From contig OZ244065.1 of assembly GCA_965215505.1 (NCBI GenBank), forward strand, positions 5,344,001 to 5,408,000: a stretch of 64,000 bases of DNA, given 5' to 3'. Below the pieces are notes generated by a model, which was given only the letters and a program-made list of their open reading frames with translations, was not told where the DNA came from and ran no database searches. Made by a program: the position numbers and the translations under genes. This DNA is from Capsulimonadaceae bacterium (GTDB taxonomy: Bacteria > Armatimonadota > Armatimonadia > Armatimonadales > Capsulimonadaceae). Below, piece after piece: positions 1 through 64,000 of this stretch. The first letter of the stretch is position 1; the number at the start of each line of letters is the position of its first letter.

Positions 1-41
1 CCTGCTCTGAAACCCGGACTAAAAGAATCTTACGAAACCGC

Positions 42-70
42 TTGACAGAACCCTAGCCCAGTGTTATAAT
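42..70 (+). promoter_or_regulatory. Consensus sigma70 promoter with extended -10
   Basis: TTGACA (42-47), 17-nt spacer, TGnTATAAT (TATAAT at 65-70). Confidence 0.85.
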
Positions 71-76
71 TGGAGC

Positions 77-181
77 AACCCCGGACAATCTCCGGCTGCA
101 CATGGGACTCTCCGTAAAGAGCAAGCCCCGTGCAAAGAAAAGCCGTCCCGCGTCACCCCAAAGTGACAGGCACGGCTTTTT
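77..181 (+). ncRNA. Candidate small RNA of about 105 nt ending in an intrinsic terminator
   Basis: Starts just after the consensus promoter; hairpins at 81-95 and 97-134, then terminator 138-181; no credible ORF. Confidence 0.5.
138..181. terminator. Probably bidirectional intrinsic terminator
   Basis: AAAAGCCGT...GTCAC-cccaaa-GTGAC...ACGGCTTTTT with an A-tract and a T-tract; lies just past the pilB stop. Confidence 0.7.
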
Positions 182-216
182 CCATGCCCGCAGGCAACCA
201 GAGGACCCTCTACAAG

Positions 217-1986
217 TTACTCCCCCACCGACACCCCGATCTTGCGCTGGATGTCGTCCAGCACCGTCACCCCCTGACGCACCTTCTCCAGCCCGTCCCC
301 GATCATCGGGATCATCCCGTTCTCGATGGCCGCCTCCCGGATGACGTGCGTCTCCGCCGACTCCATCGTCAGACGGTTGATGCGCGTGTTGGAAACCAGG
401 ACCTCATGCACGGCGACCCGCCCGCGCGTCCCATGCCCGTCGCACTTCTGGCAGCCCGGACCCTCGAACAGCACCATCCCCGGCACGTTCCCGCCGCCCA
501 GGGCGCGGAACATCGCGAGCTGGTCGTTGTCCGGGAAGAACTCCCGCTTGCAGGACGGGCACAGACGCCGGACCAGACGCTGGGCCACCACGCCCGCCAC
601 CGTCGAGGCGATCAGGAACGGCGGGACCCCCATGTCCAGCAGGCGGCTGACCGCGCCCGCCGCCTCGTTGCAGTGGAGCGTGGACAGGACGAGGTGCCCG
701 GTCAGGGCCGCCCGGAAGGCGATCTCCGCCGTTTCCGCATCTCGGATCTCGCCGACCAAAACCACGTCCGGGTCTTGCCGTAGGATGGCCCGGAGCTGCC
801 GGGCGAAGGTCAGGCCCGCCCGCTCGTTGACGTTGGACTGGCTGATGCCCTCCAGCTCGTACTCTACGGGGTCCTCGCACGTCATGATGTTCGTGGAGGG
901 CGACCGCAGGGCGTTCAGGGCCGCATACAGCGTGGTCGTCTTGCCCGACCCGGTGGGACCCGTTACCAGGATGATCCCGTGCGGCTTGCGAATCAGCGAG
1001 TTGAAGGAGAGCAGGTTGTGCGGCGAGAAGCCCAACTCGTCCAGGCTCATGCTGGCCGTGCTGCGGTCCAGAATCCGCATGACCACGCGCTCGCCGTACT
1101 GCGTCGGCAGGGTCGAGACGCGTAGGTCGATGTTCTTGCCCTCCACCCGCAGCGCGATCCGCCCGTCGAGAGGGAGGCGGCGCTCGGCGATGTCCATCTC
1201 GCCCAATATCTTGATGCGCGAGACGGTCGCCGCGTGCAGGTTGCGCGGCACGGTCTTGATGGTCTGGAGCTGCCCGTCGATCCGGTAACGGATCAGGAAG
1301 TCCTTCTTGCGCGGCTCGATGTGGATGTCCGAGGTCCGCCGCCGGACGGCCTCCGAGAAAAGTGTGTTGACGAATCGGATGACAGGTGCCTGCTCGCCCT
1401 GACGCACCGTGTCGCCCAGATCCAGCTCGTCCTCGTCCGGCACCAGCAGGTCCAGCGAGTCCAGGCTCGCCAGCTCGATGGTCTCCGACATCGCCTCCGA
1501 GTGGGCGTCGTTCTGGGAGGACTGATAGGCTTTCTCCAGGGCCGATTGCAGGCTGCTCTCGCTCGCCAGCAGCGGCTCGACCCGGCGGCGCGTCTCGCGC
1601 TGCACATGGTCTATGGCCTCGACGTCCCACGGGTCCACCATCGCCAGGCTGATCTGGGGACGGCCGTTCAACGGGGCATCTTCGACGGACAGGGGGAGGA
1701 GCAGGTAGCGCTGGGCGATCTCGACGGGGATGAGGGCGACGGCGAAAGGGTCGGGCGCCTCGATCGTCAGGTCCACATAGCCCACCTCCATTTGGACGGC
1801 ACGTGCCTCCGTCACCTGCTCCTCGGTGGCCCAGCCGTTGGACACCAGGACGGAGCCGAGCCGCTGGCCCGTGGACGACTGTACCTCCAGGGCGTGCCGG
1901 ATCTGTTCCGCCGTGATGATCCCGTGTTCGACAAGGATGTCGCCCAGGCGGGGTGTCGCGGTGCGCGTTGCGTTCAGTGTCTGCAT
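217..1986 (-). CDS. pilB: PilB/GspE family assembly ATPase with N-terminal MshEN domain
   Basis: Walker A GPTGSGKTT, RQDPDVVLVGEIRD, TGHLVLSTLH, two CxxC; tandem RLG motifs at the N-terminus; start set at MQTLN. Confidence 0.9.
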   Translation of the reverse strand: MQTLNATRTATPRLGDILVEHGIITAEQIRHALEVQSSTGQRLGSVLVSNGWATEEQVTEARAVQMEVGYVDLTIEAPDPFAVALIPVEIAQRYLLLPLSVEDAPLNGRPQISLAMVDPWDVEAIDHVQRETRRRVEPLLASESSLQSALEKAYQSSQNDAHSEAMSETIELASLDSLDLLVPDEDELDLGDTVRQGEQAPVIRFVNTLFSEAVRRRTSDIHIEPRKKDFLIRYRIDGQLQTIKTVPRNLHAATVSRIKILGEMDIAERRLPLDGRIALRVEGKNIDLRVSTLPTQYGERVVMRILDRSTASMSLDELGFSPHNLLSFNSLIRKPHGIILVTGPTGSGKTTTLYAALNALRSPSTNIMTCEDPVEYELEGISQSNVNERAGLTFARQLRAILRQDPDVVLVGEIRDAETAEIAFRAALTGHLVLSTLHCNEAAGAVSRLLDMGVPPFLIASTVAGVVAQRLVRRLCPSCKREFFPDNDQLAMFRALGGGNVPGMVLFEGPGCQKCDGHGTRGRVAVHEVLVSNTRINRLTMESAETHVIREAAIENGMIPMIGDGLEKVRQGVTVLDDIQRKIGVSVGE

Positions 1987-2038
1987 GGATCGTGACTGCT
2001 CTTCCCTGCCGCCGTCTTCGTTGTTCTGTCTTCGGCTT

Positions 2039-2935
2039 CTACATGTGGGCCGCCGTGACGCTGGGCGAAACCCGACCATTGGCGGTGACGGTGATCGTCC
2101 CCTGAGTGTCTGTCTGCCAGACCGCCGCCCCCGCTGCCTGCAAGCGGTGCAGAGTCGCCAGCGCGGGCGGGCTGCCCGGCCCACACGAGATCACCGCGAC
2201 GGCCGGGGTCGCCCGCCGCAGCATCTCGGAGGAGGGGGAGCCTTCGGCGCGGGCGGCGGTCTGAAGGATCATGTCCGTGCAGGCCCCCGTGCATTCGATC
2301 TGCGGCCCCGCCTGGCTGACCAGGTCCCGCTCGGCCTCCGCCGTCGCGGACGCCTCGAACAGGAAAGCCGTGCCGCCGTAGTTGATGCGGCAGACGAGCG
2401 GGTCACGCCGCGAGGCAGGCCCCGTGTCGGGCGGCCAGATGGCCGACACGAACAGCATCTGCCCGACCTGGATCGTGTCGCCCCCATTGGCGGTGCTGGA
2501 CGGGATGTGCGGGATGTGACGCCGGATCGCCTCCAGGGCGTCCCGCCGGGCCGCCCCGGTGTCGGCGACGGGGTTATCCCAGACCTGCGAGACGCCGACC
2601 CCACTCTCCAGCAGGGCGGGGACGCCGCCGATGCTGCCCTCATCCGGCGAGGTCAGGATCAGCAGGTCAATCGTCTTCACGTTCTGCCGCCGCAGGGCGT
2701 CCGCGAGGGCGGGCGCGGCCTGGGCACCCCCCGCGTCCAGCAGGATCGTCCGGCCCTCCGGCGAGCGGACCAGGGTGCAGTCGCCGTCGCCCACGTCCAG
2801 GAACGTCACCGAGAGGCGCGGCAGGGCGCGGCGCGGGTGACCTCGCCGCCAGGCCGTGCCGAGCAGCGTCCCGATCAGGGTCAGCGCGATCAGCAGCAGG
2901 GCCGCGCTGCCGCGCCACAGGGCGGTCGGCTTCAT
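2039..2935 (-). CDS. Stand-alone ComEC/Rec2-type metallo-beta-lactamase-fold protein with N-terminal anchor; metal ligands degenerate
   Basis: VTFLDVGDGDC, LLDAGG, AVISCG, WQTDTQGTI are typical of the ComEC MBL domain. Confidence 0.8.
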   Translation of the reverse strand: MKPTALWRGSAALLLIALTLIGTLLGTAWRRGHPRRALPRLSVTFLDVGDGDCTLVRSPEGRTILLDAGGAQAAPALADALRRQNVKTIDLLILTSPDEGSIGGVPALLESGVGVSQVWDNPVADTGAARRDALEAIRRHIPHIPSSTANGGDTIQVGQMLFVSAIWPPDTGPASRRDPLVCRINYGGTAFLFEASATAEAERDLVSQAGPQIECTGACTDMILQTAARAEGSPSSEMLRRATPAVAVISCGPGSPPALATLHRLQAAGAAVWQTDTQGTITVTANGRVSPSVTAAHM

Positions 2936-2996
2936 CGGCCCGCCCTCCCCCGCCGCCCCAGTGTCCCGGCTCCTGACTTCTGAGTTCTTGACTCTA

Positions 2997-3023
2997 GTAT
3001 CGGCATTTCCTCGGTGTTTTGCA
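2997..3023 (-). promoter_or_regulatory. sigma28-like promoter for the ComEC-like/pilB unit (weak -35)
   Basis: GCCGATAC on the minus strand at 2997-3004; shares CCGATACTAGA with the major-pilin promoter. Confidence 0.45.
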
Positions 3024-3127
3024 GGGGCGCGCGCAAGCGCCTCTGCCTCCCGCGCCTATTATAGCATAGCCGCCTTCCGCAGCGCTTTCGGACTTGTGAT
3101 TTTTTTCACGAACAAAGGCCGCACGCG

Positions 3128-3156
3128 TTGATTCGCCCCGACACATACGGTATAAT
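3128..3156 (+). promoter_or_regulatory. sigma70 promoter of the ccm operon, probably leaderless
   Basis: TTGATT-17-TATAAT; ATG lies 7 nt after the -10 with no SD. Confidence 0.6.
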
Positions 3157-3163
3157 AGCCGCA

Positions 3164-3763
3164 ATGAGCGTACTCGATGGCGGACCGCTGGAGCTGCGAG
3201 GAGTCACGATGGCCTACGGGCGGCGCACCCTGTTCTCCGCCGTAGACGCAGACGTGCCGCCGGGCCGGTGTCTGGTCGTCACCGGGGCGAACGGCGCGGG
3301 CAAGAGTACGCTGCTGAAGGTCATCGCGGGCCTGCTGCGGCCCGAAGCAGGCACCGTGACTTTCGGCGGGACGCGCGGCTATGCCGCCCCCGACGTTCAG
3401 CTCTACGGCGAGCTGACCGGCCTGGAAAACTTGGCCTTCTTCGCCCGCCTGCGCGGTGTTCCGGACGGGCCGAATGAATCGCTTCTGGCGGAGGTCGGGC
3501 TGGCGCGCGGGCGGGGCCGCGACCTGGTTTCGGCCTACTCTTCGGGGATGCGCCAGCGGCTGAAGCTCGCCGTCTCGCGCGTCGGCGGCCCGCCGCTCCT
3601 GCTCTGGGACGAACCGACCGCCACCCTGGATGGCGCGGGGAAGGCCCGGGCCGACGACATCCTGGCCCGCCACCGCGCCGGCGGCGGCCTGGCCGTGGTC
3701 GCCACCAACGACCCCGCTGAGGCCGAGCGGTGGGGCGATCTGCGGCTGACGATTGGGGCGTGA
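3164..3763 (+). CDS. ccmA: Heme exporter ABC ATPase CcmA
   Basis: GANGAGKST, YSSGMRQR, LLLWDEP; heads the ccm cluster. Confidence 0.85.
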   Translation: MSVLDGGPLELRGVTMAYGRRTLFSAVDADVPPGRCLVVTGANGAGKSTLLKVIAGLLRPEAGTVTFGGTRGYAAPDVQLYGELTGLENLAFFARLRGVPDGPNESLLAEVGLARGRGRDLVSAYSSGMRQRLKLAVSRVGGPPLLLWDEPTATLDGAGKARADDILARHRAGGGLAVVATNDPAEAERWGDLRLTIGA

Positions 3764-4454
3764 GTCTCGTATCACTGAACACTGGATAACCTGCGCCTGG
3801 ACCGTCTTCCGCAAGGACCTCCAGGTCGAGCTGCGGACGCGCTACGCCGTGGGGGCCGTCCTGCTGTTCGCGGTCACGACCCTGATCGCCGTCTCCGCCG
3901 CCCTCAGTGCGACACTGGTTCACTCCGAAGTCAAGGCCGCCCTGCTCTGGATCGTGCTGCTCTTCGCCGCCCTGTCGGGTCTGGCCCGCGTCTTCGTGCG
4001 CGAGGAGGAGGCCGGGACCGCGCCGCTCCTGCGGCTCTCCGCCCCGGCGACCGCCGTTTACGCCGGCAAGTGGCTGTTCAACATCGCGCTCGTTTTCGCC
4101 GTAGAGGTAGTCAGCGTCCCGCTTTTTTTGATCGTCCTGCCGCTTGCCACTGTGAACTATGGCCTGCTCTTCGGTGTTCTAGTCTTGGGCGGCGTCGGCC
4201 TGGCCGGTGCCTCGACTTTCGTGGCCGCCCTGATCGCGCAGACATCATCCGGCAAGAGCGCCTTGTTTTTCATCGTGGCCTTCCCAGTCCTACTGCCCCT
4301 GCTTTTGATTGCCGTGCAGGGGACCGTCGGCGCGTTCAGCCCGCTCGCCGTTTATCAGGCCCGCGCCCACTCCGATTTAGGACTGCTTACCACCTACGGT
4401 GTGGTGATGACGACGGCCTCATTTCTGCTCTTCGGGTACATCTGGCATGACTAG
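3753..4454 (+). CDS. ccmB: Heme exporter permease CcmB
   Basis: Multi-TM protein; FRKDLQVELRT, FVREEEAGT, FPVLLPLL. Confidence 0.85.
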   Translation: MGRESRITEHWITCAWTVFRKDLQVELRTRYAVGAVLLFAVTTLIAVSAALSATLVHSEVKAALLWIVLLFAALSGLARVFVREEEAGTAPLLRLSAPATAVYAGKWLFNIALVFAVEVVSVPLFLIVLPLATVNYGLLFGVLVLGGVGLAGASTFVAALIAQTSSGKSALFFIVAFPVLLPLLLIAVQGTVGAFSPLAVYQARAHSDLGLLTTYGVVMTTASFLLFGYIWHD

Positions 4455-5166
4455 CACTGTTCAACAATTGGGCAAAATCGGTATTCTGTTCCTCGTTTGC
4501 GTCGCAACAGTCGCGGGTTTTCTGTGGCTGCTGCCCGCAGAGGGGTTCCCCAACCCGGCCCTGGCCCGTATCGTCGTCTTCCATGTTCCCTGCTCGATCG
4601 TCGGTTCCCTGGTGACGGCCGCTGGTGTCTGGTTTGCCGTCCGCTATCTGCGGACGCGCCGCTTGGCTGACGATGCAAGGTCCTCCGTCGCGTTTGCTCT
4701 TGCGACGCTGCTCTGGTCGCTGACGACCGTGACGGGAGCGCTGTTCGCCAAGGCGGAGTGGGGGACATACTGGAATTGGGACCCGAAGCAGACTTGTATC
4801 CTGATGCTGCTGATGATCTATGTGGCCTACTTCGTCCTGCGTGCCGCTCTGGATGATGTCCGCAAGAGGGCTGCGGTCAGCGCAGCCTACACGCTGTTTG
4901 CCCTGGCCGCTGTCCCCCTGCTGACTCTGGTATGGCCCAACTCGGTCCCCGACACGCAGACGCTGCACCCACGCAATGTTTCCTTCAGCCTGGAGTACCG
5001 GCTTGTCCTGTGGGCGTTCACGCTCGGCCTGACTTTGATCTGCCTTTGGGCCTTTCGCCTGCACGTCGCGCTGGAGCTTATGCGACTGCGGTTGGACTCA
5101 CGCGCACGCGGCATTTCGCGAAGACGAACTCCGACCGCGCCCGTCGTCGTGAAGGCGCGGCCCTAA
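4447..5166 (+). CDS. ccmC: Heme exporter CcmC
   Basis: FHVP and WWD motif WGTYWNWDPK; C-terminal LHP. Confidence 0.9.
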   Translation: MTSTVQQLGKIGILFLVCVATVAGFLWLLPAEGFPNPALARIVVFHVPCSIVGSLVTAAGVWFAVRYLRTRRLADDARSSVAFALATLLWSLTTVTGALFAKAEWGTYWNWDPKQTCILMLLMIYVAYFVLRAALDDVRKRAAVSAAYTLFALAAVPLLTLVWPNSVPDTQTLHPRNVSFSLEYRLVLWAFTLGLTLICLWAFRLHVALELMRLRLDSRARGISRRRTPTAPVVVKARP

Positions 5167-5167
5167 G

Positions 5168-5311
5168 ATGCAGAGCCTCGTGCCGCTCATGCTGGTTCCC
5201 CTGCTGATCTTTGTCGGCTTCTGGGCGTACCTGTGGAACCTGGACGGCAAGGTCCGCCGTCTCAAAGACGAGATGAGCCGCCTGGACGGCCCGGACGGCG
5301 AAGAAGAGTAA
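5168..5311 (+). CDS. ccmD: CcmD-like small membrane protein (47 aa, not in the ORF track)
   Basis: MQSLVPLMLVPLLIFVGFWAYLWNLDGKVRRLKDEMSRLDGPDGEEE; one TM plus charged tail, between ccmC and ccmE. Confidence 0.75.
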   Translation: MQSLVPLMLVPLLIFVGFWAYLWNLDGKVRRLKDEMSRLDGPDGEEE

Positions 5312-5314
5312 ACC

Positions 5315-5722
5315 ATGAAGAACAAAGGGGCCGTCATCGGCCTGGTCATCATCGTCGCCGCGCTGGCTTTCAGCGGACTGGCCTTTAAGAACAACCTCGT
5401 TAATGCTGTCCCGTTCGCCGATGCCGTCAAGGCGACCGACTCGGACGTGCAGATCATGGGTGCCCCCGTCAAAGGCACGATGAGCTATCATGACACCGCC
5501 CACGCCCTGCGCTTCGACCTGAAAGACACCTCGGGCGCGGTCATGCACGTCGTCTACCAGGGGCCGAAGCCGGAGGACCTGGACTCGGCAATGAGCAAGG
5601 CCGTCGCCATCAACGCCCAGGGGACTTATGACGCCAAGCAGCACGCCTTCGTCGCCGACAACCTGCTGGTGAAGTGCCCCTCCAAGTATCAGGGGACGAC
5701 CGACCGCAGCTACGGGAAGTAG
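5315..5722 (+). CDS. ccmE: Heme chaperone CcmE, CxxxY variant
   Basis: N-terminal TM; C-terminal KCPSKY. Confidence 0.9.
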   Translation: MKNKGAVIGLVIIVAALAFSGLAFKNNLVNAVPFADAVKATDSDVQIMGAPVKGTMSYHDTAHALRFDLKDTSGAVMHVVYQGPKPEDLDSAMSKAVAINAQGTYDAKQHAFVADNLLVKCPSKYQGTTDRSYGK

Positions 5723-5733
5723 TGGAAACCACC

Positions 5734-8313
5734 ATGTCGAACTTCGGACTGCCGACATTCGGGACGCTCGCCGTCTGGACCGCCCTCGCCGCGCTCGTCG
5801 CCTCCATGACCTGCTACCTCGTCGCCTCCGCCCGGCGCGGGGCCTCGGACGGCGGCACGGGCTGGGCGCGAGGCGGACGGGCCGCCTTCCTGCTGGCCGT
5901 GGCGGGCGTTCTGGGCGCGTGCGGCTCTCTGGGCACTCTCCTGGTCACCCACCGGTTCGACGTCCAGTACGTCTACGACCACTCGGCGCGGGCGATGTCG
6001 CCCCTCTACTACTTCCCCTCCTTCTGGGCCGGGCAGGAAGGCTCGTTCCTGCTCTGGGGTTTCTGGATCGCACTCCTGGGCGTCGTCCTGGCCTGCACCT
6101 CCGGGGCCGCCGAGCGGCGCGTCATGCCGGTCTATTCCTCCGTATTGCTGTTCCTGGTCGGCATGGTGACCATCCGATCGCCCTTCCTGCCTACCCTGGA
6201 CCAGTTCGGCATCCAGGTGACGCCGGCTGAGGGCCTGGGTCTGAACCCGAACCTCGAGAACTACTGGATGGTGATCCACCCGCCGACGCTCTTCCTGGGC
6301 TTCGCCGCGCTCACCGTGCCGTTCGCCTTCGCCCTCGCCGCCCTGTTCTGGCGCGGCGATCTGGCGGTCGCCAATGATGGCTGGCTGCGGCGTGCGTTGC
6401 CGTGGGGCCTGTTCAGCTTCGCCATCCTGGGGCTTGCCATGATGATGGGCGGGTACTGGGCCTACGAGATGCTGGGGTGGGGCGGCTTCTGGGAGTGGGA
6501 CCCCGTCGAGAACGGCCCATTCGTGCCCTGGATGGGCCTGCTGGCCTTCCTCCACGCCGCCCAGATCCAGCGTGTCCGTGGCGGTTTTTCCAAGCCCACC
6601 CTGCTGTTCGCGCTCCTGCCCCTTTCGGGCGCGATGTACGAAACCTTCCTGACCCGGACCGGCGTCCTGGACAAGTTCAGCGTCCACTCGTTCTCCACAT
6701 TAGGCGGGGCGGCCAACAACGTCCTGCTCGGCGCGCTGCTCCTCGCCGTCTTCGTCTCGGTCGGCACACTGCTCTGGCGGGCCAAGGCGATCCCGAAAGG
6801 CGAGACGACGACCGAGGATATCCAGTCACGCGAGTTCGGTTTCACCATGGCCGTCGTCGTCCTGACCCTCTGCGGCCTCATCGCCGCCCTGGGTCTGTCC
6901 GCGCCACTCCTGACCGGTCTGGGCGTCAAGCTGCACATCGCCGACTTCCAGGGCGCGGTGCGCGAGGACTACCACAACAAGGCGCTGTTCCCCATCGCCG
7001 TCCTGCTGGCCCTGGGCATGGGCATCGGGCCGCACCTTGCCTGGCGCGGACGTGGTGCCACGGACACCGTCCGGCTGGTCTGGAGCTACGCCCTGTCCGT
7101 TGTCGCCGCCCTGGTTTTCGTGGTGGCGAGCAAGTATCTGGGCACGCCGCTGACCGGCGCGAAGCTGATCCCGCAACTCCTGCTGTTCACGGCCTCCGTC
7201 TTCGCGGTCATTTCTAATCTGACCCTCCTGCGCCGCCTGTTCCCGTCCAAGGGCGGCGTCCGGGGCGTGTCCCCGTGGACCGTCGGCGGCGTCCTGTCCC
7301 ATGTCGGGGCCGCCGTCCTGCTGCTCGGCGTCGTCTGCCTGGTCACGTTCGTCAAGAAGGATTCCGAGATCCTGCTGGTTCAGAACCGGCCTGCCCCCGT
7401 GCTGAATGGGGCCTACACTGCCGTCTACCGGGGGATGACCGGCAACCCCGAGACGGATCGGGACAATGCCTTGCTCGTGGATGTCGCTTCCACCGACGGC
7501 CGGCAGCGCTTCAAGGCCCGGATGCCGTTCGCCCTGCGCTCGACGGAAAGCGGTGGTCAGAAGATGATCTTCGCCCACCCCGCCATCCTGCACCATGGGG
7601 CGAGTGACCTCTACCTGAATATGAGCAATAACACGAGCCTGGAGGAGTTCTACCGGAAGCCCGTGTACCAGCCCAAGCTGAAGTTTGGCGATGTCAAAAA
7701 GATCAACATCGGTGACGACGCTCTGCACCCGAAGGTCTACACCATCGAGTTCATGCACTTCGATAACCCACAGGGTGCCCTCGTCCGCAGCGGCCAGATG
7801 CCCTCCGTGCAGACCGTCTACGCCGTCCTGCGTGTGACCTATCAGGGCGTGACGACCATGGTGAAGCCGCAGTTCACCCATTATGCCGACGGCTCCACTC
7901 CGAAGTCACCCGAAGTCAGGCTGCCGGGCGGCGCGCTCATCAGCTTCGCGGGCATGAACGCCGGCAGCATGGACCAGGCTAACCCAGGCGCGGGTGAGAT
8001 GAACGCCTCGGCCTCGCTTGCCTTGCGCCAGGACAGCGGCCCGCCCGCGCAGGCCTTCTACCTGGAGGCGACGACGCGCCCCATGATCAACCTGGTCTGG
8101 ATCGGGACGCTGCTGCTTGTCTTCGGCGGCCTGATCTCGATGCGCCGCCGCATTCAGGAGAACCGGCTCATCCCGATCCCCGACCTGCCCGCCCCCGAAG
8201 CTAAGGCGGAGGCCGTCCGCGCCCCCGCCGCCCGGCGCACGAAGAACAGAGGCCGCGCGCCCTCTGCCAAGCCCGCGCCTTCTCTGTCCGTCGGCAAAAG
8301 CGGGAGACGCTAA
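5734..8313 (+). CDS. ccmF: Cytochrome c synthetase CcmF
   Basis: WAGQEGSFLLW, GLNPNLENYWMVIHPP, WGGFWEWDPVEN, SVHSF. Confidence 0.9.
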   Translation: MSNFGLPTFGTLAVWTALAALVASMTCYLVASARRGASDGGTGWARGGRAAFLLAVAGVLGACGSLGTLLVTHRFDVQYVYDHSARAMSPLYYFPSFWAGQEGSFLLWGFWIALLGVVLACTSGAAERRVMPVYSSVLLFLVGMVTIRSPFLPTLDQFGIQVTPAEGLGLNPNLENYWMVIHPPTLFLGFAALTVPFAFALAALFWRGDLAVANDGWLRRALPWGLFSFAILGLAMMMGGYWAYEMLGWGGFWEWDPVENGPFVPWMGLLAFLHAAQIQRVRGGFSKPTLLFALLPLSGAMYETFLTRTGVLDKFSVHSFSTLGGAANNVLLGALLLAVFVSVGTLLWRAKAIPKGETTTEDIQSREFGFTMAVVVLTLCGLIAALGLSAPLLTGLGVKLHIADFQGAVREDYHNKALFPIAVLLALGMGIGPHLAWRGRGATDTVRLVWSYALSVVAALVFVVASKYLGTPLTGAKLIPQLLLFTASVFAVISNLTLLRRLFPSKGGVRGVSPWTVGGVLSHVGAAVLLLGVVCLVTFVKKDSEILLVQNRPAPVLNGAYTAVYRGMTGNPETDRDNALLVDVASTDGRQRFKARMPFALRSTESGGQKMIFAHPAILHHGASDLYLNMSNNTSLEEFYRKPVYQPKLKFGDVKKINIGDDALHPKVYTIEFMHFDNPQGALVRSGQMPSVQTVYAVLRVTYQGVTTMVKPQFTHYADGSTPKSPEVRLPGGALISFAGMNAGSMDQANPGAGEMNASASLALRQDSGPPAQAFYLEATTRPMINLVWIGTLLLVFGGLISMRRRIQENRLIPIPDLPAPEAKAEAVRAPAARRTKNRGRAPSAKPAPSLSVGKSGRR

Positions 8314-8319
8314 CCGTCC

Positions 8320-8667
8320 ATGCGACTCCGCCAGCTACTCAAAAGCAAGATACACCGCGCCACCGTGACTGAGGCCGATGTCAACTACGTCGGCTCCATC
8401 ACGGTCGACCAGGACCTTCTGGAGCGCGTGGACCTGTGGCCTGGTGAGCTGGTCCACGTCTGGAACGTCACCAACGGCGAGCGGTTTGAAACCTATGCGC
8501 TGGCCGGGGAACCAGGCGGCGGCATGGTCCGCATCAACGGCGCGGGCGCGCACAAGGCCCATCCCGGCGACATCCTCATCATCGCCGCCTTCGCGCTCAC
8601 CGACGAAACCGTCACGCCCAAAGTCATCCTGGTGGACGAACGCAACCACTATTTACGAGACCTTTAG
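8320..8667 (+). CDS. panD: Aspartate 1-decarboxylase
   Basis: KSKIHRATVT, YVG/SITVD self-cleavage site, NGERFETY. Confidence 0.95.
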   Translation: MRLRQLLKSKIHRATVTEADVNYVGSITVDQDLLERVDLWPGELVHVWNVTNGERFETYALAGEPGGGMVRINGAGAHKAHPGDILIIAAFALTDETVTPKVILVDERNHYLRDL

Positions 8668-8676
8668 AAGCCTATT

Positions 8677-9045
8677 ATGTTTGAAGTCCGCGTTGAGAAG
8701 ACCATCGCCTGTGCCCACCGCCTGTTCGACTACAACGGCCCCTGCGAGAGCCTGCACGGCCACAACTATCGCATCGAGGTCGCCTATGCTGGCACCGAGT
8801 TGGACCGCTTCGGGATGCTGGTGGACTTCACCGACATCAAAAAGGCTTTTAATGCCGTCCTTGACACGCTCGACCATACCTACCTCAACGAACTCCCCGT
8901 CTTCCGCGACCTATCGCCCTCGGCGGAGAACATCGCGCGGCACATCTTCCAGGAGCTGAAGCGCACTCCCTTCGACCGCGCCACCCTCGACCGCGTTTCC
9001 GTCTGGGAGACGCCGACGCAGGTGGCGGTTTATCGGGAAAGGTGA
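8677..9045 (+). CDS. queD: 6-carboxytetrahydropterin synthase
   Basis: AHRL, CESLHGHNY, DHTYLN, PSAENIA, VWET. Confidence 0.9.
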   Translation: MFEVRVEKTIACAHRLFDYNGPCESLHGHNYRIEVAYAGTELDRFGMLVDFTDIKKAFNAVLDTLDHTYLNELPVFRDLSPSAENIARHIFQELKRTPFDRATLDRVSVWETPTQVAVYRER

Positions 9046-9053
9046 TTTTTCTG

Positions 9054-9253
9054 TTGAAGGTCAAGGAAGTCATCAAAAGGAAATCATCAAGCGGCTGGAG
9101 GCCGAGCAGTGGGTGTTCGCACGGCAAAAGGCGAGCCACCGGACGTTCAAAAAGACCGGCGTTGCCGCAGTCATCACCGTCTCTGGCATTGACAGCAAAG
9201 GCGTTTCGCCGGGGCAGTTGCAAGACATCAAGCGAAAGGCAGGCTGGGAATGA
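9054..9253 (+). pseudogene. hicA: HicA-family toxin frameshifted by a 14-bp tandem duplication
   Basis: One frame gives (M)KVKEVIK; the shifted frame gives KEIIKRLEAEQWVFARQKASHRTFKK...GQLQDIKRKAGWE*; duplication at 9063-9090. Confidence 0.75.
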
Positions 9254-9543
9254 CGACAGTTCTGACAGAAGCGCCAGCGCCAGATATGGATGCCCCCGAA
9301 GGAATCAAAGATCCCTTTACCCGGCTCCTTGACCTGACTCTCGGCTGGGGCGAGTATGTGGAGAAGGACGAGGCGGGACACCGCGACAGCGTCTCCTCCG
9401 CCGACATCTACCGCGCTTACCAGTCCATCGCCGAGTTTGCCGAGCCGTACTGCGATGCCGCGCCGGAAGTGCAGGAGATGGCCGCTCGGCATTTCGTGGA
9501 CACGCGCCTCCTGCCGTTGCTGCTGGGCAAGGCCAAGCCCTGA
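9250..9543 (+). CDS. Hypothetical acidic protein, putative antitoxin partner of hicA
   Basis: ATGA overlap with the hicA stop; 97 aa, acidic. Confidence 0.6.
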   Translation: MTTVLTEAPAPDMDAPEGIKDPFTRLLDLTLGWGEYVEKDEAGHRDSVSSADIYRAYQSIAEFAEPYCDAAPEVQEMAARHFVDTRLLPLLLGKAKP

Positions 9544-9560
9544 TCTTGTCTCCCGTGTCC

Positions 9561-11087
9561 ATGCCTGCAACGCCTGCCCAAATCCGCGCCCCAAAAACTA
9601 CGCGTCTCTGGTGGGCAATCAGTTTCTTGCTGCTGGCTCTCCTCGCCGGCGGTGCCCGCGCCCAAACGCTGCCCGTCCCCACGCCCGCCGCTCATCCCGT
9701 CCTGCTAACCCCGCCGAACTCGGCCTTCGTCCTGTTCAACGACCGCGTCCTGTTCTCGGTTTACACCTTCGGCGATCAGTCGGCGCAGGATCGGGCGGAC
9801 CTGGCAAACCTGCGCCTGGCCGAGAGCCTGCGAGGCATCTCCGAGAATGAGGCGTCGGCCAAGCCCCCGGAGGTAATCGTCGGGGAGCGCGATGCCCAGG
9901 CGGTCCTGCTGCTGGACGGGAAGATGCTGCTGACCGTAACCCAGGCCGACGCCGACCACGCGGGCCAGCCCGCCGCGTCACTCGCGCAGGCCTGGGCGGA
10001 CACCCTTAACCGCTCCTTCCGGCAGGCCCTGCGCGAGCGCCAGCCCGCCTACCTGCGCTGGGCCTGGGAGCGCGCAGCCCTGTTCCTGCTGGCCGGACTG
10101 GTCTTGTACGGGCTGGCTCGGCTCATCGCGAGGCGTCTGGGCAACCGGCTCGGCATCCCATTCCAACTGCTGCTCGTCGGGATCGTCGCCTCCCGCATCC
10201 TGGACCTGTTCCCGCAGACCCGGCCCGCTAACCTGCTGCTGCTGGCTGGCGCGGGTCGCCCGCTGACGTTATGCCTCCTGGTGGGCCTGTCGGCGGCCGT
10301 GCTGGTACGGACCTGGGGAGTCCTCCTGCGGCGGCTCTTCCCCGCCGTCCCCGAAGTTCTTTCCGCCCAGGAGCGCACCGAGCGGACCTTCCAGCGGCGC
10401 GTCACCCTGGCCCGCGTGGGGGAGGTGGCGGGTGCGTCCGTAATCTGGCTGACCGGCCTCCTGACCCTGACCGCCTGGCTCGGCGTCAACCTTTCCGCCC
10501 TGCTGACCTCGGCCGGCCTAGTTACGGTCGCCCTCGGCTTCGTCGCCCAGGACGCCCTGCGGGACTTCGTCGCCAGCCTGTATATCCTCGCCGATGACCG
10601 CTTCGGCGTCGGCGACACCATCCAGGTCGGCGCGTATGAGGGCCGCGTCGAGCGCCTGAACCTGCGCGCGACCCAGATCCGCGACATGTCGGGCCGCCTC
10701 ATCACGATCTCCAACCGGGGCATCACCGAGGTCGCGAACCTCACCGCCCGCTGGGCGCAGGTGGACTTCAAAGTCGGCGTCTCCTACTATGACGACGTGG
10801 ACAAGGCCAGCGCACTCCTGTTGGAGACAGCCCAGGCGCTGGCCAGCGAGTGGCCCGACCGTGTGCTGGCCCCGCCGGACCTGCTCGGCGTGGACTCCTT
10901 CACCGATCTCAGCGTCACGCTCCGGCTGACCCTGCGGACGCCTCCCGGCGACCAGTGGGTAGTAGCCCGCGAGCTGCGCCGCCGCGTCAAGCACGCCTTT
11001 GATGCCGCCGACATCGCCGCACTCAACAACCTTTATGCCCCACCCGCCGCCCCGCCGCGCGGACCTCAAGCCTCTACAGGTGAGTGA
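9561..11087 (+). CDS. MscS-family mechanosensitive channel with N-terminal extracytoplasmic domain
   Basis: ALGFVAQDALRDF, FGVGDTIQVG, GRVERLNLRAT. Confidence 0.85.
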   Translation: MPATPAQIRAPKTTRLWWAISFLLLALLAGGARAQTLPVPTPAAHPVLLTPPNSAFVLFNDRVLFSVYTFGDQSAQDRADLANLRLAESLRGISENEASAKPPEVIVGERDAQAVLLLDGKMLLTVTQADADHAGQPAASLAQAWADTLNRSFRQALRERQPAYLRWAWERAALFLLAGLVLYGLARLIARRLGNRLGIPFQLLLVGIVASRILDLFPQTRPANLLLLAGAGRPLTLCLLVGLSAAVLVRTWGVLLRRLFPAVPEVLSAQERTERTFQRRVTLARVGEVAGASVIWLTGLLTLTAWLGVNLSALLTSAGLVTVALGFVAQDALRDFVASLYILADDRFGVGDTIQVGAYEGRVERLNLRATQIRDMSGRLITISNRGITEVANLTARWAQVDFKVGVSYYDDVDKASALLLETAQALASEWPDRVLAPPDLLGVDSFTDLSVTLRLTLRTPPGDQWVVARELRRRVKHAFDAADIAALNNLYAPPAAPPRGPQASTGE

Positions 11088-13047
11088 CCAGCACGATGAC
11101 GGGCCGCTCGGAGACCGCCAGCGTTGCGCGGCCCGCCGTCAGGGGCAGGGGAGAGGCCGCGCCGCTCTCTTCGCCCTTGACCAGCGTGACGAGCGTAGCA
11201 GCCCCGGCCCTGCTGCCAGCGGCCAGATTGAAATGGGCCGATGTTGAGCCGTCACTCGTCGGACGCCAAACGACATACGCCCCGCCCGGCCCCACCGCGC
11301 TCTTGAAGCGGTAGACCTTCACATCGGCGCTCCCCGATGGCTCTTCGCCCGCGAAGCGCATCCCGGCCAGCCGGTCGCGCAGGGTATGGACGTAATACCA
11401 GGACGCCTTCGGCACCCACTTTCCCTTCTCCGTCACCAGCCCGCTGCTGGAAAACTGCGTCGCGTCTGCCGGGTTCACGTCCCGCAGCATGTACATCGCC
11501 GCCCGGTCCACATTGGCCGCCGCCAGGGCAAGGTAGGAACGGACCAGCCATTGCCCCTGCACTTCCTCCTGCGAATACCCGCTGATAGCCGGGGCGCGCT
11601 GGGGCGACTTGGGATTGGTGTCGTAGCCGAACTCCGTCACCCAGACCTCCTTCCCCGGCAGCTCGCGGCGGCAGTAATCTACCAGGGCCGACGCCTTGCC
11701 CCGCAGGTCGTCCGCCTCGGGGCTGATCCCCACCTGTCCCTTGCCCTGCTCGCCCCCGCTGTTGCTGTAGTGGTGGAAGTTCAGGACATCGCACGGGAAA
11801 CTCCCGCCCCGGTTCACGTCCGCCCACGCCTTCATCGTGCGGACGTAATCCAGGTTCAGCCCCGCCAGCCCGCCCATGACCAGCCTCGCCCCCGCGTCGG
11901 CGTTCTTGACCCCGAAGGTGCGCCCCATCCGGCCCTGGTCGCCGTCATAATCCGCACTGCACATCGCCGCGAACTCGGCGGGCTGGAAGTAGGCTTCGCG
12001 CCCGCCCCACCAGCCGTCCTCCTCGTTCCAGTTCTCGTAATAGCGCAGCAATCCTAGCCCTGACCGGCGCGGCTGGTCCGACGCCAGCTTCAGCGCACCG
12101 TCCGCCACTCGCGTACTGCCGTACCGGGCCGCATACTGGAACAGGTGATCGGCATGGGCCGCGTAGGAGGCCGGTGCAGTCGGGTCCTGGCCTGCCGACA
12201 CCGGCTTGTCGCTGGGTTTACCTCCGCCCGGCCCGCGCAGCCAGGCCACGCCGCCCTGTATCGCCGGGCAGACCGTCACCCCCGCCGCTTTGAGCCGCGC
12301 GTAGTAGGCATCAAAATCCCACCCGCCCCCCGCGCCGTAGCTCGGGCTCCACTTGTTCTGGTTGTTGGGGTAGCCTGGGTACGCCTTGCCGTCCCCCTCG
12401 TCCCAGTCCCAGTTGTGGTACTCACGGACGAATCCTCCGACCGTCATCTTGTCCAAGGGGTCGTCAATAAACGCATTTACGCCGATCAACCGGTCCATCG
12501 TCGGCAGGGGATGGATGACAGGAACTGGCACGGCCTCGACTGACCCGGCCGGCGTCCCATAGACGACGATCTCCGGCACCTTCGTACCCGCATCCGCCAG
12601 CGTGACCTCCAGATACCGGGTCGTGACACTCACCGGATGCGCGTTCCAGACGCCGTAGTGGCTGAGGTCGTCTGTCAGCAGGGGCATCCACCGGAACGGC
12701 CTCCCCGCCGAGATCGTGACCAGTCCTGATCCCTCTCCGTCATACAGAGACACGTCCGAAACCCGGTACACTCGCCCCAGGTCCACATCGGCCCGCGCCG
12801 GGTAGTGCCAGACCGTCCATTCTGGGAACCACGTCGAGGTCGGCACCCCGCCGTGTCCCGCTCGGGGATCGCCCGCCAACGCCTGCTCATCCACCAGCCG
12901 GCCCGCCTCCCCGAAGCCCGTCTCGTTGACGATCATTGACGCTGTGAGTGGTATCTTCTGGGGCATATCCAAGGGTGGCGCGCAGAGGGTGGCTTTTCCC
13001 ATAAGCAACAGCGAACAGAGAGCAAGGGTGGAAAGTGTTGACTTCAT
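11074..13047 (-). CDS. Secreted clan GH-A-like glycoside hydrolase with N-terminal discoidin/CBM-like domain
   Basis: Signal peptide; ENWNEE (acid/base), NFHHY, VWVTEFGY (nucleophile). Confidence 0.7.
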   Translation of the reverse strand: MKSTLSTLALCSLLLMGKATLCAPPLDMPQKIPLTASMIVNETGFGEAGRLVDEQALAGDPRAGHGGVPTSTWFPEWTVWHYPARADVDLGRVYRVSDVSLYDGEGSGLVTISAGRPFRWMPLLTDDLSHYGVWNAHPVSVTTRYLEVTLADAGTKVPEIVVYGTPAGSVEAVPVPVIHPLPTMDRLIGVNAFIDDPLDKMTVGGFVREYHNWDWDEGDGKAYPGYPNNQNKWSPSYGAGGGWDFDAYYARLKAAGVTVCPAIQGGVAWLRGPGGGKPSDKPVSAGQDPTAPASYAAHADHLFQYAARYGSTRVADGALKLASDQPRRSGLGLLRYYENWNEEDGWWGGREAYFQPAEFAAMCSADYDGDQGRMGRTFGVKNADAGARLVMGGLAGLNLDYVRTMKAWADVNRGGSFPCDVLNFHHYSNSGGEQGKGQVGISPEADDLRGKASALVDYCRRELPGKEVWVTEFGYDTNPKSPQRAPAISGYSQEEVQGQWLVRSYLALAAANVDRAAMYMLRDVNPADATQFSSSGLVTEKGKWVPKASWYYVHTLRDRLAGMRFAGEEPSGSADVKVYRFKSAVGPGGAYVVWRPTSDGSTSAHFNLAAGSRAGAATLVTLVKGEESGAASPLPLTAGRATLAVSERPVIVLVTHL

Positions 13048-13111
13048 TGTTGGCGTAGCTTCCGCGCAAGCCTCCCGATGTCCTGCCGCCTATGAGGTAT
13101 AATCAGCGCAC

Positions 13112-13531
13112 ATGCCAAAGATATATCGGGTGATGAGTGAGGCAGACGGTAGGCCAACCGTGGGCGATGGACCCACAGATTTGGGCGCTCGTGTCCCTGC
13201 GGACATTCAACCCAATACTGCTGGCTTGGTTGTTCCAGGTACAGGAGGTATGTCTGTCTCACCTCGGGTGATTGCTCTGCCGCCTCATCGTGTCCCCAGG
13301 AGATTACGTCCGCTGGTTCCAAGGGCGACAGGAAAAGATTTTCACTTCGTGTGGAGTATGGGCGGTGGACAGTTCGTGGCAGACGCTGTTGCTCTCAATC
13401 TGCGCTTGCGGCCTGATCCAGCCAACAGCAAGCATGGCTTTATTGAACCGGACGCAGCAATGCCGATGGCGGAGTACCGACAGGCGTTGGAAATAACTCA
13501 GGGCGAATGGCGAATTGATGAGGTAGGGTAA
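13112..13531 (+). CDS. Tse2-like ADP-ribosyltransferase-fold putative toxin
   Basis: IYR...GGMSVSP...HGFIEP...YRQAL pattern; TATAAT 8 nt upstream of the ATG. Confidence 0.6.
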   Translation: MPKIYRVMSEADGRPTVGDGPTDLGARVPADIQPNTAGLVVPGTGGMSVSPRVIALPPHRVPRRLRPLVPRATGKDFHFVWSMGGGQFVADAVALNLRLRPDPANSKHGFIEPDAAMPMAEYRQALEITQGEWRIDEVG

Positions 13532-13536
13532 GTGAT

Positions 13537-14406
13537 ATGAACAAGTTCCCGGACAATCCTAACTATGTGGCATACGAGCGGTTGCTGATTGAATTGCACC
13601 GCCTGATCGCAGAAGGCAAAGGCGACGACGAGGAAGCCGAGGCCGTGCGCGACCAAATGGACACTCCCTGGTACAGACTCAGTCCTGAAGAAGATGAGCG
13701 TATGGGTGGCCTCTCCGCCGACCTCTATATGCTCCAAGACGATGAAATCTACGAGGCATACGAGGGCACACAAGAGCAGCTTCGTCAATCCCTCAGCACC
13801 GCTTATCATAATCAGGATTATCAAGGGCTACTCAGCTTATTGCGTAAGGGGCCGAAGTACATTCCGCAGCAGGGTCTCGCCTCTCTACGCGCGATAGCTT
13901 ATCAAGAACTGGGGCATCTTGATGCTGCCTTAGTTTTTCTCCGCTATGCTCTGTCACACACCACTGAACTGGGCTTGGCTTTCGACCGTGAGTGGTTTCA
14001 GACGCAAATTGTAGACCTGCTCATGCGGTTGAACCGATATGATGATGCTATAGCGGAAGTTGAAGCCAGTATCAATTACTTTACTTTCCAGGACTTCCGC
14101 TTTATCGCGGCTCATGCATTGGTTCTTTGTGCTGAACATGTTGATGGAAGAACCGCACTGTCACTTTATCGGAGGGCTGCTGCTGTCATAGAAAGTATTC
14201 TTGATGACCCGGCAGAGCGTAAGAAGCTGTCTCCTTCGCTCCTCTCGACTGCCTTTCAAGTTCTCGGCGATTGTTACCGTAGTTCCGGGCAACCCCAAAA
14301 GGCAGAAGCCGCCCATGCCAGCGCAATCAGAGCGGTTAGTGATACCATCTTGCAAGCCAGGCCGCAACCACAAAACGAGTTATTCTTTCTGTCTGCCGCC
14401 GTGTAG
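13537..14406 (+). CDS. TPR-like helical protein paired with the ART-like gene
   Basis: 5-nt gap; TPR-like segments (AYQELGHLDAA, LNRYDDAIAE, LGDCYRSSGQPQKAEAA); AT-richer than the flanks. Confidence 0.65.
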   Translation: MNKFPDNPNYVAYERLLIELHRLIAEGKGDDEEAEAVRDQMDTPWYRLSPEEDERMGGLSADLYMLQDDEIYEAYEGTQEQLRQSLSTAYHNQDYQGLLSLLRKGPKYIPQQGLASLRAIAYQELGHLDAALVFLRYALSHTTELGLAFDREWFQTQIVDLLMRLNRYDDAIAEVEASINYFTFQDFRFIAAHALVLCAEHVDGRTALSLYRRAAAVIESILDDPAERKKLSPSLLSTAFQVLGDCYRSSGQPQKAEAAHASAIRAVSDTILQARPQPQNELFFLSAAV

Positions 14407-14466
14407 CCGCGCAATCTCCATTGGGCATCCCCGTACAAGTATGGTATAAGCCCCTCGGAGAAACAC

Positions 14467-14736
14467 ATGCACGAACTACAGGCGATGGACCTCGCCCGCC
14501 GCTCCATCCTGATCGCCCTGCAATTATCCCTGCCGATCCTCGTCCTGTCCCTGGTCGTCGGCGTCATCGTCAGCCTCTTCCAGGCCGTGACGCAGATCCA
14601 GGAGCAGACCCTGACGTTCGTGCCCAAGATCATCGTCCTCGTGCTGGCCCTCGTCGTGCTGGGGCCGTGGATGCTCCACACCATCGTCGGGTTCACGTCC
14701 GGGCTGCTGACGAGCCTGCCGGCGACGATGCGGTAG
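14467..14736 (+). CDS. fliQ: Flagellar export protein FliQ
   Basis: SLFQAVTQIQEQTLTFVPK, GPWM. Confidence 0.95.
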   Translation: MHELQAMDLARRSILIALQLSLPILVLSLVVGVIVSLFQAVTQIQEQTLTFVPKIIVLVLALVVLGPWMLHTIVGFTSGLLTSLPATMR

Positions 14737-14749
14737 GCGGCAACCCCCG

Positions 14750-15535
14750 ATGTTCGACCTCGCCGCCTTCTCCGCCGACTCCTTCTGGGCCTTCTTGCAG
14801 GTCTTCGTGCGCGTCTCCTCCCTGTTCGTCACCGCGCCCGTCTTCGGCAGCCGCGAGATACCCTCTCAGGTCAAGGTCGGCCTGGCGACCCTGCTCTCCC
14901 TCGTCCTGCTGCCCTTGGTCAAGGCGACGCTGACCCAGACCGTGCCCGCTTCCGTCTTCGGCATGGCCGCCGTCCTGCTGGGGCAGGCCCTGATCGGCCT
15001 GATGATCGGTCTGGTCGTGTCCCTGACCTTCGTCGCCGTCCGCGTCGGGGGCGACCTGATTGACTACCAGATGGGCTTCACACAGGCGGCGACGTTCAAC
15101 CCGCAGTTCAACGAAACCGTCTCGCCCATCGCCTCGTTCCAGTACCGCTACGCCATCGTTCTGTACCTCCTCGCCAACGGTCACTGGCTGCTGCTGGCCG
15201 CCCTGGAGCGGTCGTTCGTCTCCCTGCCCGTCGCGCAGCTCTCGGTCCCGAGGCTGGCGGGCACCTTCACCGACCTGACCTTCGGGATGCTGGTCGCCGG
15301 CCTACAGATCGCCGCCCCGGCGGGGGCCGTGCTGCTGGTGACGGACATCGCGTTCGCCTTCCTGAACCGGGCGATGCCCTCCATGCAGGTCTTCTACGTC
15401 GGGATGCCGGTTAAGGTCCTGGTCGGCTTCGTCGTGGTCATCGCCGTCATCCCGCTGCTGACCTCGGTGACTTCGGGGCTGGTCCTCGGCTCGCCGCACC
15501 AGGTCGCCGTCCTGCTGCGGGGGATGCACAGGTAA
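14750..15535 (+). CDS. fliR: Flagellar export protein FliR
   Basis: APVFGSREIP, GDLIDYQMGF, NRAMPSMQVF. Confidence 0.93.
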   Translation: MFDLAAFSADSFWAFLQVFVRVSSLFVTAPVFGSREIPSQVKVGLATLLSLVLLPLVKATLTQTVPASVFGMAAVLLGQALIGLMIGLVVSLTFVAVRVGGDLIDYQMGFTQAATFNPQFNETVSPIASFQYRYAIVLYLLANGHWLLLAALERSFVSLPVAQLSVPRLAGTFTDLTFGMLVAGLQIAAPAGAVLLVTDIAFAFLNRAMPSMQVFYVGMPVKVLVGFVVVIAVIPLLTSVTSGLVLGSPHQVAVLLRGMHR

Positions 15536-15538
15536 TCC

Positions 15539-16612
15539 ATGGCCGAAGGCGAAGAAAAATCGTTCCCCGCCACGCCCAAGCGGCGGGAGGAGGCGCGCAA
15601 GAAAGGGCAGGTCGCCCGCTCCTCGGAGTTCGGCGCGGCCCTGACTCTGCTGGCCGTCGTGCTGACGCTCCACGCCCTGCTGCCCGGCGAGGGCGGCCTG
15701 AGCCTGCTGCGCGACCTGCAATCCACCTTCCAGTTCAGCCCCCACGACTCCGCCTTCACCTTCACGACCGTGCATCAGTGGCACACACGCGCATTGGGCT
15801 GGGAGGCGAAGATCGTCCTGCCCGTCCTGCTCCTGGCCGTCGCCCTGGGCCTGGTCTCGGGCGTCGGCCAGGTGGGGTTCGCCGTCACGCCCGAAGCGCT
15901 GGCCCCGCAGTGGAACCGGGTCAATCCCGCCACCGGCCTGAAGCGGCTGCTCTCGACGCGCGGCTCGGTCGAGGCGCTCAAGGGCCTGCTCAAGATGGGG
16001 CTGGTCGGCGGCGTCTGCTACAACACCCTGCGCGGCGGGATCGAGTCGGGCGAGCTGCTCCGCACCATGGGCGAGCCGCTGACCGAGGTAGTCTCGGTCG
16101 TGGGCGGCCTGATCTGGACCCTGGGCCTGCGCGTGAGCGTCATCCTGATGATCCTCGCCGTCGCGGACTATGCCTACCAGAAGTACGAGTTCGAGAAGTC
16201 GCTGAAGATGAGCCTCACCGAGATCAAGCAGGAGGCCAAGCAGTCCGACGGCGACCCGCAGATCAAGGCCAAAATCCGGCGGCTCCAGCGCGAGATGGCC
16301 AAACGGCGTATGATGCAGGACGTGCCCAAGGCCGACGTCGTCGTCACCAACCCCACCCACTACGCCGTCGCCCTGACCTATGACGGGGGAGGGTCCGCCC
16401 CCAAAGTGGTCGCTAAAGGCCGGGACGAGGTCGCCGCCCGCATCCGCGAGATCGCCCGCGAGAACAAGGTCCCACTGGTGGAAAACAAGCCCCTCGCCCG
16501 CACCCTCTACAGCACGGTCGAGATCGGCCGCGAAATCCCCGCCGACCTCTTTGAGGCAGTCGCTCAAGTGCTGGCCTTCGTCTACCGCACCTACGGCCGC
16601 CGGAAGCGTTAG
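15539..16612 (+). CDS. flhB: Flagellar export switch protein FlhB
   Basis: ATPKRREEARKKGQVARS, DGDPQIK, NPTH autocleavage motif. Confidence 0.95.
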   Translation: MAEGEEKSFPATPKRREEARKKGQVARSSEFGAALTLLAVVLTLHALLPGEGGLSLLRDLQSTFQFSPHDSAFTFTTVHQWHTRALGWEAKIVLPVLLLAVALGLVSGVGQVGFAVTPEALAPQWNRVNPATGLKRLLSTRGSVEALKGLLKMGLVGGVCYNTLRGGIESGELLRTMGEPLTEVVSVVGGLIWTLGLRVSVILMILAVADYAYQKYEFEKSLKMSLTEIKQEAKQSDGDPQIKAKIRRLQREMAKRRMMQDVPKADVVVTNPTHYAVALTYDGGGSAPKVVAKGRDEVAARIREIARENKVPLVENKPLARTLYSTVEIGREIPADLFEAVAQVLAFVYRTYGRRKR

Positions 16613-16718
16613 CGCCTCCCCGGAACTACTCCCAAACGCGGGCAGGTATTTCCCCTGTCTTCCGCGAACAGGGGAGCGTCGTCAAGCGGGCGAACATCAT
16701 CACGAGGGGTAGCAGGAC

Positions 16719-17240
16719 ATGATCAACGGTCCGGGCGACATGCAGTACGCCGTTGCCCAAAGACAAACGCAGGTCGGCGGCGGCTGGTTCTTCTAGATCG
16801 CCGGGTTTTCCGTCGTCAATTCCCTTATGAGCCTCGCCGGGGCAGGCATCCATTTTGCGGTCGGGCTGGGCACGACCGAGTTGTTTGATGTTTTCGGGGG
16901 CCACTCCGGGGCGGCGGGCAAGGGGGTCGCACTCGGCCTGGACATCCTGGCCGCCGGCTTCTATGCGCTGTACGGGCTGTTCGCGCGCAAAGGGGCGCGC
17001 TGGGCTTTCGTGGCCGGAATGGTCTTCTATGCCCTCGATGGGCTGCTGCTGCTTTATGTGAAGGACTGGCTGGCCGCCGCCTTCCACGCCTACGTCCTGT
17101 TCCGGCTCTTCCAGGGATTCCAGGCCGCCGGGCAGCTCGCCGCCCTGCGCGCCCAGTCGTCGGGCGGCCCCTACGCCGGCTATGTGCCGCCCGCCTCCGC
17201 CCCTTCAAATGACGTCTGGCCCCCGCCCCCCAATGTTTGA
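16719..17240 (+). pseudogene. Membrane protein gene interrupted by an in-frame TAG at 16794-16796
   Basis: SD AGGA plus ATG at 16719; reads GGGWFF*IAGFSVVNSLMSL in frame with ORF 16827..17240. Confidence 0.65.
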
Positions 17241-17278
17241 ACCTGTGTTATAATGGAAGCATATAGAAGCAAAAAGCA

Positions 17279-17686
17279 ATGGAAATCATCATCTTCGTGG
17301 ACGGCGCCTCTAAAGGCAACCCCGGCGCGGCGGGCATCGGCGTCCTCGTGACCGACGCGGACGGCGTGACCCTGGCCGAGATCGGCGAGGGCATCGGGCA
17401 GACCACCAACAACGTCGCCGAGTACAAGGCCCTCATCCGGGGACTGGAGGAGGCACACGCGCGCGGCGCGCGGCGTGTCACTGTCCACACCGACAGCCAG
17501 CTCATGGCGCGGCAGATGGAGGGGCGCTACAAGATCAACGCCCCGCACCTGAAGGCGCTCCAGCAGGAGGCATCCGCCCTCTGCCGGCTGTTCCCCGGCG
17601 GCGTCACCCTGACACACATCCTGCGCGAAGGCAACGCCCGCGCCGACCAGCTCGCCAACCAGGGGGCGCGTCTGGCGGCGGCCTGA
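17279..17686 (+). CDS. rnhA: Ribonuclease HI family protein
   Basis: FVDGASKGNPG, TNNVAEY, TDSQL, NARADQLAN. Confidence 0.9.
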   Translation: MEIIIFVDGASKGNPGAAGIGVLVTDADGVTLAEIGEGIGQTTNNVAEYKALIRGLEEAHARGARRVTVHTDSQLMARQMEGRYKINAPHLKALQQEASALCRLFPGGVTLTHILREGNARADQLANQGARLAAA

Positions 17687-17710
17687 CTTCACCGAGAAGG
17701 CGAGGACCTA

Positions 17711-19957
17711 ATGGTTTGCCCGTATTGCAGTCACAAGAACACGGCCACGGCCACCCTCTGTAACCAGTGCGGCATCCTGCTGCACCTTGGCCGGACCAGC
17801 CGCGCCATCACGCACGGCGGCGGGAACGGACATGGCGGGGCCGGACACGGCATGGACTTCGTCCGCAGCATCCTGCCGGGGCACCGGGTGAAGGCCCACC
17901 ACACCGCCCTCCACTCCCAAACCGAGGTCCTGGTCAAAGAGGTCCAGGAGCGCGCCGAGGCGGACCTGAAGGACCCCGCCCGCGCGCCCGCCGCCCGGCT
18001 GGCTCTGGGCGCGCTGTTCCTGCTGCACGGCGAGGTAGAGAAGAGCGTCCACTGGTTCCAGCAGGCGCGGCAGATGGGCGGGGCCGAGGCCGAGTTCCTG
18101 AACAACGCCGCCGTCGCGCTTGCCCGGCGCGGGACGCTGGCGCAGGCCGCCGAACTGTTCGAGCAGGCCGCCCGGCGCAGCCCGGACTCGGCCGCGCCCC
18201 GCGCGAACCTCGCCCACCTGTTCGCCGAGGCCGGGGCGGACCCCGACCCGGCGGGGGCCGCCCATGCGGTCGAGCTGATCCGGCAGGCCATCGCCCTGGA
18301 GCCGGAGAACCCGACGCTCCATAACCGGCTCGCCCTGATCCTCTGCCGGGAGCGGCGCTACGACGAGGCCGTGCCCCACTTCGTCCGCGCCTTGAAACTG
18401 GCGGGGGCCGACGACGCCGCCAAGGCGGACGCCGAGAACGACACCGGCCTCGCCCTGGCCCTGTGCGGCGATCTGGCGACGGCGGAGAAGGCGTTCGAGG
18501 CCGCACTGAAGCTCGACCCGCACCACGCCCACGCGCTTTCCAACGGCTGTCTGGCGCGGATGGGGGACGGCGGCATCGAGGGGGCGGAACTGGACAGGCT
18601 CGCCAGGGCCGCCCACCTCGACCCAAAGAGCGGTGCCGTCCGCGCGAACCACGGCTACGTCCTGTGCCGGGTCGGCGCGGTCAACGACGGCATCCTGGAG
18701 CTGAAGGAGGCCGTCGCCCTCAGCCCGCGTCTGTTCGAGGCCGGCTACAACCTGGGGAAAGCCTATGCCGACGGCGGTGCCCTGGATGTCGCCGAACGCT
18801 GCCTGGCCCGCGCCGTGCAGCTCAGTCCGAACTCCGGTTCGGTCCTGACCGCCCTGGGTGCCGTCAAGGCCGCCCAGCGGCTGCTGCCGCCGGCGGTCGG
18901 CTACTTCGAGGCCGCCCTCAAAGCCTGGCCGCGCTCCGCCCTGGCCGAAGCCAATTTGAGCATCGCGCTGGGACTGTCCGGCGACTACCCCGGCGCGAGG
19001 AAGCATCTCAAAAAGGCGGGCGAGCTAGACCCCAGAGACCCGCACGTCTCCGCCCAGGTCGCCTGGCTCCAGCTCATGCAGGACAACCTGACCGTGGGCC
19101 TGGACGAGCTGGGCATCGCCCTGAAGATGGGCGAACACCTCCCCGAAGTCCACAACAACCTTGGCCTGTGCTACATCGCCCTGGGCAAGCCCGAGCTGGC
19201 CCTGCCGCGATTCAAACGCGCCCTGGACCTGAACCCCGACTTGCACGCCGTCCACTTCCAGTGGGGCTGCGCCCACGCCGCCCTGCACAACCCCGAGGGC
19301 GCGCTGCGCGAGTGGGAGCTGTCGGCGAGGCACGAGCCGGCCAGCCCCGACTGCCACGTCAACCGGGGCGTCCTGCTCTACCAGAAGGGACAGGTCGAGG
19401 AGGCCGTCGCCGAGTTCCGGCACGTCATCATCCTGCGCGAAACCCGCATGGAGGACTTTTCGAACCTCGGCCTCGCCTACGCCAAGTCCGGGATGGCCCT
19501 CCGCACCGCCGCCCGCAACCCGCAGGACGCGCGCATGAAGCAGGCCATAGACCGCCACAAACAGGCCATTGACATGTTCGACCGCGCCCTGGCCCTGGAC
19601 CCGAGAAACGTCATGCTCCACTCCAACCGTGGCCTCGCCTGCTTCTTCGCCTCTCGCCCCGAGGAGGCCATGCGCGAGTGGGCGACCGTCACCAAACTCG
19701 ACCCGGCCTACGCCCGCAAGCGCGGGACGCGCCAGCAGTCCGAGTTCGACGACTCGAACCTCACCCTCATGCCGTTCTCCGTGCCCGCCCGCGCCATCTC
19801 CCTCCTCGCAAAGACCGGCCCCTACCTGCCTCGCTTCGCCGCCGGTTACGACACCGACGAGTGGGACCTGATCCTGAGCGACCCCGCCCTCGCCCGCCTG
19901 TCCGAGATGCGCCGCGAGATGCGCCGCCTGGACCGCGACCTGGCCGGGCTGCACTGA
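17711..19957 (+). CDS. Zinc-ribbon plus multi-TPR protein
   Basis: CPYC...CNQCG at the N-terminus followed by many TPRs. Confidence 0.85.
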   Translation: MVCPYCSHKNTATATLCNQCGILLHLGRTSRAITHGGGNGHGGAGHGMDFVRSILPGHRVKAHHTALHSQTEVLVKEVQERAEADLKDPARAPAARLALGALFLLHGEVEKSVHWFQQARQMGGAEAEFLNNAAVALARRGTLAQAAELFEQAARRSPDSAAPRANLAHLFAEAGADPDPAGAAHAVELIRQAIALEPENPTLHNRLALILCRERRYDEAVPHFVRALKLAGADDAAKADAENDTGLALALCGDLATAEKAFEAALKLDPHHAHALSNGCLARMGDGGIEGAELDRLARAAHLDPKSGAVRANHGYVLCRVGAVNDGILELKEAVALSPRLFEAGYNLGKAYADGGALDVAERCLARAVQLSPNSGSVLTALGAVKAAQRLLPPAVGYFEAALKAWPRSALAEANLSIALGLSGDYPGARKHLKKAGELDPRDPHVSAQVAWLQLMQDNLTVGLDELGIALKMGEHLPEVHNNLGLCYIALGKPELALPRFKRALDLNPDLHAVHFQWGCAHAALHNPEGALREWELSARHEPASPDCHVNRGVLLYQKGQVEEAVAEFRHVIILRETRMEDFSNLGLAYAKSGMALRTAARNPQDARMKQAIDRHKQAIDMFDRALALDPRNVMLHSNRGLACFFASRPEEAMREWATVTKLDPAYARKRGTRQQSEFDDSNLTLMPFSVPARAISLLAKTGPYLPRFAAGYDTDEWDLILSDPALARLSEMRREMRRLDRDLAGLH

Positions 19958-19965
19958 GGGCGGCG

Positions 19966-20021
19966 CGACGACAAAACGGCCCCGGCGCAGGATGCGCTGG
20001 GGCCGTCTCATTGTTATCGTC
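19966..20021. terminator. Hairpin between convergent genes
   Basis: ACGGCCCCGGCGCA-gga-TGCGCTGGGGCCGT. Confidence 0.5.
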
Positions 20022-20098
20022 AACTGGCCGCACGGCCAGGGGAAGTGGGTGCGGAGGACGGCCCGACCGGCGACTCTGACGGCGAACCATTCCCACAT

Positions 20099-20692
20099 TT
20101 AGGACGCCGGCACGGCCTCTTTTGTTCCTCCGCCCGCTGTTTTTTCGGCATCCCCGGCGACCGGCAGTGTGACCAGGGTGTCCAGGCGCAGGGACCGCAG
20201 GGCGGCGGACAGGGCGCGGCGCTCCGTCTCCCCTTCGGCCGGTCCGCCGGGGGCGAGCCAGCGCGCCACGAGGCGGCCCAGCCGCTTCTCGGCGTAGTCG
20301 TCCGCCCACCTCTCGATCTTCTGCTCCACCAGAGCCGCCTTGCGCGGCGGGGTCGCGCGGCGGTTCAGGAAGCGCGTGACGTGGTGGCCGACCTCGTGGA
20401 AGATCGTATAAGCCAGGTGCAGGCGCAGGGCAAAATCCCGAACCCGCGCGGGCAGCGGCAGCAGGGGCGTGACGTGCGGCCGCAGGTACAGCTCGACGGC
20501 GACGCCCGTGTGGTCCTGCCGCCAAATGCCCAGTGCCTTGCCTTTGGGGTCCTCGTCCCACATCAGGAACGCTTCCAGCTGCCGCAGGTGTTCGCGCGGC
20601 AGGACCGCCACGGCCTCCTCGACAGCCTCGTGCAAAACCCCCACGCCGCCCACGTCTTCATAATCGCCGTTCAAGTGCCAGTCCAGGCGCAT
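20099..20692 (-). CDS. HExxH (zincin-like) putative metallopeptidase
   Basis: TIFHEVGHH plus downstream ERWADDYA. Confidence 0.65.
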   Translation of the reverse strand: MRLDWHLNGDYEDVGGVGVLHEAVEEAVAVLPREHLRQLEAFLMWDEDPKGKALGIWRQDHTGVAVELYLRPHVTPLLPLPARVRDFALRLHLAYTIFHEVGHHVTRFLNRRATPPRKAALVEQKIERWADDYAEKRLGRLVARWLAPGGPAEGETERRALSAALRSLRLDTLVTLPVAGDAEKTAGGGTKEAVPAS

Positions 20693-20699
20693 GGAAATC

Positions 20700-21473
20700 T
20701 CACCCTAAAATGTGCAGGCCGTTGTCCACATAGATCACCTCGCCCGTGATGCCGCGCGCCCAGTCGGACAGCAGGAACGCCGCCGCGTCGCCCACCTCGC
20801 CGATGGTAGTGTTCTTCCGCAGCGGTGCCCGATCGCGTGCCTCCCGGTGCATGTCCGTGAAGCCGCTGATGCCGCGCGCCGATAGTGTCATGGTCGGCCC
20901 CGCGCTGATGGCGTTGACCCGCACCCCCTGCGGCCCCAGGTCACTCGCCAGGTAGCGCACCGAAGCCTCAAGGGCCGCCTTGGCGACTCCCATGACGTTG
21001 TAGTTGGGCAGGACGCGCTCCGAGCCGAGGTAGGTCAGGGTCAGGATGCTGCCGCCCTCGGTCATCAGCGGCTCGGCGGCGCGGGCCGCCGCCGTCAGCG
21101 TGTAGGCCGAGATGTCCAAAGCCTGCGCGAATCCCGCGCGAGACGTGTTCACGAACCGCCCGCTCAGGTCCTCCCGATTGGCGAAGGCCGCGCCGTGAAT
21201 CACGAAGTCTATGCGCCCGAACTCCCACGTCAAGGTCTCTTGCAGCGCCCCGATCTGCGCGTCGTCGGTCAGGTCGCACCCCTGGATGACCGTCCGGTCG
21301 CCTCCCGGCAGCGTCGGGGCCAGCTTGCGGACATCCTTCTCCTCGCGCTCCCCCAGGAACGTCAGGGCCAGCCGCGCCCCCTCGCGCGCCAGGCTCTGCG
21401 CGCAGCCCCAGCAGAGCGACCGGTCGTTCCGCACCCCGTAGATGATGCCCTGCTTGCCCTCTAAAATGCCCAT
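20700..21473 (-). CDS. fabI: Enoyl-ACP reductase
   Basis: GVRNDRSLCWG, YLGSERVLPNYNVMGVAKAALE, VNAISAGP. Confidence 0.93.
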   Translation of the reverse strand: MGILEGKQGIIYGVRNDRSLCWGCAQSLAREGARLALTFLGEREEKDVRKLAPTLPGGDRTVIQGCDLTDDAQIGALQETLTWEFGRIDFVIHGAAFANREDLSGRFVNTSRAGFAQALDISAYTLTAAARAAEPLMTEGGSILTLTYLGSERVLPNYNVMGVAKAALEASVRYLASDLGPQGVRVNAISAGPTMTLSARGISGFTDMHREARDRAPLRKNTTIGEVGDAAAFLLSDWARGITGEVIYVDNGLHILG

Positions 21474-21622
21474 GTGTCTTGATGCCTCCTCGCAAAGATC
21501 GCGCGATGCGCTGATTTGAAGGCATTTTACCTGATTACGGGCACGAACGCGCAGGAAAAGCCGCTCCGGGCGTCGTAACTCAAACCACACTCCGCCGCCT
21601 GAGGGCTTGGAAAGAACCCGTC

Positions 21623-24226
21623 ATGCCGCCGCCGACGATGCCCGTCACGTTCCTGTTCACCGACATCGAGGGCAGCACCAAACTCTGGGAGCGGCACCCC
21701 GACGCCATGCGCGCCGCCCTGGCCCGCCACGACGCCCTCGTGCGCGAGGCCGTCGCCGGGCGGCGGGGCCGCGTCTTCAAGACGGTCGGGGACGCCTTTT
21801 GCGCCGCCTTCGAGTCCGCCCCGGACGCCCTGGCCGCCGCCCTGGCGGTCCAGGCCGGCCTGCACTCGTGGCCGCCGGGGGACATGCCGCCCCTGCGCGT
21901 CCGCATGGCCCTCCACACCGGCCCCGCCGAGGAGCGCGACGACGACTACTTCGGCCCCGCCCTCAACCGGGTGGCCCGCCTGCTGGCCGTCGGGCACGGC
22001 GGGCAGACGCTGCTGTCCTCGGCGGCCTGGCAGGAAGTCGCCGATGATCTGCCGCCCGGCGTCACACTGCACGACCTCAAAAGCCACCGCCTCAAAGACC
22101 TGTCCCAGCCCGAACACGTCTGGCAGGCAGGCCAGGATGGTCTGCCCGAGGACTTCCCGCCGCTGCGCTCGCTCGGGGCCAACAACCTGCCCGTCCAGGT
22201 GACCTCGTTTGTCGGGCGCGAGGCCGACCTGGTGGACGTCAAGCGCCTGTTGGCTACGCACCGTCTGCTCACACTGGTTGGGCCGGGCGGGGCGGGCAAG
22301 ACGCGCCTCGCCCTGCAAGCCGCCGCCGAGGCCGCTCCCGACGACGGCGTCTGGATGGTGGACCTCGCCCCGCTCGCGGACCCGGAGCGGGTGACGCAGG
22401 CGGTCGCCACCGTGCTGAACGTGCGCGAGGAGCCGGGCCGCCCGGTGACCGGGGCCTTGGCCGAGAGCCTGCGGGACAAGGACCTGCTGCTCATTCTCGA
22501 CAACTGCGAGCATCTGATCGGCGCGGTCGCCGTCCTGGCCCAAGCCCTCCTCCAGTCCTGCCCCCGAGTCCGCCTCCTGGCGACCAGCCGGGAGCGGCTG
22601 GGCATCCCCGGCGAGCGCGTCTACGCGGTTCCGACCCTGACCCTGCCGGATCTGGGCCGTCCCCAGACCGCCCTGGAGATGGGCGGCTCCGACGCGGGCC
22701 GCCTGTTCCTGGACCGGGCCGCCCTCCACCCCGGCTTCGCCCTCACCGACGACGCCGCCCCGGTCCTCGCCCGCCTCTGCCACCGGCTCGACGGCATCCC
22801 CCTCGCCATTGAATTAGCGGCGGCCCGGACGCGCTCGCTGACCGTGGAGCAGATCAACGACCGCCTGGACCAGCGGTTCCGCCTGCTGACGGGCGGCAGC
22901 CGGACTGCCCTGCCGCGCCAGCAGACCTTGCAAGGCTTGATGGACTGGTCCTACGAGCTGCTCACCGCCCCGGAGAAAATCCTGCTCTGCCGCCTGTCCG
23001 TGTTCGCGGGCGGCTGGACCCTGCCGGCGGCGGAGGCGGCCTGTGCGGGGGAGGGGATCGAGGACTGGGAAGTGCTCGACCTGCTGACCGGGCTTGTGGA
23101 CAAGTCCCTGGTCGTCTTCGACACCCAGCGCTACCGCCTGCTTGAAACGGTCCGCCTGTACGCCCGCGAGCGGCTCGACGAGACTCCCGGCGCGGAGGCG
23201 GCCCGCGAGCGCCACGCCGAGTATTACTGCTCGCTGGCGGCGGACACGGAGCCAAGCCTGTACGGGGCCGACGCCGCCGCGTCCCTCGATCTACTGGAAG
23301 CCGAGAGCGCCAACCTCCGCGCCGCCATCGCCTGGCTCCAAGCGCGGGGCAACGCCGAGGAGGCGCTGCGCCTGGTGAACAACCTGGCGCGCTTCTGGCA
23401 GGTGCGAGGTCACCTGAGTGAAGGGCGCGGCTCCCTGGAAGCCGCGCTCTCGCTCGGCGATCCGGGGGAAACCAGCAAGCGGCGGGCCGTGGCGCTGTTC
23501 TATGCGGGTGCCATCGCCCACACGCAGGGAGATCTGCTTGGGTCGGCGTCGCTCCTGGCCCGGTGTGTGGACGCCTACGAACGGCTCGGTGAGTACGACA
23601 ATGTGAACCTCATCCGAGGCAACATCGGGGCATTGCTGACTGCGCTCGGGGAATACGCGCAGGCTCGCGCCGTGCTGGAAGAAGTGCTGCTCTACCATCA
23701 GCAGAGCGACCGCAGGGAGGATCTCGCCGCCACCCTGGGGCACCTCGGAGAACTCGCCCGCCTGGAAGGGGACCAGAACGCCGCCGGCCTGTACCTGATG
23801 CAGAGTCTCACGCTCTGGCGCGAAATCGGAAACGCCCATGCCGCCTCCGTGCAGCTCAACAACCTGGCCCGCGTCGCCACGCGGCGGGGCGACCTGCCGG
23901 CGGCTGGCGGCTACGTCCGCGAGGCGATCACCCTGCGGCGCGAACTGGGCGACGTCAAGGGCCTTCTATGGTCCCTGGATGCCGCCGCCGCTCTGGCCGC
24001 CGTTGGGGGCCAGCCCGCCGAGGCCGCCCGGCTCTACGGGGCGGTCGAAGCACTGGAGGCCGCGCACAGCATCATCGCGCCTCCCACGGAGATCGCCGAG
24101 CGCGACCACTTCCTCGCCCAAGCCCGTGCGGGCCTGCCGAGCGCCGAGTTCGCCGCGCTCTGGACACAAGGCCGGGGCCTGACGCTGGATCAGGCCATCG
24201 CCACCGTGCTGGACAGCCCAGAGTGA
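21623..24226 (+). CDS. Class III nucleotidyl cyclase / STAND NTPase / TPR protein
   Basis: FTDIEGST, KTVGDAF, NRVARL; GPGGAGKTRL, LDNCEH, LDGIPLAIELAA; C-terminal TPRs. Confidence 0.9.
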   Translation: MPPPTMPVTFLFTDIEGSTKLWERHPDAMRAALARHDALVREAVAGRRGRVFKTVGDAFCAAFESAPDALAAALAVQAGLHSWPPGDMPPLRVRMALHTGPAEERDDDYFGPALNRVARLLAVGHGGQTLLSSAAWQEVADDLPPGVTLHDLKSHRLKDLSQPEHVWQAGQDGLPEDFPPLRSLGANNLPVQVTSFVGREADLVDVKRLLATHRLLTLVGPGGAGKTRLALQAAAEAAPDDGVWMVDLAPLADPERVTQAVATVLNVREEPGRPVTGALAESLRDKDLLLILDNCEHLIGAVAVLAQALLQSCPRVRLLATSRERLGIPGERVYAVPTLTLPDLGRPQTALEMGGSDAGRLFLDRAALHPGFALTDDAAPVLARLCHRLDGIPLAIELAAARTRSLTVEQINDRLDQRFRLLTGGSRTALPRQQTLQGLMDWSYELLTAPEKILLCRLSVFAGGWTLPAAEAACAGEGIEDWEVLDLLTGLVDKSLVVFDTQRYRLLETVRLYARERLDETPGAEAARERHAEYYCSLAADTEPSLYGADAAASLDLLEAESANLRAAIAWLQARGNAEEALRLVNNLARFWQVRGHLSEGRGSLEAALSLGDPGETSKRRAVALFYAGAIAHTQGDLLGSASLLARCVDAYERLGEYDNVNLIRGNIGALLTALGEYAQARAVLEEVLLYHQQSDRREDLAATLGHLGELARLEGDQNAAGLYLMQSLTLWREIGNAHAASVQLNNLARVATRRGDLPAAGGYVREAITLRRELGDVKGLLWSLDAAAALAAVGGQPAEAARLYGAVEALEAAHSIIAPPTEIAERDHFLAQARAGLPSAEFAALWTQGRGLTLDQAIATVLDSPE

Positions 24227-24309
24227 TGCCGCAAACCGGGCAGGAAACCGCGCGCCCGCCGTCGAACACTGAGGCCGAACCACTTTCCCGAACGCTAGGA
24301 GCAGTCGCC

Positions 24310-25452
24310 ATGGCCGAACCCGTCACCGTCAATGAACCCCGCCTCATCCAGACCTTCCTGGACATGGTCCGCCAGAACACGCCGCCCCGCCACGAGAGGG
24401 CCGCCAGCGAGATCGGGTGCAAGATACTGACCGATCTGGGCTTCGAGTGCGACTACGACGACGCGGGCGAGAAGGTCGGCGGCGACATCGGCAACCTGAT
24501 CGCCTTCAAGAAGGGCACCCTCCCGGACGCCCCGCCGATCTTCTTCTCGGCCCACTTCGACACCGTAGAGCCGACGCCCGGCCTGGAACCCGTCTTCGAT
24601 GGCGACATCATACGGTCCAATGGGGATACGGTTCTCGGCGCGGACGACATCTCCGGCATGGCCCCCATTCTGGAGGCCATGCGGATCTTGGACGAGCAGA
24701 GCATCCCGCACGGCGACATCCAGCTTCTTCTCACCATCTGCGAGGAGATCGGGCTGGTCGGGGCCAAGCACATGGACCCGAGCCGCATCAAAGCGAAGTT
24801 CGGCTATGTCCTCGACGCTGGCCCACCGGTCGGCTCGCTCGTCTACAGCGCCCCGACGCAGGACATCTTCGAGGTCTGGATACACGGCAAGCCCGCCCAC
24901 GCGGGCGCGCAGCCCGAGGACGGCGTCTCGGCCATCCTCGTCGCCGCCCGCGCCATCGCCCGCATGAAGCTGGGCCGCGTGGACCACGAGACGACGGCGA
25001 ATGTCGGCGTCATCACGGGCGGCACGGCCACCAACATCATCCCCGCCGAGTGCTACCTCAAATGCGAGGCCCGTTCGCGCTCCCAGGCCAAACTGGACAA
25101 ACAGCGCGAACACATGCTGGCCTGCTTCCAGGAGGAGGCCGCGGCGGCGGGCATCACCGTCGAGGTCAAAAGTGACACCGCCTATGTGAGCTACGAGCTG
25201 GGCATGGACGCTCCCGTGCTGACCGTCGGTATGGAGGCCGCCGAGCGCATCGGCCTGGAGCCGCTGCTGCGCGTGACCGGCGGCGGGGCGGACGCCAACA
25301 TCTTCAACGCCAACGGCTTCCCGACGACGGTGCTGGGCTGCGGGATGCAGAACATCCACCGCCACGACGAGTTCGTCCACGTCTCGGACATGGTCAAGAG
25401 TACGCAGCTCGTCGTCTCCATCGTCCAGACGGCGGCGGAATACCGTTCGTAA
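24310..25452 (+). CDS. M20 family metallopeptidase (peptidase T-like)
   Basis: SAHFDTV, LGADD, CEEIGL, GGGADAN, IHRHDE. Confidence 0.9.
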   Translation: MAEPVTVNEPRLIQTFLDMVRQNTPPRHERAASEIGCKILTDLGFECDYDDAGEKVGGDIGNLIAFKKGTLPDAPPIFFSAHFDTVEPTPGLEPVFDGDIIRSNGDTVLGADDISGMAPILEAMRILDEQSIPHGDIQLLLTICEEIGLVGAKHMDPSRIKAKFGYVLDAGPPVGSLVYSAPTQDIFEVWIHGKPAHAGAQPEDGVSAILVAARAIARMKLGRVDHETTANVGVITGGTATNIIPAECYLKCEARSRSQAKLDKQREHMLACFQEEAAAAGITVEVKSDTAYVSYELGMDAPVLTVGMEAAERIGLEPLLRVTGGGADANIFNANGFPTTVLGCGMQNIHRHDEFVHVSDMVKSTQLVVSIVQTAAEYRS

Positions 25453-25467
25453 AGGCGCGGTGGCGAA

Positions 25468-25770
25468 GTGGATGAGCTGAAAAAGATCGGCGAGAACAAG
25501 TGGTGGGATGCGCCCAACAGGACGCTCTATGTTCGGCAGAGTGCCAGTATCGCAGACCTGGCAGGCCACATCACCCAGTACCGCCAGGAGTTGTCCCGTG
25601 AGCCTAATGACTTGGGCTTGCGCTACATGTTGGCGGGCTGCTTGTCCGGCGATGGGCAAGTAGGGCAGGCGCGTTCCGAGTGGGAACAGGTCGCGGCCTC
25701 CGAAGACGCGGATTGGGCGGCGCTCGCTCAAGAGGCGCTTGAGCGTATGGGCTTGGGGGACAACCAGTGA
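25468..25770 (+). CDS. Small TPR-like hypothetical protein
   Basis: PNDLGLRYMLAGCLSGDGQVGQARSEWEQV; overlaps the next gene by GTGA. Confidence 0.6.
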   Translation: MDELKKIGENKWWDAPNRTLYVRQSASIADLAGHITQYRQELSREPNDLGLRYMLAGCLSGDGQVGQARSEWEQVAASEDADWAALAQEALERMGLGDNQ

Positions 25771-26792
25771 TCACGCAGGCGGCGGGCAAGGTCCAGGCCG
25801 TGACGGACTGGGACGGGGACGCGCAGGAACTCCTCGTGCGACTCGAACTGGAGACACGCCGGGCCGTCAACTACCCCGCGCTGACCGGCCCCGCTTCCAC
25901 AGGCGATGAGGTCCTGCTGAATACGACCGCCCAGACCTTGAAGCTCGGCACAGGCGGCTATGATTTTGTCATCGCCAACCTGTCCCGCGCCCTGCCGAAG
26001 CCGACGGGCGACCAGGCCGGACACATCATCAAGGGCCGCTATCTGCCCTGCCAGCAGGCCGTCCTGACACTGGAAGAGCAGGAGAAGTACGAAGACATCT
26101 GGGAGCGTGACCTGGAAGGCTTTCCCGTCCTGGTGGGGCAGCTCCACTCGCAGGTCGGACCCGCCGCGGCGGGGCTGCACCTCTCCGGCAAGCGCCGCGT
26201 CGCCTACATCATGACCGATGCCGGGGCTTTGCCGCTGGCCTTCAGCGGCCTGGTCCGCGACCTCAAAGGGGCCGGCCTGCTCTACGCGACGCTCACCTGC
26301 GGTCAGGCCTTCGGCGGTGACCGCGAGACCGTCACCCTGCACTCGGCCCTGCTGGGCGCGAAGCACATCCTGGACTGCGACGCCGCCATCGTCTGCCAGG
26401 GGCCGGGCAATGCCGGCACGGGGACGAAGTACGGCTTCGGCGGCATCGAGCAGGCGCAGAACCTGGACATCGTGCGCGCCCTCGGCGGGGTTTCCGTCGC
26501 CATCGTCCGCATGTCCTCGGCGGACAAGCGCGAGCGGCACCAGGGCATCAGCCACCACACGCGGACGACGCTCGACATGGCTTATTCGCGGTGCATCGTC
26601 CCGCTCCCCGTCGGCGCGGACGAGACGACCCTGCCGCCTGGCCACAGCGTCCTGTTCATCGAGGGCGCGCAGGCCGCTCTCGACCTGCTGGCCGAGCGCG
26701 GCGTCGCCGTCACCAGCATGGGCCGGACGCCCGCCGAGGACCCCCTCTTCTTCCTGGCCGCCGCCGCCGCCGGGCTTGTCGAGACCGACTAG
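25767..26792 (+). CDS. DUF3866 family protein
   Basis: LNTTAQTLKLGTGGYDF, GHIIKGRY, GQAFGGD, GISHH; context between M20 peptidase and NUDIX. Confidence 0.85.
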   Translation: MITQAAGKVQAVTDWDGDAQELLVRLELETRRAVNYPALTGPASTGDEVLLNTTAQTLKLGTGGYDFVIANLSRALPKPTGDQAGHIIKGRYLPCQQAVLTLEEQEKYEDIWERDLEGFPVLVGQLHSQVGPAAAGLHLSGKRRVAYIMTDAGALPLAFSGLVRDLKGAGLLYATLTCGQAFGGDRETVTLHSALLGAKHILDCDAAIVCQGPGNAGTGTKYGFGGIEQAQNLDIVRALGGVSVAIVRMSSADKRERHQGISHHTRTTLDMAYSRCIVPLPVGADETTLPPGHSVLFIEGAQAALDLLAERGVAVTSMGRTPAEDPLFFLAAAAAGLVETD

Positions 26793-26822
26793 GATTTTGC
26801 TAGGATTTAGAAGCTTAACACC

Positions 26823-27371
26823 ATGCCCAACATCGAAGAGACCGTCACCAGCAGCCAGCGCCTCTATGACGGGCGCATCATCAACCTCCGCCTGGACACC
26901 GTCGTACTGCCCAACGGCAAAACCAGCAAGCGCGAGATCGTCGAGCACCGGGGCGCGGTCGCGATGGTCCCGATGCTCGACCGCGACACCGTCATCCTCG
27001 TGCGCCAGTACCGGGGGGCTGCCGCCTCCCTGATGCTGGAGATCCCCGCCGGGACGCGCGACCCGGACGAGGACGTCGAGGAGTGCGCCCGGCGCGAGCT
27101 GGCCGAGGAGATCAACTACCAGCCTGGCCGCATGGTCAAGCTGTTCCGCTCCTACCAGTCCCCCGGCTACTGCACCGAAGTCATCCATACCTTCCTTGCT
27201 CTGGACCTGACCCCCGCCGAGGGCCACACCGACGAGGACGAATTTCTGGAGATCGTTCCCACGCCCTTCGCCGAGGCGCTTGAGAAGATCAAGACCGGGG
27301 AGATCGTGGACGCGAAGACCATCAGCGGCCTGCTGTTCGCCGCCCGCCTGCTGCCGGATTTGGAGTTCTAG
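26823..27371 (+). CDS. NUDIX hydrolase (ADP-ribose pyrophosphatase-like)
   Basis: EIPAG...ECARRELAEE, SPG, DAKT. Confidence 0.9.
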   Translation: MPNIEETVTSSQRLYDGRIINLRLDTVVLPNGKTSKREIVEHRGAVAMVPMLDRDTVILVRQYRGAAASLMLEIPAGTRDPDEDVEECARRELAEEINYQPGRMVKLFRSYQSPGYCTEVIHTFLALDLTPAEGHTDEDEFLEIVPTPFAEALEKIKTGEIVDAKTISGLLFAARLLPDLEF

Positions 27372-27383
27372 GAGACACCGACC

Positions 27384-28223
27384 ATGAAACTCGGACTGAG
27401 CATGTGGAGCTATGCCGCCGCCCACCGGCGGGGGCGGCTGGACATCCCCGGATTCATCCAGGAGTCCAAACGGCTGGGCGTTGAAGGCGTCGAGCTGCTG
27501 GACTTCTTCTGGAAAGACATCCCTTCCGAGATGCCCAGTGTCTTGGCCGCCCTGCAAGACACCGGCCTGGCCGTCGGCGTCTACTCCGTCGCCAACGACT
27601 TCATCACCCCCCACGAGAGCGAGCGCGCGGCCCAGGTCCACAAGATCCGCGACGGCGTGGACATGGCCGTCCGCTTCGGAGCTAAAACGGTGCGCGTCTT
27701 CGGCGGCGACGTGTCGCCCGAGTTCACCTACGACCAGTGCCTGCGCTGGATCATCGAGGGCCTGACCGACGCCGCGCGCTATGCCTATGACAACGGCGTC
27801 ACATTGGCATTGGAAAACCACGGTCGGCTTGTCGGCCGCAGCGACCAGGTGGAGGTCGTCCTGAATGCCGTCGCCAGTCCCGCCCTGAAGGCGAACCCGG
27901 ATACGGGGAACTTCCTGCTGGTCCACCAGCCCTCCCACGTCGCCGTCGCCGCGCTGGCTGCGCGGGCGGCCATGTGCCACTTCAAGGACTTCAAAGTCGT
28001 CCCCGACGACTACCAGGGCTTCGCCTATATGGGCATTGAGGGCCTGAAGTTCGCCGGCACCGCCATCGGCGAGGGCGAGGTGGACCTGGCCGACTGCGTG
28101 ACCGCACTCCGCCAGGCCGGGTTCGACGGCTGGCTGAACATCGAGTACGAGGGCGAGGAAGACCCATTCTCCGCCGTCTCGCGCTCGGTGGAGTACACGC
28201 GGCATCTGATCCAGACGGCATGA
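27384..28223 (+). CDS. Sugar phosphate isomerase/epimerase (TIM barrel)
   Basis: LALENHG, DTGNF, HFKD, IEYEG. Confidence 0.85.
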   Translation: MKLGLSMWSYAAAHRRGRLDIPGFIQESKRLGVEGVELLDFFWKDIPSEMPSVLAALQDTGLAVGVYSVANDFITPHESERAAQVHKIRDGVDMAVRFGAKTVRVFGGDVSPEFTYDQCLRWIIEGLTDAARYAYDNGVTLALENHGRLVGRSDQVEVVLNAVASPALKANPDTGNFLLVHQPSHVAVAALAARAAMCHFKDFKVVPDDYQGFAYMGIEGLKFAGTAIGEGEVDLADCVTALRQAGFDGWLNIEYEGEEDPFSAVSRSVEYTRHLIQTA

Positions 28224-28242
28224 GGGCGGGCAGGGGAGTCCA

Positions 28243-28899
28243 ATGAAGCTCGACAAGCACAGCAAACTCGTGATGATCGGCGACTCGATCACCGACGCGG
28301 GCCGGGCGCAGCCCGCCGGGGAGGGCCTGTTCGATGCCCTGGGCCGGGGCTACGTCAGCCTCGTGGATGCCCTGCTCGGCGCGGCCTACCCTGACTCCGG
28401 CATCCGCGTCGTCAACATGGGGACCGGCGGCAACACCGTCCGCGACCTTGAGGCGCGCTGGCAGACCGACGTGCTGGACAAGCGGCCCGACTGGCTCTCG
28501 GTCATGATCGGTGCCAACGACATCTGGCGGCAGTTCGACTCGCCGCGCCAGCCCGAGGGCCACGTCCTGCCTGATGAGTACGAGCGGACCCTGGATGGCC
28601 TGATCGCCCTGACGCTGCCACTGGTCAAGAACATCGTGCTGATGACCCCCTTCTACATCGAGCCGAACCGCGCCGACCTCATGCGCGCCCGCACGGACGA
28701 GTACGGGGCGATCGTCCGCCACCTGTCCGAGAAGCATGGGACTCTGTTCGTGGACACGCAGGCCGCCTTCGACGTCGTGCTGACTACCTATTACCCGGCG
28801 ACGCTGGCCTGGGACCGCGTCCACCCGAACCAGACGGGCCACATGGTTCTCGCCCGCGCGTTCCTGGCAGCCGTTGACTTCAACTGGCAGGCCGGTTGA
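28243..28899 (+). CDS. SGNH/GDSL esterase (acetylxylan esterase-like)
   Basis: GDSITD, GANDI, DRVHP. Confidence 0.9.
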   Translation: MKLDKHSKLVMIGDSITDAGRAQPAGEGLFDALGRGYVSLVDALLGAAYPDSGIRVVNMGTGGNTVRDLEARWQTDVLDKRPDWLSVMIGANDIWRQFDSPRQPEGHVLPDEYERTLDGLIALTLPLVKNIVLMTPFYIEPNRADLMRARTDEYGAIVRHLSEKHGTLFVDTQAAFDVVLTTYYPATLAWDRVHPNQTGHMVLARAFLAAVDFNWQAG

Positions 28900-28960
28900 A
28901 ATCGCCTCGCGAGTGGGTAGACCTCCTTCAGCACCATCCCTGTTAGGAAACACCCGCACG

Positions 28961-30352
28961 ATGCCTACTCTACCCCTGCTGGACCGGGCGCGCACCGTCG
29001 CCCCGCCCGGTTACAACCGCTGGCTGGTCCCACCCGCCGCCCTCGCCATCCATCTGTCCGTGGGCCAGGCCTATGCGTTCAGCGTCTTCAACAACCCCTT
29101 GGGCCAGCTCCTGGGCAGTACGAAAGCTCATCAGGTGGCGGGGGAATGGGACAAGGTCCAGGTCACACACATCTTCAGCCTCGCCATCGTCTTCCTCGGC
29201 CTGAGCGCCGCCGTGTTCGGTCGGTGGCTCGAGGGGGCCGGGCCGCGAAAAGCGATGCTGGCCTCCGCCCTGTGCTTCAGCAGCGGCTTCTTCGTCGCCG
29301 CGCTGGGCGTCGGACTGCATATCCTCCCCCTGGTCTACCTCGGCTACGGCGTCCTTGGAGGCATCGGGCTGGGCTTGGGCTACATCTCGCCGGTTTCGAC
29401 GCTCATTAAGTGGTTCCCCGACCGCCCTGGGCTGGCAACAGGCCTCGCCATCATGGGCTTCGGCGGGGGCGCGATGATCGGCTCACCGCTGGCCGTCAAC
29501 CTCATGAAGCACTTCGCTTCGCCGGGCGATCCGGGCGTCGTCCAGACCTTTTTCGTCATGGGCGCGCTCTACTTCGTCTTCATGATGTTCGGTGTTTTCA
29601 CCGTCCGCGTCCCCGCCGAAGGCTGGAAGCCGGCCGGCTACGTTCCCAGCGTGAAGACCGTCACTACACGCGGCTTCACCGCCGGTGAGGCGATCAAGAC
29701 GCCCCAGTTCTACCTGCTCTGGGGCGTCCTGTTCTTCAACGTCACCGCCGGCATCGGCATGCTGTCGGTGGCCTCACCGATGATCCAGGACCTTTTTCCG
29801 GGCCATGTGACCAAGGAAGCGGCTGCGGGCTTCGTCGGCCTGCTCAGTCTGTTCAACCTCGCCGGCCGGCTGGGGTGGTCGTCGCTGTCGGACAAGAGCG
29901 GGCGCAAGCCGGCCTACCTGATCTACTTGGTCCTGGGCAGCCTGCTCTACATGTTCGTCCCCATCGCCGCCCACCTGGGCAGCATCGGGCTGTTCGTCGG
30001 CAGCGCGGCCCTGATCCTGAGCATGTACGGCGGCGGCTTCGCCACCATCCCGGCCTACCTGCGCGACCTGTTCGGAACGCTGGAGGTTGGTGCGATTCAT
30101 GGCCGGCTCCTGACCGCCTGGTCGGCGGCGGGCATCGCCGGGCCGTTCCTGTTCGCCAGCCTGGGCGAGTACGCCCTCGCCCACCATCTGCCCGCCGACC
30201 AGTCCTACACGCAGGCCCTGCACGTCATGGCCGGCCTGCTGGTTTTGGGTCTGATCTGTAACCTGCTCGTCAGGCCGATTAAGCCGGACACCGACGCTGG
30301 CATGAGCGACGCCGACGCCTCCACCCGGCAGGCCGCGCGGGCGACAGTTTAG
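28961..30352 (+). CDS. OFA-family MFS transporter
   Basis: KWFPDRPGLATG, YGGGFATIPAY; about 12 TM segments. Confidence 0.9.
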   Translation: MPTLPLLDRARTVAPPGYNRWLVPPAALAIHLSVGQAYAFSVFNNPLGQLLGSTKAHQVAGEWDKVQVTHIFSLAIVFLGLSAAVFGRWLEGAGPRKAMLASALCFSSGFFVAALGVGLHILPLVYLGYGVLGGIGLGLGYISPVSTLIKWFPDRPGLATGLAIMGFGGGAMIGSPLAVNLMKHFASPGDPGVVQTFFVMGALYFVFMMFGVFTVRVPAEGWKPAGYVPSVKTVTTRGFTAGEAIKTPQFYLLWGVLFFNVTAGIGMLSVASPMIQDLFPGHVTKEAAAGFVGLLSLFNLAGRLGWSSLSDKSGRKPAYLIYLVLGSLLYMFVPIAAHLGSIGLFVGSAALILSMYGGGFATIPAYLRDLFGTLEVGAIHGRLLTAWSAAGIAGPFLFASLGEYALAHHLPADQSYTQALHVMAGLLVLGLICNLLVRPIKPDTDAGMSDADASTRQAARATV

Positions 30353-30364
30353 AAAGAGATAATC

Positions 30365-30517
30365 ATGGCCGAAACCTACACCAACACGCCCACGGACACA
30401 TCTTCGCAGGCGGCCTCGTCGCCGGTTCTGCTGATCGTTTCCTGGCTCGTAGTCGGACTCCCCCTCGCCTGGGGTATCATAGAGACGCTGAAGAAGTCGC
30501 TGGCGCTGTTCCACTAG
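30365..30517 (+). CDS. Small membrane subunit associated with the OFA MFS transporter (50 aa, not in the ORF track)
   Basis: ...LLIVSWLVVGLPLAWGIIETLKKSLALFH directly after the MFS gene. Confidence 0.75.
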   Translation: MAETYTNTPTDTSSQAASSPVLLIVSWLVVGLPLAWGIIETLKKSLALFH

Positions 30518-30660
30518 GGAAGCGGCGTCGCGAGGGAAGACGCACATAAAGCGCAGAAGCCGGGTGTTGCGGGCTGCCTCTGGAGCAGCCCTTCTCTTCG
30601 GATGCGTCCCAATCACAGTCTCCTGCAACGTGACTCAGCCCACCGCTTCTGGAATACGTC

Positions 30661-31242
30661 ATGGTCAACAAGAGGACTGAGAAACTCGCGGAGGTAGTCG
30701 GCACTCAAAGCCTGGTACAATTTGACCGGACCCCCGTAGATCGGTACAGGATAACCGGCTATGTGGTAGGTCTCAGTGAGCGGTTGGTCCTAATCCATCT
30801 GGTTCAAGATCAGGTCATGAACCTGAACGGCTACGTCGGTATCCGCCGCTCGGACATCAAGCGTTATAAGGTTTTCAGTAGCGATGGAGATTTCATGCCT
30901 CGCGTCCTGCCCCTGTTACGGATTGAACCTATCCCAAGACCTGACCTCGACACCACCGGCATCTTTTCACTCTTGTCTTCAGTAAGAGAAGTCTTTCCTG
31001 TACTCGGCATTGAGACCGAGGTGACTGAACCCGATGCTGTTTTCATCGGGACTGTAGAAAATCTTTCGTCTAGGGCCGTCGTTCTGCGGCAGATCGACAC
31101 CGCTGGGTGCTGGATGGAGCCGACCGAGTTTCGGCTAAAAGATATTACAAAGGTCATCCTGGGTGATGGTTACCAAGAGGCTTTAGCATTGTTGACGCGC
31201 CATGAGGCCAAAGACAAGGAACGGCAAGCCGACGCGGCATGA
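30661..31242 (+). CDS. Hypothetical protein (AT-richer)
   Basis: 193-aa ORF filling the gap before the dehydrogenase; two beta-rich halves. Confidence 0.6.
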   Translation: MVNKRTEKLAEVVGTQSLVQFDRTPVDRYRITGYVVGLSERLVLIHLVQDQVMNLNGYVGIRRSDIKRYKVFSSDGDFMPRVLPLLRIEPIPRPDLDTTGIFSLLSSVREVFPVLGIETEVTEPDAVFIGTVENLSSRAVVLRQIDTAGCWMEPTEFRLKDITKVILGDGYQEALALLTRHEAKDKERQADAA

Positions 31243-31260
31243 ACATTAAGAGGGGACATC

Positions 31261-32343
31261 ATGGCACAACATACCATCGTCGTTATGGAAGGCGACCAAA
31301 CGGGGCAAGAACTTTTAGTCGAGGCCCTGCGCGTCTTGAGTCCTGCGGTCACCAAAGTGGATGTAGAATTCGCCCACTATGATCTGTCTTTGGAGAACCG
31401 GCGCGCGACCCAAAACCAGGTCGTCCATGACGCCGCCCAGGCGATGAAGAAGCACGGGCTTGGCATCAAGGCCGCCACCATCACGCCCGAGATCAAGGGC
31501 GACGTCGGCTCGCCCAACGCCATCCTGCGGTCCGAGATAGACGGCACCGTCATCGTCCGCACCGGGCGGCGGCTGCCGGGCGTCCTGCCCGTCGGCGGCG
31601 TCTCCGCCCCCATGTCCGTCGTCCGCATGGCCGTCGGCGATGCCTACGGGGCGAAGGAGTGGCGTGAGGGGGAAGGGTACGACGAGGTCTCCCACCGGAC
31701 TGAGACTCTGAACCGAGGCATCTGCCGCATGGTCGCTGAGTTCGCCTTCCGCCACGCCCGCAAGATGGGCGCGAAGGTCTTCGGCGGACCCAAGTACACG
31801 GTTTCGCCCATCTATGAGGGCATGTTCAAGGAGGAGATGGACGCCGCCTCCAAGAAGTATTCGGACGTCCGCTACGAGCCGCAGCTCATTGACGCCACTT
31901 ACGCCCTCCTGCTGGCGCGCGCCTCGGAGCCGCTGGTCATCCCCGCCCTGAACCGCGATGGCGACTGCCTGAGTGACCTGGTTCTAGCCTTCTATGGCTC
32001 CATCGCCGGGTCCGAGTCTCTGCTGATCGCGTTCGACGAGAACTTCGAGCCGAAGGTCGTGATGACCGAAGCGCCGCACGGCACGGCCCCGTCGCTCCAG
32101 GGCAAGAACATCGCTAACCCACTCGCCATGATCCTGGCCGGTGCCTCCATCCTGACATATCTGCACACGCCCGCAGCCAACCGCGCCTCCCGCGCCATCT
32201 ACGAGGCCGCCTTTGAAGCCCTGCACGACGGCACCCGGACGTCGGACCTCGGGGGCGGCGCGACCACCTCGGAGTTCGTGGATACGGTCATCCACCGCGT
32301 CCAGAGCAAGGTCGAGGTGTGGGAGACGCTGGGGGAGCGGTAG
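31261..32343 (+). CDS. Isocitrate/isopropylmalate dehydrogenase family protein
   Basis: GDQTGQEL, KAATITP, SPNAILR, NRDGDCLSD, EAPHGTAP. Confidence 0.9.
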   Translation: MAQHTIVVMEGDQTGQELLVEALRVLSPAVTKVDVEFAHYDLSLENRRATQNQVVHDAAQAMKKHGLGIKAATITPEIKGDVGSPNAILRSEIDGTVIVRTGRRLPGVLPVGGVSAPMSVVRMAVGDAYGAKEWREGEGYDEVSHRTETLNRGICRMVAEFAFRHARKMGAKVFGGPKYTVSPIYEGMFKEEMDAASKKYSDVRYEPQLIDATYALLLARASEPLVIPALNRDGDCLSDLVLAFYGSIAGSESLLIAFDENFEPKVVMTEAPHGTAPSLQGKNIANPLAMILAGASILTYLHTPAANRASRAIYEAAFEALHDGTRTSDLGGGATTSEFVDTVIHRVQSKVEVWETLGER

Positions 32344-32365
32344 GTTCGCGTGAGGTACAAGCCCG

Positions 32366-32638
32366 GTGGCATTAGTCTTTAGGTCCCATGCCCTCCAGCG
32401 CATGTTTCAGCGTCGTGTAAGCGCGGAAGCAGTCCGCAAAGCATTGGCAACGGGAGAGGACATCGAGGACTATCCGTATGATCTGCCTTATCCGGGTCGT
32501 CTTGTGCTGGGTGAGGTTGACGGGCGTCCCCTGCACGTCGTTGTCGCCGACAATGCACAGGGTTTGGAGACTATTGTAATCACAGTGTACGAACCCGACC
32601 CCACTTTATGGACCAGCGACTTTAGGAGGCGACGATGA
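32366..32638 (+). CDS. DUF4258 family putative toxin
   Basis: HALQRMFQR, IEDYP, PLHVV, ITVYEPDP. Confidence 0.8.
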   Translation: MALVFRSHALQRMFQRRVSAEAVRKALATGEDIEDYPYDLPYPGRLVLGEVDGRPLHVVVADNAQGLETIVITVYEPDPTLWTSDFRRRR

Positions 32639-32862
32639 AATGCGTCATCTGTAAACAGGCCGATGTACAACCAGGAACCGCAACCGTGACTCTGGAACGT
32701 GACGGCATGACGCTTGTAGTGAAGCATGTTTCCGCCCGCGTCTGCCCTAACTGCGGCGAGGAATACATAAACGAGGACGCGGCGGCACGTCTCATGGAAA
32801 CGGCAGAGCAGGCCGCGAACTCCGGCGTTCAGGTTGACGTCCGTGAGTATGCCGTCGCCTAA
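32635..32862 (+). CDS. YgiT-type zinc finger (MqsA-like) putative antitoxin
   Basis: CVIC...VCPNCGEEY; ATGA overlap with DUF4258. Confidence 0.85.
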   Translation: MKCVICKQADVQPGTATVTLERDGMTLVVKHVSARVCPNCGEEYINEDAAARLMETAEQAANSGVQVDVREYAVA

Positions 32863-32875
32863 GAAAAGCCCCCTT

Positions 32876-33403
32876 ATGCCCCTACTCTCAGACAACCCGT
32901 TCACCAGCCTCAGCCTCATCGCGGCCCCCGCCGTGCTGACCAACGCCTCGTCCGTCCTGGCGCTTGGCACTTCCAACCGCTTTGCACGCGCCATTGACCG
33001 CGCCCGCGCCCTGTCCGCGCTGCTGGAAAAAGAGGAGGTGACGGACGACCCCATGACCATCATGCGCGTCCACCACCTCAACCGCACCGAGCGGCGCGCG
33101 CTCCTGCTGCTCCATGCCCTGCGCGCCTTCTACCTCGCCCTGGGGTCCTTCGCGGCCTCGGGCCTGCTCTCGCTGCTGGGCGCGAGTGTCACCTCCTCCA
33201 CACACCATATCGTCTTCCGCATCACGCTCGTGGTCGGCCTGGTGACGGGATTTTGCGGGGTGGGGGGCCTGGTCTTCGGCTGCACACTGCTGGTGGAGGA
33301 GACGCGGCTGGCCGTCAAGAACGTCTCCGAGGAGGCCGTTCTGGTGCGAGAGCGCTTCAAAGACTATCTCACGGTTTCCGAAAAGGCGGGCGAGCCGGGA
33401 TGA
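32876..33403 (+). CDS. DUF2721-like membrane protein
   Basis: IAAPAVL...SNRFARAIDRAR; three TM segments. Confidence 0.7.
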   Translation: MPLLSDNPFTSLSLIAAPAVLTNASSVLALGTSNRFARAIDRARALSALLEKEEVTDDPMTIMRVHHLNRTERRALLLLHALRAFYLALGSFAASGLLSLLGASVTSSTHHIVFRITLVVGLVTGFCGVGGLVFGCTLLVEETRLAVKNVSEEAVLVRERFKDYLTVSEKAGEPG

Positions 33404-33416
33404 AGGCTGCCCGGCC

Positions 33417-34439
33417 TCATCCCTGCCCTAACTGCACCCGCGCCGGGGCAGCCTCCGCTTGAGGCTGGGGCCGCGTCGGCGTCCCGAGCATCCACGCATC
33501 CACTTCCTCCACCGCCGCCGTCATGGCCGCCGCTTCCGAGGCCACGCGCTGCATGTCTTCGGCCAGCCTTGTCAGGTCCGCGATGTCGTGCGCGCCCGTG
33601 TAGTAGGCCGCCAGACTCGCCCGCAGCGCCTCCGTCTCCGCCGCCATCTCCTGCCTCAAGACCGAGAACCGCCGCACCAGCACGTTCGCCCGCGTGGTCG
33701 CGTCCGCCCGGCGGTGCAGGGCCTCCACGCGGCGGATGAGCGAAGCCGCCACCACCCGGTCCGGCTCGGCCTGCGCTTGGAGCAGCGTCTCCGCCGCCGT
33801 CCGCCGCAGAACCTCCGTCATGATGTCCGGAGTCTCGCCGCCCAGTGCCAGGTGCCCCACGGCCCGCGTCGCCGGCAGCCTGTCGATGGCATCGCCCAGG
33901 GCGCGCAGCGCGCTTCGGAGGTCTGCGCCCGAGGCGGGGCCTTGCTCCTGCACACCGGCGACCTCCTGCCGAACCACATCCATGACGAGTGTGAGGTAAG
34001 AACGCTCCAGCTCGTCATGCGCCTGCGGCAGCAGGGCGGCGACCTCGCCTGATGTCACGGCCCGCTCGTACATCTGCCGGTGCTGTCGTGCCACCAGTCG
34101 GCGCGGCTGGGCGAGGGCGAAGAACCATGTCCAGCCGCCGGCAAAGGCAAGGTCTAGCAGAACGGCCGACGACCCGAAAGCAGACAAGGCGTATCCCAGG
34201 GCAGGCGGGATCGCCAAAAAGCCCAAAGCGGTGCAGGCGCGAGCCGGCCCGCGAACAGCCCGGAGAGTGACTTGGGCCTCCTCGGAGGTCATCTGCCCCT
34301 TCTGCTTGCCTAGCCACCGGCGGCCCCAAAACCCGACGCGCGGCGGCGCGTCTTCCACGGCTTGCATAGGCCGCCCGGCGCGGCGCGCGGCGAGAGTCCG
34401 GCAGCGCTTTTCGCCTAAATCTTCTGGGAGTAGGTTCAT
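33417..34439 (-). CDS. Hypothetical protein with two TM segments and a helical C-terminus (start uncertain)
   Basis: Coding-like 3' part of ORF 33417..34910; its 5' extension shadows the SDR gene. Confidence 0.6.
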   Translation of the reverse strand: MNLLPEDLGEKRCRTLAARRAGRPMQAVEDAPPRVGFWGRRWLGKQKGQMTSEEAQVTLRAVRGPARACTALGFLAIPPALGYALSAFGSSAVLLDLAFAGGWTWFFALAQPRRLVARQHRQMYERAVTSGEVAALLPQAHDELERSYLTLVMDVVRQEVAGVQEQGPASGADLRSALRALGDAIDRLPATRAVGHLALGGETPDIMTEVLRRTAAETLLQAQAEPDRVVAASLIRRVEALHRRADATTRANVLVRRFSVLRQEMAAETEALRASLAAYYTGAHDIADLTRLAEDMQRVASEAAAMTAAVEEVDAWMLGTPTRPQPQAEAAPARVQLGQG

Positions 34440-34560
34440 GGGGCGACATTCGTTGCCGAAAGTGAAATCTCCTGCCACCAGCCGGAATAATTTCGCTCCC
34501 GCGCGGGTAGAAGCAGTCGGAACATCCGCCGCCCAGAGCGCGGCAGCAAGGGGCAGTATC

Positions 34561-35343
34561 ATGGGAATGCTTGACGGGAAGGTCGCCTTCATCACCGGGG
34601 GCGCGAGCGGCATCGGCAAGGGGACCGCGCTGCGGTTCGCGCGCGAGGGGGCAAAAATCGCCATCGCGGACATGCAGCCGGAAGAAGGCGAGAAGGCGCG
34701 GGCGGAGATCGAGGCGGCGGGCGGCGAGGCGCTGTTTTTCCCGCTCGACGTGTCCGAACCGGAGGCCGTGAAGTCGGCCATTGACGCCACGGTGGAGAAG
34801 TTCGGGCGGCTGGACAGCGTGTTCGCCAATGCGGGCATCAACGGCGTCTGGGCACCGCTGGAGGAGCTGACGCCGGAGGAGTGGGACAAGACGATTGCCA
34901 TCAACCTCAAGGGGACCTTCCTGACGGTCCACTATGCCGTGCCGCACCTGAAAAAGGGTGGGGGCGGCTCGATCATCATCACCAGCAGCGTCAACGGCAA
35001 TCGCACCTTTTCAAACCCCGGCGCGTCCGCCTACAGTACCAGCAAGGCCGGCCAAGTCGCCTTCATGAAGATGGCCGCCCTGGAACTCGGACGCCACCAC
35101 ATCCGCGTCAATGCGGTCTGCCCCGGCGCGATCCACACGAACATTGACGAGCGGACGGAGCAGCGCGGCACGGAGGGCATCGGCATCAAGGTGGAGATGC
35201 CGGAAGGCAGCCCCGCCCTGAACGAAGGCCAGGGTGAGCCGATAGACGTCGCCGATACCTGTCTGTTCCTCGCTTCCGATCTCTCGCGCCACGTCTCCGG
35301 CGTTGACATCTATGTGGACGGCGGCGCGTCCCTGCTGCGCTGA
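34561..35343 (+). CDS. SDR oxidoreductase
   Basis: TGGASGIG, NAG, YSTSK, VDGG. Confidence 0.92.
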   Translation: MGMLDGKVAFITGGASGIGKGTALRFAREGAKIAIADMQPEEGEKARAEIEAAGGEALFFPLDVSEPEAVKSAIDATVEKFGRLDSVFANAGINGVWAPLEELTPEEWDKTIAINLKGTFLTVHYAVPHLKKGGGGSIIITSSVNGNRTFSNPGASAYSTSKAGQVAFMKMAALELGRHHIRVNAVCPGAIHTNIDERTEQRGTEGIGIKVEMPEGSPALNEGQGEPIDVADTCLFLASDLSRHVSGVDIYVDGGASLLR

Positions 35344-35410
35344 AGGGCCGCGTTTCCCCCGCGCCTCGGGTATACTCTGCCCGTCTGCTCGGCGAAGGGG
35401 GAACACGGCC

Positions 35411-35728
35411 ATGCGGAGGCAAATCGAGGAGTTCTGTCACGACTGTGGGGCCGCCGTCGGCCAGCCGCATCAGGATGGCTGCGATGTGGAGAGGTGCAGC
35501 GTCTGCCACGGGCAGCGGATGTGCTGCGACTGCGCCGGCCACGACCCGCAGGCCTCCTACTGGACCGGCGAATGGCCCGGCGCAGCCCTCTGTCGCGAGC
35601 GCGGCTGGTGGTGCGTCCGGGCCAAGGTCGGCTGGCGGCCCTGTGAACAGGACACGCCGGGCGCGATGGAGGACTTCAACCGCCTGGCCTATTTCCAAAG
35701 CACCGGCCATGACGACCTGTACCGCTGA
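35411..35728 (+). CDS. Small Cys/His-rich putative zinc-binding protein
   Basis: CHDC...HQDGCDVERCSVC...CCDC; SD-like GGGGG and an upstream TATACT. Confidence 0.65.
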   Translation: MRRQIEEFCHDCGAAVGQPHQDGCDVERCSVCHGQRMCCDCAGHDPQASYWTGEWPGAALCRERGWWCVRAKVGWRPCEQDTPGAMEDFNRLAYFQSTGHDDLYR

Positions 35729-35738
35729 GGAGAATCCC

Positions 35739-36473
35739 ATGCCCGTGACGATCACCGACGAACAGAGGCGTCAATATCAGGAAGACGGCTACTTCCTGCT
35801 GGAAAATGTCTTCGCCCCCGCCGAGATGGGGCGCGTCGCCGCCCTGATCGAGGGCTTCCAGCGCCGCCACGAGGAGGCCCTGGCCGCCGAGGGCGGCACC
35901 GTAGGCATCTCGCATATCGGCGAGATCACCTTCACCGACCACCTCGCCGAGAACGACTCCGAGATCGCCGCCTTTGTCACGCGGCCCGAGTTCGTCGCCA
36001 TCGCGACCCAACTTGTCGGCCCGGACGTGGACCTGTACTGGAACCAGTCCGTTTTCAAGCAGCCGGAAGGGAAACGCGAGTTCCCCTGGCACCAGGATGA
36101 CGGCTACACGCCCGTCACTCCTTCGCCCTACCTAACCCTCTGGCTGGCCCTGAACGACGCCACGCCCGAAAACGGCTGCATCTCCGTCCTGCCCGGCTCC
36201 CAGAAAGCGGGCCTGGCCCCGCACCATCCCAGCCCCATCGGCCTGGTCTGCCACGAGGCTGACGACCCCGACCAGGGCGTCCTCGTCCCGGTCAGGGCCG
36301 GCTCGCTCGCCGTCTTCCAGTCGCTGACGATGCACAAGAGCGGCGCGAACACTTCTTCCGGGACGCGTAAAGCCTACGTCATCCAATACTCGGCGGCCGG
36401 CTTACGTCACGCTGAAACCGGCGAACTGATCCCAAACCAGATCGCCGTGGCGCGGGACGGGGCGGCGGCGTAG
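35739..36473 (+). CDS. PhyH-family Fe(II)/2-oxoglutarate dioxygenase
   Basis: PWHQD, ENGCI, HKSGAN...R. Confidence 0.9.
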   Translation: MPVTITDEQRRQYQEDGYFLLENVFAPAEMGRVAALIEGFQRRHEEALAAEGGTVGISHIGEITFTDHLAENDSEIAAFVTRPEFVAIATQLVGPDVDLYWNQSVFKQPEGKREFPWHQDDGYTPVTPSPYLTLWLALNDATPENGCISVLPGSQKAGLAPHHPSPIGLVCHEADDPDQGVLVPVRAGSLAVFQSLTMHKSGANTSSGTRKAYVIQYSAAGLRHAETGELIPNQIAVARDGAAA

Positions 36474-36502
36474 GAACCCACCCATTAGGGTACAACCACT
36501 CA

Positions 36503-37768
36503 ATGCTTATCACCCGCGACACGCCGCCGCGCGACGCCATCCGCACCGGGTTCTTTTTTGCCATGGGCGTCGTCCTGCTGGCCCTCCTCGCCGTCGCGAC
36601 GCGCCGCTTCGCCGAGGCGACCCTGGCTGTCATCACGCCCTTCGCTTTGGGCCTGACACTAGCCCTGCTGCTGGACCCCCTCGCCGCCCGGCTGATGAAG
36701 CGCGGCCTGAAGCGCACCCCTGCGGCGGGGATCGTCTTCGGCGTCTTCGTGCTGCTGATCGTCGGCATCGGCTGGCTGACCATCCCCGCCCTGATCGCCC
36801 AGGCGGGGGACCTTGCCCAGAACGGGCCGAAATACATTGACGGCCTCAAGGACCACTACACCACCTTCTCCAAACTGCACCCAAAGATCGGCCCCGTCAA
36901 ACTACCGGGCAGCCTCGACAATCTCACCCAGCAGTTGTCGGGCCGCGCCTCAACCCTCCTGCAAGGGGCGGGCGACAAGATCGTCACGTTCCTGCTCGGG
37001 TCGGCGACGGTCGCCATCCAGCTCGTCCTGAGCCTGATCATCGCCTTCTACTTCCTGGCCGATCTGGATCGCCTGCGCGCGCGCCTGTTCTATTTGGCTC
37101 CGGCCAAGTGGCGCGGGATGATGGGGCATGTGGGCGGCGACGTGGGCGGCGTCTTCTCCGACTATCTGCGCGGGCTGCTCATCGTCTGCGCCCTGTACGG
37201 CGTCTTCACCATCGGCCTACTGTATGGGTTGAGCCTCTTCCACCACTCGATGGCCCAATATGCCCTGTTGGTCGGGGCCGCCGCAGGCGTCCTCTATGCC
37301 GTGCCCTACCTGGGGGCGTTCTCGACGGCCCTCATCACCTTCCTCGTCTCCTTCGCCGCCGCCACAGCCGACCACGCCAGCGGCCTGGGATTTGGCGGGA
37401 TCGCGCTTGCCGCCACCCTGGTCTTGAACCAGGTCTTCGACAACGTCGTCACCCCGCGTGTGGTCGGCGGCGGCGTGGGCTTGCACCCCATCCTCGCCCT
37501 GTTCTCCCTGGTCATCGGCGGCGAGCTGTTCGGCATCTGGGGGATGCTTCTCTCCGTGCCCATCGCCGGCAGCATCCAGGCGATCCTGTTCCGGCTCTAT
37601 CCCAAGCTGACGAAGCCCACCCCGTCGCCGTTCCTGCGGGCGCAGGGCGTCGCTCCCGACGAGGGCGAGTCCGCGAAGGTGATGGAGGGGGACCGGTCGG
37701 TGACGCGCCATGAGCAGGAAAAAGAAGGGAAGGAGCGGGAGCAAGAAGCGGCGGGCGCCAATCCATAA
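36503..37768 (+). CDS. AI-2E family transporter
   Basis: VPYLG, PRVVGGGVGLHP, GIWGMLLSVP. Confidence 0.88.
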   Translation: MLITRDTPPRDAIRTGFFFAMGVVLLALLAVATRRFAEATLAVITPFALGLTLALLLDPLAARLMKRGLKRTPAAGIVFGVFVLLIVGIGWLTIPALIAQAGDLAQNGPKYIDGLKDHYTTFSKLHPKIGPVKLPGSLDNLTQQLSGRASTLLQGAGDKIVTFLLGSATVAIQLVLSLIIAFYFLADLDRLRARLFYLAPAKWRGMMGHVGGDVGGVFSDYLRGLLIVCALYGVFTIGLLYGLSLFHHSMAQYALLVGAAAGVLYAVPYLGAFSTALITFLVSFAAATADHASGLGFGGIALAATLVLNQVFDNVVTPRVVGGGVGLHPILALFSLVIGGELFGIWGMLLSVPIAGSIQAILFRLYPKLTKPTPSPFLRAQGVAPDEGESAKVMEGDRSVTRHEQEKEGKEREQEAAGANP

Positions 37769-37799
37769 GGATCGGTGCCCGCCAAGGCGGTCAGGCGCG

Positions 37800-38549
37800 T
37801 CAGGCTGCGGCGGTGGCCTTTCTGCGGCCCCTGGAAAGTGCCAGGCCGGCCAGGCCGAGTGCGCCGATCGCCAGCGCCAGCGACTGCGACGGCTCCGGGA
37901 CCGTACTCGGGGCCAGGGTCACTTTCCCGAAGAGGTCGGCGCTTCCCGAGGCCCCTTCAAAGACATGTAATTCGGTGTTGTTGTTGGCGAGGAACCCGTT
38001 GCTGGCGTTCACGTTCCCGAATCCGGTCAGGGCCAGCGTGTAGACCTTGCCGCCCAGGGTGAACGCCTGGTTGGGGAAGCTCGTCGCCAGCGTAATGTAG
38101 TCGGCGTTCTGCGCCTGTGTCCCCGTGTTCGGCGTTGCAGTGATGGGGACCTCGAATGTGAACGACTGCGTCCCGATCCCGGCCGGGGCGGTGAACACCA
38201 GCGTCGGCATGAGAGCGATCCCATCAATGTTGGTCCCGGTCGCGCTGCTGCCGTTGAAGTAGGACAGGCGGCCGACCACGAACGGGGTGTCGGTGAGGGT
38301 GTTGAACGAGCCGGTGCTAAAGCCCAGCTCGTTTTTCGCAGTCCCTGTCCCGGTATTATCCCCCCACTTGATGTCGTTCGTGCCGACGCCAGTGAGGAAG
38401 GGTGCAGAGCCTGCTTCCTGGACGGGGTTGATGAAGACGGCACTGCTCGTGCCTGTGACGGGGTCCGGTCCTGCCTGACTTGGCACCGCGCCGGCGAGAC
38501 CGCCGACGAGAAGTACCAGCGTGAGGCTGGCGGAGGAAGAGATGTGCAT
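37800..38549 (-). CDS. PEP-CTERM surface protein with choice-of-anchor K-like domain
   Basis: Signal peptide; YFNG and TPN motifs; C-terminal VPEP-TM-RRK. Confidence 0.85.
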   Translation of the reverse strand: MHISSSASLTLVLLVGGLAGAVPSQAGPDPVTGTSSAVFINPVQEAGSAPFLTGVGTNDIKWGDNTGTGTAKNELGFSTGSFNTLTDTPFVVGRLSYFNGSSATGTNIDGIALMPTLVFTAPAGIGTQSFTFEVPITATPNTGTQAQNADYITLATSFPNQAFTLGGKVYTLALTGFGNVNASNGFLANNNTELHVFEGASGSADLFGKVTLAPSTVPEPSQSLALAIGALGLAGLALSRGRRKATAAA

Positions 38550-38695
38550 GACGTGTACCTTTCTGCTTGAAAACGACGCGAGGTAAAACACGACACAGGG
38601 CAAGCAGCCGAGCGGCGCCTCCTTCTTCCATGCACGACTCATGCCAAGCCCGGCATTCTTTACTGACACAAATACCTGTTCTTGGCACCTGTTTT

Positions 38696-39130
38696 TTAGA
38701 GCGCGTCGTTCTGGAAGAACTCGATGACCTCGCCGTCCGGCCCTTTGACGAAGGCTAGGCGCACCGGCACCGGGTATTCGCCTGCGATGGTTACGTCCTT
38801 CGGCTCGATCTGCGAGATTGCCCCCGCCGCCATGGCGCGGGCATAAGCACCGTCAACGTCCGCTGTCCGCAGGGCGAAATGCAGCAGCGCACCCTCGGGG
38901 GCTTCTTCGCCCGCCGCCCGCTTGCCCCCGGCGAAGACCTCCAAATAGTTGCCGTCGCCGGTGTCCAGCATCGCCGCCCGGCTGTCGCCTTCGCCCCAGC
39001 CGAAGGTGCGGACGAAGCCCAGGCCCTCCTGATAGAAGCGCAGGGTCGCCTCGAAATCGGACGCCCGCAGGGCGATGTGGTGGAAGCCGGGCGCGTTCTT
39101 AGGCTTTCCGGGGATATGATTATCTGACAT
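38696..39130 (-). CDS. VOC/glyoxalase family protein
   Basis: FHHIALR, LEVF, HFAL, GPDGEVIEF. Confidence 0.88.
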   Translation of the reverse strand: MSDNHIPGKPKNAPGFHHIALRASDFEATLRFYQEGLGFVRTFGWGEGDSRAAMLDTGDGNYLEVFAGGKRAAGEEAPEGALLHFALRTADVDGAYARAMAAGAISQIEPKDVTIAGEYPVPVRLAFVKGPDGEVIEFFQNDAL

Positions 39131-39200
39131 GTCTAGTCTCCTCCAGTCGTGGTTTGGCCGATTGTACCCGAGGCAGCGCTGTTCCTGTCTTCTCCCACCG

Positions 39201-39941
39201 GTGCGCGGCTCCTTGCGATACAAAGCCACTCGTGTTAACTCCAGCGCTTTTACGCTCCTCGAACTCCTCGTCATCCTAGGCGTCATCGCCGCCCTTGCCG
39301 CAGTCCTGCTGCCGGTCTTCTTTGCTTCGCGGGAGCGGGCGCGGCGGACGTCTTGCCTCTCGAACCTCCGTCAACTCGATACCGCGCTGTTCATGTACAC
39401 CCAGGATAATGACGGGTTCTTTCCAGTGGCCCCGGCGGATGGGGACGGGGACGGCCCCAACTGGATGGAGGCGGTCCATCCGCTTGTCAGCAGCCACGAC
39501 ATTTTCCGCTGCACTGACTGTCCTATTCCTGACCCCGTCGGCGGGCCGGATCTGACCGATGCTGGGTACGCCCTGAACTACGAGCTTTATGATGCCCGCC
39601 GATCCCCGGATGCTGGGCCGGGCACTCCGGCCTCCGACTTGATGGTATCCTTTCCAGCGGCGACGGTTTCCCTGTGTGAAGTCGGCTATCGCACGGGGCC
39701 GAGGAAAGACGACACGAGTTACAGCACGGCGACTAACGCGCCGGATACTGCCGACGACCTAAACTCCGGTGTGACCACTTTCGGCCCGCCAGGGGCGTTG
39801 CGTCATAATGGTGGAAGCAACTACGGCTTTGTGGATGGGCACGTCCGGTGGTATCGTCCCGACCAGGTAGCTGCTGCTAAAGTAACCATGAATGGGGTAC
39901 TCGTGGGAAACAACGGCTCCGCGCCGACGTTCGCCCGGTGA
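39201..39941 (+). CDS. DUF1559-type prepilin-cleavage / H-X9-DG protein (start uncertain)
   Basis: AFTLLELLV, SCLSNLRQ, HNGGSNYGFVDGH. Confidence 0.85.
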   Translation: MRGSLRYKATRVNSSAFTLLELLVILGVIAALAAVLLPVFFASRERARRTSCLSNLRQLDTALFMYTQDNDGFFPVAPADGDGDGPNWMEAVHPLVSSHDIFRCTDCPIPDPVGGPDLTDAGYALNYELYDARRSPDAGPGTPASDLMVSFPAATVSLCEVGYRTGPRKDDTSYSTATNAPDTADDLNSGVTTFGPPGALRHNGGSNYGFVDGHVRWYRPDQVAAAKVTMNGVLVGNNGSAPTFAR

Positions 39942-39969
39942 TGGAGCGTCCGCGCGACGGAAACTGCTC

Positions 39970-39999
39970 TTGACATCCCCCGCCGCCCGCGTGTATAAT
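39970..39999 (+). promoter_or_regulatory. sigma70 promoter of the T-box leader
   Basis: TTGACA-18-TATAAT. Confidence 0.75.
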
Positions 40000-40037
40000 C
40001 AAGCCGAAGTATTCCAACAATCTTATTGAGACACAAC

Positions 40038-40376
40038 GGCGATGACGGAGACGAGTACGCCGCGAACACTCTAGCAGAGCGATCTGCGCCAGAGAGCCGG
40101 GGGAGCTGAGAACCGGCAGGGGAAGCGCGGCGGAAAATGACTCCCGAGCCGGGTGGGGGAAAGGCGCGCTGGAAGGGCGAACATAAGGTTCGCCCCTACT
40201 GAGTGCCGAGTAGTTCGCTCCGGGGGGCTCCCGTGACAGGGCCAGGGTCGAAAGGGCGCGCTCATCCGCGCGCCACTTGCACCCGCCAAGGCGGACGCCG
40301 TGAGGCGTCCGTGAAACAAGGTGGTACCACGGGGGCATGAGCCTTTCGTCCTTGTGTGGGGGCGGACGGCTTTTTT
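40038..40376 (+). ncRNA. Transcriptional T-box riboswitch with AUG (Met) specifier
   Basis: Stem I with GA motif, AGTA, AGAGA (40091), GCTGAGA loop, specifier loop GAAA-ATG-A (ATG at 40137-40139); stem II, F-box CCGTGA, stem III; T-box AAGGTGGTACCACG (40318-40331); terminator with T6. Confidence 0.9.
40174..40199 (-). repeat. GTAG-type REP palindrome inside T-box stem II
   Basis: Minus strand reads GTAGGGGCGAACCTTATGTTCGCCCT; 25/26 identical to 61316-61341. Confidence 0.8.
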
Positions 40377-40408
40377 AGTGCCTTTTTGAATATCCGTGGG
40401 AGGGAACC

Positions 40409-41686
40409 ATGCCGAAAGTGTTAGGGCTGCGCTGCCGCGAGTGCGGCGAGCAGTACGACAAAGCGCCGATTCACGTCTGCGAGCTGTGCTTCGGGCCGCT
40501 CGAAGTGCAGTACGACTACGACTTCGGGCCGAAGATCACGCGCGAGCTGATTCAGAGCGGCCCGCTCTCCATGTGGCGCTACGCCGACCTGCTGCCGCTC
40601 GACGGCGAGCCGTGCGTCGGCAAGCAGGTCGGGTTCACGCCGCTCGTCCGGGCCGAGAACCTGGGCCGCGCCCTGGGGCTGAAAGAGGTATACGTCAAGA
40701 ACGACGCCGTCAGCCACCCGACGCTGTCGTTCAAAGACCGCGTGGTCGCCGTCGCCCTGTCCAAAGCCCGCGAGTTCGGCTTTCAGACCGTCGGCTGCGC
40801 CTCCACCGGCAACCTTGCCAACTCCGTCGCCGCCCACGCCGCCGAGGGCGGGTTTGAGGCCTACATCTTCATCCCGCACGACCTGGAGCAAGGCAAGGTC
40901 GTCGGGACCCTGATCTACGGCGCGAACGTCCTGTCCGTGCAGGGCAACTACGACGAAGTGAACCGCCTGTGTTCCGAAGTCGCCGGCAAGTACGGCTGGG
41001 GCCTCGCCAACGTCAACCTGCGCCCCTTCTACGGGGACGGCTCCAAAACATTCGGCTATGAGATCGCCGAGCAATTAGGCTGGAAGGCCCCGCAGCACAT
41101 CGTCTGCCCTTCGGCGGGCGGGTCGCTCGTGACCAAGATTTACAAGGCCCTGAACGAGTTCGCCAAGCTCGGCCTGATTGACGGCGTGCCCACCAAGATG
41201 TATGTCGCCCAGGCGACCGGCTGCAACCCGATCGCGACGATGGTGAAAGAACGGTCCGAGATCATGAAGCCGGTCCGGCCCAACACCATCGCCAAGAGCA
41301 TCGCCATCGGCAACCCCGCCGACGGCTACTATGCCGCCGAGGCCTGCCGCAAGTCGGGCGGCTGGGCGGAAGATGTGAGCGATGAAGAGGTCGTGGAGGG
41401 CATCAAGCTCCTGGCCGAGACCGAGGGTATCTTCACCGAAACGGCGGGTGGCGTGACCGTCGCGACCACGCGCAAGCTGATCCGGCAGGGCGTCATCCCC
41501 AGGGACGAGAGCGTGGTCATCTGCATCACCGGCAACGGCCTGAAGACGATGGACGCCGTGCTGGGCAAGATCGGCAAGACGATTCCCATCCAGCCCTCGC
41601 TGGCTTCTCTGGAAGAAGCACTGGCAAGCCGCGCCCATGCGCTTCCTACGAAAACCATTCAGACGTCGGAACTGGTGACTGCATAA
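40409..41686 (+). CDS. Threonine-synthase-like PLP enzyme, probably a sulfur-carrier-dependent homocysteine synthase (MetM-like)
   Basis: CREC...CELC, PTLSFKDR, ASTGNLA, TGNGLK; Met T-box upstream and MoaD-like gene downstream. Confidence 0.8.
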   Translation: MPKVLGLRCRECGEQYDKAPIHVCELCFGPLEVQYDYDFGPKITRELIQSGPLSMWRYADLLPLDGEPCVGKQVGFTPLVRAENLGRALGLKEVYVKNDAVSHPTLSFKDRVVAVALSKAREFGFQTVGCASTGNLANSVAAHAAEGGFEAYIFIPHDLEQGKVVGTLIYGANVLSVQGNYDEVNRLCSEVAGKYGWGLANVNLRPFYGDGSKTFGYEIAEQLGWKAPQHIVCPSAGGSLVTKIYKALNEFAKLGLIDGVPTKMYVAQATGCNPIATMVKERSEIMKPVRPNTIAKSIAIGNPADGYYAAEACRKSGGWAEDVSDEEVVEGIKLLAETEGIFTETAGGVTVATTRKLIRQGVIPRDESVVICITGNGLKTMDAVLGKIGKTIPIQPSLASLEEALASRAHALPTKTIQTSELVTA

Positions 41687-41809
41687 GAACCCACCCCGCC
41701 GCTAGGGGCGGCGACCCTCCCCAAAGGGGAGGGCGAAGAGTTTGTGCCTCTGTCTCTTGCCCCTTCCGTTTCGGGAGGGGGAGCCGAACTTGTGAGGCGG
41801 GGTGGGTTC
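41687..41809. repeat. 123-bp palindromic REP/MITE-like element
   Basis: 14-bp perfect terminal inverted repeats GAACCCACCCCGCC/GGCGGGGTGGGTTC; internal hairpin CCCTCCCC-aaa-GGGGAGGG. Confidence 0.75.
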
Positions 41810-41835
41810 CGAAGACCCGCTAGAAACGACCAACC

Positions 41836-42606
41836 ATGAGAGCCTATCGCGAAAACCTTGCGCCCGACGAGCAGGCGCAGTTCGACCGGATGCGCGCCGA
41901 GGACGCCGAAGCGCCCCGTCAGTTCGTCAATTTTGCCTTCTACAAATTGGACCCGCTGTTCCGGCGCGAGCTGTCCGAGGCCGAGCGGGCCGACGCCGCC
42001 TGCGAGCTGGCTGAGGTCATCGAGGGCGCGCAGTCGAAGTTCCTGCTTTACCCCTACAGTACGCTCGGCATCCGGCCCGAGTGCGACTTCATGCTGTGGC
42101 GCATCTCGTACCGGATCGAGGACTTCGAGGAGATGACGACGGCCCTGCTGCGGACGCGCATGGGCCAGTACCTGTCCACGCCCTATTCGTACCTGGCGAT
42201 GACCAAGACCTCGATCTATGTGGACGAGCACGACTTCGAGGACCGCGAGGCGGGCCGCAAGCAGATCGTCATCGGCGGCGGCAAGTACCTGTTCGTCTAC
42301 CCGTTCATCAAGACCCGCGCCTGGTATCGGCTGACCGCCGACGAGCGGCGGCGGGCCATGCGCGAGCACATCACGGTCGGCCACGAGTACCCCAGCATCA
42401 AGCTGAACACGACCTACTCCTTCGGCCTGGACGACCAGGAGTTCGTCGTCGCCTTTGAAAGCGACTACCCGCAGGACTTCCTGGACCTCGTCCACAAGCT
42501 GCGCGAGAGCGAGGCCAGCGCCTACACCGAGCGGGACGTTCCCGTCTTCACCTGCTTGCAGCAGGACATGCAGACCATTCTGAAGCACGTCGGCGGCGTC
42601 AAATGA
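41836..42606 (+). CDS. Chlorite dismutase / coproheme decarboxylase (HemQ/ChdC) family heme protein
   Basis: FVYPFIKTRAWY, MREH, SFGLDDQEFVVAFE. Confidence 0.85.
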   Translation: MRAYRENLAPDEQAQFDRMRAEDAEAPRQFVNFAFYKLDPLFRRELSEAERADAACELAEVIEGAQSKFLLYPYSTLGIRPECDFMLWRISYRIEDFEEMTTALLRTRMGQYLSTPYSYLAMTKTSIYVDEHDFEDREAGRKQIVIGGGKYLFVYPFIKTRAWYRLTADERRRAMREHITVGHEYPSIKLNTTYSFGLDDQEFVVAFESDYPQDFLDLVHKLRESEASAYTERDVPVFTCLQQDMQTILKHVGGVK

Positions 42607-42631
42607 CCGACCGGCAGGAAGAGGAGACACA

Positions 42632-42910
42632 ATGGCAGTCAGCGTACTGATCCCGACGCCGTCCCGCAAATTCACGGCCGGCGAGGACACCGTCAGCGTC
42701 CAGGCGGCCACCGTCCGCGAGATGGTGGACGCGCTCGACTCGGCGCACCCCGGCCTGGGCAAGAGCCTCCGCAAACCCGACGGGTCCCTGAACCTGTTCA
42801 TCAACATCTACGTCAACGACGAGGACATCCGCTTCCTCCAGGGGCCGGACACGTCCCTGAAAGACGGCGACCAGGTCTCCATCGTGCCGGCCATCGCCGG
42901 GGGAAACTAA
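42632..42910 (+). CDS. MoaD/ThiS/CysO-family sulfur carrier ending GG-N
   Basis: INIYVNDEDIRFL, GDQVSIVPAIAGGN. Confidence 0.9.
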   Translation: MAVSVLIPTPSRKFTAGEDTVSVQAATVREMVDALDSAHPGLGKSLRKPDGSLNLFINIYVNDEDIRFLQGPDTSLKDGDQVSIVPAIAGGN

Positions 42911-42916
42911 ACACTT

Positions 42917-43156
42917 ATGGCCGTCGAACGCTTCAACCTGACCTTCAACAAGCTGATGCAGAGCCAGCCCATCGTCTACAACCTGGGCAAGAAGTACCGG
43001 CTGGTGACCGTGATCGAGAAGGCCAACGTCTCCGAGGAGGCCGGCTGGATGCAGGTCGCCTTCAACGGCGACGGCGACGAGATCCAGCGCGCCATTGCCG
43101 ACCTGAACACGCTGGGCGTCACCGTCACCCCCACCGAGATCGCCACCCTGAGCTGA
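42917..43156 (+). CDS. Stand-alone NIL-domain protein
   Basis: QPIVYNLGKKY...IEKANV...GV.V pattern; 79 aa. Confidence 0.8.
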   Translation: MAVERFNLTFNKLMQSQPIVYNLGKKYRLVTVIEKANVSEEAGWMQVAFNGDGDEIQRAIADLNTLGVTVTPTEIATLS

Positions 43157-43186
43157 CCCCCACACCCGCACTGCATTTAAGACCAC

Positions 43187-43220
43187 GGTCCCGAGGCACC
43201 CGCCTCGGGGCTGTTCTTGT
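43187..43220 (+). terminator. Intrinsic terminator after the NIL gene
   Basis: CCCGAGGC-accc-GCCTCGGG followed by a T-rich tail. Confidence 0.6.
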
Positions 43221-43259
43221 CTGTGTGTCCCCCCCCCTTTCGTCTACGCCAGCAAATAT

Positions 43260-43313
43260 TTAACACGGTATTAATACCGTGTTAATAACGTCTTAATGCT
43301 GCCTCCCCATAAT
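43260..43313 (+). promoter_or_regulatory. Pho-box-like promoter 1 (four 11-bp-periodic direct repeats plus -10)
   Basis: TTAA at 43260, 43271, 43282 and 43293; CATAAT at 43308. Confidence 0.75.
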
Positions 43314-43387
43314 CATGCCTACAGGCGAATAGAAACGCTGGCCGGTACGGCTTGGCAATCACTACGTCGTCCTATCGGCAAAAACAT

Positions 43388-43441
43388 TTAACACAGGCTT
43401 AACGCAGCCTTAATACCGGCTTTATGTGGAGCCTCCATAAT
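43388..43441 (+). promoter_or_regulatory. Pho-box-like promoter 2
   Basis: TTAA at 43388, 43399 and 43410, TTTA at 43421; CATAAT at 43436. Confidence 0.75.
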
Positions 43442-43750
43442 CATTATGTCCAAACGCAGGCAGGGTTCAACAACGGGCAGCCGTCCTCAAGCGAGGACAC
43501 GCCGAACCATCCTGAACCCTGCACCTGCCCTACAATTTGACGTGTGCCGACGGCGGCGGCTTGTTCAGCGCCTTCGACCTACCCCACGCGGCCCAAAATC
43601 TTCTCTTTCTGCCTGCTGCCGCAGCACCGCCGCAGAAATCATTGCTGATACCCTTGATGAGCTAATGGACGGGGGCACTGTACCTCCAGTCACGCGCCGA
43701 TGCTGTACCGGCTGCAATCGCGCAGCCGTTCTGATCGTAGGAGGCTTGTC

Positions 43751-45256
43751 TTGAAAACACTGAAGTATCTCGGAGTCGCAACCCTGCTCGCCGCTTCCCT
43801 GGGCACCGGTGCCCATGCCGCCGATGTCGTTACCTTCGCCGCCGCCGGCTCGTCCGCCCAGTTCAGCACCTTCACCACGGCGTTCCTGGCCCAGGGCTAC
43901 AGCAGCCACTACTCCCTTGGCAGCAGCACCAACTTCCAGATCGTTGATGCCAATGCCCCCAACGAGAGCGCCCAAGTCGCCATCTACTGGAAGGGCAGCG
44001 CCGGCAACTACCAGATCGCCGTCTTCTATCAGGTGGACTCGACGGTCGGCGTCCGCGCCTTCTTCAACAACGACACCCTGCTCGCCACTGCCACCCCCCC
44101 GGCCCCGACCAACTTGGGTGCTCCCAACAGCGGTGACGTCACCCCGCCCGCCGAGGTCCTCGCCACCGTCAACGGCGCGGCCGTCAACGTCGGCGCGACC
44201 GATATCACTCCCGAGGACGCCCGCGTCGCCACCGAGCGCAGCATCGCCCTCGGCTACAACAATACCGGCAACCCGATCAAGGGTGCCACCAACGGGGCGG
44301 TCGCGACCCCGGTGCGCTTCAGCCTCACCGCGAAGGCCTTCGCCCTGGCACCGCTGGGTGCCACCCCAATTGTGGTATTCGTCAATGCCGGGCCGAACTT
44401 CGGCCCAAGCTCGCTGACGGGTGCCAACCTGAACATCGACAGCTTCACACTGGCTGGGTTCCTGAGTGGTCAGTTCACCCGCACCTCCGATCTGCTGTTC
44501 GCTCAGGGTGCTGCCGCAGCCCCCGTCCATACCTACATCCGTGAGCCGCTGTCGGGCACATACAACACCATCGAATACACCAACCCCGAAAGCCTGGCCA
44601 AACTGACCTTTACTTCTGGTCGCCAGAGTGCATCTACCTTGGCGAGCGGTGGCCAGGAGTTGAACGTGTCTGCCACGGCCAATAACCCGCTCAACGAGCC
44701 GGTCTCCGGCTCCTCCGGCCCTGCCGGCTCGGGCCGCATCCGTGCCATCGGCACGGGCCAGCTCGTCGGCGGCGTCAGCGGCGACGCGACGGACTCTCTG
44801 GGCTATGCCTTCTACAGCGTCGGCAACTTCACGGGCCGCACCAGCCTCCGCTATCTGACCGTGGACGGCGCGGACCCGATCCAGGACAACTATACCGGCG
44901 GCTCGCTGACCGGTGCGACCGTCACCTTCCGCAACATCATCAACGGCGGCTACCCGCTCTGGTCCATCCTGCGCGTCGTCACCCCGCAGAACCCCTCGGC
45001 GGCCATCTCCGCCATCGTCGCCTCGGCACAGGGCGCGAACCAGGGAACGGACTTCGTCATCTCCCAATCCCTGCGCGTCTTCCGCTCTTACCACCAGACG
45101 CCCTACACCGTGGGCGCTGTTGGTAACGGCAACAACGTCGCTTCGGGCGGCAACGCAGTGAACGGCGGCGATGTCGGTGGCGCAGTATTCACGATCAATA
45201 ACGATCAGGACTACTACAACGATACGGGCGGTGAACTGACCGGCCGACGTCAGTAA
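43751..45256 (+). CDS. Secreted PstS/DING-like substrate-binding-fold protein
   Basis: SD AGGAGG plus TTG; signal peptide ending AHA; AGSSA, REPLSGT, SLGY and GGYPLW resemble PstS motifs. Confidence 0.65.
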   Translation: MKTLKYLGVATLLAASLGTGAHAADVVTFAAAGSSAQFSTFTTAFLAQGYSSHYSLGSSTNFQIVDANAPNESAQVAIYWKGSAGNYQIAVFYQVDSTVGVRAFFNNDTLLATATPPAPTNLGAPNSGDVTPPAEVLATVNGAAVNVGATDITPEDARVATERSIALGYNNTGNPIKGATNGAVATPVRFSLTAKAFALAPLGATPIVVFVNAGPNFGPSSLTGANLNIDSFTLAGFLSGQFTRTSDLLFAQGAAAAPVHTYIREPLSGTYNTIEYTNPESLAKLTFTSGRQSASTLASGGQELNVSATANNPLNEPVSGSSGPAGSGRIRAIGTGQLVGGVSGDATDSLGYAFYSVGNFTGRTSLRYLTVDGADPIQDNYTGGSLTGATVTFRNIINGGYPLWSILRVVTPQNPSAAISAIVASAQGANQGTDFVISQSLRVFRSYHQTPYTVGAVGNGNNVASGGNAVNGGDVGGAVFTINNDQDYYNDTGGELTGRRQ

Positions 45257-45265
45257 GCTGGCTGA

Positions 45266-45299
45266 GAGCGCGGACGGGTTAGCTAATCCGTCCGCGCTC
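45266..45299 (+). other. Strong intergenic stem-loop (mRNA stabiliser or partial terminator)
   Basis: GAGCGCGGACGG...CCGTCCGCGCTC with no U-tail. Confidence 0.55.
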
Positions 45300-45369
45300 C
45301 CTAGACCGCGCCGTGCCACATACGGCGATTAACGAACTCCCTCATCACGAAAAGGATCACAAGCGACCA

Positions 45370-46221
45370 ATGAATATCATCAAAACAGCCGCAGCGCTCG
45401 GGGCGGCGGGCCTATCTTTGCTGGCCCTAACCAATGGGGCCAGCGCCCAGACCACTGTGGGCGACCCTAACCTCACCACCGCCTTCAGCACCTTAGCCAG
45501 TGGGAAGAACCCGAACTTCACCAATGCTGCCGTTGCTGTTGGCTTCGACCCGAGCAACACTCCCGGAAACCTCTTCAACTCTGCAACTGCGGCAACAGCG
45601 CAGTCCGTGTACGAGTCCTTCAACTTCGATAGCAGTGCGGCTGGTGCTTTCACAACGCTCGCTTCCGGCACACAAGCCCAGATCCAAATCTTCGCTTCCG
45701 ACCAGAATGTGACCCCTGGGGCGACAACTTTCAACATCTATGCCTCGCTGTACGCCTTCAACCCGAACGCGGCTGCTGGCACCGTGCCGGTGATGGGATC
45801 GAACCTGTTCGGTGCCGAGCAGAAGATCACGGTCGCCGCTCTCAACGGCGGCTATTTCAGCGGCGACTTCAACTTGACCGGAGCGATCACTGCCGGCCAG
45901 CGGTATGTGCTGGGCATCACGACCCTTACCGGCGACACACAGGATTACGGGCAGATCGCTACCAGCTCCTTTGCAAACTCTGGCCTCGCGACGGCTGATC
46001 AGAGTTCCGATGCAGTCAAGTACCTGACGGCTGCCAACGATCAGGGCAACCCGACCGGGCAGACCTTTACGAACCCTGGCCTCAACAACGCCATCGCGTT
46101 CCGGCTGGGGGCTGCCGCGGCTCCCGTCCCCGAGGCCTCCTCGGTCGTCTCGCTGGGCCTGATGCTTGGAATGGGCGCGGCCTTCATCGCCTTCAAGCGC
46201 CGCCGCTCGGTCGCCAAGTAA
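45370..46221 (+). CDS. PEP-CTERM-type surface protein
   Basis: Signal peptide; C-terminal VPEAS-TM-KRRR. Confidence 0.85.
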   Translation: MNIIKTAAALGAAGLSLLALTNGASAQTTVGDPNLTTAFSTLASGKNPNFTNAAVAVGFDPSNTPGNLFNSATAATAQSVYESFNFDSSAAGAFTTLASGTQAQIQIFASDQNVTPGATTFNIYASLYAFNPNAAAGTVPVMGSNLFGAEQKITVAALNGGYFSGDFNLTGAITAGQRYVLGITTLTGDTQDYGQIATSSFANSGLATADQSSDAVKYLTAANDQGNPTGQTFTNPGLNNAIAFRLGAAAAPVPEASSVVSLGLMLGMGAAFIAFKRRRSVAK

Positions 46222-46362
46222 GCGAACCCGCACACGAACCCTCGCTTCTGACGGGGCAGGCGACTACAGACTATCGTAGCCGCCTGCTCCTATATGTGCG
46301 GTAGCCGACTGACAGTGCGCCTACCTAAAGCTGGAAACCTGTCAGCCAAAAGGAGACTTGCC

Positions 46363-47244
46363 ATGCCCCTGAACCATAGCCGACAAAAGCGCGGTTTTAC
46401 CCTGATCGAGCTGCTCGTCGTCATCGCTATCATCGCGATTCTCGCCGCCATCCTGTTCCCCGTCTTCCAAAAAGTCCGCGAGAACGCCCGCCGCACCCAG
46501 GGCCTGTCCAACGCGAAGCAGCTCGGCCTGGGTATCATCCAGTACGTTCAAGACACCGACGAGAAGCTGCCCCTGGCCGGACACACGGAGAGCGAAAGCA
46601 ACCCAAACTGCGAACTGGCGGAATGGCAGAACGCCATCTATCCATTCGTTAAAAGCGACGCCGTCTATAAGGACCCCGATGACACGGTGCCCGCAGGGGG
46701 TGCCAACCAGTCACAGACTGACATCGGGCAAGGACTCGGGAAGATCAGCGCTTCCAGCTTCATCATGGGCTACTATGAGACGAACGCCCCCAGCGTTGGC
46801 GGCATCCGCTCATCTCATGGCTTGAATGACTTCACCGCGCCGGCACAGTTCATCCTGTTGCGGGAGGGTGCGCGGGGCGTCTTCGGCGGCGCGTCGCGCG
46901 GGACCAATGTCCCTGACCACAATGGCAACCTGAGCACGAGCTGGCTGGCCACATATGCCGAATCAGTGCCGAACGACGCGGAGGTCCTGACCAATCCTTG
47001 CAACATCGGCGTTTACAGTGCGGCTGGGGTTCCGTTTCACAAGGATGGGGAGATCATGCTTTTCCTGGACGGCCATGTGAAGTTCTACCCGATGAACCCT
47101 CAAGGTCCCGTCGGCTACTTGAACGGCAACCTGCCCGCCTGCAAGTACACGCTGCCCAACGCAGACGATCCTTCATGCAGCCTGACTACGCCGCCCGCGG
47201 ATGGTTCTGTCAGCGTCTGGCAGGACGTAGACTGTGGACGGTAA
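46363..47244 (+). CDS. DUF1559-type prepilin-cleavage / H-X9-DG protein
   Basis: [48 protein letters not shown]. Confidence 0.9.
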
Positions 47245-47302
47245 GATAGATTGGGCAGTAAGCGAAGCCGCCTACTGCCCTGTTGCTTTTCGAGCAAGAG
47301 AA

Positions 47303-48331
47303 ATGCAAGCACAAGATTCATCCAATAATAAGCTGAGACGGGTGGGGTCCCGCTCTCGTATCGCTCTGCTCGCCGGGCTGCTCACGATCCTGTTTGTCGC
47401 CGGGACGCCCCGCGATGCCGAGGCGGCCCCGGCAGGCGAGCCGATGCCCACCGGCAACCTCACCCTGCATAGCCGCCATCCGGATGAGAGCTGGGCGACT
47501 CCGACGCTGGCCGGAACGCGGCTAAAGCCGCAGCCGCCGCTCGTCGCGGAAAAGGACGACCGGCCCACGTTCACGCGGGAGATGGTCTCGGTCGGCTGGC
47601 GGCCTTTTGACTCGTTCCAGGTATATGTCATCAAGCCCAAGGGCGTCGTCAGGCCCCCGGTGGCGCTGTACCTATACGACTACAAAAACAACACCCATCG
47701 GTTCCTGCAAGACGACTATTGCGAGCGCCTGACGCGCTCCGGCTGCGCCGCCGTGGGCTTTGAGTCCGCGCTGTCCGCCGACCGCTTCCAGATGCGTCCC
47801 ATGAAACAGTGGTTCGTCAGCGAGCTGCCTGAGTCTCTGGCGGACTCGGCCCATGATGTGCAGATGATTCTGAATTATCTGGGGACGCGGGGCGACCTGG
47901 ACATGGGCCGGGTCGGTATGTTCGGCCAGGGGTCGGGGGCCAGCATCGCCATCCTCGCGGCCGGTGCCGACCCGCGCATCAAGGCGCTGGACCTCCTGAA
48001 TCCCTGGGGGGACTGGCCGGTCTGGCTCCGCAAGAGCGTCGTGATTGCCGACGCTGATCGTCCGACTCTGACTCAGGCGGGGTTCACCAAGTCGGTCGCC
48101 CCGCTGGACCCGGTGGCTTGGCTGCCGCGGCTGGCGGGCCGCAAGGTCCGTCTGATCCAGGTCAAGGACGATCCCTCGACTCCCCCCGCGTGTCAGGCCG
48201 CGCTCGCCAAGGCCGCCCCGACAGGGACCCAGGTCGTCCGATACGAGGACAACATGGCCCTCTTCGGTGCGCTGGGGCAGGGCCGGCTGTTTTCCTGGCT
48301 CGGCATCCACCTCAAAGCCGCCGGGCCATGA
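47303..48331 (+). CDS. Exported alpha/beta-hydrolase-fold protein
   Basis: DVQMILNYLGTRGDLDMGRVGMFGQGSG...ADPRIKA. Confidence 0.7.
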   Translation: MQAQDSSNNKLRRVGSRSRIALLAGLLTILFVAGTPRDAEAAPAGEPMPTGNLTLHSRHPDESWATPTLAGTRLKPQPPLVAEKDDRPTFTREMVSVGWRPFDSFQVYVIKPKGVVRPPVALYLYDYKNNTHRFLQDDYCERLTRSGCAAVGFESALSADRFQMRPMKQWFVSELPESLADSAHDVQMILNYLGTRGDLDMGRVGMFGQGSGASIAILAAGADPRIKALDLLNPWGDWPVWLRKSVVIADADRPTLTQAGFTKSVAPLDPVAWLPRLAGRKVRLIQVKDDPSTPPACQAALAKAAPTGTQVVRYEDNMALFGALGQGRLFSWLGIHLKAAGP

Positions 48332-48384
48332 GCGCGGCGTCTTGAGTCTTCCTCGTCGGCTGCTTGGAAAGCAGTCCTCTCTCC

Positions 48385-48750
48385 ATGGCTGCAAAACGCA
48401 TGAAGATGAAGATGAAGAAATACCGAGGCTGGCCCGCCTTCCCTGCTTTCCTGAGCGACTACACCCAGGCCGCACTCTCCGACACGCTCGTGACCCCGCC
48501 CGTCGCCGCCGCGATCCTCGGCTACAGCAAGGTCAGCATCCGCCGCATCCTGGAACACGAGGATATCCTCGCCTGGGCCTGGTATGAGGCGGACCAATTC
48601 CACCCCTCCGAGGTCTTCGTCTCGGTCCGCAGCCTAGTCCAGTATGGGCTGAGGAAAGGCCGGCTGGGCGACTATGAGGACGAGACGCCGCTGCGCGCCG
48701 TCCTCGACAGGGAGACCTATGAGCGTCTGCGTCAGGAGGTGCGCGGCTAG
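48385..48750 (+). CDS. Hypothetical protein with possible excisionase-like HTH
   Basis: LVTPPVAAAILGYSKVSIRRIL. Confidence 0.5.
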   Translation: MAAKRMKMKMKKYRGWPAFPAFLSDYTQAALSDTLVTPPVAAAILGYSKVSIRRILEHEDILAWAWYEADQFHPSEVFVSVRSLVQYGLRKGRLGDYEDETPLRAVLDRETYERLRQEVRG

Positions 48751-48789
48751 GTCCCGCGCCCCAGGCTCCGCACCCTGCACCTTCCCAGG

Positions 48790-50541
48790 CTACGGCAGCG
48801 GCGTCACCGTCCGCTGCCAGGAGATGACGTCGTAGTGGTTGCCGGTCGTGGGGAAGAACGGCGGCGGGTGGTCCGCCAGGCGGTTGTCGTAGTGATACTG
48901 CTCGTTGTAGCCGTCGGCGATGGAGCCGTCGCCGTTGGCGACCGCGAAGTAGCCGGCGTCTCGTGTGATGACCCCGCCGATGGACGTCATGTTGCCTTTC
49001 GGGCCGCCCGTGGCGTAGCTGGGGTAGTCGAAGGTCGTGGTGGCAAAGATGCTGCCGTCGAACTCGATGTTGGAAGGGGCGTTCGGCCCGACCTGGACGT
49101 GATGCCCCAGGATGCCCAGGGTGCCCGCCTTCTGGTTGAAATTGGTATCTTGAGACTGCTGTACGTTGAGGTTCCGGGCCGTGTTGTACTTGACGGAGTC
49201 GGTAAGGGTGACGTCCTTGCTGTTGGAGAGGTCGGTGGCGATCGTCATCTGCGAGCGGCGCAGGATGTTGCCGCTGCCGTCGGTGACGTTGTCGGCCAGT
49301 GTGCCGCTGAGTGACGTGATGTTGCCGTCCGAGTAGACCATGCCGTTCGGAACCCCGGTTAGGGTCTGCGTGGTCGTGATGGGATGCCCCTGGCCGTCTA
49401 CCCCAGGCGTGCTGATCGTGGTCTGGTTCGTGTTCAGGTTGATGGTGACGGTCTGCGTGACGGTCCCCTGGGTCACCAGGATCTGCTGGTTACCGCCGCC
49501 GTCCAGTTGCAGCGTCATGCTGCTGTCGCCGTGAATAGAGATGCCGCCGGTGATCCTCCCGTTGTTCTGGTTGAAGCCCGACGTCGTGTTGATGCTGACG
49601 CCCGCCGTCGTGGGCGCGTTCGGGTCCGACGAGGAGGCATTATTGGGGACTATGTCGCCCAAGGCGGCATACTGCTGCTGGTAGCTCGTGGTCGGCAGCG
49701 GGATGGCCGGCGAATTGGGGATTTTGTTGCCGTTACTGTCCAGGATGTAGTTGCCGCTGGCGTCCTTCTGGAAGCCCGTCGTCATGGTGGCCGCACCGCC
49801 CGCCGCGACGCTGCTATAGTCCGAAGCGCTCGAAGGTGCGCCGACGACCCCGATGGTGTTTTTCCACCAGGTCACGTCGTCGGAGACCGAGAACGCATCC
49901 GAGCCGGTGTAGGTAAAGATGGGGGCGTCCGTCGGGTTGCGCCACAGGAACGTACTCTGGCCCGTATTGCCGTTGACTCCGTCGTTGAAGTGGACCGGCC
50001 CCTCGAAGTGGTTGTTGTAGTCCCAGAAGCCGCCGCCGTCATTGACCGCGAAGTAGGCGTACTTGCCGAAGCTGGTCTGCTGGACATACGTCCGCAGCGT
50101 CTGCGTCGCGCCGCTGGGCATGGTGGCGGTGGCCTCGATCAGATAGTGCTTCTGCACCGACTGCGTGTTGGTGTTGTCCGCATCTATGGTGACTTTGAGC
50201 GTCGCCCCGGCCTCAGAGGGCAGGTCGAACGGGTCGGCGATCGTCCCCGTCGTCCCGAAGAAGGTGCCCCCACTGAAGCTGAGGGCGGAGGGGTCCGGCG
50301 GCGCAGGCTGCTGGGCCAGCCACGCCCGGCCCAGGTCCAGGCCCGAGTCGGCCATGTTGAACGCCTCGGTCATGTCCGTGCGTTTCTGCGCCGACGCGAT
50401 GGTGGTGCCGACCAGGCTCATCAGGCCCGCCGCCGTGATGGTGAGCGCGAAGAGCAGTATCACCGTCGTGATCAGGGCGATGCCGCGCCGGGCGCGCGCC
50501 CGGCGGGCATACCGGTCCGTACAGGTTGGAATAGGGCGCAT
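48790..50541 (-). CDS. PilX-like minor pilin with large C-terminal domain (DUF4900-like)
   Basis: RRG/IALITT lacking E5, AFNMADSG, FEGPVHFN, YHYDNRL...PPPFFP. Confidence 0.8.
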   Translation of the reverse strand: MRPIPTCTDRYARRARARRGIALITTVILLFALTITAAGLMSLVGTTIASAQKRTDMTEAFNMADSGLDLGRAWLAQQPAPPDPSALSFSGGTFFGTTGTIADPFDLPSEAGATLKVTIDADNTNTQSVQKHYLIEATATMPSGATQTLRTYVQQTSFGKYAYFAVNDGGGFWDYNNHFEGPVHFNDGVNGNTGQSTFLWRNPTDAPIFTYTGSDAFSVSDDVTWWKNTIGVVGAPSSASDYSSVAAGGAATMTTGFQKDASGNYILDSNGNKIPNSPAIPLPTTSYQQQYAALGDIVPNNASSSDPNAPTTAGVSINTTSGFNQNNGRITGGISIHGDSSMTLQLDGGGNQQILVTQGTVTQTVTINLNTNQTTISTPGVDGQGHPITTTQTLTGVPNGMVYSDGNITSLSGTLADNVTDGSGNILRRSQMTIATDLSNSKDVTLTDSVKYNTARNLNVQQSQDTNFNQKAGTLGILGHHVQVGPNAPSNIEFDGSIFATTTFDYPSYATGGPKGNMTSIGGVITRDAGYFAVANGDGSIADGYNEQYHYDNRLADHPPPFFPTTGNHYDVISWQRTVTPLP

Positions 50542-50545
50542 GGTG

Positions 50546-51370
50546 TTAGCCTCCAAAATAGAACCGCTTGCCATTCGCCCCGCCTGCGGCGGCCGGCGTC
50601 GGGCTATGGTCCCGCAAATAGACGCAGTCACCGGTCAGGGCGGTCGCGCCCCCGGTGGCCGAGTCGGACGAGGTCGTGCCGTGGACCGGGTCGTACTGGC
50701 CGCTGATGATCTTGATCTCCGCCTCGTTCGCGATCGGCGTGACTCCGTCCGCCTGCATCGGGACGATGAACTGCACCGCATCCGCCGTCGGCGCGATCGT
50801 CTTGATGACCGGGCCGGGCGTGATGGCCGCGCCGTTCTCCGTCCCCGTCACCCACAGGCAGTTGCCCGCCGTCGGATCGGGCGTGCCGTTCGCCCCGTTC
50901 GACTGATTCCAGTCGGCGCGGTAGAAGCTGACCGTCGCCGTACTCGGACTGCCGATCTTGTAGGGCACGTTGGCCCCGGTCAGAGGGCCTTTGCTGACGT
51001 TCGCGCCGGTCGTGTAATAGATGCTCCCGTTGGTGGAGAGCGGGGAGATGTACGGCGTGGGGCTGGTGATCGTGATGCCGGTGACGACCGTGTGGCCGTT
51101 CTTGTCCACGGCGTCATGCGTGGCGTCGTCGAGCAGCGTGAAGTGATCGGCCTCGCGCATGTCCGCCGTGATTCGCTGCACCGCGTTGGAGGCGTCGGCG
51201 GACGAGAGGGACGCGCCGACCACACTTCCGGTCAGGCGGAGCATCAGGATGAACACGCCGACCGCGCCGCCCAGCAGCAGGGTCAGAATGCCCAGGCTTA
51301 ACATCAGTTCGGGCAGGGTGTTGCCGCGCCGCGCGCGGCGTCTTCGGGTTCGGTCGTGCATGGGCGGCAT
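50546..51370 (-). CDS. PilW-like minor pilin
   Basis: RRG/NTLPELM plus hydrophobic helix; ITADMREA. Confidence 0.75.
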   Translation of the reverse strand: MPPMHDRTRRRRARRGNTLPELMLSLGILTLLLGGAVGVFILMLRLTGSVVGASLSSADASNAVQRITADMREADHFTLLDDATHDAVDKNGHTVVTGITITSPTPYISPLSTNGSIYYTTGANVSKGPLTGANVPYKIGSPSTATVSFYRADWNQSNGANGTPDPTAGNCLWVTGTENGAAITPGPVIKTIAPTADAVQFIVPMQADGVTPIANEAEIKIISGQYDPVHGTTSSDSATGGATALTGDCVYLRDHSPTPAAAGGANGKRFYFGG

Positions 51371-51423
51371 CCTTTTCCGGGAGGCGAAGTAAAGGCCGGG
51401 AGTGAGAATTCAGAGGCTAAAGG

Positions 51424-52011
51424 TCATACGGGGGCCATCGCCGTGTGCGTCGTGAGCGTCCCGTTCCCCTGGTTCGGCCCGGCCCAGGTGATCGTGACGG
51501 TGACGCTTTTCAGCAGTGTGGCGGGCACGGAGACGTTCGTGCCGTTGTTGGGGGTCGTCAGGTCGTGATAATCCCCGACCGAAAGGACGCCCGTACTGCC
51601 CGCCGGGAAGAAGCCGGGGTAGGCGATGCCGCCCTTGGTGTTGTCCACCAGGTTGTCGGTCAGGGTGAACGGGTAGGAGACCGTGCCGGCGGGCAGGCCC
51701 GCCGGATTGGGGACGACGATGGCCGTCCCGTTGTTGGTATCAATCACGCCCTGTCCCGCCAGCGTCGCCGCGTCCAGCTTGGCCGCCCCGAGGTTCCGGA
51801 GCTGGTCTATCTTGTGCTGCGCCAGGAAAGACGCTTCGGCATAACTGCCGCCGACATGGCTGGCGCGGTTGGCCACCGGGAAGACCGCGCCGAGCAGAAC
51901 GAGGATCATTCCGAAGACGAACATCGCGATCGCAAGCTCCACCAGCGTGAAGCCCGCGCGGCGGGGTGAGGAGCGGCGGAAGGGACGGCGCATGGCGTAC
52001 TGGGTGGGCAT
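51424..52011 (-). CDS. PilV-like minor pilin
   Basis: AG/FTLVELAI, LAQHKIDQLR, KSVTVTITW. Confidence 0.8.
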   Translation of the reverse strand: MPTQYAMRRPFRRSSPRRAGFTLVELAIAMFVFGMILVLLGAVFPVANRASHVGGSYAEASFLAQHKIDQLRNLGAAKLDAATLAGQGVIDTNNGTAIVVPNPAGLPAGTVSYPFTLTDNLVDNTKGGIAYPGFFPAGSTGVLSVGDYHDLTTPNNGTNVSVPATLLKSVTVTITWAGPNQGNGTLTTHTAMAPV

Positions 52012-52021
52012 GATAGTGTCA

Positions 52022-52047
52022 TTGTCGGCGGGGGCGGGCGGCTTTTA
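52022..52047 (-). promoter_or_regulatory. sigma28-like promoter for the pilV/W/X-like genes
   Basis: TAAA-N14-GCCGACAA. Confidence 0.55.
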
Positions 52048-52069
52048 TAGGGCCTGGTTCCCCGCAGGG

Positions 52070-52540
52070 CTAATACCCGTGGAACCACTTGCCCCCGGTT
52101 TGGTAGTCCGCCCCCCCCGGAGGGCCGGTGGCGACGCTGCACGTCGGGGCGGCGGTGACGCCTCCCAGTGTGTAGACGCCGCCGGAGGGGCAGACCGGGG
52201 CGGACCGGATGTAGTTCTGGCTGCCGCCCGCCTGGGTCAGTTGGTACATCCCGTCCGGCCCGGCGACCGTCGGCGTGACCCCGTCCACGCTGAACGCCGC
52301 CGCCGAGGAGGCGGCCAGCTTGTTGTCCATGGCGCACTGGGTCTTGGCACTGTTGATCTGGTATAGGTTGGCGACACAGGCTCTGGCGCGGGACGACTCG
52401 CGGGCGCTGACTAAGTACGGGACCGAGATCGCCAGCAGAATGCCGATGAGCAGGACGACCACCATGATCTCGACCAGTGTGAAGCCGTGCCGCCGCTCCT
52501 GACGGGGCTTTGTTTGAACAGACCTTGTCTGGTGTGTCAT
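52070..52540 (-). CDS. Type IV pilin paralogue 2
   Basis: HG/FTLVEIMVVVLLIG; ACVANL, PVCPSGG, PTCSV, KWFHG. Confidence 0.88.
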   Translation of the reverse strand: MTHQTRSVQTKPRQERRHGFTLVEIMVVVLLIGILLAISVPYLVSARESSRARACVANLYQINSAKTQCAMDNKLAASSAAAFSVDGVTPTVAGPDGMYQLTQAGGSQNYIRSAPVCPSGGVYTLGGVTAAPTCSVATGPPGGADYQTGGKWFHGY

Positions 52541-54552
52541 CGGAAATCCTTTTCTGCCGCCGGCGCACCGGGGACGCCCGACCCGTTGCGCGCGGATAAA
52601 GCGTGCGCCCCCCGGTGTCCGGCCTGCGCGCAGCGCTGGAGGCCCTGCGTCGCCGCATCGCAGGTGAATAGCGATAACACGTCAGTGTAGGACGCCGCCG
52701 CGACATCATAATCGCCGCCGTCATATGCCAGGTTTGCCCGCACCAGGGCACCGTTGCCGTAGTTGAGCGCCAGCAGCGCCAGATACCGGTCGCGCTGCAA
52801 ATCGCCGCCGAAGACGCCGCGCAGCGAGTAGGAGCGCCAGAGCCGCTCCGTCTCGGCGCGCAGGGTCGGCGCGGCAGGCTTGTGACCCTGCGGGAAGACC
52901 CGCGTGACCAGGCCGACGGTGGCCGTCGCGTAGTGACGGTCCAGATAGACGTCCATCCGTATCCGGTCGCCGCCATCGTCGTGGAACAACGGCGAGTTAT
53001 ACAGGATGGGCGTGCCGGCGGGGGACAGGACGCAGACGGGGACCCGGCGGGCGACGGCGTCCCGGATCACGCGGCGCAGTGGATCTTCCGCCAGCGCCTG
53101 CATCGCCTCGATGCCCTGGGGGGGATACAGCCTGGTCATGGGCGGATAGCGCCGCTTCAGGTCGTGGAGATACCAGGCGTTCGCGAAGGCCTGGTAGCGC
53201 GGGTCATAGATGACGCTCAACATGCCGCGCCGGATCAGGGTGACATCGGGGCGCCGCCCTTCCACCAGTTGAAGATAGATCACCCCGAAGGCGGCCGTGT
53301 CGTCGCCGCTCTCGATCAGCAGGCCGTGCGGTGGGACGGAGGCCAGCAGGTTGCGGGCGTAGTCATAGCAGGTCCAGTTTCCGCGGAGGCTGACGGCACC
53401 GTGCGCCGCGGCCTGAATGGGGACGAGTGCCAGAGTACACAGCGCCCCGAACGCCGCATAGGCGGGGCGCTTGGCGGGTTCCACGCGCGGCTCCAACACT
53501 TGCCACAGCCCGAGCAGGCAGCGCGCGGCGCAGAGGCTCATCGCGACATAACACGGGATGAAGTAGATGTAGGCGTTGTAGATGCTGTAGTTGATGGCGA
53601 AGACCACGTCGGCGAAGACGATCCAGGTCAGCAGCAGTGCAAGGGGGCGCTCGGCACGCCCTCTCCAAAGCAGCCCCAGCCCCAATACACATAGGGCGAC
53701 CAGCGGCCAAGGGAATTGCAGCGGCATGTTCTCGACCCACGACAGGAAATGCTGCTTGATCCAGGATGGCGGATCATGGAACATCCCCGCCGAGAAAATG
53801 CGGCCCGACACATGGTAGTAAAAGGCGAAAGGCGTCTCGGTGTCGCCCCAATTGTAGGCCGGGTGCGTCCGGGCGCGCAGCGGCAGGTACAAATAGGTCA
53901 GCAGCGGTAAGGCGCCCAGCCCCAGCGTCTTCGCCCATTCTTTGCGGACCTCCGGGCCTTTCCACCGCCTCAGCGCCGGCGCGGACCACAGCACGAAGGC
54001 GATGAAGCCCGGCAGGAAGAGTGTGTTGGTCTGGTGCGAGGTCAGCGTGAACCCGTAGGCCACCGCCAGCAGCCGTAGGTCGGCGGGGCGGCAGCCCCGC
54101 GCCCGCCAGCGCGTCGCGAGGAACAGGAGGAGGCAGGTGAAAAACGCCGCCAGCGTATAGGTCTCGGTGATCAGACACTGCTGCCAGAAAGTGGAACTGA
54201 AAGCCAGCAGCCCGCCCGCCGTCAAGGCGAGGGGCCGGGGCAGCCCGGTCGCGCGGGCACACCCGTAGAGACAGGCGACTGCGAGCGATCCAAGGACGGC
54301 GCTCAGGACGTTCAAGCGCCAGACGAGGCTGCCCACCGGCAGCAGCAGCGTCCACGCCTTGCCCAGCAGGCAGTAAAGCGGGTAGCCGGTCGGGTGGGGG
54401 ACCCCCAGTGTCACGGCCACCGTAGCCAGCTCGCCGCAGTCGCCCCAGTACAGGGTCGGGCAGAGAGTCCACAGGTAAACGCTAAACACGGCGGCGGCCA
54501 GGGCGAGCGCCAGCAGGGTGTCCATGTGTCGTCGGAGCAAAGGATGGTTCAT
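52537..54552 (-). CDS. DUF2723 GT-C membrane glycosyltransferase (protein O-mannosyltransferase-like)
   Basis: WGDCGEL, LGVPHPTGYPLY, ETY, NWG, GDD; multiple TM segments. Confidence 0.85.
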   Translation of the reverse strand: MNHPLLRRHMDTLLALALAAAVFSVYLWTLCPTLYWGDCGELATVAVTLGVPHPTGYPLYCLLGKAWTLLLPVGSLVWRLNVLSAVLGSLAVACLYGCARATGLPRPLALTAGGLLAFSSTFWQQCLITETYTLAAFFTCLLLFLATRWRARGCRPADLRLLAVAYGFTLTSHQTNTLFLPGFIAFVLWSAPALRRWKGPEVRKEWAKTLGLGALPLLTYLYLPLRARTHPAYNWGDTETPFAFYYHVSGRIFSAGMFHDPPSWIKQHFLSWVENMPLQFPWPLVALCVLGLGLLWRGRAERPLALLLTWIVFADVVFAINYSIYNAYIYFIPCYVAMSLCAARCLLGLWQVLEPRVEPAKRPAYAAFGALCTLALVPIQAAAHGAVSLRGNWTCYDYARNLLASVPPHGLLIESGDDTAAFGVIYLQLVEGRRPDVTLIRRGMLSVIYDPRYQAFANAWYLHDLKRRYPPMTRLYPPQGIEAMQALAEDPLRRVIRDAVARRVPVCVLSPAGTPILYNSPLFHDDGGDRIRMDVYLDRHYATATVGLVTRVFPQGHKPAAPTLRAETERLWRSYSLRGVFGGDLQRDRYLALLALNYGNGALVRANLAYDGGDYDVAAASYTDVLSLFTCDAATQGLQRCAQAGHRGAHALSARNGSGVPGAPAAEKDFR

Positions 54553-54594
54553 ACGGCCTCGCGCTTGCACGGCAATAATGCCGGGATGCCGTTA

Positions 54595-54621
54595 TTATCG
54601 GCAAAAGGCGGCGAGACTTGA
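54595..54621 (-). promoter_or_regulatory. sigma28-like promoter for DUF2723 and pilin 2
   Basis: TCAA-N15-GCCGATAA, just downstream of the major-pilin terminator. Confidence 0.7.
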
Positions 54622-54634
54622 GGGCGGGCGCGGC

Positions 54635-54663
54635 AAAAAGCGGGGGCGCGTCTGCGCCCCCGC
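54635..54663 (-). terminator. Intrinsic terminator of the major pilin gene
   Basis: GCGGGGGCGC-agac-GCGCCCCCGC-TTTTT on the minus strand. Confidence 0.8.
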
Positions 54664-54707
54664 TGGAAGGATAGTTCGGACTCAGGCCGTCCTGAGAGGT
54701 CTCCTGC

Positions 54708-55139
54708 CTAGTTCGTCAGGCCGTGGAACCACTTGGCACCCGACTCATAGCCGCTGCCCGCAGTGCCGGTGACCGAGCAGGTCGGGAGCGCGGAGACGAG
54801 GCCGGGGGTGTAGGTGCCGGCGGACGGGCAGACCGGGGTCGCGCGGACATAGCCGCCCGCCCCGACCAGCTGGAAGAGAGTTGCGGTGCTGGCGGTCGTG
54901 CCGTCAATGCTGAAGGTGGCGGTGGATGTGCCGGAGAGCTTGTTGTCCATGGCCGACTGCTGCTTCGCACTGTCGATCTGCTTGAGGTTGCCGACGCAGG
55001 ATTTGGCGCGGGCCGATTCACGGGCGGCGACGAAGTTAGGGATCGCGATCGCCAGCAGGATGCCGATGATCAGGACGACGATCATGATTTCGACCAGCGT
55101 AAAGCCGGCCTTCTGATTCTTCGGGCGGAAAAACTTCAT
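54708..55139 (-). CDS. Probable major type IV pilin
   Basis: KAG/FTLVEIMIVVLIIG; SD AGGAG; own promoter and terminator. Confidence 0.88.
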   Translation of the reverse strand: MKFFRPKNQKAGFTLVEIMIVVLIIGILLAIAIPNFVAARESARAKSCVGNLKQIDSAKQQSAMDNKLSGTSTATFSIDGTTASTATLFQLVGAGGYVRATPVCPSAGTYTPGLVSALPTCSVTGTAGSGYESGAKWFHGLTN

Positions 55140-55246
55140 ACGAAACTCCTTTTTCGGAAACGAGCGATGTTGATTCGGACTGTTGATTTGGAGTGCGGCC
55201 CCGCGCCTGCTTGGTGTTGCGGGTGCCTCCTCGGGTGACAGTTCTA

Positions 55247-55274
55247 GTATCGGGGCGTCCGGTGCGCCTCTTTA
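55247..55274 (-). promoter_or_regulatory. sigma28-like promoter for the major pilin
   Basis: TAAA-N16-CCCGATAC. Confidence 0.6.
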
Positions 55275-55306
55275 GGGCGCGGCGGACTAAAGTTATACGG
55301 GGATAT

Positions 55307-56116
55307 TCATTTGGGCGCGTCCAGGCGCTTGACGCCCTCCATCGCGGCCAGGGCGATGATGCGCGGCTTGATGAGGGATGCCCACACTTTGTAGCCGTCG
55401 GCGTTGAAATGCAGCCCGTCCGCCCGCAGCAGTTTGGGCTGCGGCTGGTCGTCGGCGGTCAGGAGCTGCGCGTGCGGGTTAATGAAGTTCAGCTTCTCGG
55501 CTTTAGAGGTGGTCTCGACGCTGAACTTCTCGATGAGGTAGTTTGTTTCCAGGTTCCGGGGTTCCTGTTTCCAGCGTGCGACCGTGGGGTTGATCGCGAG
55601 GTAGACGAGGCGCGTGTCCGGCAGCGCGGCGTGGATCTTAGCCACGAAGTCTTTGTAATCCTGGAGGACCTGCTGCGGGTTCTTGTTGCCGTAGGCCAGA
55701 TCGTTGGTGCCCGCGCAGAGGACGATGATCTTCGGCTTGTAGGGGAAGGCAATGCGGGCGACATATTGCGTGCTGTCCTGAATGAGCGAGCCGCCGAAGC
55801 CACGGTTGATCACCGGGATCTCCGGGAAGTCCTGCGCCAGAGTGGACCAGAGTTTGATGCTCGAACTGCCCATGAACAGCACCGCCCCGGCGGGCGGCAT
55901 CTGCTTCCGGTCCGCTTCCCAAAACTCGTTGATCTCCCGAGCCGCGTTCCCATTCGCAGGCACGGGGGCGGATGGCAGGGCATACGTCGTTTGCGCCGCC
56001 GACTGCGCCAAAACCGGGGGGCTGGCGGGGCCGAGCGTTAATCCGCCGACCAGCAGGGCGTTCGCCGCCAGGGCGAGGGTAAGCAGCGGATGAGAGGTTG
56101 TGTTGAGTTTTTTCAT
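55307..56116 (-). CDS. Exported SGNH/GDSL esterase
   Basis: GSSSI, NRGFGGS, GTND, DGLH. Confidence 0.9.
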   Translation of the reverse strand: MKKLNTTSHPLLTLALAANALLVGGLTLGPASPPVLAQSAAQTTYALPSAPVPANGNAAREINEFWEADRKQMPPAGAVLFMGSSSIKLWSTLAQDFPEIPVINRGFGGSLIQDSTQYVARIAFPYKPKIIVLCAGTNDLAYGNKNPQQVLQDYKDFVAKIHAALPDTRLVYLAINPTVARWKQEPRNLETNYLIEKFSVETTSKAEKLNFINPHAQLLTADDQPQPKLLRADGLHFNADGYKVWASLIKPRIIALAAMEGVKRLDAPK

Positions 56117-56149
56117 GGGTTTCCATCAGACCTTTTGAGACCCCGGATT

Positions 56150-56962
56150 TCAATCCGGGGAGCGAGGCTTGCCTTTGTCGACACGTCTGTCGCCCGCGCC
56201 CAGCCGGACGACGGCGGCGGCAGCGTCCTTGCCGACGAGGGCGTAGCCGGCGTCCGTCAGATGCGTGAAGTCGCGGCTGTTGAAATAGGCCGGGTTGTAT
56301 TCCGCCCCCGGCGCCCCCAGCCGGGGGTCGGCCTGCACGTCCACGATCCCGTCGGCGAATGCGCGCCAGTTCCGGCGGATGAGGGCGGCGTACTGCACCA
56401 TCTGGGCGTCAAAGTCGGCGGGGTAAACGCGGGGGTAGGCGGCGACCGGCGGCGTGACGACGAGGATGCGCCACGGGTGCGCGGCCTTCCGCGCCCGGCA
56501 GTAGGCCGTCAGTCTGCCGAAGGCCGTTCCGGCGCTCTCACGCGCGCCGCCCAGATCGTTGGTGCCGCCGAAGATGATCAGCACGTTCTCGGCCAGGTGC
56601 GGGTCGAACAAGGGGTCAATCTTTGTCGGGGCCTCGCCGGTCAGCGGCCCGAAGTTCCAGCCGCCTGTCCCCAGACTCCTGACGCGCCAGGCCGGGCCGA
56701 GCGTCCGAGCGAGTACGGCAGGGTAGGTCGTGTCCGTCGCCGTTCCGTGATTTGGGGAGACGTCGGCACTCGGGAGAGGACTAGACGCCTGCTCCCGGAG
56801 TACGCCCGGCGTTCCCAAGCCCGAGGAGGCGTTGGCACCCCAGGTCAGGCTGTCGCCGTGGCAGACGACTTGCCCTTTGACCGGCGGCGTTTGTGCCTGG
56901 GCTGCTCCGAGCGCCCCGACGAAAAGTGACAATGCTGTGATTAGGAGCCGTTTCATGGTCAT
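56150..56962 (-). CDS. Exported SGNH/GDSL hydrolase
   Basis: GDSLT, GTND, DFTH; signal peptide. Confidence 0.85.
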   Translation of the reverse strand: MTMKRLLITALSLFVGALGAAQAQTPPVKGQVVCHGDSLTWGANASSGLGTPGVLREQASSPLPSADVSPNHGTATDTTYPAVLARTLGPAWRVRSLGTGGWNFGPLTGEAPTKIDPLFDPHLAENVLIIFGGTNDLGGARESAGTAFGRLTAYCRARKAAHPWRILVVTPPVAAYPRVYPADFDAQMVQYAALIRRNWRAFADGIVDVQADPRLGAPGAEYNPAYFNSRDFTHLTDAGYALVGKDAAAAVVRLGAGDRRVDKGKPRSPD

Positions 56963-57138
56963 AGTGTGATCCTGCGTCGTGTTTCTTGCAAACCGACAGA
57001 GGGCATTATAGCAAGCATCGCGGGAAAGCGCAAGGGACGGCCAACAGATTTTCCGGCGCGGCACGGGGAATGTGGGTATAAGGCTCACAGGCAATAGAAC
57101 GGAAGACTGCCGGGGCGGGCAGAGAAACGGCGCGGTTC

Positions 57139-57987
57139 ATGCAGGAGTATCAGTTCGGCGTCAGCGAGTTCACGACGATGCCATGGACGTTCGAGCAGGA
57201 TGTGGAGGCTTACGCCCGGCTCGGCGTCCAGGCCATCGAGGTCTGCGAGGCCAAATTAGACGAGTCGCGGTGGCAGGAGCAGATCGCGCAGCCCGCCGCG
57301 CGGGGGCTGGCGGTCACGTCCATTCAGCCCGCCGTTCGCACCCTGTTCCCGAGCAAGGGCCAGCCCGCCCCCCTGGACATCGGGGAGCGACTGGCGCGGT
57401 TCCGCCAGACGGTCACGCGGCTGGCCCCGTCCGTGCCGCAGGCCGTTTTCGTCACCAATACCGGCATCCCGCCGGGTGGGAACATACAGCAGGTGTGGGA
57501 TACGGCCATCCCCGCCTACCGCGCCTTGGCCGCCTTCGCCGCCGACCACGGGGCGCGGGTCGCGCTGGAGCCGCTGAACGCCTCCATCGTCAACATCGAG
57601 ACGGCGGTCTGGACTCTCGACCAGGCCATGCAGATCGTCAAGTCAGTGGACCATGACAGCTTCGGCATCTGCCTGGACTGCTGGAACGTCTGGCAGAACG
57701 CGGGCATCCTGGACGGCATCCGGGCGGCGGGCGACCGCATCTTCGTCGTCCAGATCAGCGACTGGCGAACGCCGCGCTCGTTTGAAGACCGTCTGATCCC
57801 AGGCCAGGGAGAGATCCCGCTGCCCGCCTTCCTGCGCGCCGTCCGAGAATCCGGGTTTACCGGGGCCTACTCGGTGGAAATCTTCTCGCAAGGGGTCCCC
57901 GACGCGCTCTGGGAGGCCGATTTGGAGCAGGTCCTCCGGGACAGCCGGACCGGCCTGGACGCGGCCTGGCACAGATCGTTCGCATGA
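57139..57987 (+). CDS. Sugar phosphate isomerase/epimerase
   Basis: ALEPLN, DCWN, VQISD, SVEIFS. Confidence 0.85.
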   Translation: MQEYQFGVSEFTTMPWTFEQDVEAYARLGVQAIEVCEAKLDESRWQEQIAQPAARGLAVTSIQPAVRTLFPSKGQPAPLDIGERLARFRQTVTRLAPSVPQAVFVTNTGIPPGGNIQQVWDTAIPAYRALAAFAADHGARVALEPLNASIVNIETAVWTLDQAMQIVKSVDHDSFGICLDCWNVWQNAGILDGIRAAGDRIFVVQISDWRTPRSFEDRLIPGQGEIPLPAFLRAVRESGFTGAYSVEIFSQGVPDALWEADLEQVLRDSRTGLDAAWHRSFA

Positions 57988-58021
57988 CCTTTACACCCCC
58001 TTCGACTCACAAGGAGCTTTC

Positions 58022-58789
58022 ATGAAACTCGACAACAAAGTGGCCATCATCACCGGCGCGGCGACCGGCATCGGGCAGGCCATCGCCATCACCATGGCCC
58101 GCGAGGGCGCGTCCGTCGTCGTGGACTACGTCGGCAAGCCCGGCACGGCCGATGACACCGTCCACCAGATCGAGAGTGCCGGCGGCAAGGTGCTGGCGGT
58201 GCTGGCCGACGTGTCTCAGCCCGACCAGGTGGCGAACCTCATCGGGTCGGCCGTCAGCACCTTCGGCAAGCTGGACATTTTCGTCAACAACGCCGGCATC
58301 GAGTACAAGCACCCCATCACCGAGTTCCCCCTGGACCAGTGGAACAAGATCATCGCCGTCAACCTTACTGGCCCCTTCCTCTGCATGCAGGCCGCCGCCA
58401 AGCAGATGATGACGCAGGGCGGAGCGGGACGGATCATCAACATCTCCAGCATCCATCAGGACCTGCCGATGCCGACGAACGCCCCCTACTGCGCCTCCAA
58501 GGGCGGCCTGCGGATGCTGATGCGGACGGTCGCCGTCGAACTCGGCCCGCACGGCATCACGGTCAACAACATCGGGCCGGGCGCGGTCTACACGCCGATC
58601 GACGCCGATGTCCAGGCGAACCCGGAGATGGAGAAGGCTCTGATGGCCGAAATCCCCCTGGGCCGCTGGGGGCAGCCGGTCGAGATCGCGAACCTCGCCG
58701 TGTTCCTGGCCTCGGACGACGCCGCCTATATCACGGGCAGTACCTACTACATAGACGGCGGCATGCTGCGGCAGTCGGGTAGCCTGTAG
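58022..58789 (+). CDS. Glucose 1-dehydrogenase-like SDR
   Basis: TGAATGIG, NNAGIE, YCASKGG, NNIGPGAVYTPI. Confidence 0.9.
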   Translation: MKLDNKVAIITGAATGIGQAIAITMAREGASVVVDYVGKPGTADDTVHQIESAGGKVLAVLADVSQPDQVANLIGSAVSTFGKLDIFVNNAGIEYKHPITEFPLDQWNKIIAVNLTGPFLCMQAAAKQMMTQGGAGRIINISSIHQDLPMPTNAPYCASKGGLRMLMRTVAVELGPHGITVNNIGPGAVYTPIDADVQANPEMEKALMAEIPLGRWGQPVEIANLAVFLASDDAAYITGSTYYIDGGMLRQSGSL

Positions 58790-58817
58790 GGGCAAGCATC
58801 AGAAAGGCAGCGTCGCC

Positions 58818-61262
58818 ATGAACATCACCCGCGAGGTCGGCCCCAGCCAGCGGGGCGGGACCTACGAAGTCCCGGATACCGAGCTTGCCATCGGCAGCAC
58901 ATTAGGCGGGCCGAAGGCCGTCTGCATCATCAAGGCAACCGGGGCCATCCAGACCGTCTACTCCATAGACATCGGCCAGTCCCTCTTCGGGACCGTCCTG
59001 CTGCGCCACTATGACGGCGACACGGGCATGCACCTCGCCCAAGACCAGGCCGGGAAGTTCGTCATCCACCCCGAACACCAGGAACACTTCTTCCGGCTCC
59101 CGCGCGGCATCAGCATCCACGAGACCGTCTTCGTCCTGAACGGCCAACCCAAAGACGACGGCAGCGTGGACTCGCCCGCCGTGTTCCTGGCCGTCGAGAT
59201 GCTGAACGAGGGAGCAGAGGCGGCACGGATCGTCACCCTCGCCTGCGCCGACCTGCGCGGCGGCACGGGGCATGATGTGTTCGCCGAATATGACGGCACC
59301 CTGAACGCGCTGGTCGCATGGAACGCCTCCTCACCCGATTGGGTGCGGGTCGTCGGCTGCTCGGACGCGCCGGATAGCTACGAGACGACGCTCGACTACG
59401 GCAAGGTGGTTTCCAATTCCGACCCTGGCGCGCTGTCCGACAAGACCGACGCGCCGACCGACCCGCTGGGCCTCTTCCGGCACACGCGCGAGATCGGGCC
59501 GGGCCTGACCGCCCGCTTCTACTACCGACTGTCGTTCGGGGTAGGGCGGGATGAGGCCCTCGCGAACTACCGCGCCTGTCCGGACGCCGACGAATCGCTG
59601 GCTCTGACGAAGGCACACTATGACGAAGCCTTGTGCCGGTCCGTCCTGCTGACGCCGAACCCGCAGGTCAACCGGGGCGTCCTGTGGGCCAAGGCCAACA
59701 TGATGCGGACGCTGGCAAAAGCGCAGAAGGGCTGGGCCTTCGTCAACGACCCCACCCGCAGCAACAACAGCGTCGGGCGGGACACGGCCTGGTTCGCCTT
59801 CGGCGGCGACTACCTCAACCCCGCCTTCGTCCGCGAGTCGCTGCTGGCCTATGTCCACAACCAGGAGGACAGCGGCAAGGTCGTTGAGTATTACGACATC
59901 CGCACCGGCAAGACCGCCGACTACGACCTGAACGTCAACGACAACACGCCGCTGCTGGTCCTGGCCTTGTGGCACCACTACAACACGACTGGCGATGAAG
60001 GTTTCCTGAAGGAGATCTACCCCGCCGCCGCCAAGGCCGTGCGCTACCTGCTTTCCCAGCGCAATGACAAGGGCCTGGTCTGGTGTACGGCGACCGGGAC
60101 GTCCGACTGGGGCATCATCGGGTGGCGCAACGTCATCACGAACTACCGCATTTCGGGCGCGAGTACCGAGGTCAACTCGGAGTGCCATGCCGCCCTGCTG
60201 ACCGCCTCGCACATGGCGCGCGTCCTGGACAAACACGACGAGAGCGCGGAGTTCGCCGGAGAAGCCGAGGCGCTGAAAACCGCTATCAACACGCACTTGA
60301 AGAACCCCGGCAACGGTCTGTACTACTTGAACATTGACGTAGATGGGTTCCCGCGCTCCAACGTCACCTCCGACCTCGTGTTCCCGGTCATGTTCGGCGT
60401 CGCCGACGAGCAGACGTCCGCCCAGATCATCGGCCGGCTGTCCGACGCCGACTTCTGGACCGAGGCCGGCATCCGCACCACCCCGCGCGATGCCGCCGAT
60501 TACGACCCCGATGGCAGCAACAACGGACCCTACGGGCTTTTGGGCGGCGTCTGGCTCGGCTGCTCCTTCTGGTTCGCCTTCGCCGCCGCCCGCTACAACC
60601 CCGAGTTCATGGACCGGGCTTTGTCCGACTCGTTCCAGAACTTCTCCACCGACCCGCGCCGCAACAACACCGTGCCCGGCCAGTTCTCCGAATGGCTTCA
60701 CGGCGAAACCCTGACCAACTCGGGCATGATGCTCTCCCCCTGGGACCCCCCGCGCTACCTGTGGGCCGCCGTCGAGGGCGTCGGCGGCGTGGACCCCTCC
60801 GGCAACGGCGTGACGCTCAAGCCGCGGCTCTCCAACGACTGGAAGTGGCTGGGCCTCCAAAACCTGCCTTACCGGGGCAAGCGTCTGACCTACTTCGCCG
60901 TCCGCACGCCCAATCTGACGCTCTACGCCAACTTCCACCCGCAGCAGCTAGAGCCGTGTCAGGCTTATGACGACGATATCAGCGACCAGGTCAAAGCCGG
61001 CCTCGACTCGGTCGTCTCCCTGGGCCTGCGCTCCGGCGACCGCCTGGCCCTGTTCGCCGGCAATACGAGCGAGCAGACCGTCAACACCTCCCTGCGCGTC
61101 GGCGTCCCCCTGTCCGGCGCGTACCGGGCGCGCGTCTACGAGAGCCTGCTGGGCGAGTGGGCCGACCACGGCCTGATCCCCGCCGACCAGCTCACGCGCG
61201 GCCATATTTTGAAGATCGAGCGCAAAGGCTTCACCGTGCTGGAACTGACGCAGGAGGTGTAG
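58818..61262 (+). CDS. Six-hairpin glycosidase/phosphorylase-like protein
   Basis: VGRDTAW, DNTPL, STEVN, GGVW, GQFSEW pattern of (alpha/alpha)6 barrels. Confidence 0.75.
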   Translation: MNITREVGPSQRGGTYEVPDTELAIGSTLGGPKAVCIIKATGAIQTVYSIDIGQSLFGTVLLRHYDGDTGMHLAQDQAGKFVIHPEHQEHFFRLPRGISIHETVFVLNGQPKDDGSVDSPAVFLAVEMLNEGAEAARIVTLACADLRGGTGHDVFAEYDGTLNALVAWNASSPDWVRVVGCSDAPDSYETTLDYGKVVSNSDPGALSDKTDAPTDPLGLFRHTREIGPGLTARFYYRLSFGVGRDEALANYRACPDADESLALTKAHYDEALCRSVLLTPNPQVNRGVLWAKANMMRTLAKAQKGWAFVNDPTRSNNSVGRDTAWFAFGGDYLNPAFVRESLLAYVHNQEDSGKVVEYYDIRTGKTADYDLNVNDNTPLLVLALWHHYNTTGDEGFLKEIYPAAAKAVRYLLSQRNDKGLVWCTATGTSDWGIIGWRNVITNYRISGASTEVNSECHAALLTASHMARVLDKHDESAEFAGEAEALKTAINTHLKNPGNGLYYLNIDVDGFPRSNVTSDLVFPVMFGVADEQTSAQIIGRLSDADFWTEAGIRTTPRDAADYDPDGSNNGPYGLLGGVWLGCSFWFAFAAARYNPEFMDRALSDSFQNFSTDPRRNNTVPGQFSEWLHGETLTNSGMMLSPWDPPRYLWAAVEGVGGVDPSGNGVTLKPRLSNDWKWLGLQNLPYRGKRLTYFAVRTPNLTLYANFHPQQLEPCQAYDDDISDQVKAGLDSVVSLGLRSGDRLALFAGNTSEQTVNTSLRVGVPLSGAYRARVYESLLGEWADHGLIPADQLTRGHILKIERKGFTVLELTQEV

Positions 61263-61341
61263 GGGCGCGGCAAGATAAGGAGGGCGCGGCAAGCAGCGCC
61301 CCTACATCCTGCCCCGTAGGGGCGAACCTTGTGTTCGCCCT
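61259..61341. repeat. Cluster of GTAG-type REP palindromes
   Basis: GTAGGGGCGC (61259)...GCGCCCCTAC (ends 61305) and GTAGGGGCGAAC...GTTCGCCCT (61316-61341). Confidence 0.75.
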
Positions 61342-61406
61342 TCTTTCTCCGTGTTCGCCCTCTCCCTCATGTCTGCCCCTCTGCCCTCGTTCATCCAGCT
61401 TTCCAT

Positions 61407-61442
61407 GCCATGCCGGCAGGAATAGCCATGCCGGCAGGAATA
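61407..61442. repeat. Perfect 18-bp tandem duplication
   Basis: GCCATGCCGGCAGGAATA twice. Confidence 0.9.
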
Positions 61443-61510
61443 GTCCCGTTGCGCGTGTAACTACCACCCATCTTTCTCCCGTACTGGAAGTCAATGAGGA
61501 TCACCCAATC

Positions 61511-63643
61511 TTGAAAAACCCAGCCCTCCTCGGCGCGCTCCTGGCCGCCGCCGTTTGCACGACCACAGGCCCCGGCGCGCGCGCGGAAACCCCGGTCAAG
61601 GCACCCGCCTCGCACGCCCCCTACGCCGCCCCGGTCGCCCCGATGGAGGCGCGCATCAGCGCCCTTCTCGGGAAGATGACGCAGGACGAGAAACTCAGCC
61701 TGCTGGCCTTCACCGGCCCCGCCGACGCGATGCACCTCAACACGCCGCCGGTGACGCGGCTGGGCATCCCCGCGCTGCGGACCTGTGACGCGCCCGAGGG
61801 CGTGCGCGAGGGGGTTTCCACGAGCTTCCCGATGGGGATCGTCATGGCCTCGACCTGGAACCCCGCCCTGATCGGGCAGGTCGGCGAAGCCATTGGGCAG
61901 GAGGCGAAGGCGAAGAACCGGCAGGTGATCTACGGGCCGTGCGTCAACATCCACCGGACGCCGCAGAGTGGGCGTGACTACGAGAACTACAGCGAGGACC
62001 CGTTCCTGACCGCGCGCCTGGCCGTCGGCTACATCGAGGGGATGCAGAGCCAGGGGGTGGCGGCCTGCGTCAAGCACTTCGCCTGCAACAACCAGGAGAC
62101 GCACCGGCACGACATTGACGTCTTGGTGGACGAGCGCGCCCTGCACGAGATCTACCTACCCGCGTTTGAAGCCTCCATCAACGAGGCGCACGTCTGGACC
62201 CTGATGCCCGCCTTCAACCACGTCAACGGACTGTGGATGGCCGAGAACAAGCCGCTGCTGACGGACCTGGTGAAGAACAAATGGGACTGGGACGGCCTGG
62301 TCATCTCGGACTGGGGCGCGGTCCACGAGACGACCCCCGCCGCGAACGCCGGGACCGACATCGAGATGCCCAAGCCGGAGCTTTTCACGCCCGAGGCGCT
62401 GGCCTACTCTTTGAAGAAAGGGGAGATCACGCAGGCCATCATTGACGACAAGGTACGCCGCATCCTGCGGACACTGGCCCGGACCGGCGCGCTGGACCCG
62501 TCGAAGCCCGTGGACGCCAAAGTGGTTGATAGCCCGTGGCACCGACTACTAGCCAAGAAGGTCGCCCAGCAAGGCATCACGCTGCTGAAGAACGAGGGCG
62601 GCCTGCTGCCGCTGGACCGGACCAAGGTCAAATCCATCGCCGTCATCGGCCCGAACGGGGCCGACACGCAGCTCGGGGGCCGGTGGAGCGCCGACGTGGT
62701 GCCGTCCTATACCGTCACCGTGCTGGACGGCATCAAGAAGGAACTGCCCGCCGGGGCCGCCGTCACCTCCGCCCAGGGCTGCCCGCGCACCAGCCCCGGC
62801 TCGGCTGACGCCCTGCGCGACGCGGTCGCGCTGGCCGCAAAGTCCGACGTCGCCGTCGTCGTGGTCGGCATGGACAAGGATTACGAGGGGGAGGAGCTGG
62901 ACCCGCCGAGCCTGTACCTGCCGGGCGACCAGGATAAGCTGATCCAGGCGGTCAGCGCCGTCAACAAGAACACCATCGTTGTCTTGAACAACGGCAGCCC
63001 GATCCTGATGGACAAATGGATCGGGAAGGTGCCCGGCCTGGTCGAGGCGTGGTATGCGGGCCAGGAAACCGGGACGGCGGTGGCGGAGATCCTGTTCGGC
63101 GACGTCAACCCGTCCGGCAAGCTGCCGGACACCCTGGCCTCGCGGCGCGAGGACTATTCGGACTGGGGCAACTACCCCGGAAACGGCACCACCGTGAACT
63201 ACGCCGAGGGCCTCTACGTCGGCTACCGGCACTTCGACCGGGACAAGATCGCCCCCCTGTTCCCATTCGGCTTCGGCCTGTCCTACACCACCTTCGGCTA
63301 CAGCGGCCTGGCCGTACCGAAGACCGTGGCACACGGGCGGACGGCGACGGTGCGCGTGACGGTGCAGAACACTGGCAAGCGCGCGGGCGACGAAGTCGCG
63401 CAGCTCTACATCCGCCCCCTCGCCTCCGCCGTCGCCCGGCCCGTCCGGGAGCTGAAAGGCTTCGCCCGCGTCACGCTCCAGCCCGGCGAAAAGGCCGTCC
63501 TCTCGTTCCCGCTGGACACCCGCGCATTCTCTTACTGGGATACGACCGCGCACGCCTGGCGTGCGGACCCCGGCACTTACGCGGTCGAGGTCGGTTCCTC
63601 ATCCCGCGACCTGCGGGCACAGGGGGTCGTGAAACTACAGTAG
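61511..63643 (+). CDS. Exported GH3 beta-glucosidase/xylosidase with Fn3-like domain
   Basis: GRDYENYSEDP, CVKHF, ISDWG, VGYRHFD, LFPFGFGLSYT. Confidence 0.92.
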   Translation: MKNPALLGALLAAAVCTTTGPGARAETPVKAPASHAPYAAPVAPMEARISALLGKMTQDEKLSLLAFTGPADAMHLNTPPVTRLGIPALRTCDAPEGVREGVSTSFPMGIVMASTWNPALIGQVGEAIGQEAKAKNRQVIYGPCVNIHRTPQSGRDYENYSEDPFLTARLAVGYIEGMQSQGVAACVKHFACNNQETHRHDIDVLVDERALHEIYLPAFEASINEAHVWTLMPAFNHVNGLWMAENKPLLTDLVKNKWDWDGLVISDWGAVHETTPAANAGTDIEMPKPELFTPEALAYSLKKGEITQAIIDDKVRRILRTLARTGALDPSKPVDAKVVDSPWHRLLAKKVAQQGITLLKNEGGLLPLDRTKVKSIAVIGPNGADTQLGGRWSADVVPSYTVTVLDGIKKELPAGAAVTSAQGCPRTSPGSADALRDAVALAAKSDVAVVVVGMDKDYEGEELDPPSLYLPGDQDKLIQAVSAVNKNTIVVLNNGSPILMDKWIGKVPGLVEAWYAGQETGTAVAEILFGDVNPSGKLPDTLASRREDYSDWGNYPGNGTTVNYAEGLYVGYRHFDRDKIAPLFPFGFGLSYTTFGYSGLAVPKTVAHGRTATVRVTVQNTGKRAGDEVAQLYIRPLASAVARPVRELKGFARVTLQPGEKAVLSFPLDTRAFSYWDTTAHAWRADPGTYAVEVGSSSRDLRAQGVVKLQ

Positions 63644-63654
63644 CGCCGGATGCT

Positions 63655-63690
63655 GAGGTTTCAGCGCGTGAGGAGGTTTCAGCGCGCGAG
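63655..63690. repeat. 18-bp tandem duplication (one mismatch) over the stop of the last gene
   Basis: GAGGTTTCAGCGCGTGAG / GAGGTTTCAGCGCGCGAG. Confidence 0.8.
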
Positions 63691-64000
63691 GCGGAGGATG
63701 GTATACGAGTTCGCCGGGAAGGCGTAAGCGAACTTCGTGCCCGCCGTCCTGATCACTGCCTCGCGCGTGCGGGTCGTCTCCAGGCCGTCGGGCGGGTTGA
63801 CGGCCTGCGGGTCCCCTGCTAAAGTCCACGCCTGCGCCGACGCCCGGCACCCCGCAAACCCTGCCAGGGAGAGGACCGTCCGGCGAGGCGCGGCACCGGG
63901 ATTGACGACACTGAGGGTTAGTGTCTTCCCGTCCCGGCTGCGTGTCGCGGTCACGTCCAGATCGCCCCCGCCCTCAACGCTGCTCTGCACAAGCAGGGGC
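63679..64000 (-). CDS. C-terminus of an alpha-L-arabinofuranosidase (GH51-like), truncated by the window edge
   Basis: LDVTATRSRDGKTLTLSVVN...FPANSYTILRL. Confidence 0.75.
   Translation of the reverse strand, partial: PLLVQSSVEGGGDLDVTATRSRDGKTLTLSVVNPGAAPRRTVLSLAGFAGCRASAQAWTLAGDPQAVNPPDGLETTRTREAVIRTAGTKFAYAFPANSYTILRLAR

Follow-up and report, generated by a model that had tools for sequence, protein, structure and literature searches.

Sigma-28-type promoter motifs at dispersed type IV pilus genes of a Capsulimonadaceae bacterium and their probable place in a flagellar and c-di-GMP regulon

Type IV pilus genes lie at two distant loci in the window analyzed here, a stretch of 64,000 nucleotides from the genome of a Capsulimonadaceae bacterium. 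The first-pass annotation had reported sigma-28 (FliA/WhiG)-like motifs before four type IV pilus transcription units, and direct reading of the minus strand places all four where it had put them (Table 1). The sigma-28 consensus is TAAA-N15-GCCGATAA (quoted in PMC8325347). The sites agree with this architecture (-35 TAAA(GTTT) and -10 GCCGATAA, about 15 nt apart), with spacers of 14-16 nt. Against the 12 consensus letters (TAAA plus GCCGATAA) there is one mismatch at the DUF2723 site, one at the minor-pilin site and two at the pilin site, both of the latter falling in the -10 CCCGATAC; the MBL-pilB site has one mismatch in its -10 and a CAAA/TAAA block 13 nt, not 15, from it. The -35 of this last site had been called weak; it is instead a conserved variant, CCCTGCAAAA, also seen in the flgF/G rod-gene promoter. 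The sequence CCGATACTAGA, said to be common to the pilin site and that of the supposed ComEC-like gene (MBL), indeed has no copy in the 6.18-Mb genome besides these two; about one occurrence would be expected by chance, as estimated from base composition.

The identities of the window genes were assigned by Pfam and NCBIfam profile searches. The major pilin gives NCBIfam matches to generic pilin/pseudopilin families, all under equivalog cut-offs; its 5' UTR is about 100 nt long and AAGGAG stands ahead of the ATG. An inverted repeat 3' of its stop codon divides the pilin unit from the DUF2723 promoter; it was seen by eye only and is absent from the listing of the consensus scan. The TMEM260-like/DUF2723 protein may be a pilin glycosylation enzyme, and since 4 nt are shared by the start of the second pilin and the DUF2723 stop, both genes form one operon. 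The minor-pilin mRNA is expected to be leaderless or nearly so, because its ATG lies 10 nt past the -10. Two DUF1559 prepilin-like genes on the plus strand (39129-39941 and 46294-47244) are without a sigma-28-type site.

The MBL protein was considered as ComEC/Rec2 and rejected: it scores 44.8 bits with TIGR00361 (cut-off 190.05) and aligns only to profile positions 431-663, the C-terminal metallo-beta-lactamase part. The earlier suggestion of a competence regulon is thereby left without support, the "ComEC-like" protein resembling just this part of ComEC/Rec2. The ATPase encoded next to it reaches 602 bits with the PilB equivalog TIGR02538, under the cut-off of 675.65 and nearly tied with GspE (595.2), and is therefore named a PilB/GspE-type ATPase, the PilB subtype being taken from its pilin neighbours. 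Its Pfam scores for T2SSE and MshEN (Table 1) are clearly above the respective cut-offs. Its c-di-GMP motif scores 68.1 bits with NF053729 (cut-off 38), and translation probably begins close to residue 50-65 of the open reading frame.

Table 1. Promoters, genes and other features of the window (window positions), with the FliA/WhiG gene (genome positions)
Feature	Position	Strand	Description and score
Major pilin promoter	55247..55274	-	cccTAAAg, 16-nt spacer, CCCGATAC, then TAGA; 18.1 bits
Major pilin promoter elements	TAAA 55274-55271; CCCGATAC 55254-55247; ATG at 55139	-	
Major pilin	54708-55139	-	143 aa, prepilin N-terminal methylation motif; Pfam N_methyl 33.9 bits
GC-rich inverted repeat + TTTTT	54633..54660	-	GGGGGCGC-AGAC-GCGCCCCC, then GCTTTTT; by eye
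DUF2723/TMEM260-like + second pilin promoter	54595..54621	-	cccTCAAGt, 15-nt spacer, GCCGATAAT; 26.5 bits
DUF2723 promoter elements	TCAA 54621-54618; GCCGATAA 54602-54595; possible starts GTG 54570 / ATG 54551	-	
TMEM260-like/DUF2723 protein	52537-54570	-	membrane glycosyltransferase-family protein, 677 aa; Pfam PF11028 91 bits
Second pilin	52070-52540	-	156 aa; Pfam N_methyl 31.3 bits
Minor-pilin operon promoter	52022..52047	-	cccTATAAAAG, then GCCGACAAT; 20.5 bits
Minor-pilin promoter elements	TAAA 52047-52044; GCCGACAA 52029-52022; ATG at 52011	-	14-nt spacer
Minor-pilin operon	48790..52011	-	195-aa and 274-aa prepilin-like proteins, 613-aa protein with PilX_N-like start
Minor prepilin-like genes	51424-52011; 50546-51370	-	Pfam N_methyl 28.2; 20.7 bits
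PilX_N-like gene	48790-50631	-	PilX_N 18.3 bits, under its cut-off
MBL-pilB operon promoter	2997..3026	-	ccccTGCAAAAc, then GCCGATACT, then AGAG; 21.8 bits
MBL-pilB -10	GCCGATAC 3004-2997; MBL ATG at 2935, PilB next	-	
Metallo-beta-lactamase-fold (MBL) protein	2039-2935	-	298 aa, hydrophobic N-terminus; Pfam Lactamase_B 28.2 bits
PilB-type ATPase	217-2184	-	MshE-type N-terminal c-di-GMP-binding motif; T2SSE 456, MshEN 59.8 bits
FliA/WhiG sigma	5262344-5263018		~82 kb before the window; TIGR02479 241 bits, cut-off 189.6

The genome-wide search was done with a position weight matrix trained on 14 non-pilus sites only, taken from flagellar, chemotaxis and c-di-GMP genes. The motif exceeds the background, as the first-pass annotation had wished to see checked: among the 12.36 million genome positions 65 score at least 18 bits and the reversed genome yields 5, so that roughly a tenth of the sites at this level would be false, and at least 20 bits is reached by 39 positions against 0. 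On both strands of the window the four pilus sites alone attain 14 bits or more, two others giving 12.9 and 13.0; the DUF2723 site has the fourth-highest score in the genome and the pilin site is the lowest of the four. About 6% of all positions are called promoter positions; these hold 36 of the 65 sites, and 7 further sites fall 46-197 nt inside open reading frames that were probably called too long. The 52 sites outside the training set include 9 before pilus genes, 3 before flagellar genes (fliC, flgM, fliK-like), 2 before chemotaxis and 4 before c-di-GMP genes. The matrix is not clean, because 7 of its 65 hits fall within genes in antisense orientation and 2 lie deep inside genes; one hit of 20.2 bits is clearly a sigma-70 promoter (TTGACT-N17-TATAAT).

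The motif stands ahead of the hallmark sigma-28 targets fliL (32.2 bits), flgB-like (25.9), flgF/G (25.8), cheY-cheX (25.9), fliD and flgM (22.9 each), two MCP genes (21.8 and 21.0) and fliC (20.8), and also ahead of many GGDEF, HD-GYP and PilZ genes. At least nine pilus transcription units carry it at seven genome places, both distant window loci included; the five units outside the window are pilC, another pilin, two pilB-like genes and a second pilC, with pilT and pilMNOPQ as weaker members also outside the window. A terminator-like hairpin lies directly 3' of one "pilB-like" site (6089834), and the second pilC site is 459 nt upstream of its gene. The T2SS/T4P-like clusters near 2.11, 2.94 and 4.84 Mb gave no such site. 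Among the N_methyl genes 66 of 72 are without a site and unexplained by one; among the remaining six, a site of at least 18 bits lies within 400 nt upstream of three genes, and the other three are placed in operons behind a site.

Both promoter elements are kept at the orthologous promoters of relatives. A site is found 21-65 nt upstream of MBL in 25 of 25 orthologous loci (15.2-24.0 bits), the PilB gene following MBL in each; its -10 is kept as [GA]CC[GA]A[TC]A[ACT], in 23 of the 25 as GCCGA[TC]A[ACT], together with a conserved CCCTGCAAAA or CCCTCTAAAT block. All 11 DUF2723 loci have a site 25-89 nt upstream of the orthologue (55-74% identical), scoring at least 18 bits in 10 of them, and these loci also give six antisense matches of at least 15 bits. 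Equivalents of the pilin site, scoring 16.1-24.3 bits, were found in 9 of the 11 orthologous loci; the CCCTA..GA and CCGATA blocks do not change there, and the 16-nt spacer does. For the minor-pilin site an equivalent follows the DUF2723 orthologue in just 4 of 11 loci.

Exactly one FliA/WhiG paralogue exceeds the TIGR02479 cut-off in the genome, which settles the count that had been proposed as a check. It reaches 209 bits with the FliA subfamily NF005413 (cut-off 201) and is a single match in 38 of 41 genomes of relatives. The Atlas cluster closest to this FliA is most frequent in Armatimonadota, which can serve as a hint only. Profile matches show that the genome also encodes FlgM, flagellin, FlhA and FliQ/R/FlhB. 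With a single sigma, the hallmark targets, at least nine pilus units and the conserved sites, one sigma-28-type regulon therefore ties the dispersed pilus genes together. The claim that the two distant loci form one system is supported, the same conserved motif class standing at both among the at least nine units. The claim that a FliA-family sigma runs a pilus regulon stands in so far as pilus genes lie in a sigma-28-type regulon; that regulon is a general flagellar, chemotaxis and c-di-GMP one and not dedicated to pili.

We consider it likely, judging from sequence, that all four motifs act as promoters and that this single FliA/WhiG-type sigma-28 reads them, with a regulon spanning flagella, c-di-GMP and a type IVa pilus. 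It would consist of the customary late genes of flagella and chemotaxis (fliC, fliD, flgM, fliL, rod genes, MCPs, cheY-cheX), numerous genes for c-di-GMP enzymes and receptors, and the dispersed pilus system. In the window the pilus part would comprise the major pilin, the DUF2723 glycosyltransferase-like protein with the second pilin, the minor pilins and MBL-pilB; elsewhere it would include pilC with a sigma-GGDEF fusion, another pilin, further pilB-like genes and the weaker pilT and pilMNOPQ. We infer FliA as the reader of the sites, and likewise the timing: FlgM would keep FliA inactive, and once FliA is released, the genes for pili, for the late parts of the flagellum and for c-di-GMP turnover would be transcribed jointly. 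Pili, flagella and c-di-GMP signalling are thus probably switched on as a group by one sigma factor, and c-di-GMP could further tune PilB activity via the MshEN motif.

Some or all of the pilus promoters could instead be read by another group-3 sigma, the SigB/F/G-like sigma-GGDEF fusion, itself switched on by FliA in a cascade. Its gene follows pilC behind a 25.6-bit sigma-28-type site, its SigBFG score (159.8 bits) is above its FliA_WhiG score (112 bits), the fusion is conserved among the relatives, with full-length homologues in both families of the order, and a cyanobacterial group-3 sigma, SigF, has been reported to control pilA. We nevertheless hold this cascade to be unlikely: the pilus sites are indistinguishable from the flagellar ones in -35, spacer, -10 and the T after the -10, they fit the universal sigma-28 consensus and not the SigB/F-type consensus, the CCCCTGCAAAA block is common to the MBL-pilB and flgF/G rod gene promoters, and a single sigma is the simpler account. 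It is very improbable that the motifs are not sigma-28 sites at all, the likeness to TAAA-N15-GCCGATAA being coincidental and GATAAT (within GCCGATAAT) and GATACT (within CCGATACT) serving as sigma-70 -10 elements with poor -35 elements or as transcription-factor blocks. Such a reading may draw on GCCTATAAT and GCCCATAAT, carried by flgM and fliC, and on at least one high-scoring site (3670720) that is an evident sigma-70 promoter. The housekeeping promoter consensus of the organism is the canonical TTGACA/TATAAT, yet a TTGACA-like -35 was not found and neither strand of 51900-55400 gave a sigma-70-type promoter. Conservation falls on the CC ahead of GATA and on the TAAA-like block, spaced as for sigma-28, while the last -10 letter needed by sigma-70 varies in relatives (the pilin -10 is GATAAC there), and the bipartite motif is linked genome-wide to flagellar, chemotaxis and c-di-GMP genes.

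The pilin motif itself might be weak or a chance match, only the DUF2723, minor-pilin and MBL-pilB sites being real and pilA being driven otherwise, for example by sigma-54. It has the lowest score (18.1 bits, where about 10% of sites are false) and two -10 mismatches, the genome encodes sigma-54 (rpoN), and pilA is sigma-54-dependent in several proteobacteria (mentioned in passing in PMC7170775). There is little chance of this, as the site recurs in orthologous loci with the invariant blocks and variable spacer given above and a GGDEF gene promoter is built alike (CCCTAAAG, 12 nt, CCCGATAC).

The single sigma-28 reading has known parallels. The promoter architecture, FlgM and the targets fliC, flgM, fliD, MCPs and che genes are as in the classical class-3 regulons (enterobacterial FliA, Bacillus SigD); those are not known to include type IV pilus structural or assembly genes. 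Control of type IV pili by sigma-28 has already been described in Rubrobacter, Actinoplanes and Bdellovibrio, to which the present case adds another bacterium. In these precedents the sigma-28 family controls type IV pili together with diguanylate cyclase and phosphodiesterase genes (PMC8325347, PMC12871210, PMC5430801). In Rubrobacter radiotolerans and R. xylanophilus, WhiG, a member of this family, controls a type IV pilus cluster and such genes, the search there having used -35 TAAA and -10 GCCGATAA with at most 2 mismatches (PMC8325347). The consensus is identical, several promoters lie within pilus gene sets and many c-di-GMP turnover genes are in the regulon; unlike that actinobacterium, the present genome has flagella and a FlgM-type anti-sigma, pilus genes at seven or more places and sequence-predicted promoters. 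The closest functional parallel is Actinoplanes missouriensis, in whose zoospores FliA-family sigmas direct flagellar and type IV pilus genes (as cited in PMC8325347 and PMC12871210), one flagellar-type sigma family thus serving flagella and type IV pili in one cell, though in another phylum and a developmental setting. Bdellovibrio bacteriovorus and B. exovorus FliA controls a Tad/Flp (type IVb) pilus operon; in an E. coli host devoid of fliA, a heterologous reporter revealed that it activates the pilin operon together with flagellin (PMC5430801). The FliA regulon is likewise broad and lifestyle-wide there, but the pili are of type IVb/Tad and the type IVa pilA is reportedly not FliA-regulated (PMC5430801), whereas here the sites are at a type IVa-like pilin, minor pilins, PilB and PilC and the Tad-like cluster near 2.94 Mb is without one. 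Cyanobacterial group-3 SigF is described as needed for major pilin expression in hosts that move by type IV pili (PMC6495340 and others). It differs in not being a FliA/WhiG orthologue. The SigF promoter motif differs from GCCGATAA.

It is possible, and we offer it tentatively, that in this bacterial order the FliA-FlgM pair is at heart a pilus/c-di-GMP switch and not a flagellar one. If true, whatever frees FlgM would have to lie outside the flagellar export apparatus, the pilus machine or c-di-GMP being examples, and this would give a classical anti-sigma factor a novel checkpoint logic. The thought comes from the sister family, sampled by 16 genomes of 88-98% completeness: FliA is present in 14 and FlgM in 14, while only 2 gave a match to FlhA and 3 to flagellin. 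Five FliA-positive genomes in which FlhA and flagellin were not found have sigma-28-like sites ahead of PilB-like genes, with 9 sense against 1 antisense matches of at least 14 bits in 28.5 kb, and one of the five has such sites also before HD-GYP, GGDEF-EAL and DUF2723 genes.

The first-pass annotation had placed sigma-28-type motifs ahead of four pilus transcription units of the window, and direct reading confirmed each of them at its place on the minus strand (see the table). The window genes were identified with Pfam and NCBIfam as encoding four prepilin N_methyl proteins, a PilX_N-like protein, a TMEM260-like/DUF2723 protein and a T2SSE+MshEN ATPase. The ATPase scored 602 bits on the PilB model TIGR02538 (cut-off 675.65) and has an MshE-type c-di-GMP-binding motif at residues 79-131 (NF053729, 68.1 bits, cut-off 38). 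The protein once labelled ComEC-like matches the C-terminal lactamase part of ComEC/Rec2 only (44.8 bits, cut-off 190) and is called MBL here, after its metallo-beta-lactamase fold. The 6.18-Mb genome contains exactly two copies of the 11-mer CCGATACTAGA that had been noted as common to the pilin site and the MBL site, one at each of them. TAGA follows the -10 at these two sites, and as TAGAG it is also found at fliC, flgM, fliK and pilT; it looks like a favoured downstream extension of the -10 and not a separate operator.

Positions of the sites and genes under discussion (window numbering unless the genome contig, G000:C1, is named)
Feature	Position	Strand	Remarks
Major pilin site	TAAA 55274-55271, 16 nt, CCCGATAC 55254-55247	minus	AAGGAG, then ATG at 55139
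Box 3' of pilin -10	TGTCACCGG 55225-55239	minus	
DUF2723 gene site	TCAA 54621-54618, 15 nt, GCCGATAA 54602-54595	minus	
First minor pilin site	TAAA 52047-52044, 14 nt, GCCGACAA 52029-52022	minus	ATG 52011, 10 nt on
MBL site	GCCGATAC 3004-2997	minus	62 nt to MBL ATG; PilB next
PilB gene	217-2184	minus	
fliQ, fliR, flhB	14467-16612	plus	
DUF1559 prepilin-like genes	39129-39941 and 46294-47244	plus	
FliA/WhiG sigma gene	G000:C1:5262344-5263018		~82 kb before window
pilC and SigB/F/G-like sigma gene (locus L005)	G000:C1:2006450-2009108		sigma of 446 aa
Site ahead of rpoN	G000:C1:4304905	minus	20.3 bits, 59 nt upstream
DUF7925 genes (~795 aa)	G000:C1:342015-344396 and 330304-332697	minus	sites of 23.4 and 19.4 bits
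'pilB-like' site	G000:C1:6089795-6089841	minus	20.7 bits
12-nt repeat, CATCGAACTAAT	G000:C1:about 1571590-1571640	minus	four head-to-tail copies

The genome (one contig, 6,177,771 bases, 66.5% G+C) was scanned with a plain consensus of TAAA, 14-16 nt and GCCGATAA, with the CGA core obligatory and at most two mismatches, and 294 sites were obtained. When at most one mismatch was allowed, 8 of 29 sites were in called promoter positions and several others at over-extended ORF starts. The genes behind consensus sites included, according to Pfam, those for FliL, FlgB-like and FlgF/G rod proteins, FliD, a FliK-like protein and an MCP, along with PilZ, HDOD and many GGDEF/HD-GYP proteins. A position weight matrix was built from 14 of these sites, none of which lies ahead of a pilus gene; beyond the search word it has C-rich letters 5' of TAAA, a G 3' of TAAA and a T directly after the -10. 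When the matrix was refined iteratively over all upstream regions it drifted to a generic A-rich pattern; that version was dropped in favour of the fixed matrix.

The four window sites scored 18.1 (pilin), 26.5 (DUF2723), 20.5 (minor pilins) and 21.8 bits (MBL-pilB), and they are the only sites of at least 14 bits on both strands of the window. The motif stood out from background, taken as the reversed, uncomplemented genome: 65 of 12.36 million positions reached at least 18 bits versus 5 in the reversed genome, and 39 versus 0 reached at least 20 bits. Of the 65 sites, 36 fell in called promoter positions, a class that covers ~6% of all positions, while 7 were antisense inside genes and 2 deep inside genes. 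The gene caller was home-made (GC3/codon score, longest ORF); it missed genes, MBL included, and over-extended starts, and the 'genic' and 'inter' classes were therefore re-examined by hand. Among the 16 'genic' sites are seven that fall 46-197 nt inside ORFs of the same strand; the starts of these ORFs were probably set too far upstream by this crude caller.

Thirteen of the 65 sites were training sites, and the other 52 were sorted by the genes that follow. Nine are ahead of pilus genes, namely the four window sites, pilC (25.6 bits), another 146-aa pilin (21.9), two PilB-like ATPases (20.7 and 18.4) and a second pilC (18.9 bits, but 459 nt upstream). Three are ahead of flagellar genes (flagellin 20.8, FlgM 22.9, FliK-like 23.4 bits), two ahead of chemotaxis genes (cheY-cheX 25.9, PAS-MCP 21.8 bits) and four ahead of c-di-GMP genes. 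One precedes rpoN, the sigma-54 gene, an arrangement that inverts the RpoN-to-FliA order of Pseudomonas and Vibrio. Two precede genes for DUF7925 proteins, which are regulon members of no assigned role. The rest comprise 9 sites at other genes, 13 where the gene belongs to no family or is itself unclear, 2 deep in genes and 7 antisense. Below the 18-bit threshold, a site is present just short of it at a PilT-like ATPase (printed as 18.0) and at 15.3 bits at pilM of a pilMNOPQ cluster. The 20.7-bit 'pilB-like' site lies between a secretin (pilQ-like) gene and a pilB-like gene, with a GC-rich terminator-like hairpin and T-run directly 3' of it; either the site is false or transcription starting there runs into a terminator.

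Only some of the pilus paralogues have the motif. Within 3 kb upstream, a site of at least 16 bits was present at only 3 of the 7 PilB/GspE-type genes of full length and at 2 of the 7 T2SSF matches, and a site of at least 15 bits within 400 nt at only 3 of 72 N_methyl genes, all short pilins; the ~300-aa DUF1559-type genes, most of the 72 matches, had none at that score and distance. The two DUF1559 prepilin-like genes of the window are without any sigma-28-type site. Clustered T2SS/T4P/Tad-like systems near 2.11, 2.94 and 4.84 Mb had no site of at least 13 bits. The motif is present on nine pilus transcription units and missing from three clustered systems of secretion-like type and from 66 of the 72 prepilin-like genes, and it therefore singles out one dispersed pilus system and shows which prepilin-like and PilB/PilC paralogues belong to it.

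The sites were followed in relatives through 11 loci with DUF2723 orthologues (55-74% identity) and 25 MBL loci (the genome's own, 23 from species of the genus and one from a second genus). A site lies 25-89 nt upstream of the DUF2723 gene in 11 of 11 loci, at least 18 bits in 10 of them, and 4 of the 11 have a site 3' of the gene, ahead of the next pilin genes. At MBL a site is 21-65 nt upstream in all 25 loci (15.2-24.0 bits) and PilB is the next gene in every one. The -10 reads GCCGA(T/C)A(A/C/T) in 23 of these, ACCGACAA in one and GCCAATAA in one. The MBL -35, earlier called weak, is instead a conserved variant, as a CCCTGCAAAA or CCCTCTAAAT block is conserved at all 25 loci, and the flgF/G rod-gene promoter of the genome has it in common.

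The earlier proposal of a single FliA-family regulon agrees with the gene content, since one locus passes the FliA/WhiG model (TIGR02479, 241 bits, cut-off 189.6) and NCBIfam agrees. From sigma groups 1 to 3 the genome further encodes three RpoD-like and two SigB/F/G-type factors and, directly after pilC, one that is SigB/F/G-like. The FliA holoenzyme probably reads the pilus promoters of the window. On its escape from FlgM, pilus structural and assembly genes would be expressed alongside late flagellar, chemotaxis and c-di-GMP genes, and the MshE-type motif of PilB would link the system to c-di-GMP a second time, post-translationally. One sigma factor apparently joins c-di-GMP signalling with swimming and with attachment or twitching by means of pili. 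The genome has FlgM, flagellin (two matches) and FlhA. No sigma-28-type site of at least 12 bits is near the export-gate genes fliQ, fliR and flhB of the window, as expected of early-class genes.

It is unlikely, though conceivable, that some of the sites are read by the sigma-GGDEF protein encoded after pilC. Its gene is present across the order, so that the phyletic pattern, tested to exclude it as the reader, does not discriminate. It lies with pilC behind the 25.6-bit sigma-28-type site, and a sigma cascade is thus possible. Quite improbable is a spurious match at the pilin alone. That site recurs about 700-1200 nt upstream of the DUF2723 gene in 9 of 11 loci (16.1-24.3 bits), and in ten aligned pilin upstream regions CCCTA..GA and CCGATA are invariant while the 16-nt spacer is free in sequence; the DUF2723 loci of relatives also hold six antisense matches of at least 15 bits. 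We give very little credence to the motifs being sigma-70 -10 look-alikes or factor-binding sites. Over-represented upstream words give a canonical housekeeping consensus (CTTGACA and GGTATAAT), a search of both strands of 51900-55400 for sigma-70-type promoters found none, and the pilin -10 ends in GATAAC in several relatives, a form that does not suit sigma-70. A caveat on the motif is that one site of 20.2 bits is clearly a sigma-70 promoter.

The box just 3' of the pilin -10 is kept across the genus (loci L096-L104 and L114), and the pilin 5' UTR has further genus-conserved blocks, CGCAnCnACA and AGCGCGG. The box and the blocks may mark the start region, form an RNA structure or act as an operator.

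Sixteen genomes of the order's sister family, 88-98% complete, were also compared ('not found' here is not 'absent'): 14 had FliA and 14 had FlgM, whereas FlhA was found in only two and flagellin in three. The sigma and its anti-sigma seem to have been retained where flagellar genes were not found, which raises the question of what releases FlgM there. In five such genomes, the 1.5 kb upstream of 19 PilB-like genes held 9 sense versus 1 antisense sites of at least 14 bits. In one such genome a degenerate sigma-28 pattern gave 40 matches versus 5 for the reversed pattern; 30 of the 40 became loci, only 9 of them scoring at least 16 bits, and the better-scoring matches precede HD-GYP, GGDEF-EAL and DUF2723-family genes. 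Upstream of flgM a site of 12.7-18.4 bits was present in 7 of 12 regions and none of at least 11 bits in the other 5; several of the seven read GCCTATAAT, also a perfect sigma-70 -10, and the support for sigma-28 here is mixed and moderate. DUF2723 paralogues had a site of at least 15 bits directly upstream in 6 of 16 loci, all of one genus, and MBL homologues had an upstream site in 0 of 5 loci, with one site 3' of the gene (L154). These findings hint that in this order the stable core of the regulon is formed by pili and c-di-GMP genes rather than by flagella.

Control of type IV pili by the sigma-28 family is already in print. The published work describes three start-site-mapped WhiG promoters in the pilus cluster of Rubrobacter and five ahead of DGC/PDE genes (PMC8325347), WhiG-like sigmas that drive both flagella and pili in Actinoplanes missouriensis zoospores (as cited in PMC8325347 and PMC12871210), the same wiring predicted across several actinobacterial families in a 2026 preprint (PMC12871210) and a Tad/Flp operon activated by FliA in Bdellovibrio (PMC5430801). 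Such control has so far been described in Actinomycetota and Bdellovibrio, and here it probably extends to another phylum and to a flagellated cell with FlgM. The phylum placement, drawn solely from the nearest Atlas cluster, is a lead and no more. For Armatimonadota/Armatimonadetes only the Fimbriimonas genome paper was found, which is not proof that nothing else is published; it reports one fliA and many pilus genes in a non-motile fimbriated species and does not address regulation (PMC4072686). For a lineage that has been little studied, the present result provides a concrete and testable map of the regulon.

A start codon lies within 13 nt of the -10 (6-12 nt) at 12 of the 65 sites, the minor-pilin site (52011-52022, minus strand) included, frequently in the form GCCGAyAAtgrcggcATG. 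Leaderless starts as a speciality of sigma-28 sites were rejected, as a crude TATAAT control had a start codon equally close at 131 of 523 positions; leaderless mRNAs may therefore be common in the organism generally. As a separate observation, the 12-nt repeat has a flagellar hook-associated-type gene on one side and the second flagellin-family gene on the other.

Follow-up and report, generated by a model that had tools for sequence, protein, structure and literature searches.

In Wolinella succinogenes, the HcyS/HcyD/HcyF/MetY system makes homocysteine with sulfur from the thiocarboxylate of a carrier protein, an extra C-terminal residue of the carrier being removed by a JAB-type protease, and MetY works with O-acetylhomoserine. 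The C2 domain of the methionine importer subunit MetN, a NIL domain, binds methionine for trans-inhibition. A pathway from O-phosphohomoserine that uses MetM, MetO, Mec and MoeZ is described for Streptomyces albulus (Hasebe et al. 2024, as given in appendix 4 of GapMind 2026), and an upstream SAM riboswitch is reported for metM (PMC12172450). Methionine biosynthesis can also be controlled by T-boxes, as in the Staphylococcus aureus metICFE-mdh leader, which is reported to be a Met T-box specific for the initiator tRNA (PMC3771891, PMC7913692).

Our window, a stretch of 64,000 nucleotides from a Capsulimonadaceae bacterium (Armatimonadota), carries an operon at 39970-43214 that is probably one transcription unit for the supply of homocysteine to methionine synthesis, switched on by uncharged tRNA-Met. 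The original prediction had named a T-box and four genes here, and Rfam RF00230 and Pfam/NCBIfam profile matches placed every one of these elements where it had been predicted. The features are:

39970-39999, + strand: sigma-70-type promoter, TTGACA-18 nt-TATAAT, 12/12 consensus matches
40033-40356, + strand: T-box leader, Rfam RF00230, whole model 1-219, 55.1 bits
40034-40158, + strand: Stem I with specifier loop, from RNAalifold on 61 leaders
40137-40139, + strand: specifier codon AUG (Met) in the Infernal alignment, followed by the usual purine, A40140
40320-40328, + strand: T-box core GGUGGUACC, from the sequence and the Infernal alignment
40322-40325, + strand: bulge UGGU, predicted to pair with the 3' A73-C-C-A of uncharged tRNA-Met
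40341-40376, + strand: intrinsic terminator from the scan, hairpin with T-run at 40345-40376, T6, RNAfold -15.5 kcal/mol
40409-41686, + strand: ThrC-like PLP enzyme, PALP 223 bits, TIGR00260 290 bits
41836-42606, + strand: chlorite-dismutase-family (Cld) protein, PF06778 194 bits
42632-42910, + strand: CysO/MetO-type sulfur carrier, ThiS/MoaD-like, PF02597 61 bits
42917-43156, + strand: stand-alone NIL-domain protein, 79 aa, PF09383 39.5 bits
43185-43214, + strand: terminator-like hairpin closing the operon, 13-bp stem with 9 G-C pairs

Compared with S. albulus by description only, the locus resembles MetM/MetO in that a ThrC-homologous enzyme lies beside a small ThiS/MoaD-type carrier, a Mec-type protease and MoeZ are encoded elsewhere, there is a separate true thrC, and the leader is a methionine-responsive RNA. 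It differs in that the regulator is a tRNA-Met T-box, HomK takes the place of ThrB, and the operon includes a NIL gene that is conserved and, in Capsulimonadaceae, a ChdC-like gene.

The default Rfam scan of the window gave 0 matches because the 55.1 bits of the leader fall under the RF00230 gathering score of 93. The E-value of the leader is 2.1e-11 in a 481-nt search and 6.4e-11 in a search of the whole genome, and the Infernal alignment places three long G+C-rich insertions in it relative to the model. Across 61 related leaders, RNAalifold gave a Stem I of 19 pairs, and compensatory double changes were seen in 15. The Infernal specifier columns fall on A40137-U40138-G40139 in the context GGAAA-AUG-A, which confirms the codon originally proposed. 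The GAA and ATG columns are invariant in 61/61 related leaders, and the pattern GAA(N)ATG...GAGC occurs in 61 of the 63 leaders with a T-box core, both misses being truncated upstream sequences. The adjacent ACU (Thr) was rejected as the specifier, since that position takes six different forms (GCU 20, GCC 20, ACU 16, GUC 3, AUC 1, UUC 1) while AUG is constant; alternative frames read UGG (24), UGA (7), UGU (1) or CAU/AAU. The register control passed in both of the other T-boxes of this genome, whose specifiers are CUC, upstream of an acetolactate synthase gene, and GUC, upstream of valS. From its sequence, the T-box is predicted to sense tRNA-Met and not tRNA-Thr, as had been claimed.

The proposed fit of the UGGU bulge to discriminator A73 also held in this genome, where the elongator tRNA-Met has A73 and all three tRNA-Thr have U73; the initiator tRNA-Met has C73. 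A UGGA bulge is found in 28 of the 61 related leaders, mostly in Chthonomonadaceae, although the elongator tRNA-Met of these genomes has A73 (3/3 found), so there is no covariation of the discriminator pairing across the phylum (in the same genomes the initiator has C73 in 5/5 and tRNA-Thr(UGU) has C73 in 2/2). This leader is like the Met T-boxes of Firmicutes in being of the transcription-terminating kind, in its AUG specifier and in controlling methionine biosynthesis, and unlike them in its phylum, Armatimonadota, and in the pathway controlled. Its bulge fits the elongator tRNA-Met (A73) and not the initiator (C73 in this genome), for which the S. aureus leader is reported to be specific.

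Scanning 39900-43750, we found 2 promoter-like sites where shuffles gave an expectation of 0.5. For terminator-like sites the same scan gave 4 with an expectation of 3.3, and taken by themselves these hits do not exceed chance. In the leader, 40345-40353 serves both as the 5' strand of the terminator and, as paired in the Infernal alignment, as the 3' strand of the antiterminator, and the two helices are therefore mutually exclusive; by a crude test, a hairpin and T-run is present in 45/61 related leaders. The T tract of the hairpin that closes the operon is weak (TCTTGTCTGT). We infer the following switch. Once transcription has begun from the consensus promoter, Stem I would fold in the emerging leader, and the specifier AUG would pair with the anticodon, CAU, of the elongator tRNA-Met. 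With this tRNA uncharged, the A73-C-C-A end would be free to pair with the UGGU bulge and would stabilise the antiterminator, which would tie up 40345-40353 and block the terminator hairpin. When it is charged, the terminator would form and transcription would end at 40376.

Orthologous operons in other phyla are preceded by SAM-I riboswitches (78-85 bits, on the same strand upstream in 5 of the 16 loci without a T-box), which are an independent link of these operons to methionine.

The ThrC-like enzyme carries the NCBIfam label 'threonine synthase' (TIGR00260, above cut-off). It has an N-terminal 4-Cys zinc ribbon, and C9, C12, C24 and C27, together with the lysine K109 of the SFKDR motif, are invariant in 45 orthologs. 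Its gene adjoins the carrier gene in 74/80 loci, and carrier-linked homologs from other phyla share 64-67% identity with it, while its two ThrC paralogs in the same genome are only 34-35% identical. The carrier ends in ...AIAGG-N, with G90 and G91 invariant in 48 sequences, and among solved structures its sequence comes nearest to 4N6E_B (E 6.5e-22) and to CysO of M. tuberculosis, 3DWG_C (E 2.1e-18). In three of the loci examined (L169, L171 and L181) a ThiF E1 gene lies within the operon.

The genome, a single 6.18-Mb contig rated 96% complete, has the inventory that the original prediction expected. A second thrC (311 bits, scoring better than the gene in the window) lies 2 kb from the HomK gene (499 bits), and there is a third ThrC-like paralog (NF006050, 564 bits). 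MetH is present (1685 bits). MetX and MetA were not found in the genome, nor was a Cys/Met-gamma-PLP enzyme of the MetB/Y type, the best PF01053 match being partial at 40.7 bits. One Prok-JAB protein and one MoeZ-type protein, a ThiS-ThiF-rhodanese fusion of 492 aa in which the carrier of the cysteine cluster is fused to the E1, are encoded beside a CysM/K-like PALP gene in a CysM cluster at 4.79 Mb. Given the lack of MetX, MetA and MetB/Y, the second thrC, the MoeZ-type and JAB proteins and the Met-specific T-box, the best reading of the ThrC-like enzyme and carrier is a putative thiocarboxylate-dependent homocysteine synthase system of the MetM/MetO type, as originally suggested.

We propose that the ThrC-like enzyme is a MetM-type homocysteine synthase that would use O-phosphohomoserine and the carrier thiocarboxylate. 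HomK, encoded elsewhere, would make the O-phosphohomoserine, from which the enzyme would form a PLP-bound vinylglycine-type intermediate, like threonine synthase, and would then accept sulfur from the C-terminal thiocarboxylate of the carrier in place of water. The resulting carrier-homocysteine adduct would rearrange or be hydrolysed to homocysteine, to be methylated by MetH. The extra C-terminal Asn of the carrier would be removed first, presumably by the single JAB/Mec-type protease of the genome, and the trimmed carrier would be adenylated and sulfurated by the single MoeZ-type ThiF-rhodanese protein. The Wolinella pathway shares the carrier thiocarboxylate sulfur and the extra residue after GG, but the search of this genome gave neither a MetY- nor a MetX-type gene. 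The locus also resembles the CysM/CysO/Mec/MoeZ pathway of M. tuberculosis, in that its carrier is a close relative of CysO and a PLP enzyme would act on an O-phospho-amino acid with a protein thiocarboxylate, and this genome has a CysM-like/JAB/MoeZ cluster of its own; unlike in M. tuberculosis, the enzyme is of the ThrC and not the CysM type, the expected product is homocysteine, and the carrier and E1 of the cysteine cluster form a single protein.

Two extra partners had been proposed for the synthase, and of these the NIL protein stood. It is a conserved operon partner, more strongly than could be seen from the window: its gene starts 6 nt past the carrier stop codon, a NIL gene is near the operon in 64/80 loci, and it is the first gene of the SAM-riboswitch operon in locus L182. 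Carrier and NIL are fused in locus L174 and in many metagenomic proteins, with PF02597 and PF09383 together in at least 120 clusters among 2698 matches, every cluster listed having both. The AlphaFold2 model (pLDDT 87) has a fold nearly identical to that of the MetN C2 domain, of the same Pfam family (TM 0.84-0.86, rmsd 0.8-0.9 Å). By this analogy, the NIL protein would most likely be a methionine- or homocysteine-binding regulatory subunit, although, unlike the MetN domain, it has no ABC ATPase and occurs either as a separate protein of 79 aa or at the C-terminus of the carrier, and ligand binding is putative. It may act with the carrier as a conserved third component, which is the least certain step of the mechanism. 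A less likely but credible possibility is that it is a sulfur-relay or chaperone component, or a removable cap that blocks the GG end of the carrier until JAB cleavage. In the fusions, NIL follows GG via a 6-residue linker, and being directly beyond GG it must be cleaved before the carrier is adenylated; NIL genes follow a ThiF E1 gene in three loci; and for homocysteine formation through DUF39, a ferredoxin-fused NIL domain is reported to be genetically required (PMC5764234). The stand-alone protein in the window has no cysteine, which argues against a persulfide relay, and the closeness of its fold to a methionine-binding domain also speaks for a regulatory subunit. The likeness to DUF39 (MA1821) and the NIL-ferredoxin (MA1822) of methanogens and Desulfovibrio is that NIL is genetically tied to homocysteine formation; in contrast, DUF39 is found in 0/7 genomes of this genus, NIL is alone or fused to the ThiS-type carrier and not to ferredoxin, and the carbon substrate differs.

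The Cld protein, the other proposed partner, did not hold up: its gene lies inside the operon in 27/80 ThrC-like loci, Capsulimonadaceae-like only, and is absent from it in the other 53, including those of the sister order Chthonomonadales. Its gene looks like a Capsulimonadaceae-specific insertion outside the sulfur chemistry, and the protein, judged by its homologs, is probably a coproheme decarboxylase (ChdC/HemQ-like) with no paralog in the genome. The best solved relatives are the coproheme decarboxylases 9MHQ (E 3e-25) and 6XUB (C. diphtheriae), and the alignment with actinobacterial ChdC/HemQ matches the YPxxK strand and two His positions, which we take to be features of coproheme decarboxylases. 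Unlike those proteins, it is below the equivalog cut-off (HemQ_actino, 124.5 bits against 235), its gene lies inside a methionine operon, and the genus has no ferrochelatase (0/7), HemE (0/5) or HemF (0/7), and hence not the context in which HemQ usually works. In all 27 Capsulimonadaceae-type loci that have the gene, it is flanked by the genes of the enzyme and the carrier and shares their strand, and the operon scan gave no internal + strand promoter or terminator. These points could suggest a functional part in the homocysteine pathway, for example as a heme-dependent enzyme that supplies or protects sulfur species, but we consider this improbable. Of 80 loci with homologs in other phyla, 49-59% identical, 77 lack any ThrC-like, carrier or NIL gene within 4 kb, the neighbours being unrelated housekeeping genes, and among relatives the spacers on either side of the gene range in length between 23 nt and about 1.3 kb. 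Without ferrochelatase and HemE, coproheme would come only from the siroheme (Ahb-type) route, and the genome has a fused AhbA/AhbB-like siroheme decarboxylase as such a source.

About as improbable is that the enzyme and carrier make another sulfur compound (cysteine from O-phosphoserine, or a thio-metabolite), or that the enzyme is a second threonine synthase, with methionine control then indirect: the passing TIGR00260 score, a carrier nearest to the CysO-type carriers of cysteine and thiosugar pathways, and a cyanobacterial MetM-like ThrC that is reported to have acted as a threonine deaminase or synthase and not as MetM in one group's study (PMC12172450) are outweighed by the dedicated CysM-like/JAB/carrier-MoeZ cluster and the better thrC beside homK already in the genome, by two unrelated methionine-sensing RNAs on orthologous operons (AUG T-box and SAM-I riboswitch), by the need of MetH for homocysteine with no other source found in the genome, and by a cysteate synthase score of 62 bits against a cut-off of 325.

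No T-box control of a MetM/MetO-type operon was found in the literature searched, in line with the original prediction. The operon is best read as the pathway described in Streptomyces in 2024, with T-box control in place of a SAM riboswitch, and a methionine-sensor-like NIL protein has not so far been linked to a route of the MetM/MetO type. For this bacterium, the pathway of ThrC-like enzyme and carrier is most likely the sole homocysteine route of the cell.

The source genome is one 6.18-Mb contig with a completeness rating of 96%, and the operon is laid out in it as follows, on the evidence of motif scans, open reading frames and profile matches.

Features of the operon (positions in the window).
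39970-39999, plus strand: promoter, TTGACA-18-TATAAT, a perfect match by motif scan
40033-40356, plus strand: T-box leader, RF00230 over the full length of the model (1-219), 55.1 bits, E 2.1e-11
40137-40139, plus strand: specifier AUG (A40137-U40138-G40139, then A40140), from the Infernal specifier columns
40345-40376, plus strand: terminator hairpin and T-run, by motif scan
40409-41686, plus strand: ThrC-like enzyme, 425 aa, open reading frame, PALP 223 bits
41836-42606, plus strand: chlorite-dismutase (Cld) family protein, open reading frame, PF06778 194 bits
42632-42910, plus strand: ThiS/MoaD-family carrier, 92 aa, C-terminus AIAGG-N, open reading frame
42917-43156, plus strand: NIL protein, open reading frame, PF09383 39.5 bits, E 5e-10
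43185-43214, plus strand: hairpin with a 13-bp stem, by motif scan

Motif scanning found no further plus-strand promoters or terminators within 39970-43214. The operon is flanked by DUF1559 proteins whose N-termini have a methylation motif of the prepilin type (39129-39941 and 46294-47244, both on the plus strand), and such proteins are abundant in Planctomycetota and Armatimonadota. Metatranscriptome contigs with 90-99% similarity to the operon, from three RNA runs of one study and one probable DNA run, span portions of the leader and all four genes as well as the carrier-NIL junction (42793-43146); these matches are no demonstration of transcription, and gaps in their coverage carry no meaning.

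A default Rfam scan of the window at gathering thresholds returned no matches. The T-box was detected in a permissive E-value search of 39940-40420, at 55.1 bits against an RF00230 gathering score of 93, and its alignment to the model contains three long G+C-rich insertions. A search of the whole genome recovered it again (E 6.4e-11) along with two further T-boxes. One has a CUC (Leu) specifier and lies upstream of an acetolactate synthase large-subunit (ilvB-type) gene (fetched locus L007:1501-1793, minus strand, 77.7 bits), and the other has GUC (Val) and lies upstream of valS (fetched locus L009:1501-1735, plus strand, 49.1 bits). All three T-boxes score below the Rfam gathering score, so default scans would miss each one.

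The same specifier columns that read AUG in the window's leader were correct in both of the other T-boxes (CUC and GUC), which serve as a control for the register. Our leader survey covered the window and 80 loci encoding relatives of the ThrC-like protein (81 in total), and the T-box core GGUGG(U/A)A(C/U)C is present upstream in 63 of them. Among the 18 without the core, 14 are from other phyla, two have no upstream sequence, and two are from Armatimonadota. The motif GAA(N)AUG...GAGC was found in 61 of the 63 core-bearing leaders, the two exceptions having upstream sequence of only 201 and 330 nt. When the 61 Stem I regions were folded with RNAalifold, the consensus had 19 pairs, 15 of them with compensatory double changes, and the GAA and ATG columns were invariant in all 61. 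A fixed GAA-N-NNN frame would give a mixture of specifiers (AUG 29, UGG 24, UGA 7, UGU 1). The rival for this leader is the adjacent ACU, which would make it a sensor of tRNA-Thr; across the survey the triplet after AUG takes six forms (GCU 20, GCC 20, ACU 16, GUC 3, AUC 1, UUC 1). Because the competing frames vary across leaders while ATG is invariant, the specifier is AUG and not ACU, and the Met specificity claimed in the original prediction holds.

The Infernal alignment places the antiterminator's 3' strand at 40345-40353 (UUCGUCCUU), and these bases are also the 5' strand of the terminator, so the two helices are mutually exclusive. The terminator hairpin (-15.5 kcal/mol) is followed by T6, and by a crude test 45 of the 61 leaders have a hairpin of -10 kcal/mol or lower before at least four T. 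To assign discriminator bases, we combined ARAGORN tRNA calls with manual reading of the acceptor stems. The source genome has A73 in its elongator tRNA-Met and in a tRNA-Ile2-like CAU tRNA, C73 in an initiator-like tRNA, and U73 in all three tRNA-Thr genes, so in this genome the window's UGGU bulge matches elongator tRNA-Met but does not match tRNA-Thr, as had been claimed from the bulge. The initiator-like tRNA reads C1xU72 with its C73 (source contig, G000:C1:1145180-1145253, plus strand); bacterial initiator tRNAs usually have A73. There is also an unusual CAU-anticodon tRNA with the acceptor end U1-A72, U73 (G000:C1:2219763-2219837, minus strand).

The bulge is UGGA in 28 of the 61 leaders, mostly those of Chthonomonadaceae (for example loci L131, L135, L152, L160 and L161), for which a tRNA-Met with U73 would be expected. 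The tRNAs of UGGA-type Chthonomonadaceae genomes, taken from fetched loci L189, L190, L192 and L196-L200, rule this out: in five such genomes the elongator tRNA-Met has A73 (3/3 found), the initiator has C73 (5/5), and tRNA-Thr(UGU) has C73 (2/2). UGGA leaders thus occur without a complementary discriminator, and the discriminator position does not covary across the relatives. The leader is predicted to be read through in dependence on uncharged tRNA-Met.

The first gene product passes TIGR00260 (thrC) at 290 bits and fails NF006050 at 280 bits versus a cut-off of 303. The four-cysteine ribbon at its N-terminus and the lysine of SFKDR (K109, the Schiff-base lysine) are invariant in 45 orthologs. 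Identity is only 34-35% to the two other ThrC-like proteins of the genome, as against 64-67% to carrier-linked homologs from Omnitrophota, Methylomirabilota, Planctomycetota, Nitrospirota and others, which places the enzyme in a distinct carrier-linked orthologous group. A carrier gene comes after the ThrC-like gene in 74 of the 80 loci, and the six misses all have less than 1.8 kb of downstream sequence. Among solved structures, the window's carrier is most similar to that of 4N6E (E 6.5e-22) and to M. tuberculosis CysO (E 2.1e-18), and the C-terminal GG is invariant among the relatives aligned. Of 74 carrier C-termini, 32 end exactly at GG, and most of the rest have one extra residue past it that varies (V, C, R, F, N, K, S, I, A, L), as expected for a residue removed before use. 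In loci L169, L171 and L181 the operon includes a ThiF E1 gene. The last of these, from a Nitrospirae MAG, has the order ThrC-like, carrier, ThiF, PALP-TusA fusion (L181:5902-7107, plus strand), NIL, and it resembles a joint thiocarboxylate module for cysteine and homocysteine.

The genome searches proposed in the original prediction show that the rest of the genome provides the other parts that homocysteine synthesis by this route would need. Another thrC is present (311 bits), 2 kb from HomK (TIGR02535, 499 bits, above cut-off). No canonical ThrB or thrB_alt scored above cut-offs in the genome; HomK fills the ThrB step and thereby the supply of O-phosphohomoserine. MetH is present (1685 bits). 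MetX and MetA were not found in the genome, no Cys/Met-gamma-PLP enzyme in it is convincing (the best match is partial, at 40.7 bits), and DUF39/HcyBio is absent from all seven genus genomes, the source genome included. For sulfur transfer there is exactly one Prok-JAB protease (98 bits) and exactly one ThiF-family protein, a 492-aa ThiS-ThiF-rhodanese fusion whose ThiS part shares 45% identity with the carrier of the window. These two genes and a CysM/K-like PALP gene are clustered at 4.79 Mb, together with a rhodanese-like ORF and an Rrf2-like ORF that we named by eye from their sequences.

Features of the 4.79-Mb cluster (source contig and fetched loci).
G000:C1:4789762-4791240 = L021:1093-2571, minus strand: ThiS-ThiF-rhodanese fusion, a CysO-like carrier with a MoeZ-type E1
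L018:1447-1872 and L005:967-1908, both minus strand: neighbours of the fusion, the Prok-JAB and CysM/K-like PALP genes among them

Since the CysO-like carrier is fused here to a MoeZ-type E1, cleavage would be needed to release it from that enzyme. Elsewhere in the genome lies a third ThrC-like paralog, also with a zinc ribbon (G000:C1:6149517-6150713 = L003:1465-2661, minus strand), which matches NF006050 ('threonine synthase') at 564 bits over a cut-off of 303 and adjoins a MarR-type regulator gene, with no carrier gene nearby.

These parts correspond to a pathway known from Streptomyces albulus. As summarised in GapMind 2026 from Hasebe et al. 2024, MetM makes homocysteine from O-phosphohomoserine and the thiocarboxylate of the carrier MetO, and appendix 4 of GapMind 2026 has Mec maturing MetO and MoeZ loading the sulfur. 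S. albulus metM is preceded by a SAM riboswitch (PMC12172450), whereas the window's operon has a T-box with AUG. The same source describes a Microcystis ThrC, encoded beside a MetO-like gene; this ThrC is 51.6% identical to MetM and in that study was not fully MetM-like in its behaviour. Among 16 scanned loci without a T-box, five have an upstream SAM-I riboswitch on the same strand (78-85 bits, gathering score 44), directly before the operon in four and with a CysK/M-like PALP gene between in one. We regard these riboswitches as a strong and independent link of the operon to methionine. The ThrC-like enzyme would be an ortholog of the characterised S. albulus MetM, and the operon appears to belong to the MetM/MetO kind, with another RNA regulator and a conserved NIL protein. 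What the original prediction observed is confirmed, and its central claim, that a Met-specific T-box controls thiocarboxylate-dependent homocysteine synthesis by a misannotated 'threonine synthase', is well supported by independent lines of evidence. We found nothing on T-box control of MetM/MetO-type operons in the literature searched, which did not cover the primary MetM/MetO paper and its supplements, and nothing relevant there on T-boxes in Armatimonadetes.

Two further proteins had been proposed as additional partners in the pathway, and they fared differently. The NIL protein is a real partner: its gene lies within 3.5 kb in 64 of the 80 loci, and carrier fusions occur. In loci of the Capsulimonadaceae type, the NIL start is -4 to +6 nt from the carrier stop codon, and in L182 the order after the SAM riboswitch is NIL, enzyme, carrier. 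Locus L174 encodes carrier and NIL as one 171-aa protein (...IIPAIAGG-SSLKRR-NIL). As a query, this fusion retrieved 2,698 proteins at E <= 1e-5, and among the matches listed (120 clusters) all are 170-179 aa with PF02597 and PF09383; a search with NIL alone for longer proteins had no match at E <= 0.001 among its 32 candidates, and the fusions came to light only through the L174 query. In Chthonomonadaceae the NIL gene often encodes a tandem NIL-NIL protein of 172-179 aa (about 175), such as those at L131:5259-5780, L146:3118-3648, L149:5571-6098 and L151:5120-5647, among others, whose second domain has a conserved tail, ...QRSV(T/S)D..NL, that is missing in the single-domain Capsulimonadaceae form.

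The structure model of the window's NIL protein (mean pLDDT 87) superimposes on the C2 domain of E. coli MetN, which binds methionine, with a TM score of 0.84-0.86 and an rmsd of 0.8-0.9 A, and the top 11 Foldseek matches are all MetN-type NIL domains. We infer that the NIL protein may be a module that binds methionine or homocysteine and acts on the carrier branch. In the unrelated DUF39 pathway to homocysteine, NIL-ferredoxin proteins are described as genetically required (PMC5764234). Three independent systems thereby tie NIL to methionine or homocysteine, namely MetN, DUF39 with NIL-ferredoxin, and the MetM/MetO-type operon. Our literature search, in which the primary MetM/MetO paper and supplements were not included, returned nothing relevant that connects NIL to sulfur carriers or to threonine synthase, and a domain so conserved and so often fused points to a pathway component that we did not find described in that literature.

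The Cld-family protein did not hold up as a general partner. Its gene is in the operon in only 27 of the 80 loci, all Capsulimonadaceae-like with ThrC identity of at least 82%, and in neither Chthonomonadales nor any other phylum sampled in these loci. In a survey centred on Cld itself (80 loci kept from 589 confirmed relatives), operon genes are nearby only in three Armatimonadales loci. The other 77 (49-59% identity; Nitrospirota, Acidobacteriota, Chloroflexota, Planctomycetota and others) have none nearby, and the neighbours of Cld homologs in other phyla include no recurring heme or sulfur genes, the commonest by eye being RecA-, CinA-, LigT- and EndoIII-like proteins. Some relatives have 0.8-1.3 kb of extra sequence between the ThrC-like and Cld genes or between the Cld and carrier genes (L105:4769-5675, L162:4781-5588, L117:5711-7036), so the junctions of the inserted gene are variable. 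The Cld gene is an insertion in Capsulimonadaceae operons and probably encodes a heme enzyme.

As for its function, the best matches among solved structures are coproheme decarboxylases, namely 9MHQ (E 3e-25) and C. diphtheriae ChdC. The stretches VYPFIK, REH and DEH align with their counterparts in 9MHQ, and they may hold the catalytic Tyr, the proximal His and the distal His (the last in actinobacteria) of ChdC. The protein is under the HemQ equivalog cut-offs (HemQ_actino 124.5 versus 235 bits, PRK12276 77 versus 253), and the genome has no Cld paralog. In the genus genomes, counting the source genome, ALAD is present in 5/5, and two coproporphyrin-pathway partners of ChdC/HemQ are absent from those searched, ferrochelatase (PF00762, CpfC; 0/7) and HemE (PF01208; 0/5). 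HemF is likewise absent (0/7), and HemN gave sub-threshold matches only. The siroheme-decarboxylase-type domain PF17805 is present in four of five genus genomes; in the source genome it occurs in a protein of 387 aa, one half of which is AhbA-like (47 bits) and the other AhbB-like (67 bits), neither reaching its cut-off.

Heme-related feature outside the window.
G000:C1:6042018-6043181 = L205:7019-8182, minus strand: fused AhbA-like/AhbB-like protein, by profile matches

The AhbC and AhbD models (TIGR04054, TIGR04055) gave weak generic radical-SAM matches of about 40-55 bits, which are uninformative in that both also match in 14/14 control genomes, above cut-off in none. The Ahb route makes coproheme, and its AhbC and AhbD enzymes need SAM (PMC13564367). 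Given that this route yields coproheme and that an AhbA/AhbB-like protein is present, our reading is that the Cld protein is the coproheme decarboxylase at the end of a siroheme-derived pathway; the route to heme probably runs through siroheme and coproheme, with the window's ChdC-like protein completing it. The genus genomes point to heme synthesis that does without ferrochelatase and HemE and has a ChdC-type enzyme as its last. The presence of this gene in a methionine-starvation operon may have a meaning, such as SAM sparing, or may be an accident.

A reading that joins all of these parts is speculative, and we think it improbable. Enzyme, carrier and NIL would form a three-part machine in which NIL senses methionine or homocysteine and gates the carrier. 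In the fused forms it would cap the carrier's GG terminus until a JAB protease cuts, and in the split forms it would bind the carrier or the E1, so that feedback at the post-translational level is added to the RNA switch. The Capsulimonadaceae operon would in addition have recruited a SAM-independent coproheme decarboxylase, and if this were true, the last step of siroheme-derived heme synthesis would be freed from a radical-SAM enzyme under methionine, and hence SAM, starvation.

MetM/MetO is a pathway known only since 2024, and routine annotation still labels its enzyme a threonine synthase. In this complete genome, from a little-studied phylum, the ThrC-like route appears to be the sole path to homocysteine, and at least eight other named lineages have homologous operons. 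The T-box and the SAM-I riboswitch are unrelated methionine-sensing RNAs on orthologous operons, and together they give independent genomic evidence of function and can be used to correct the annotation.
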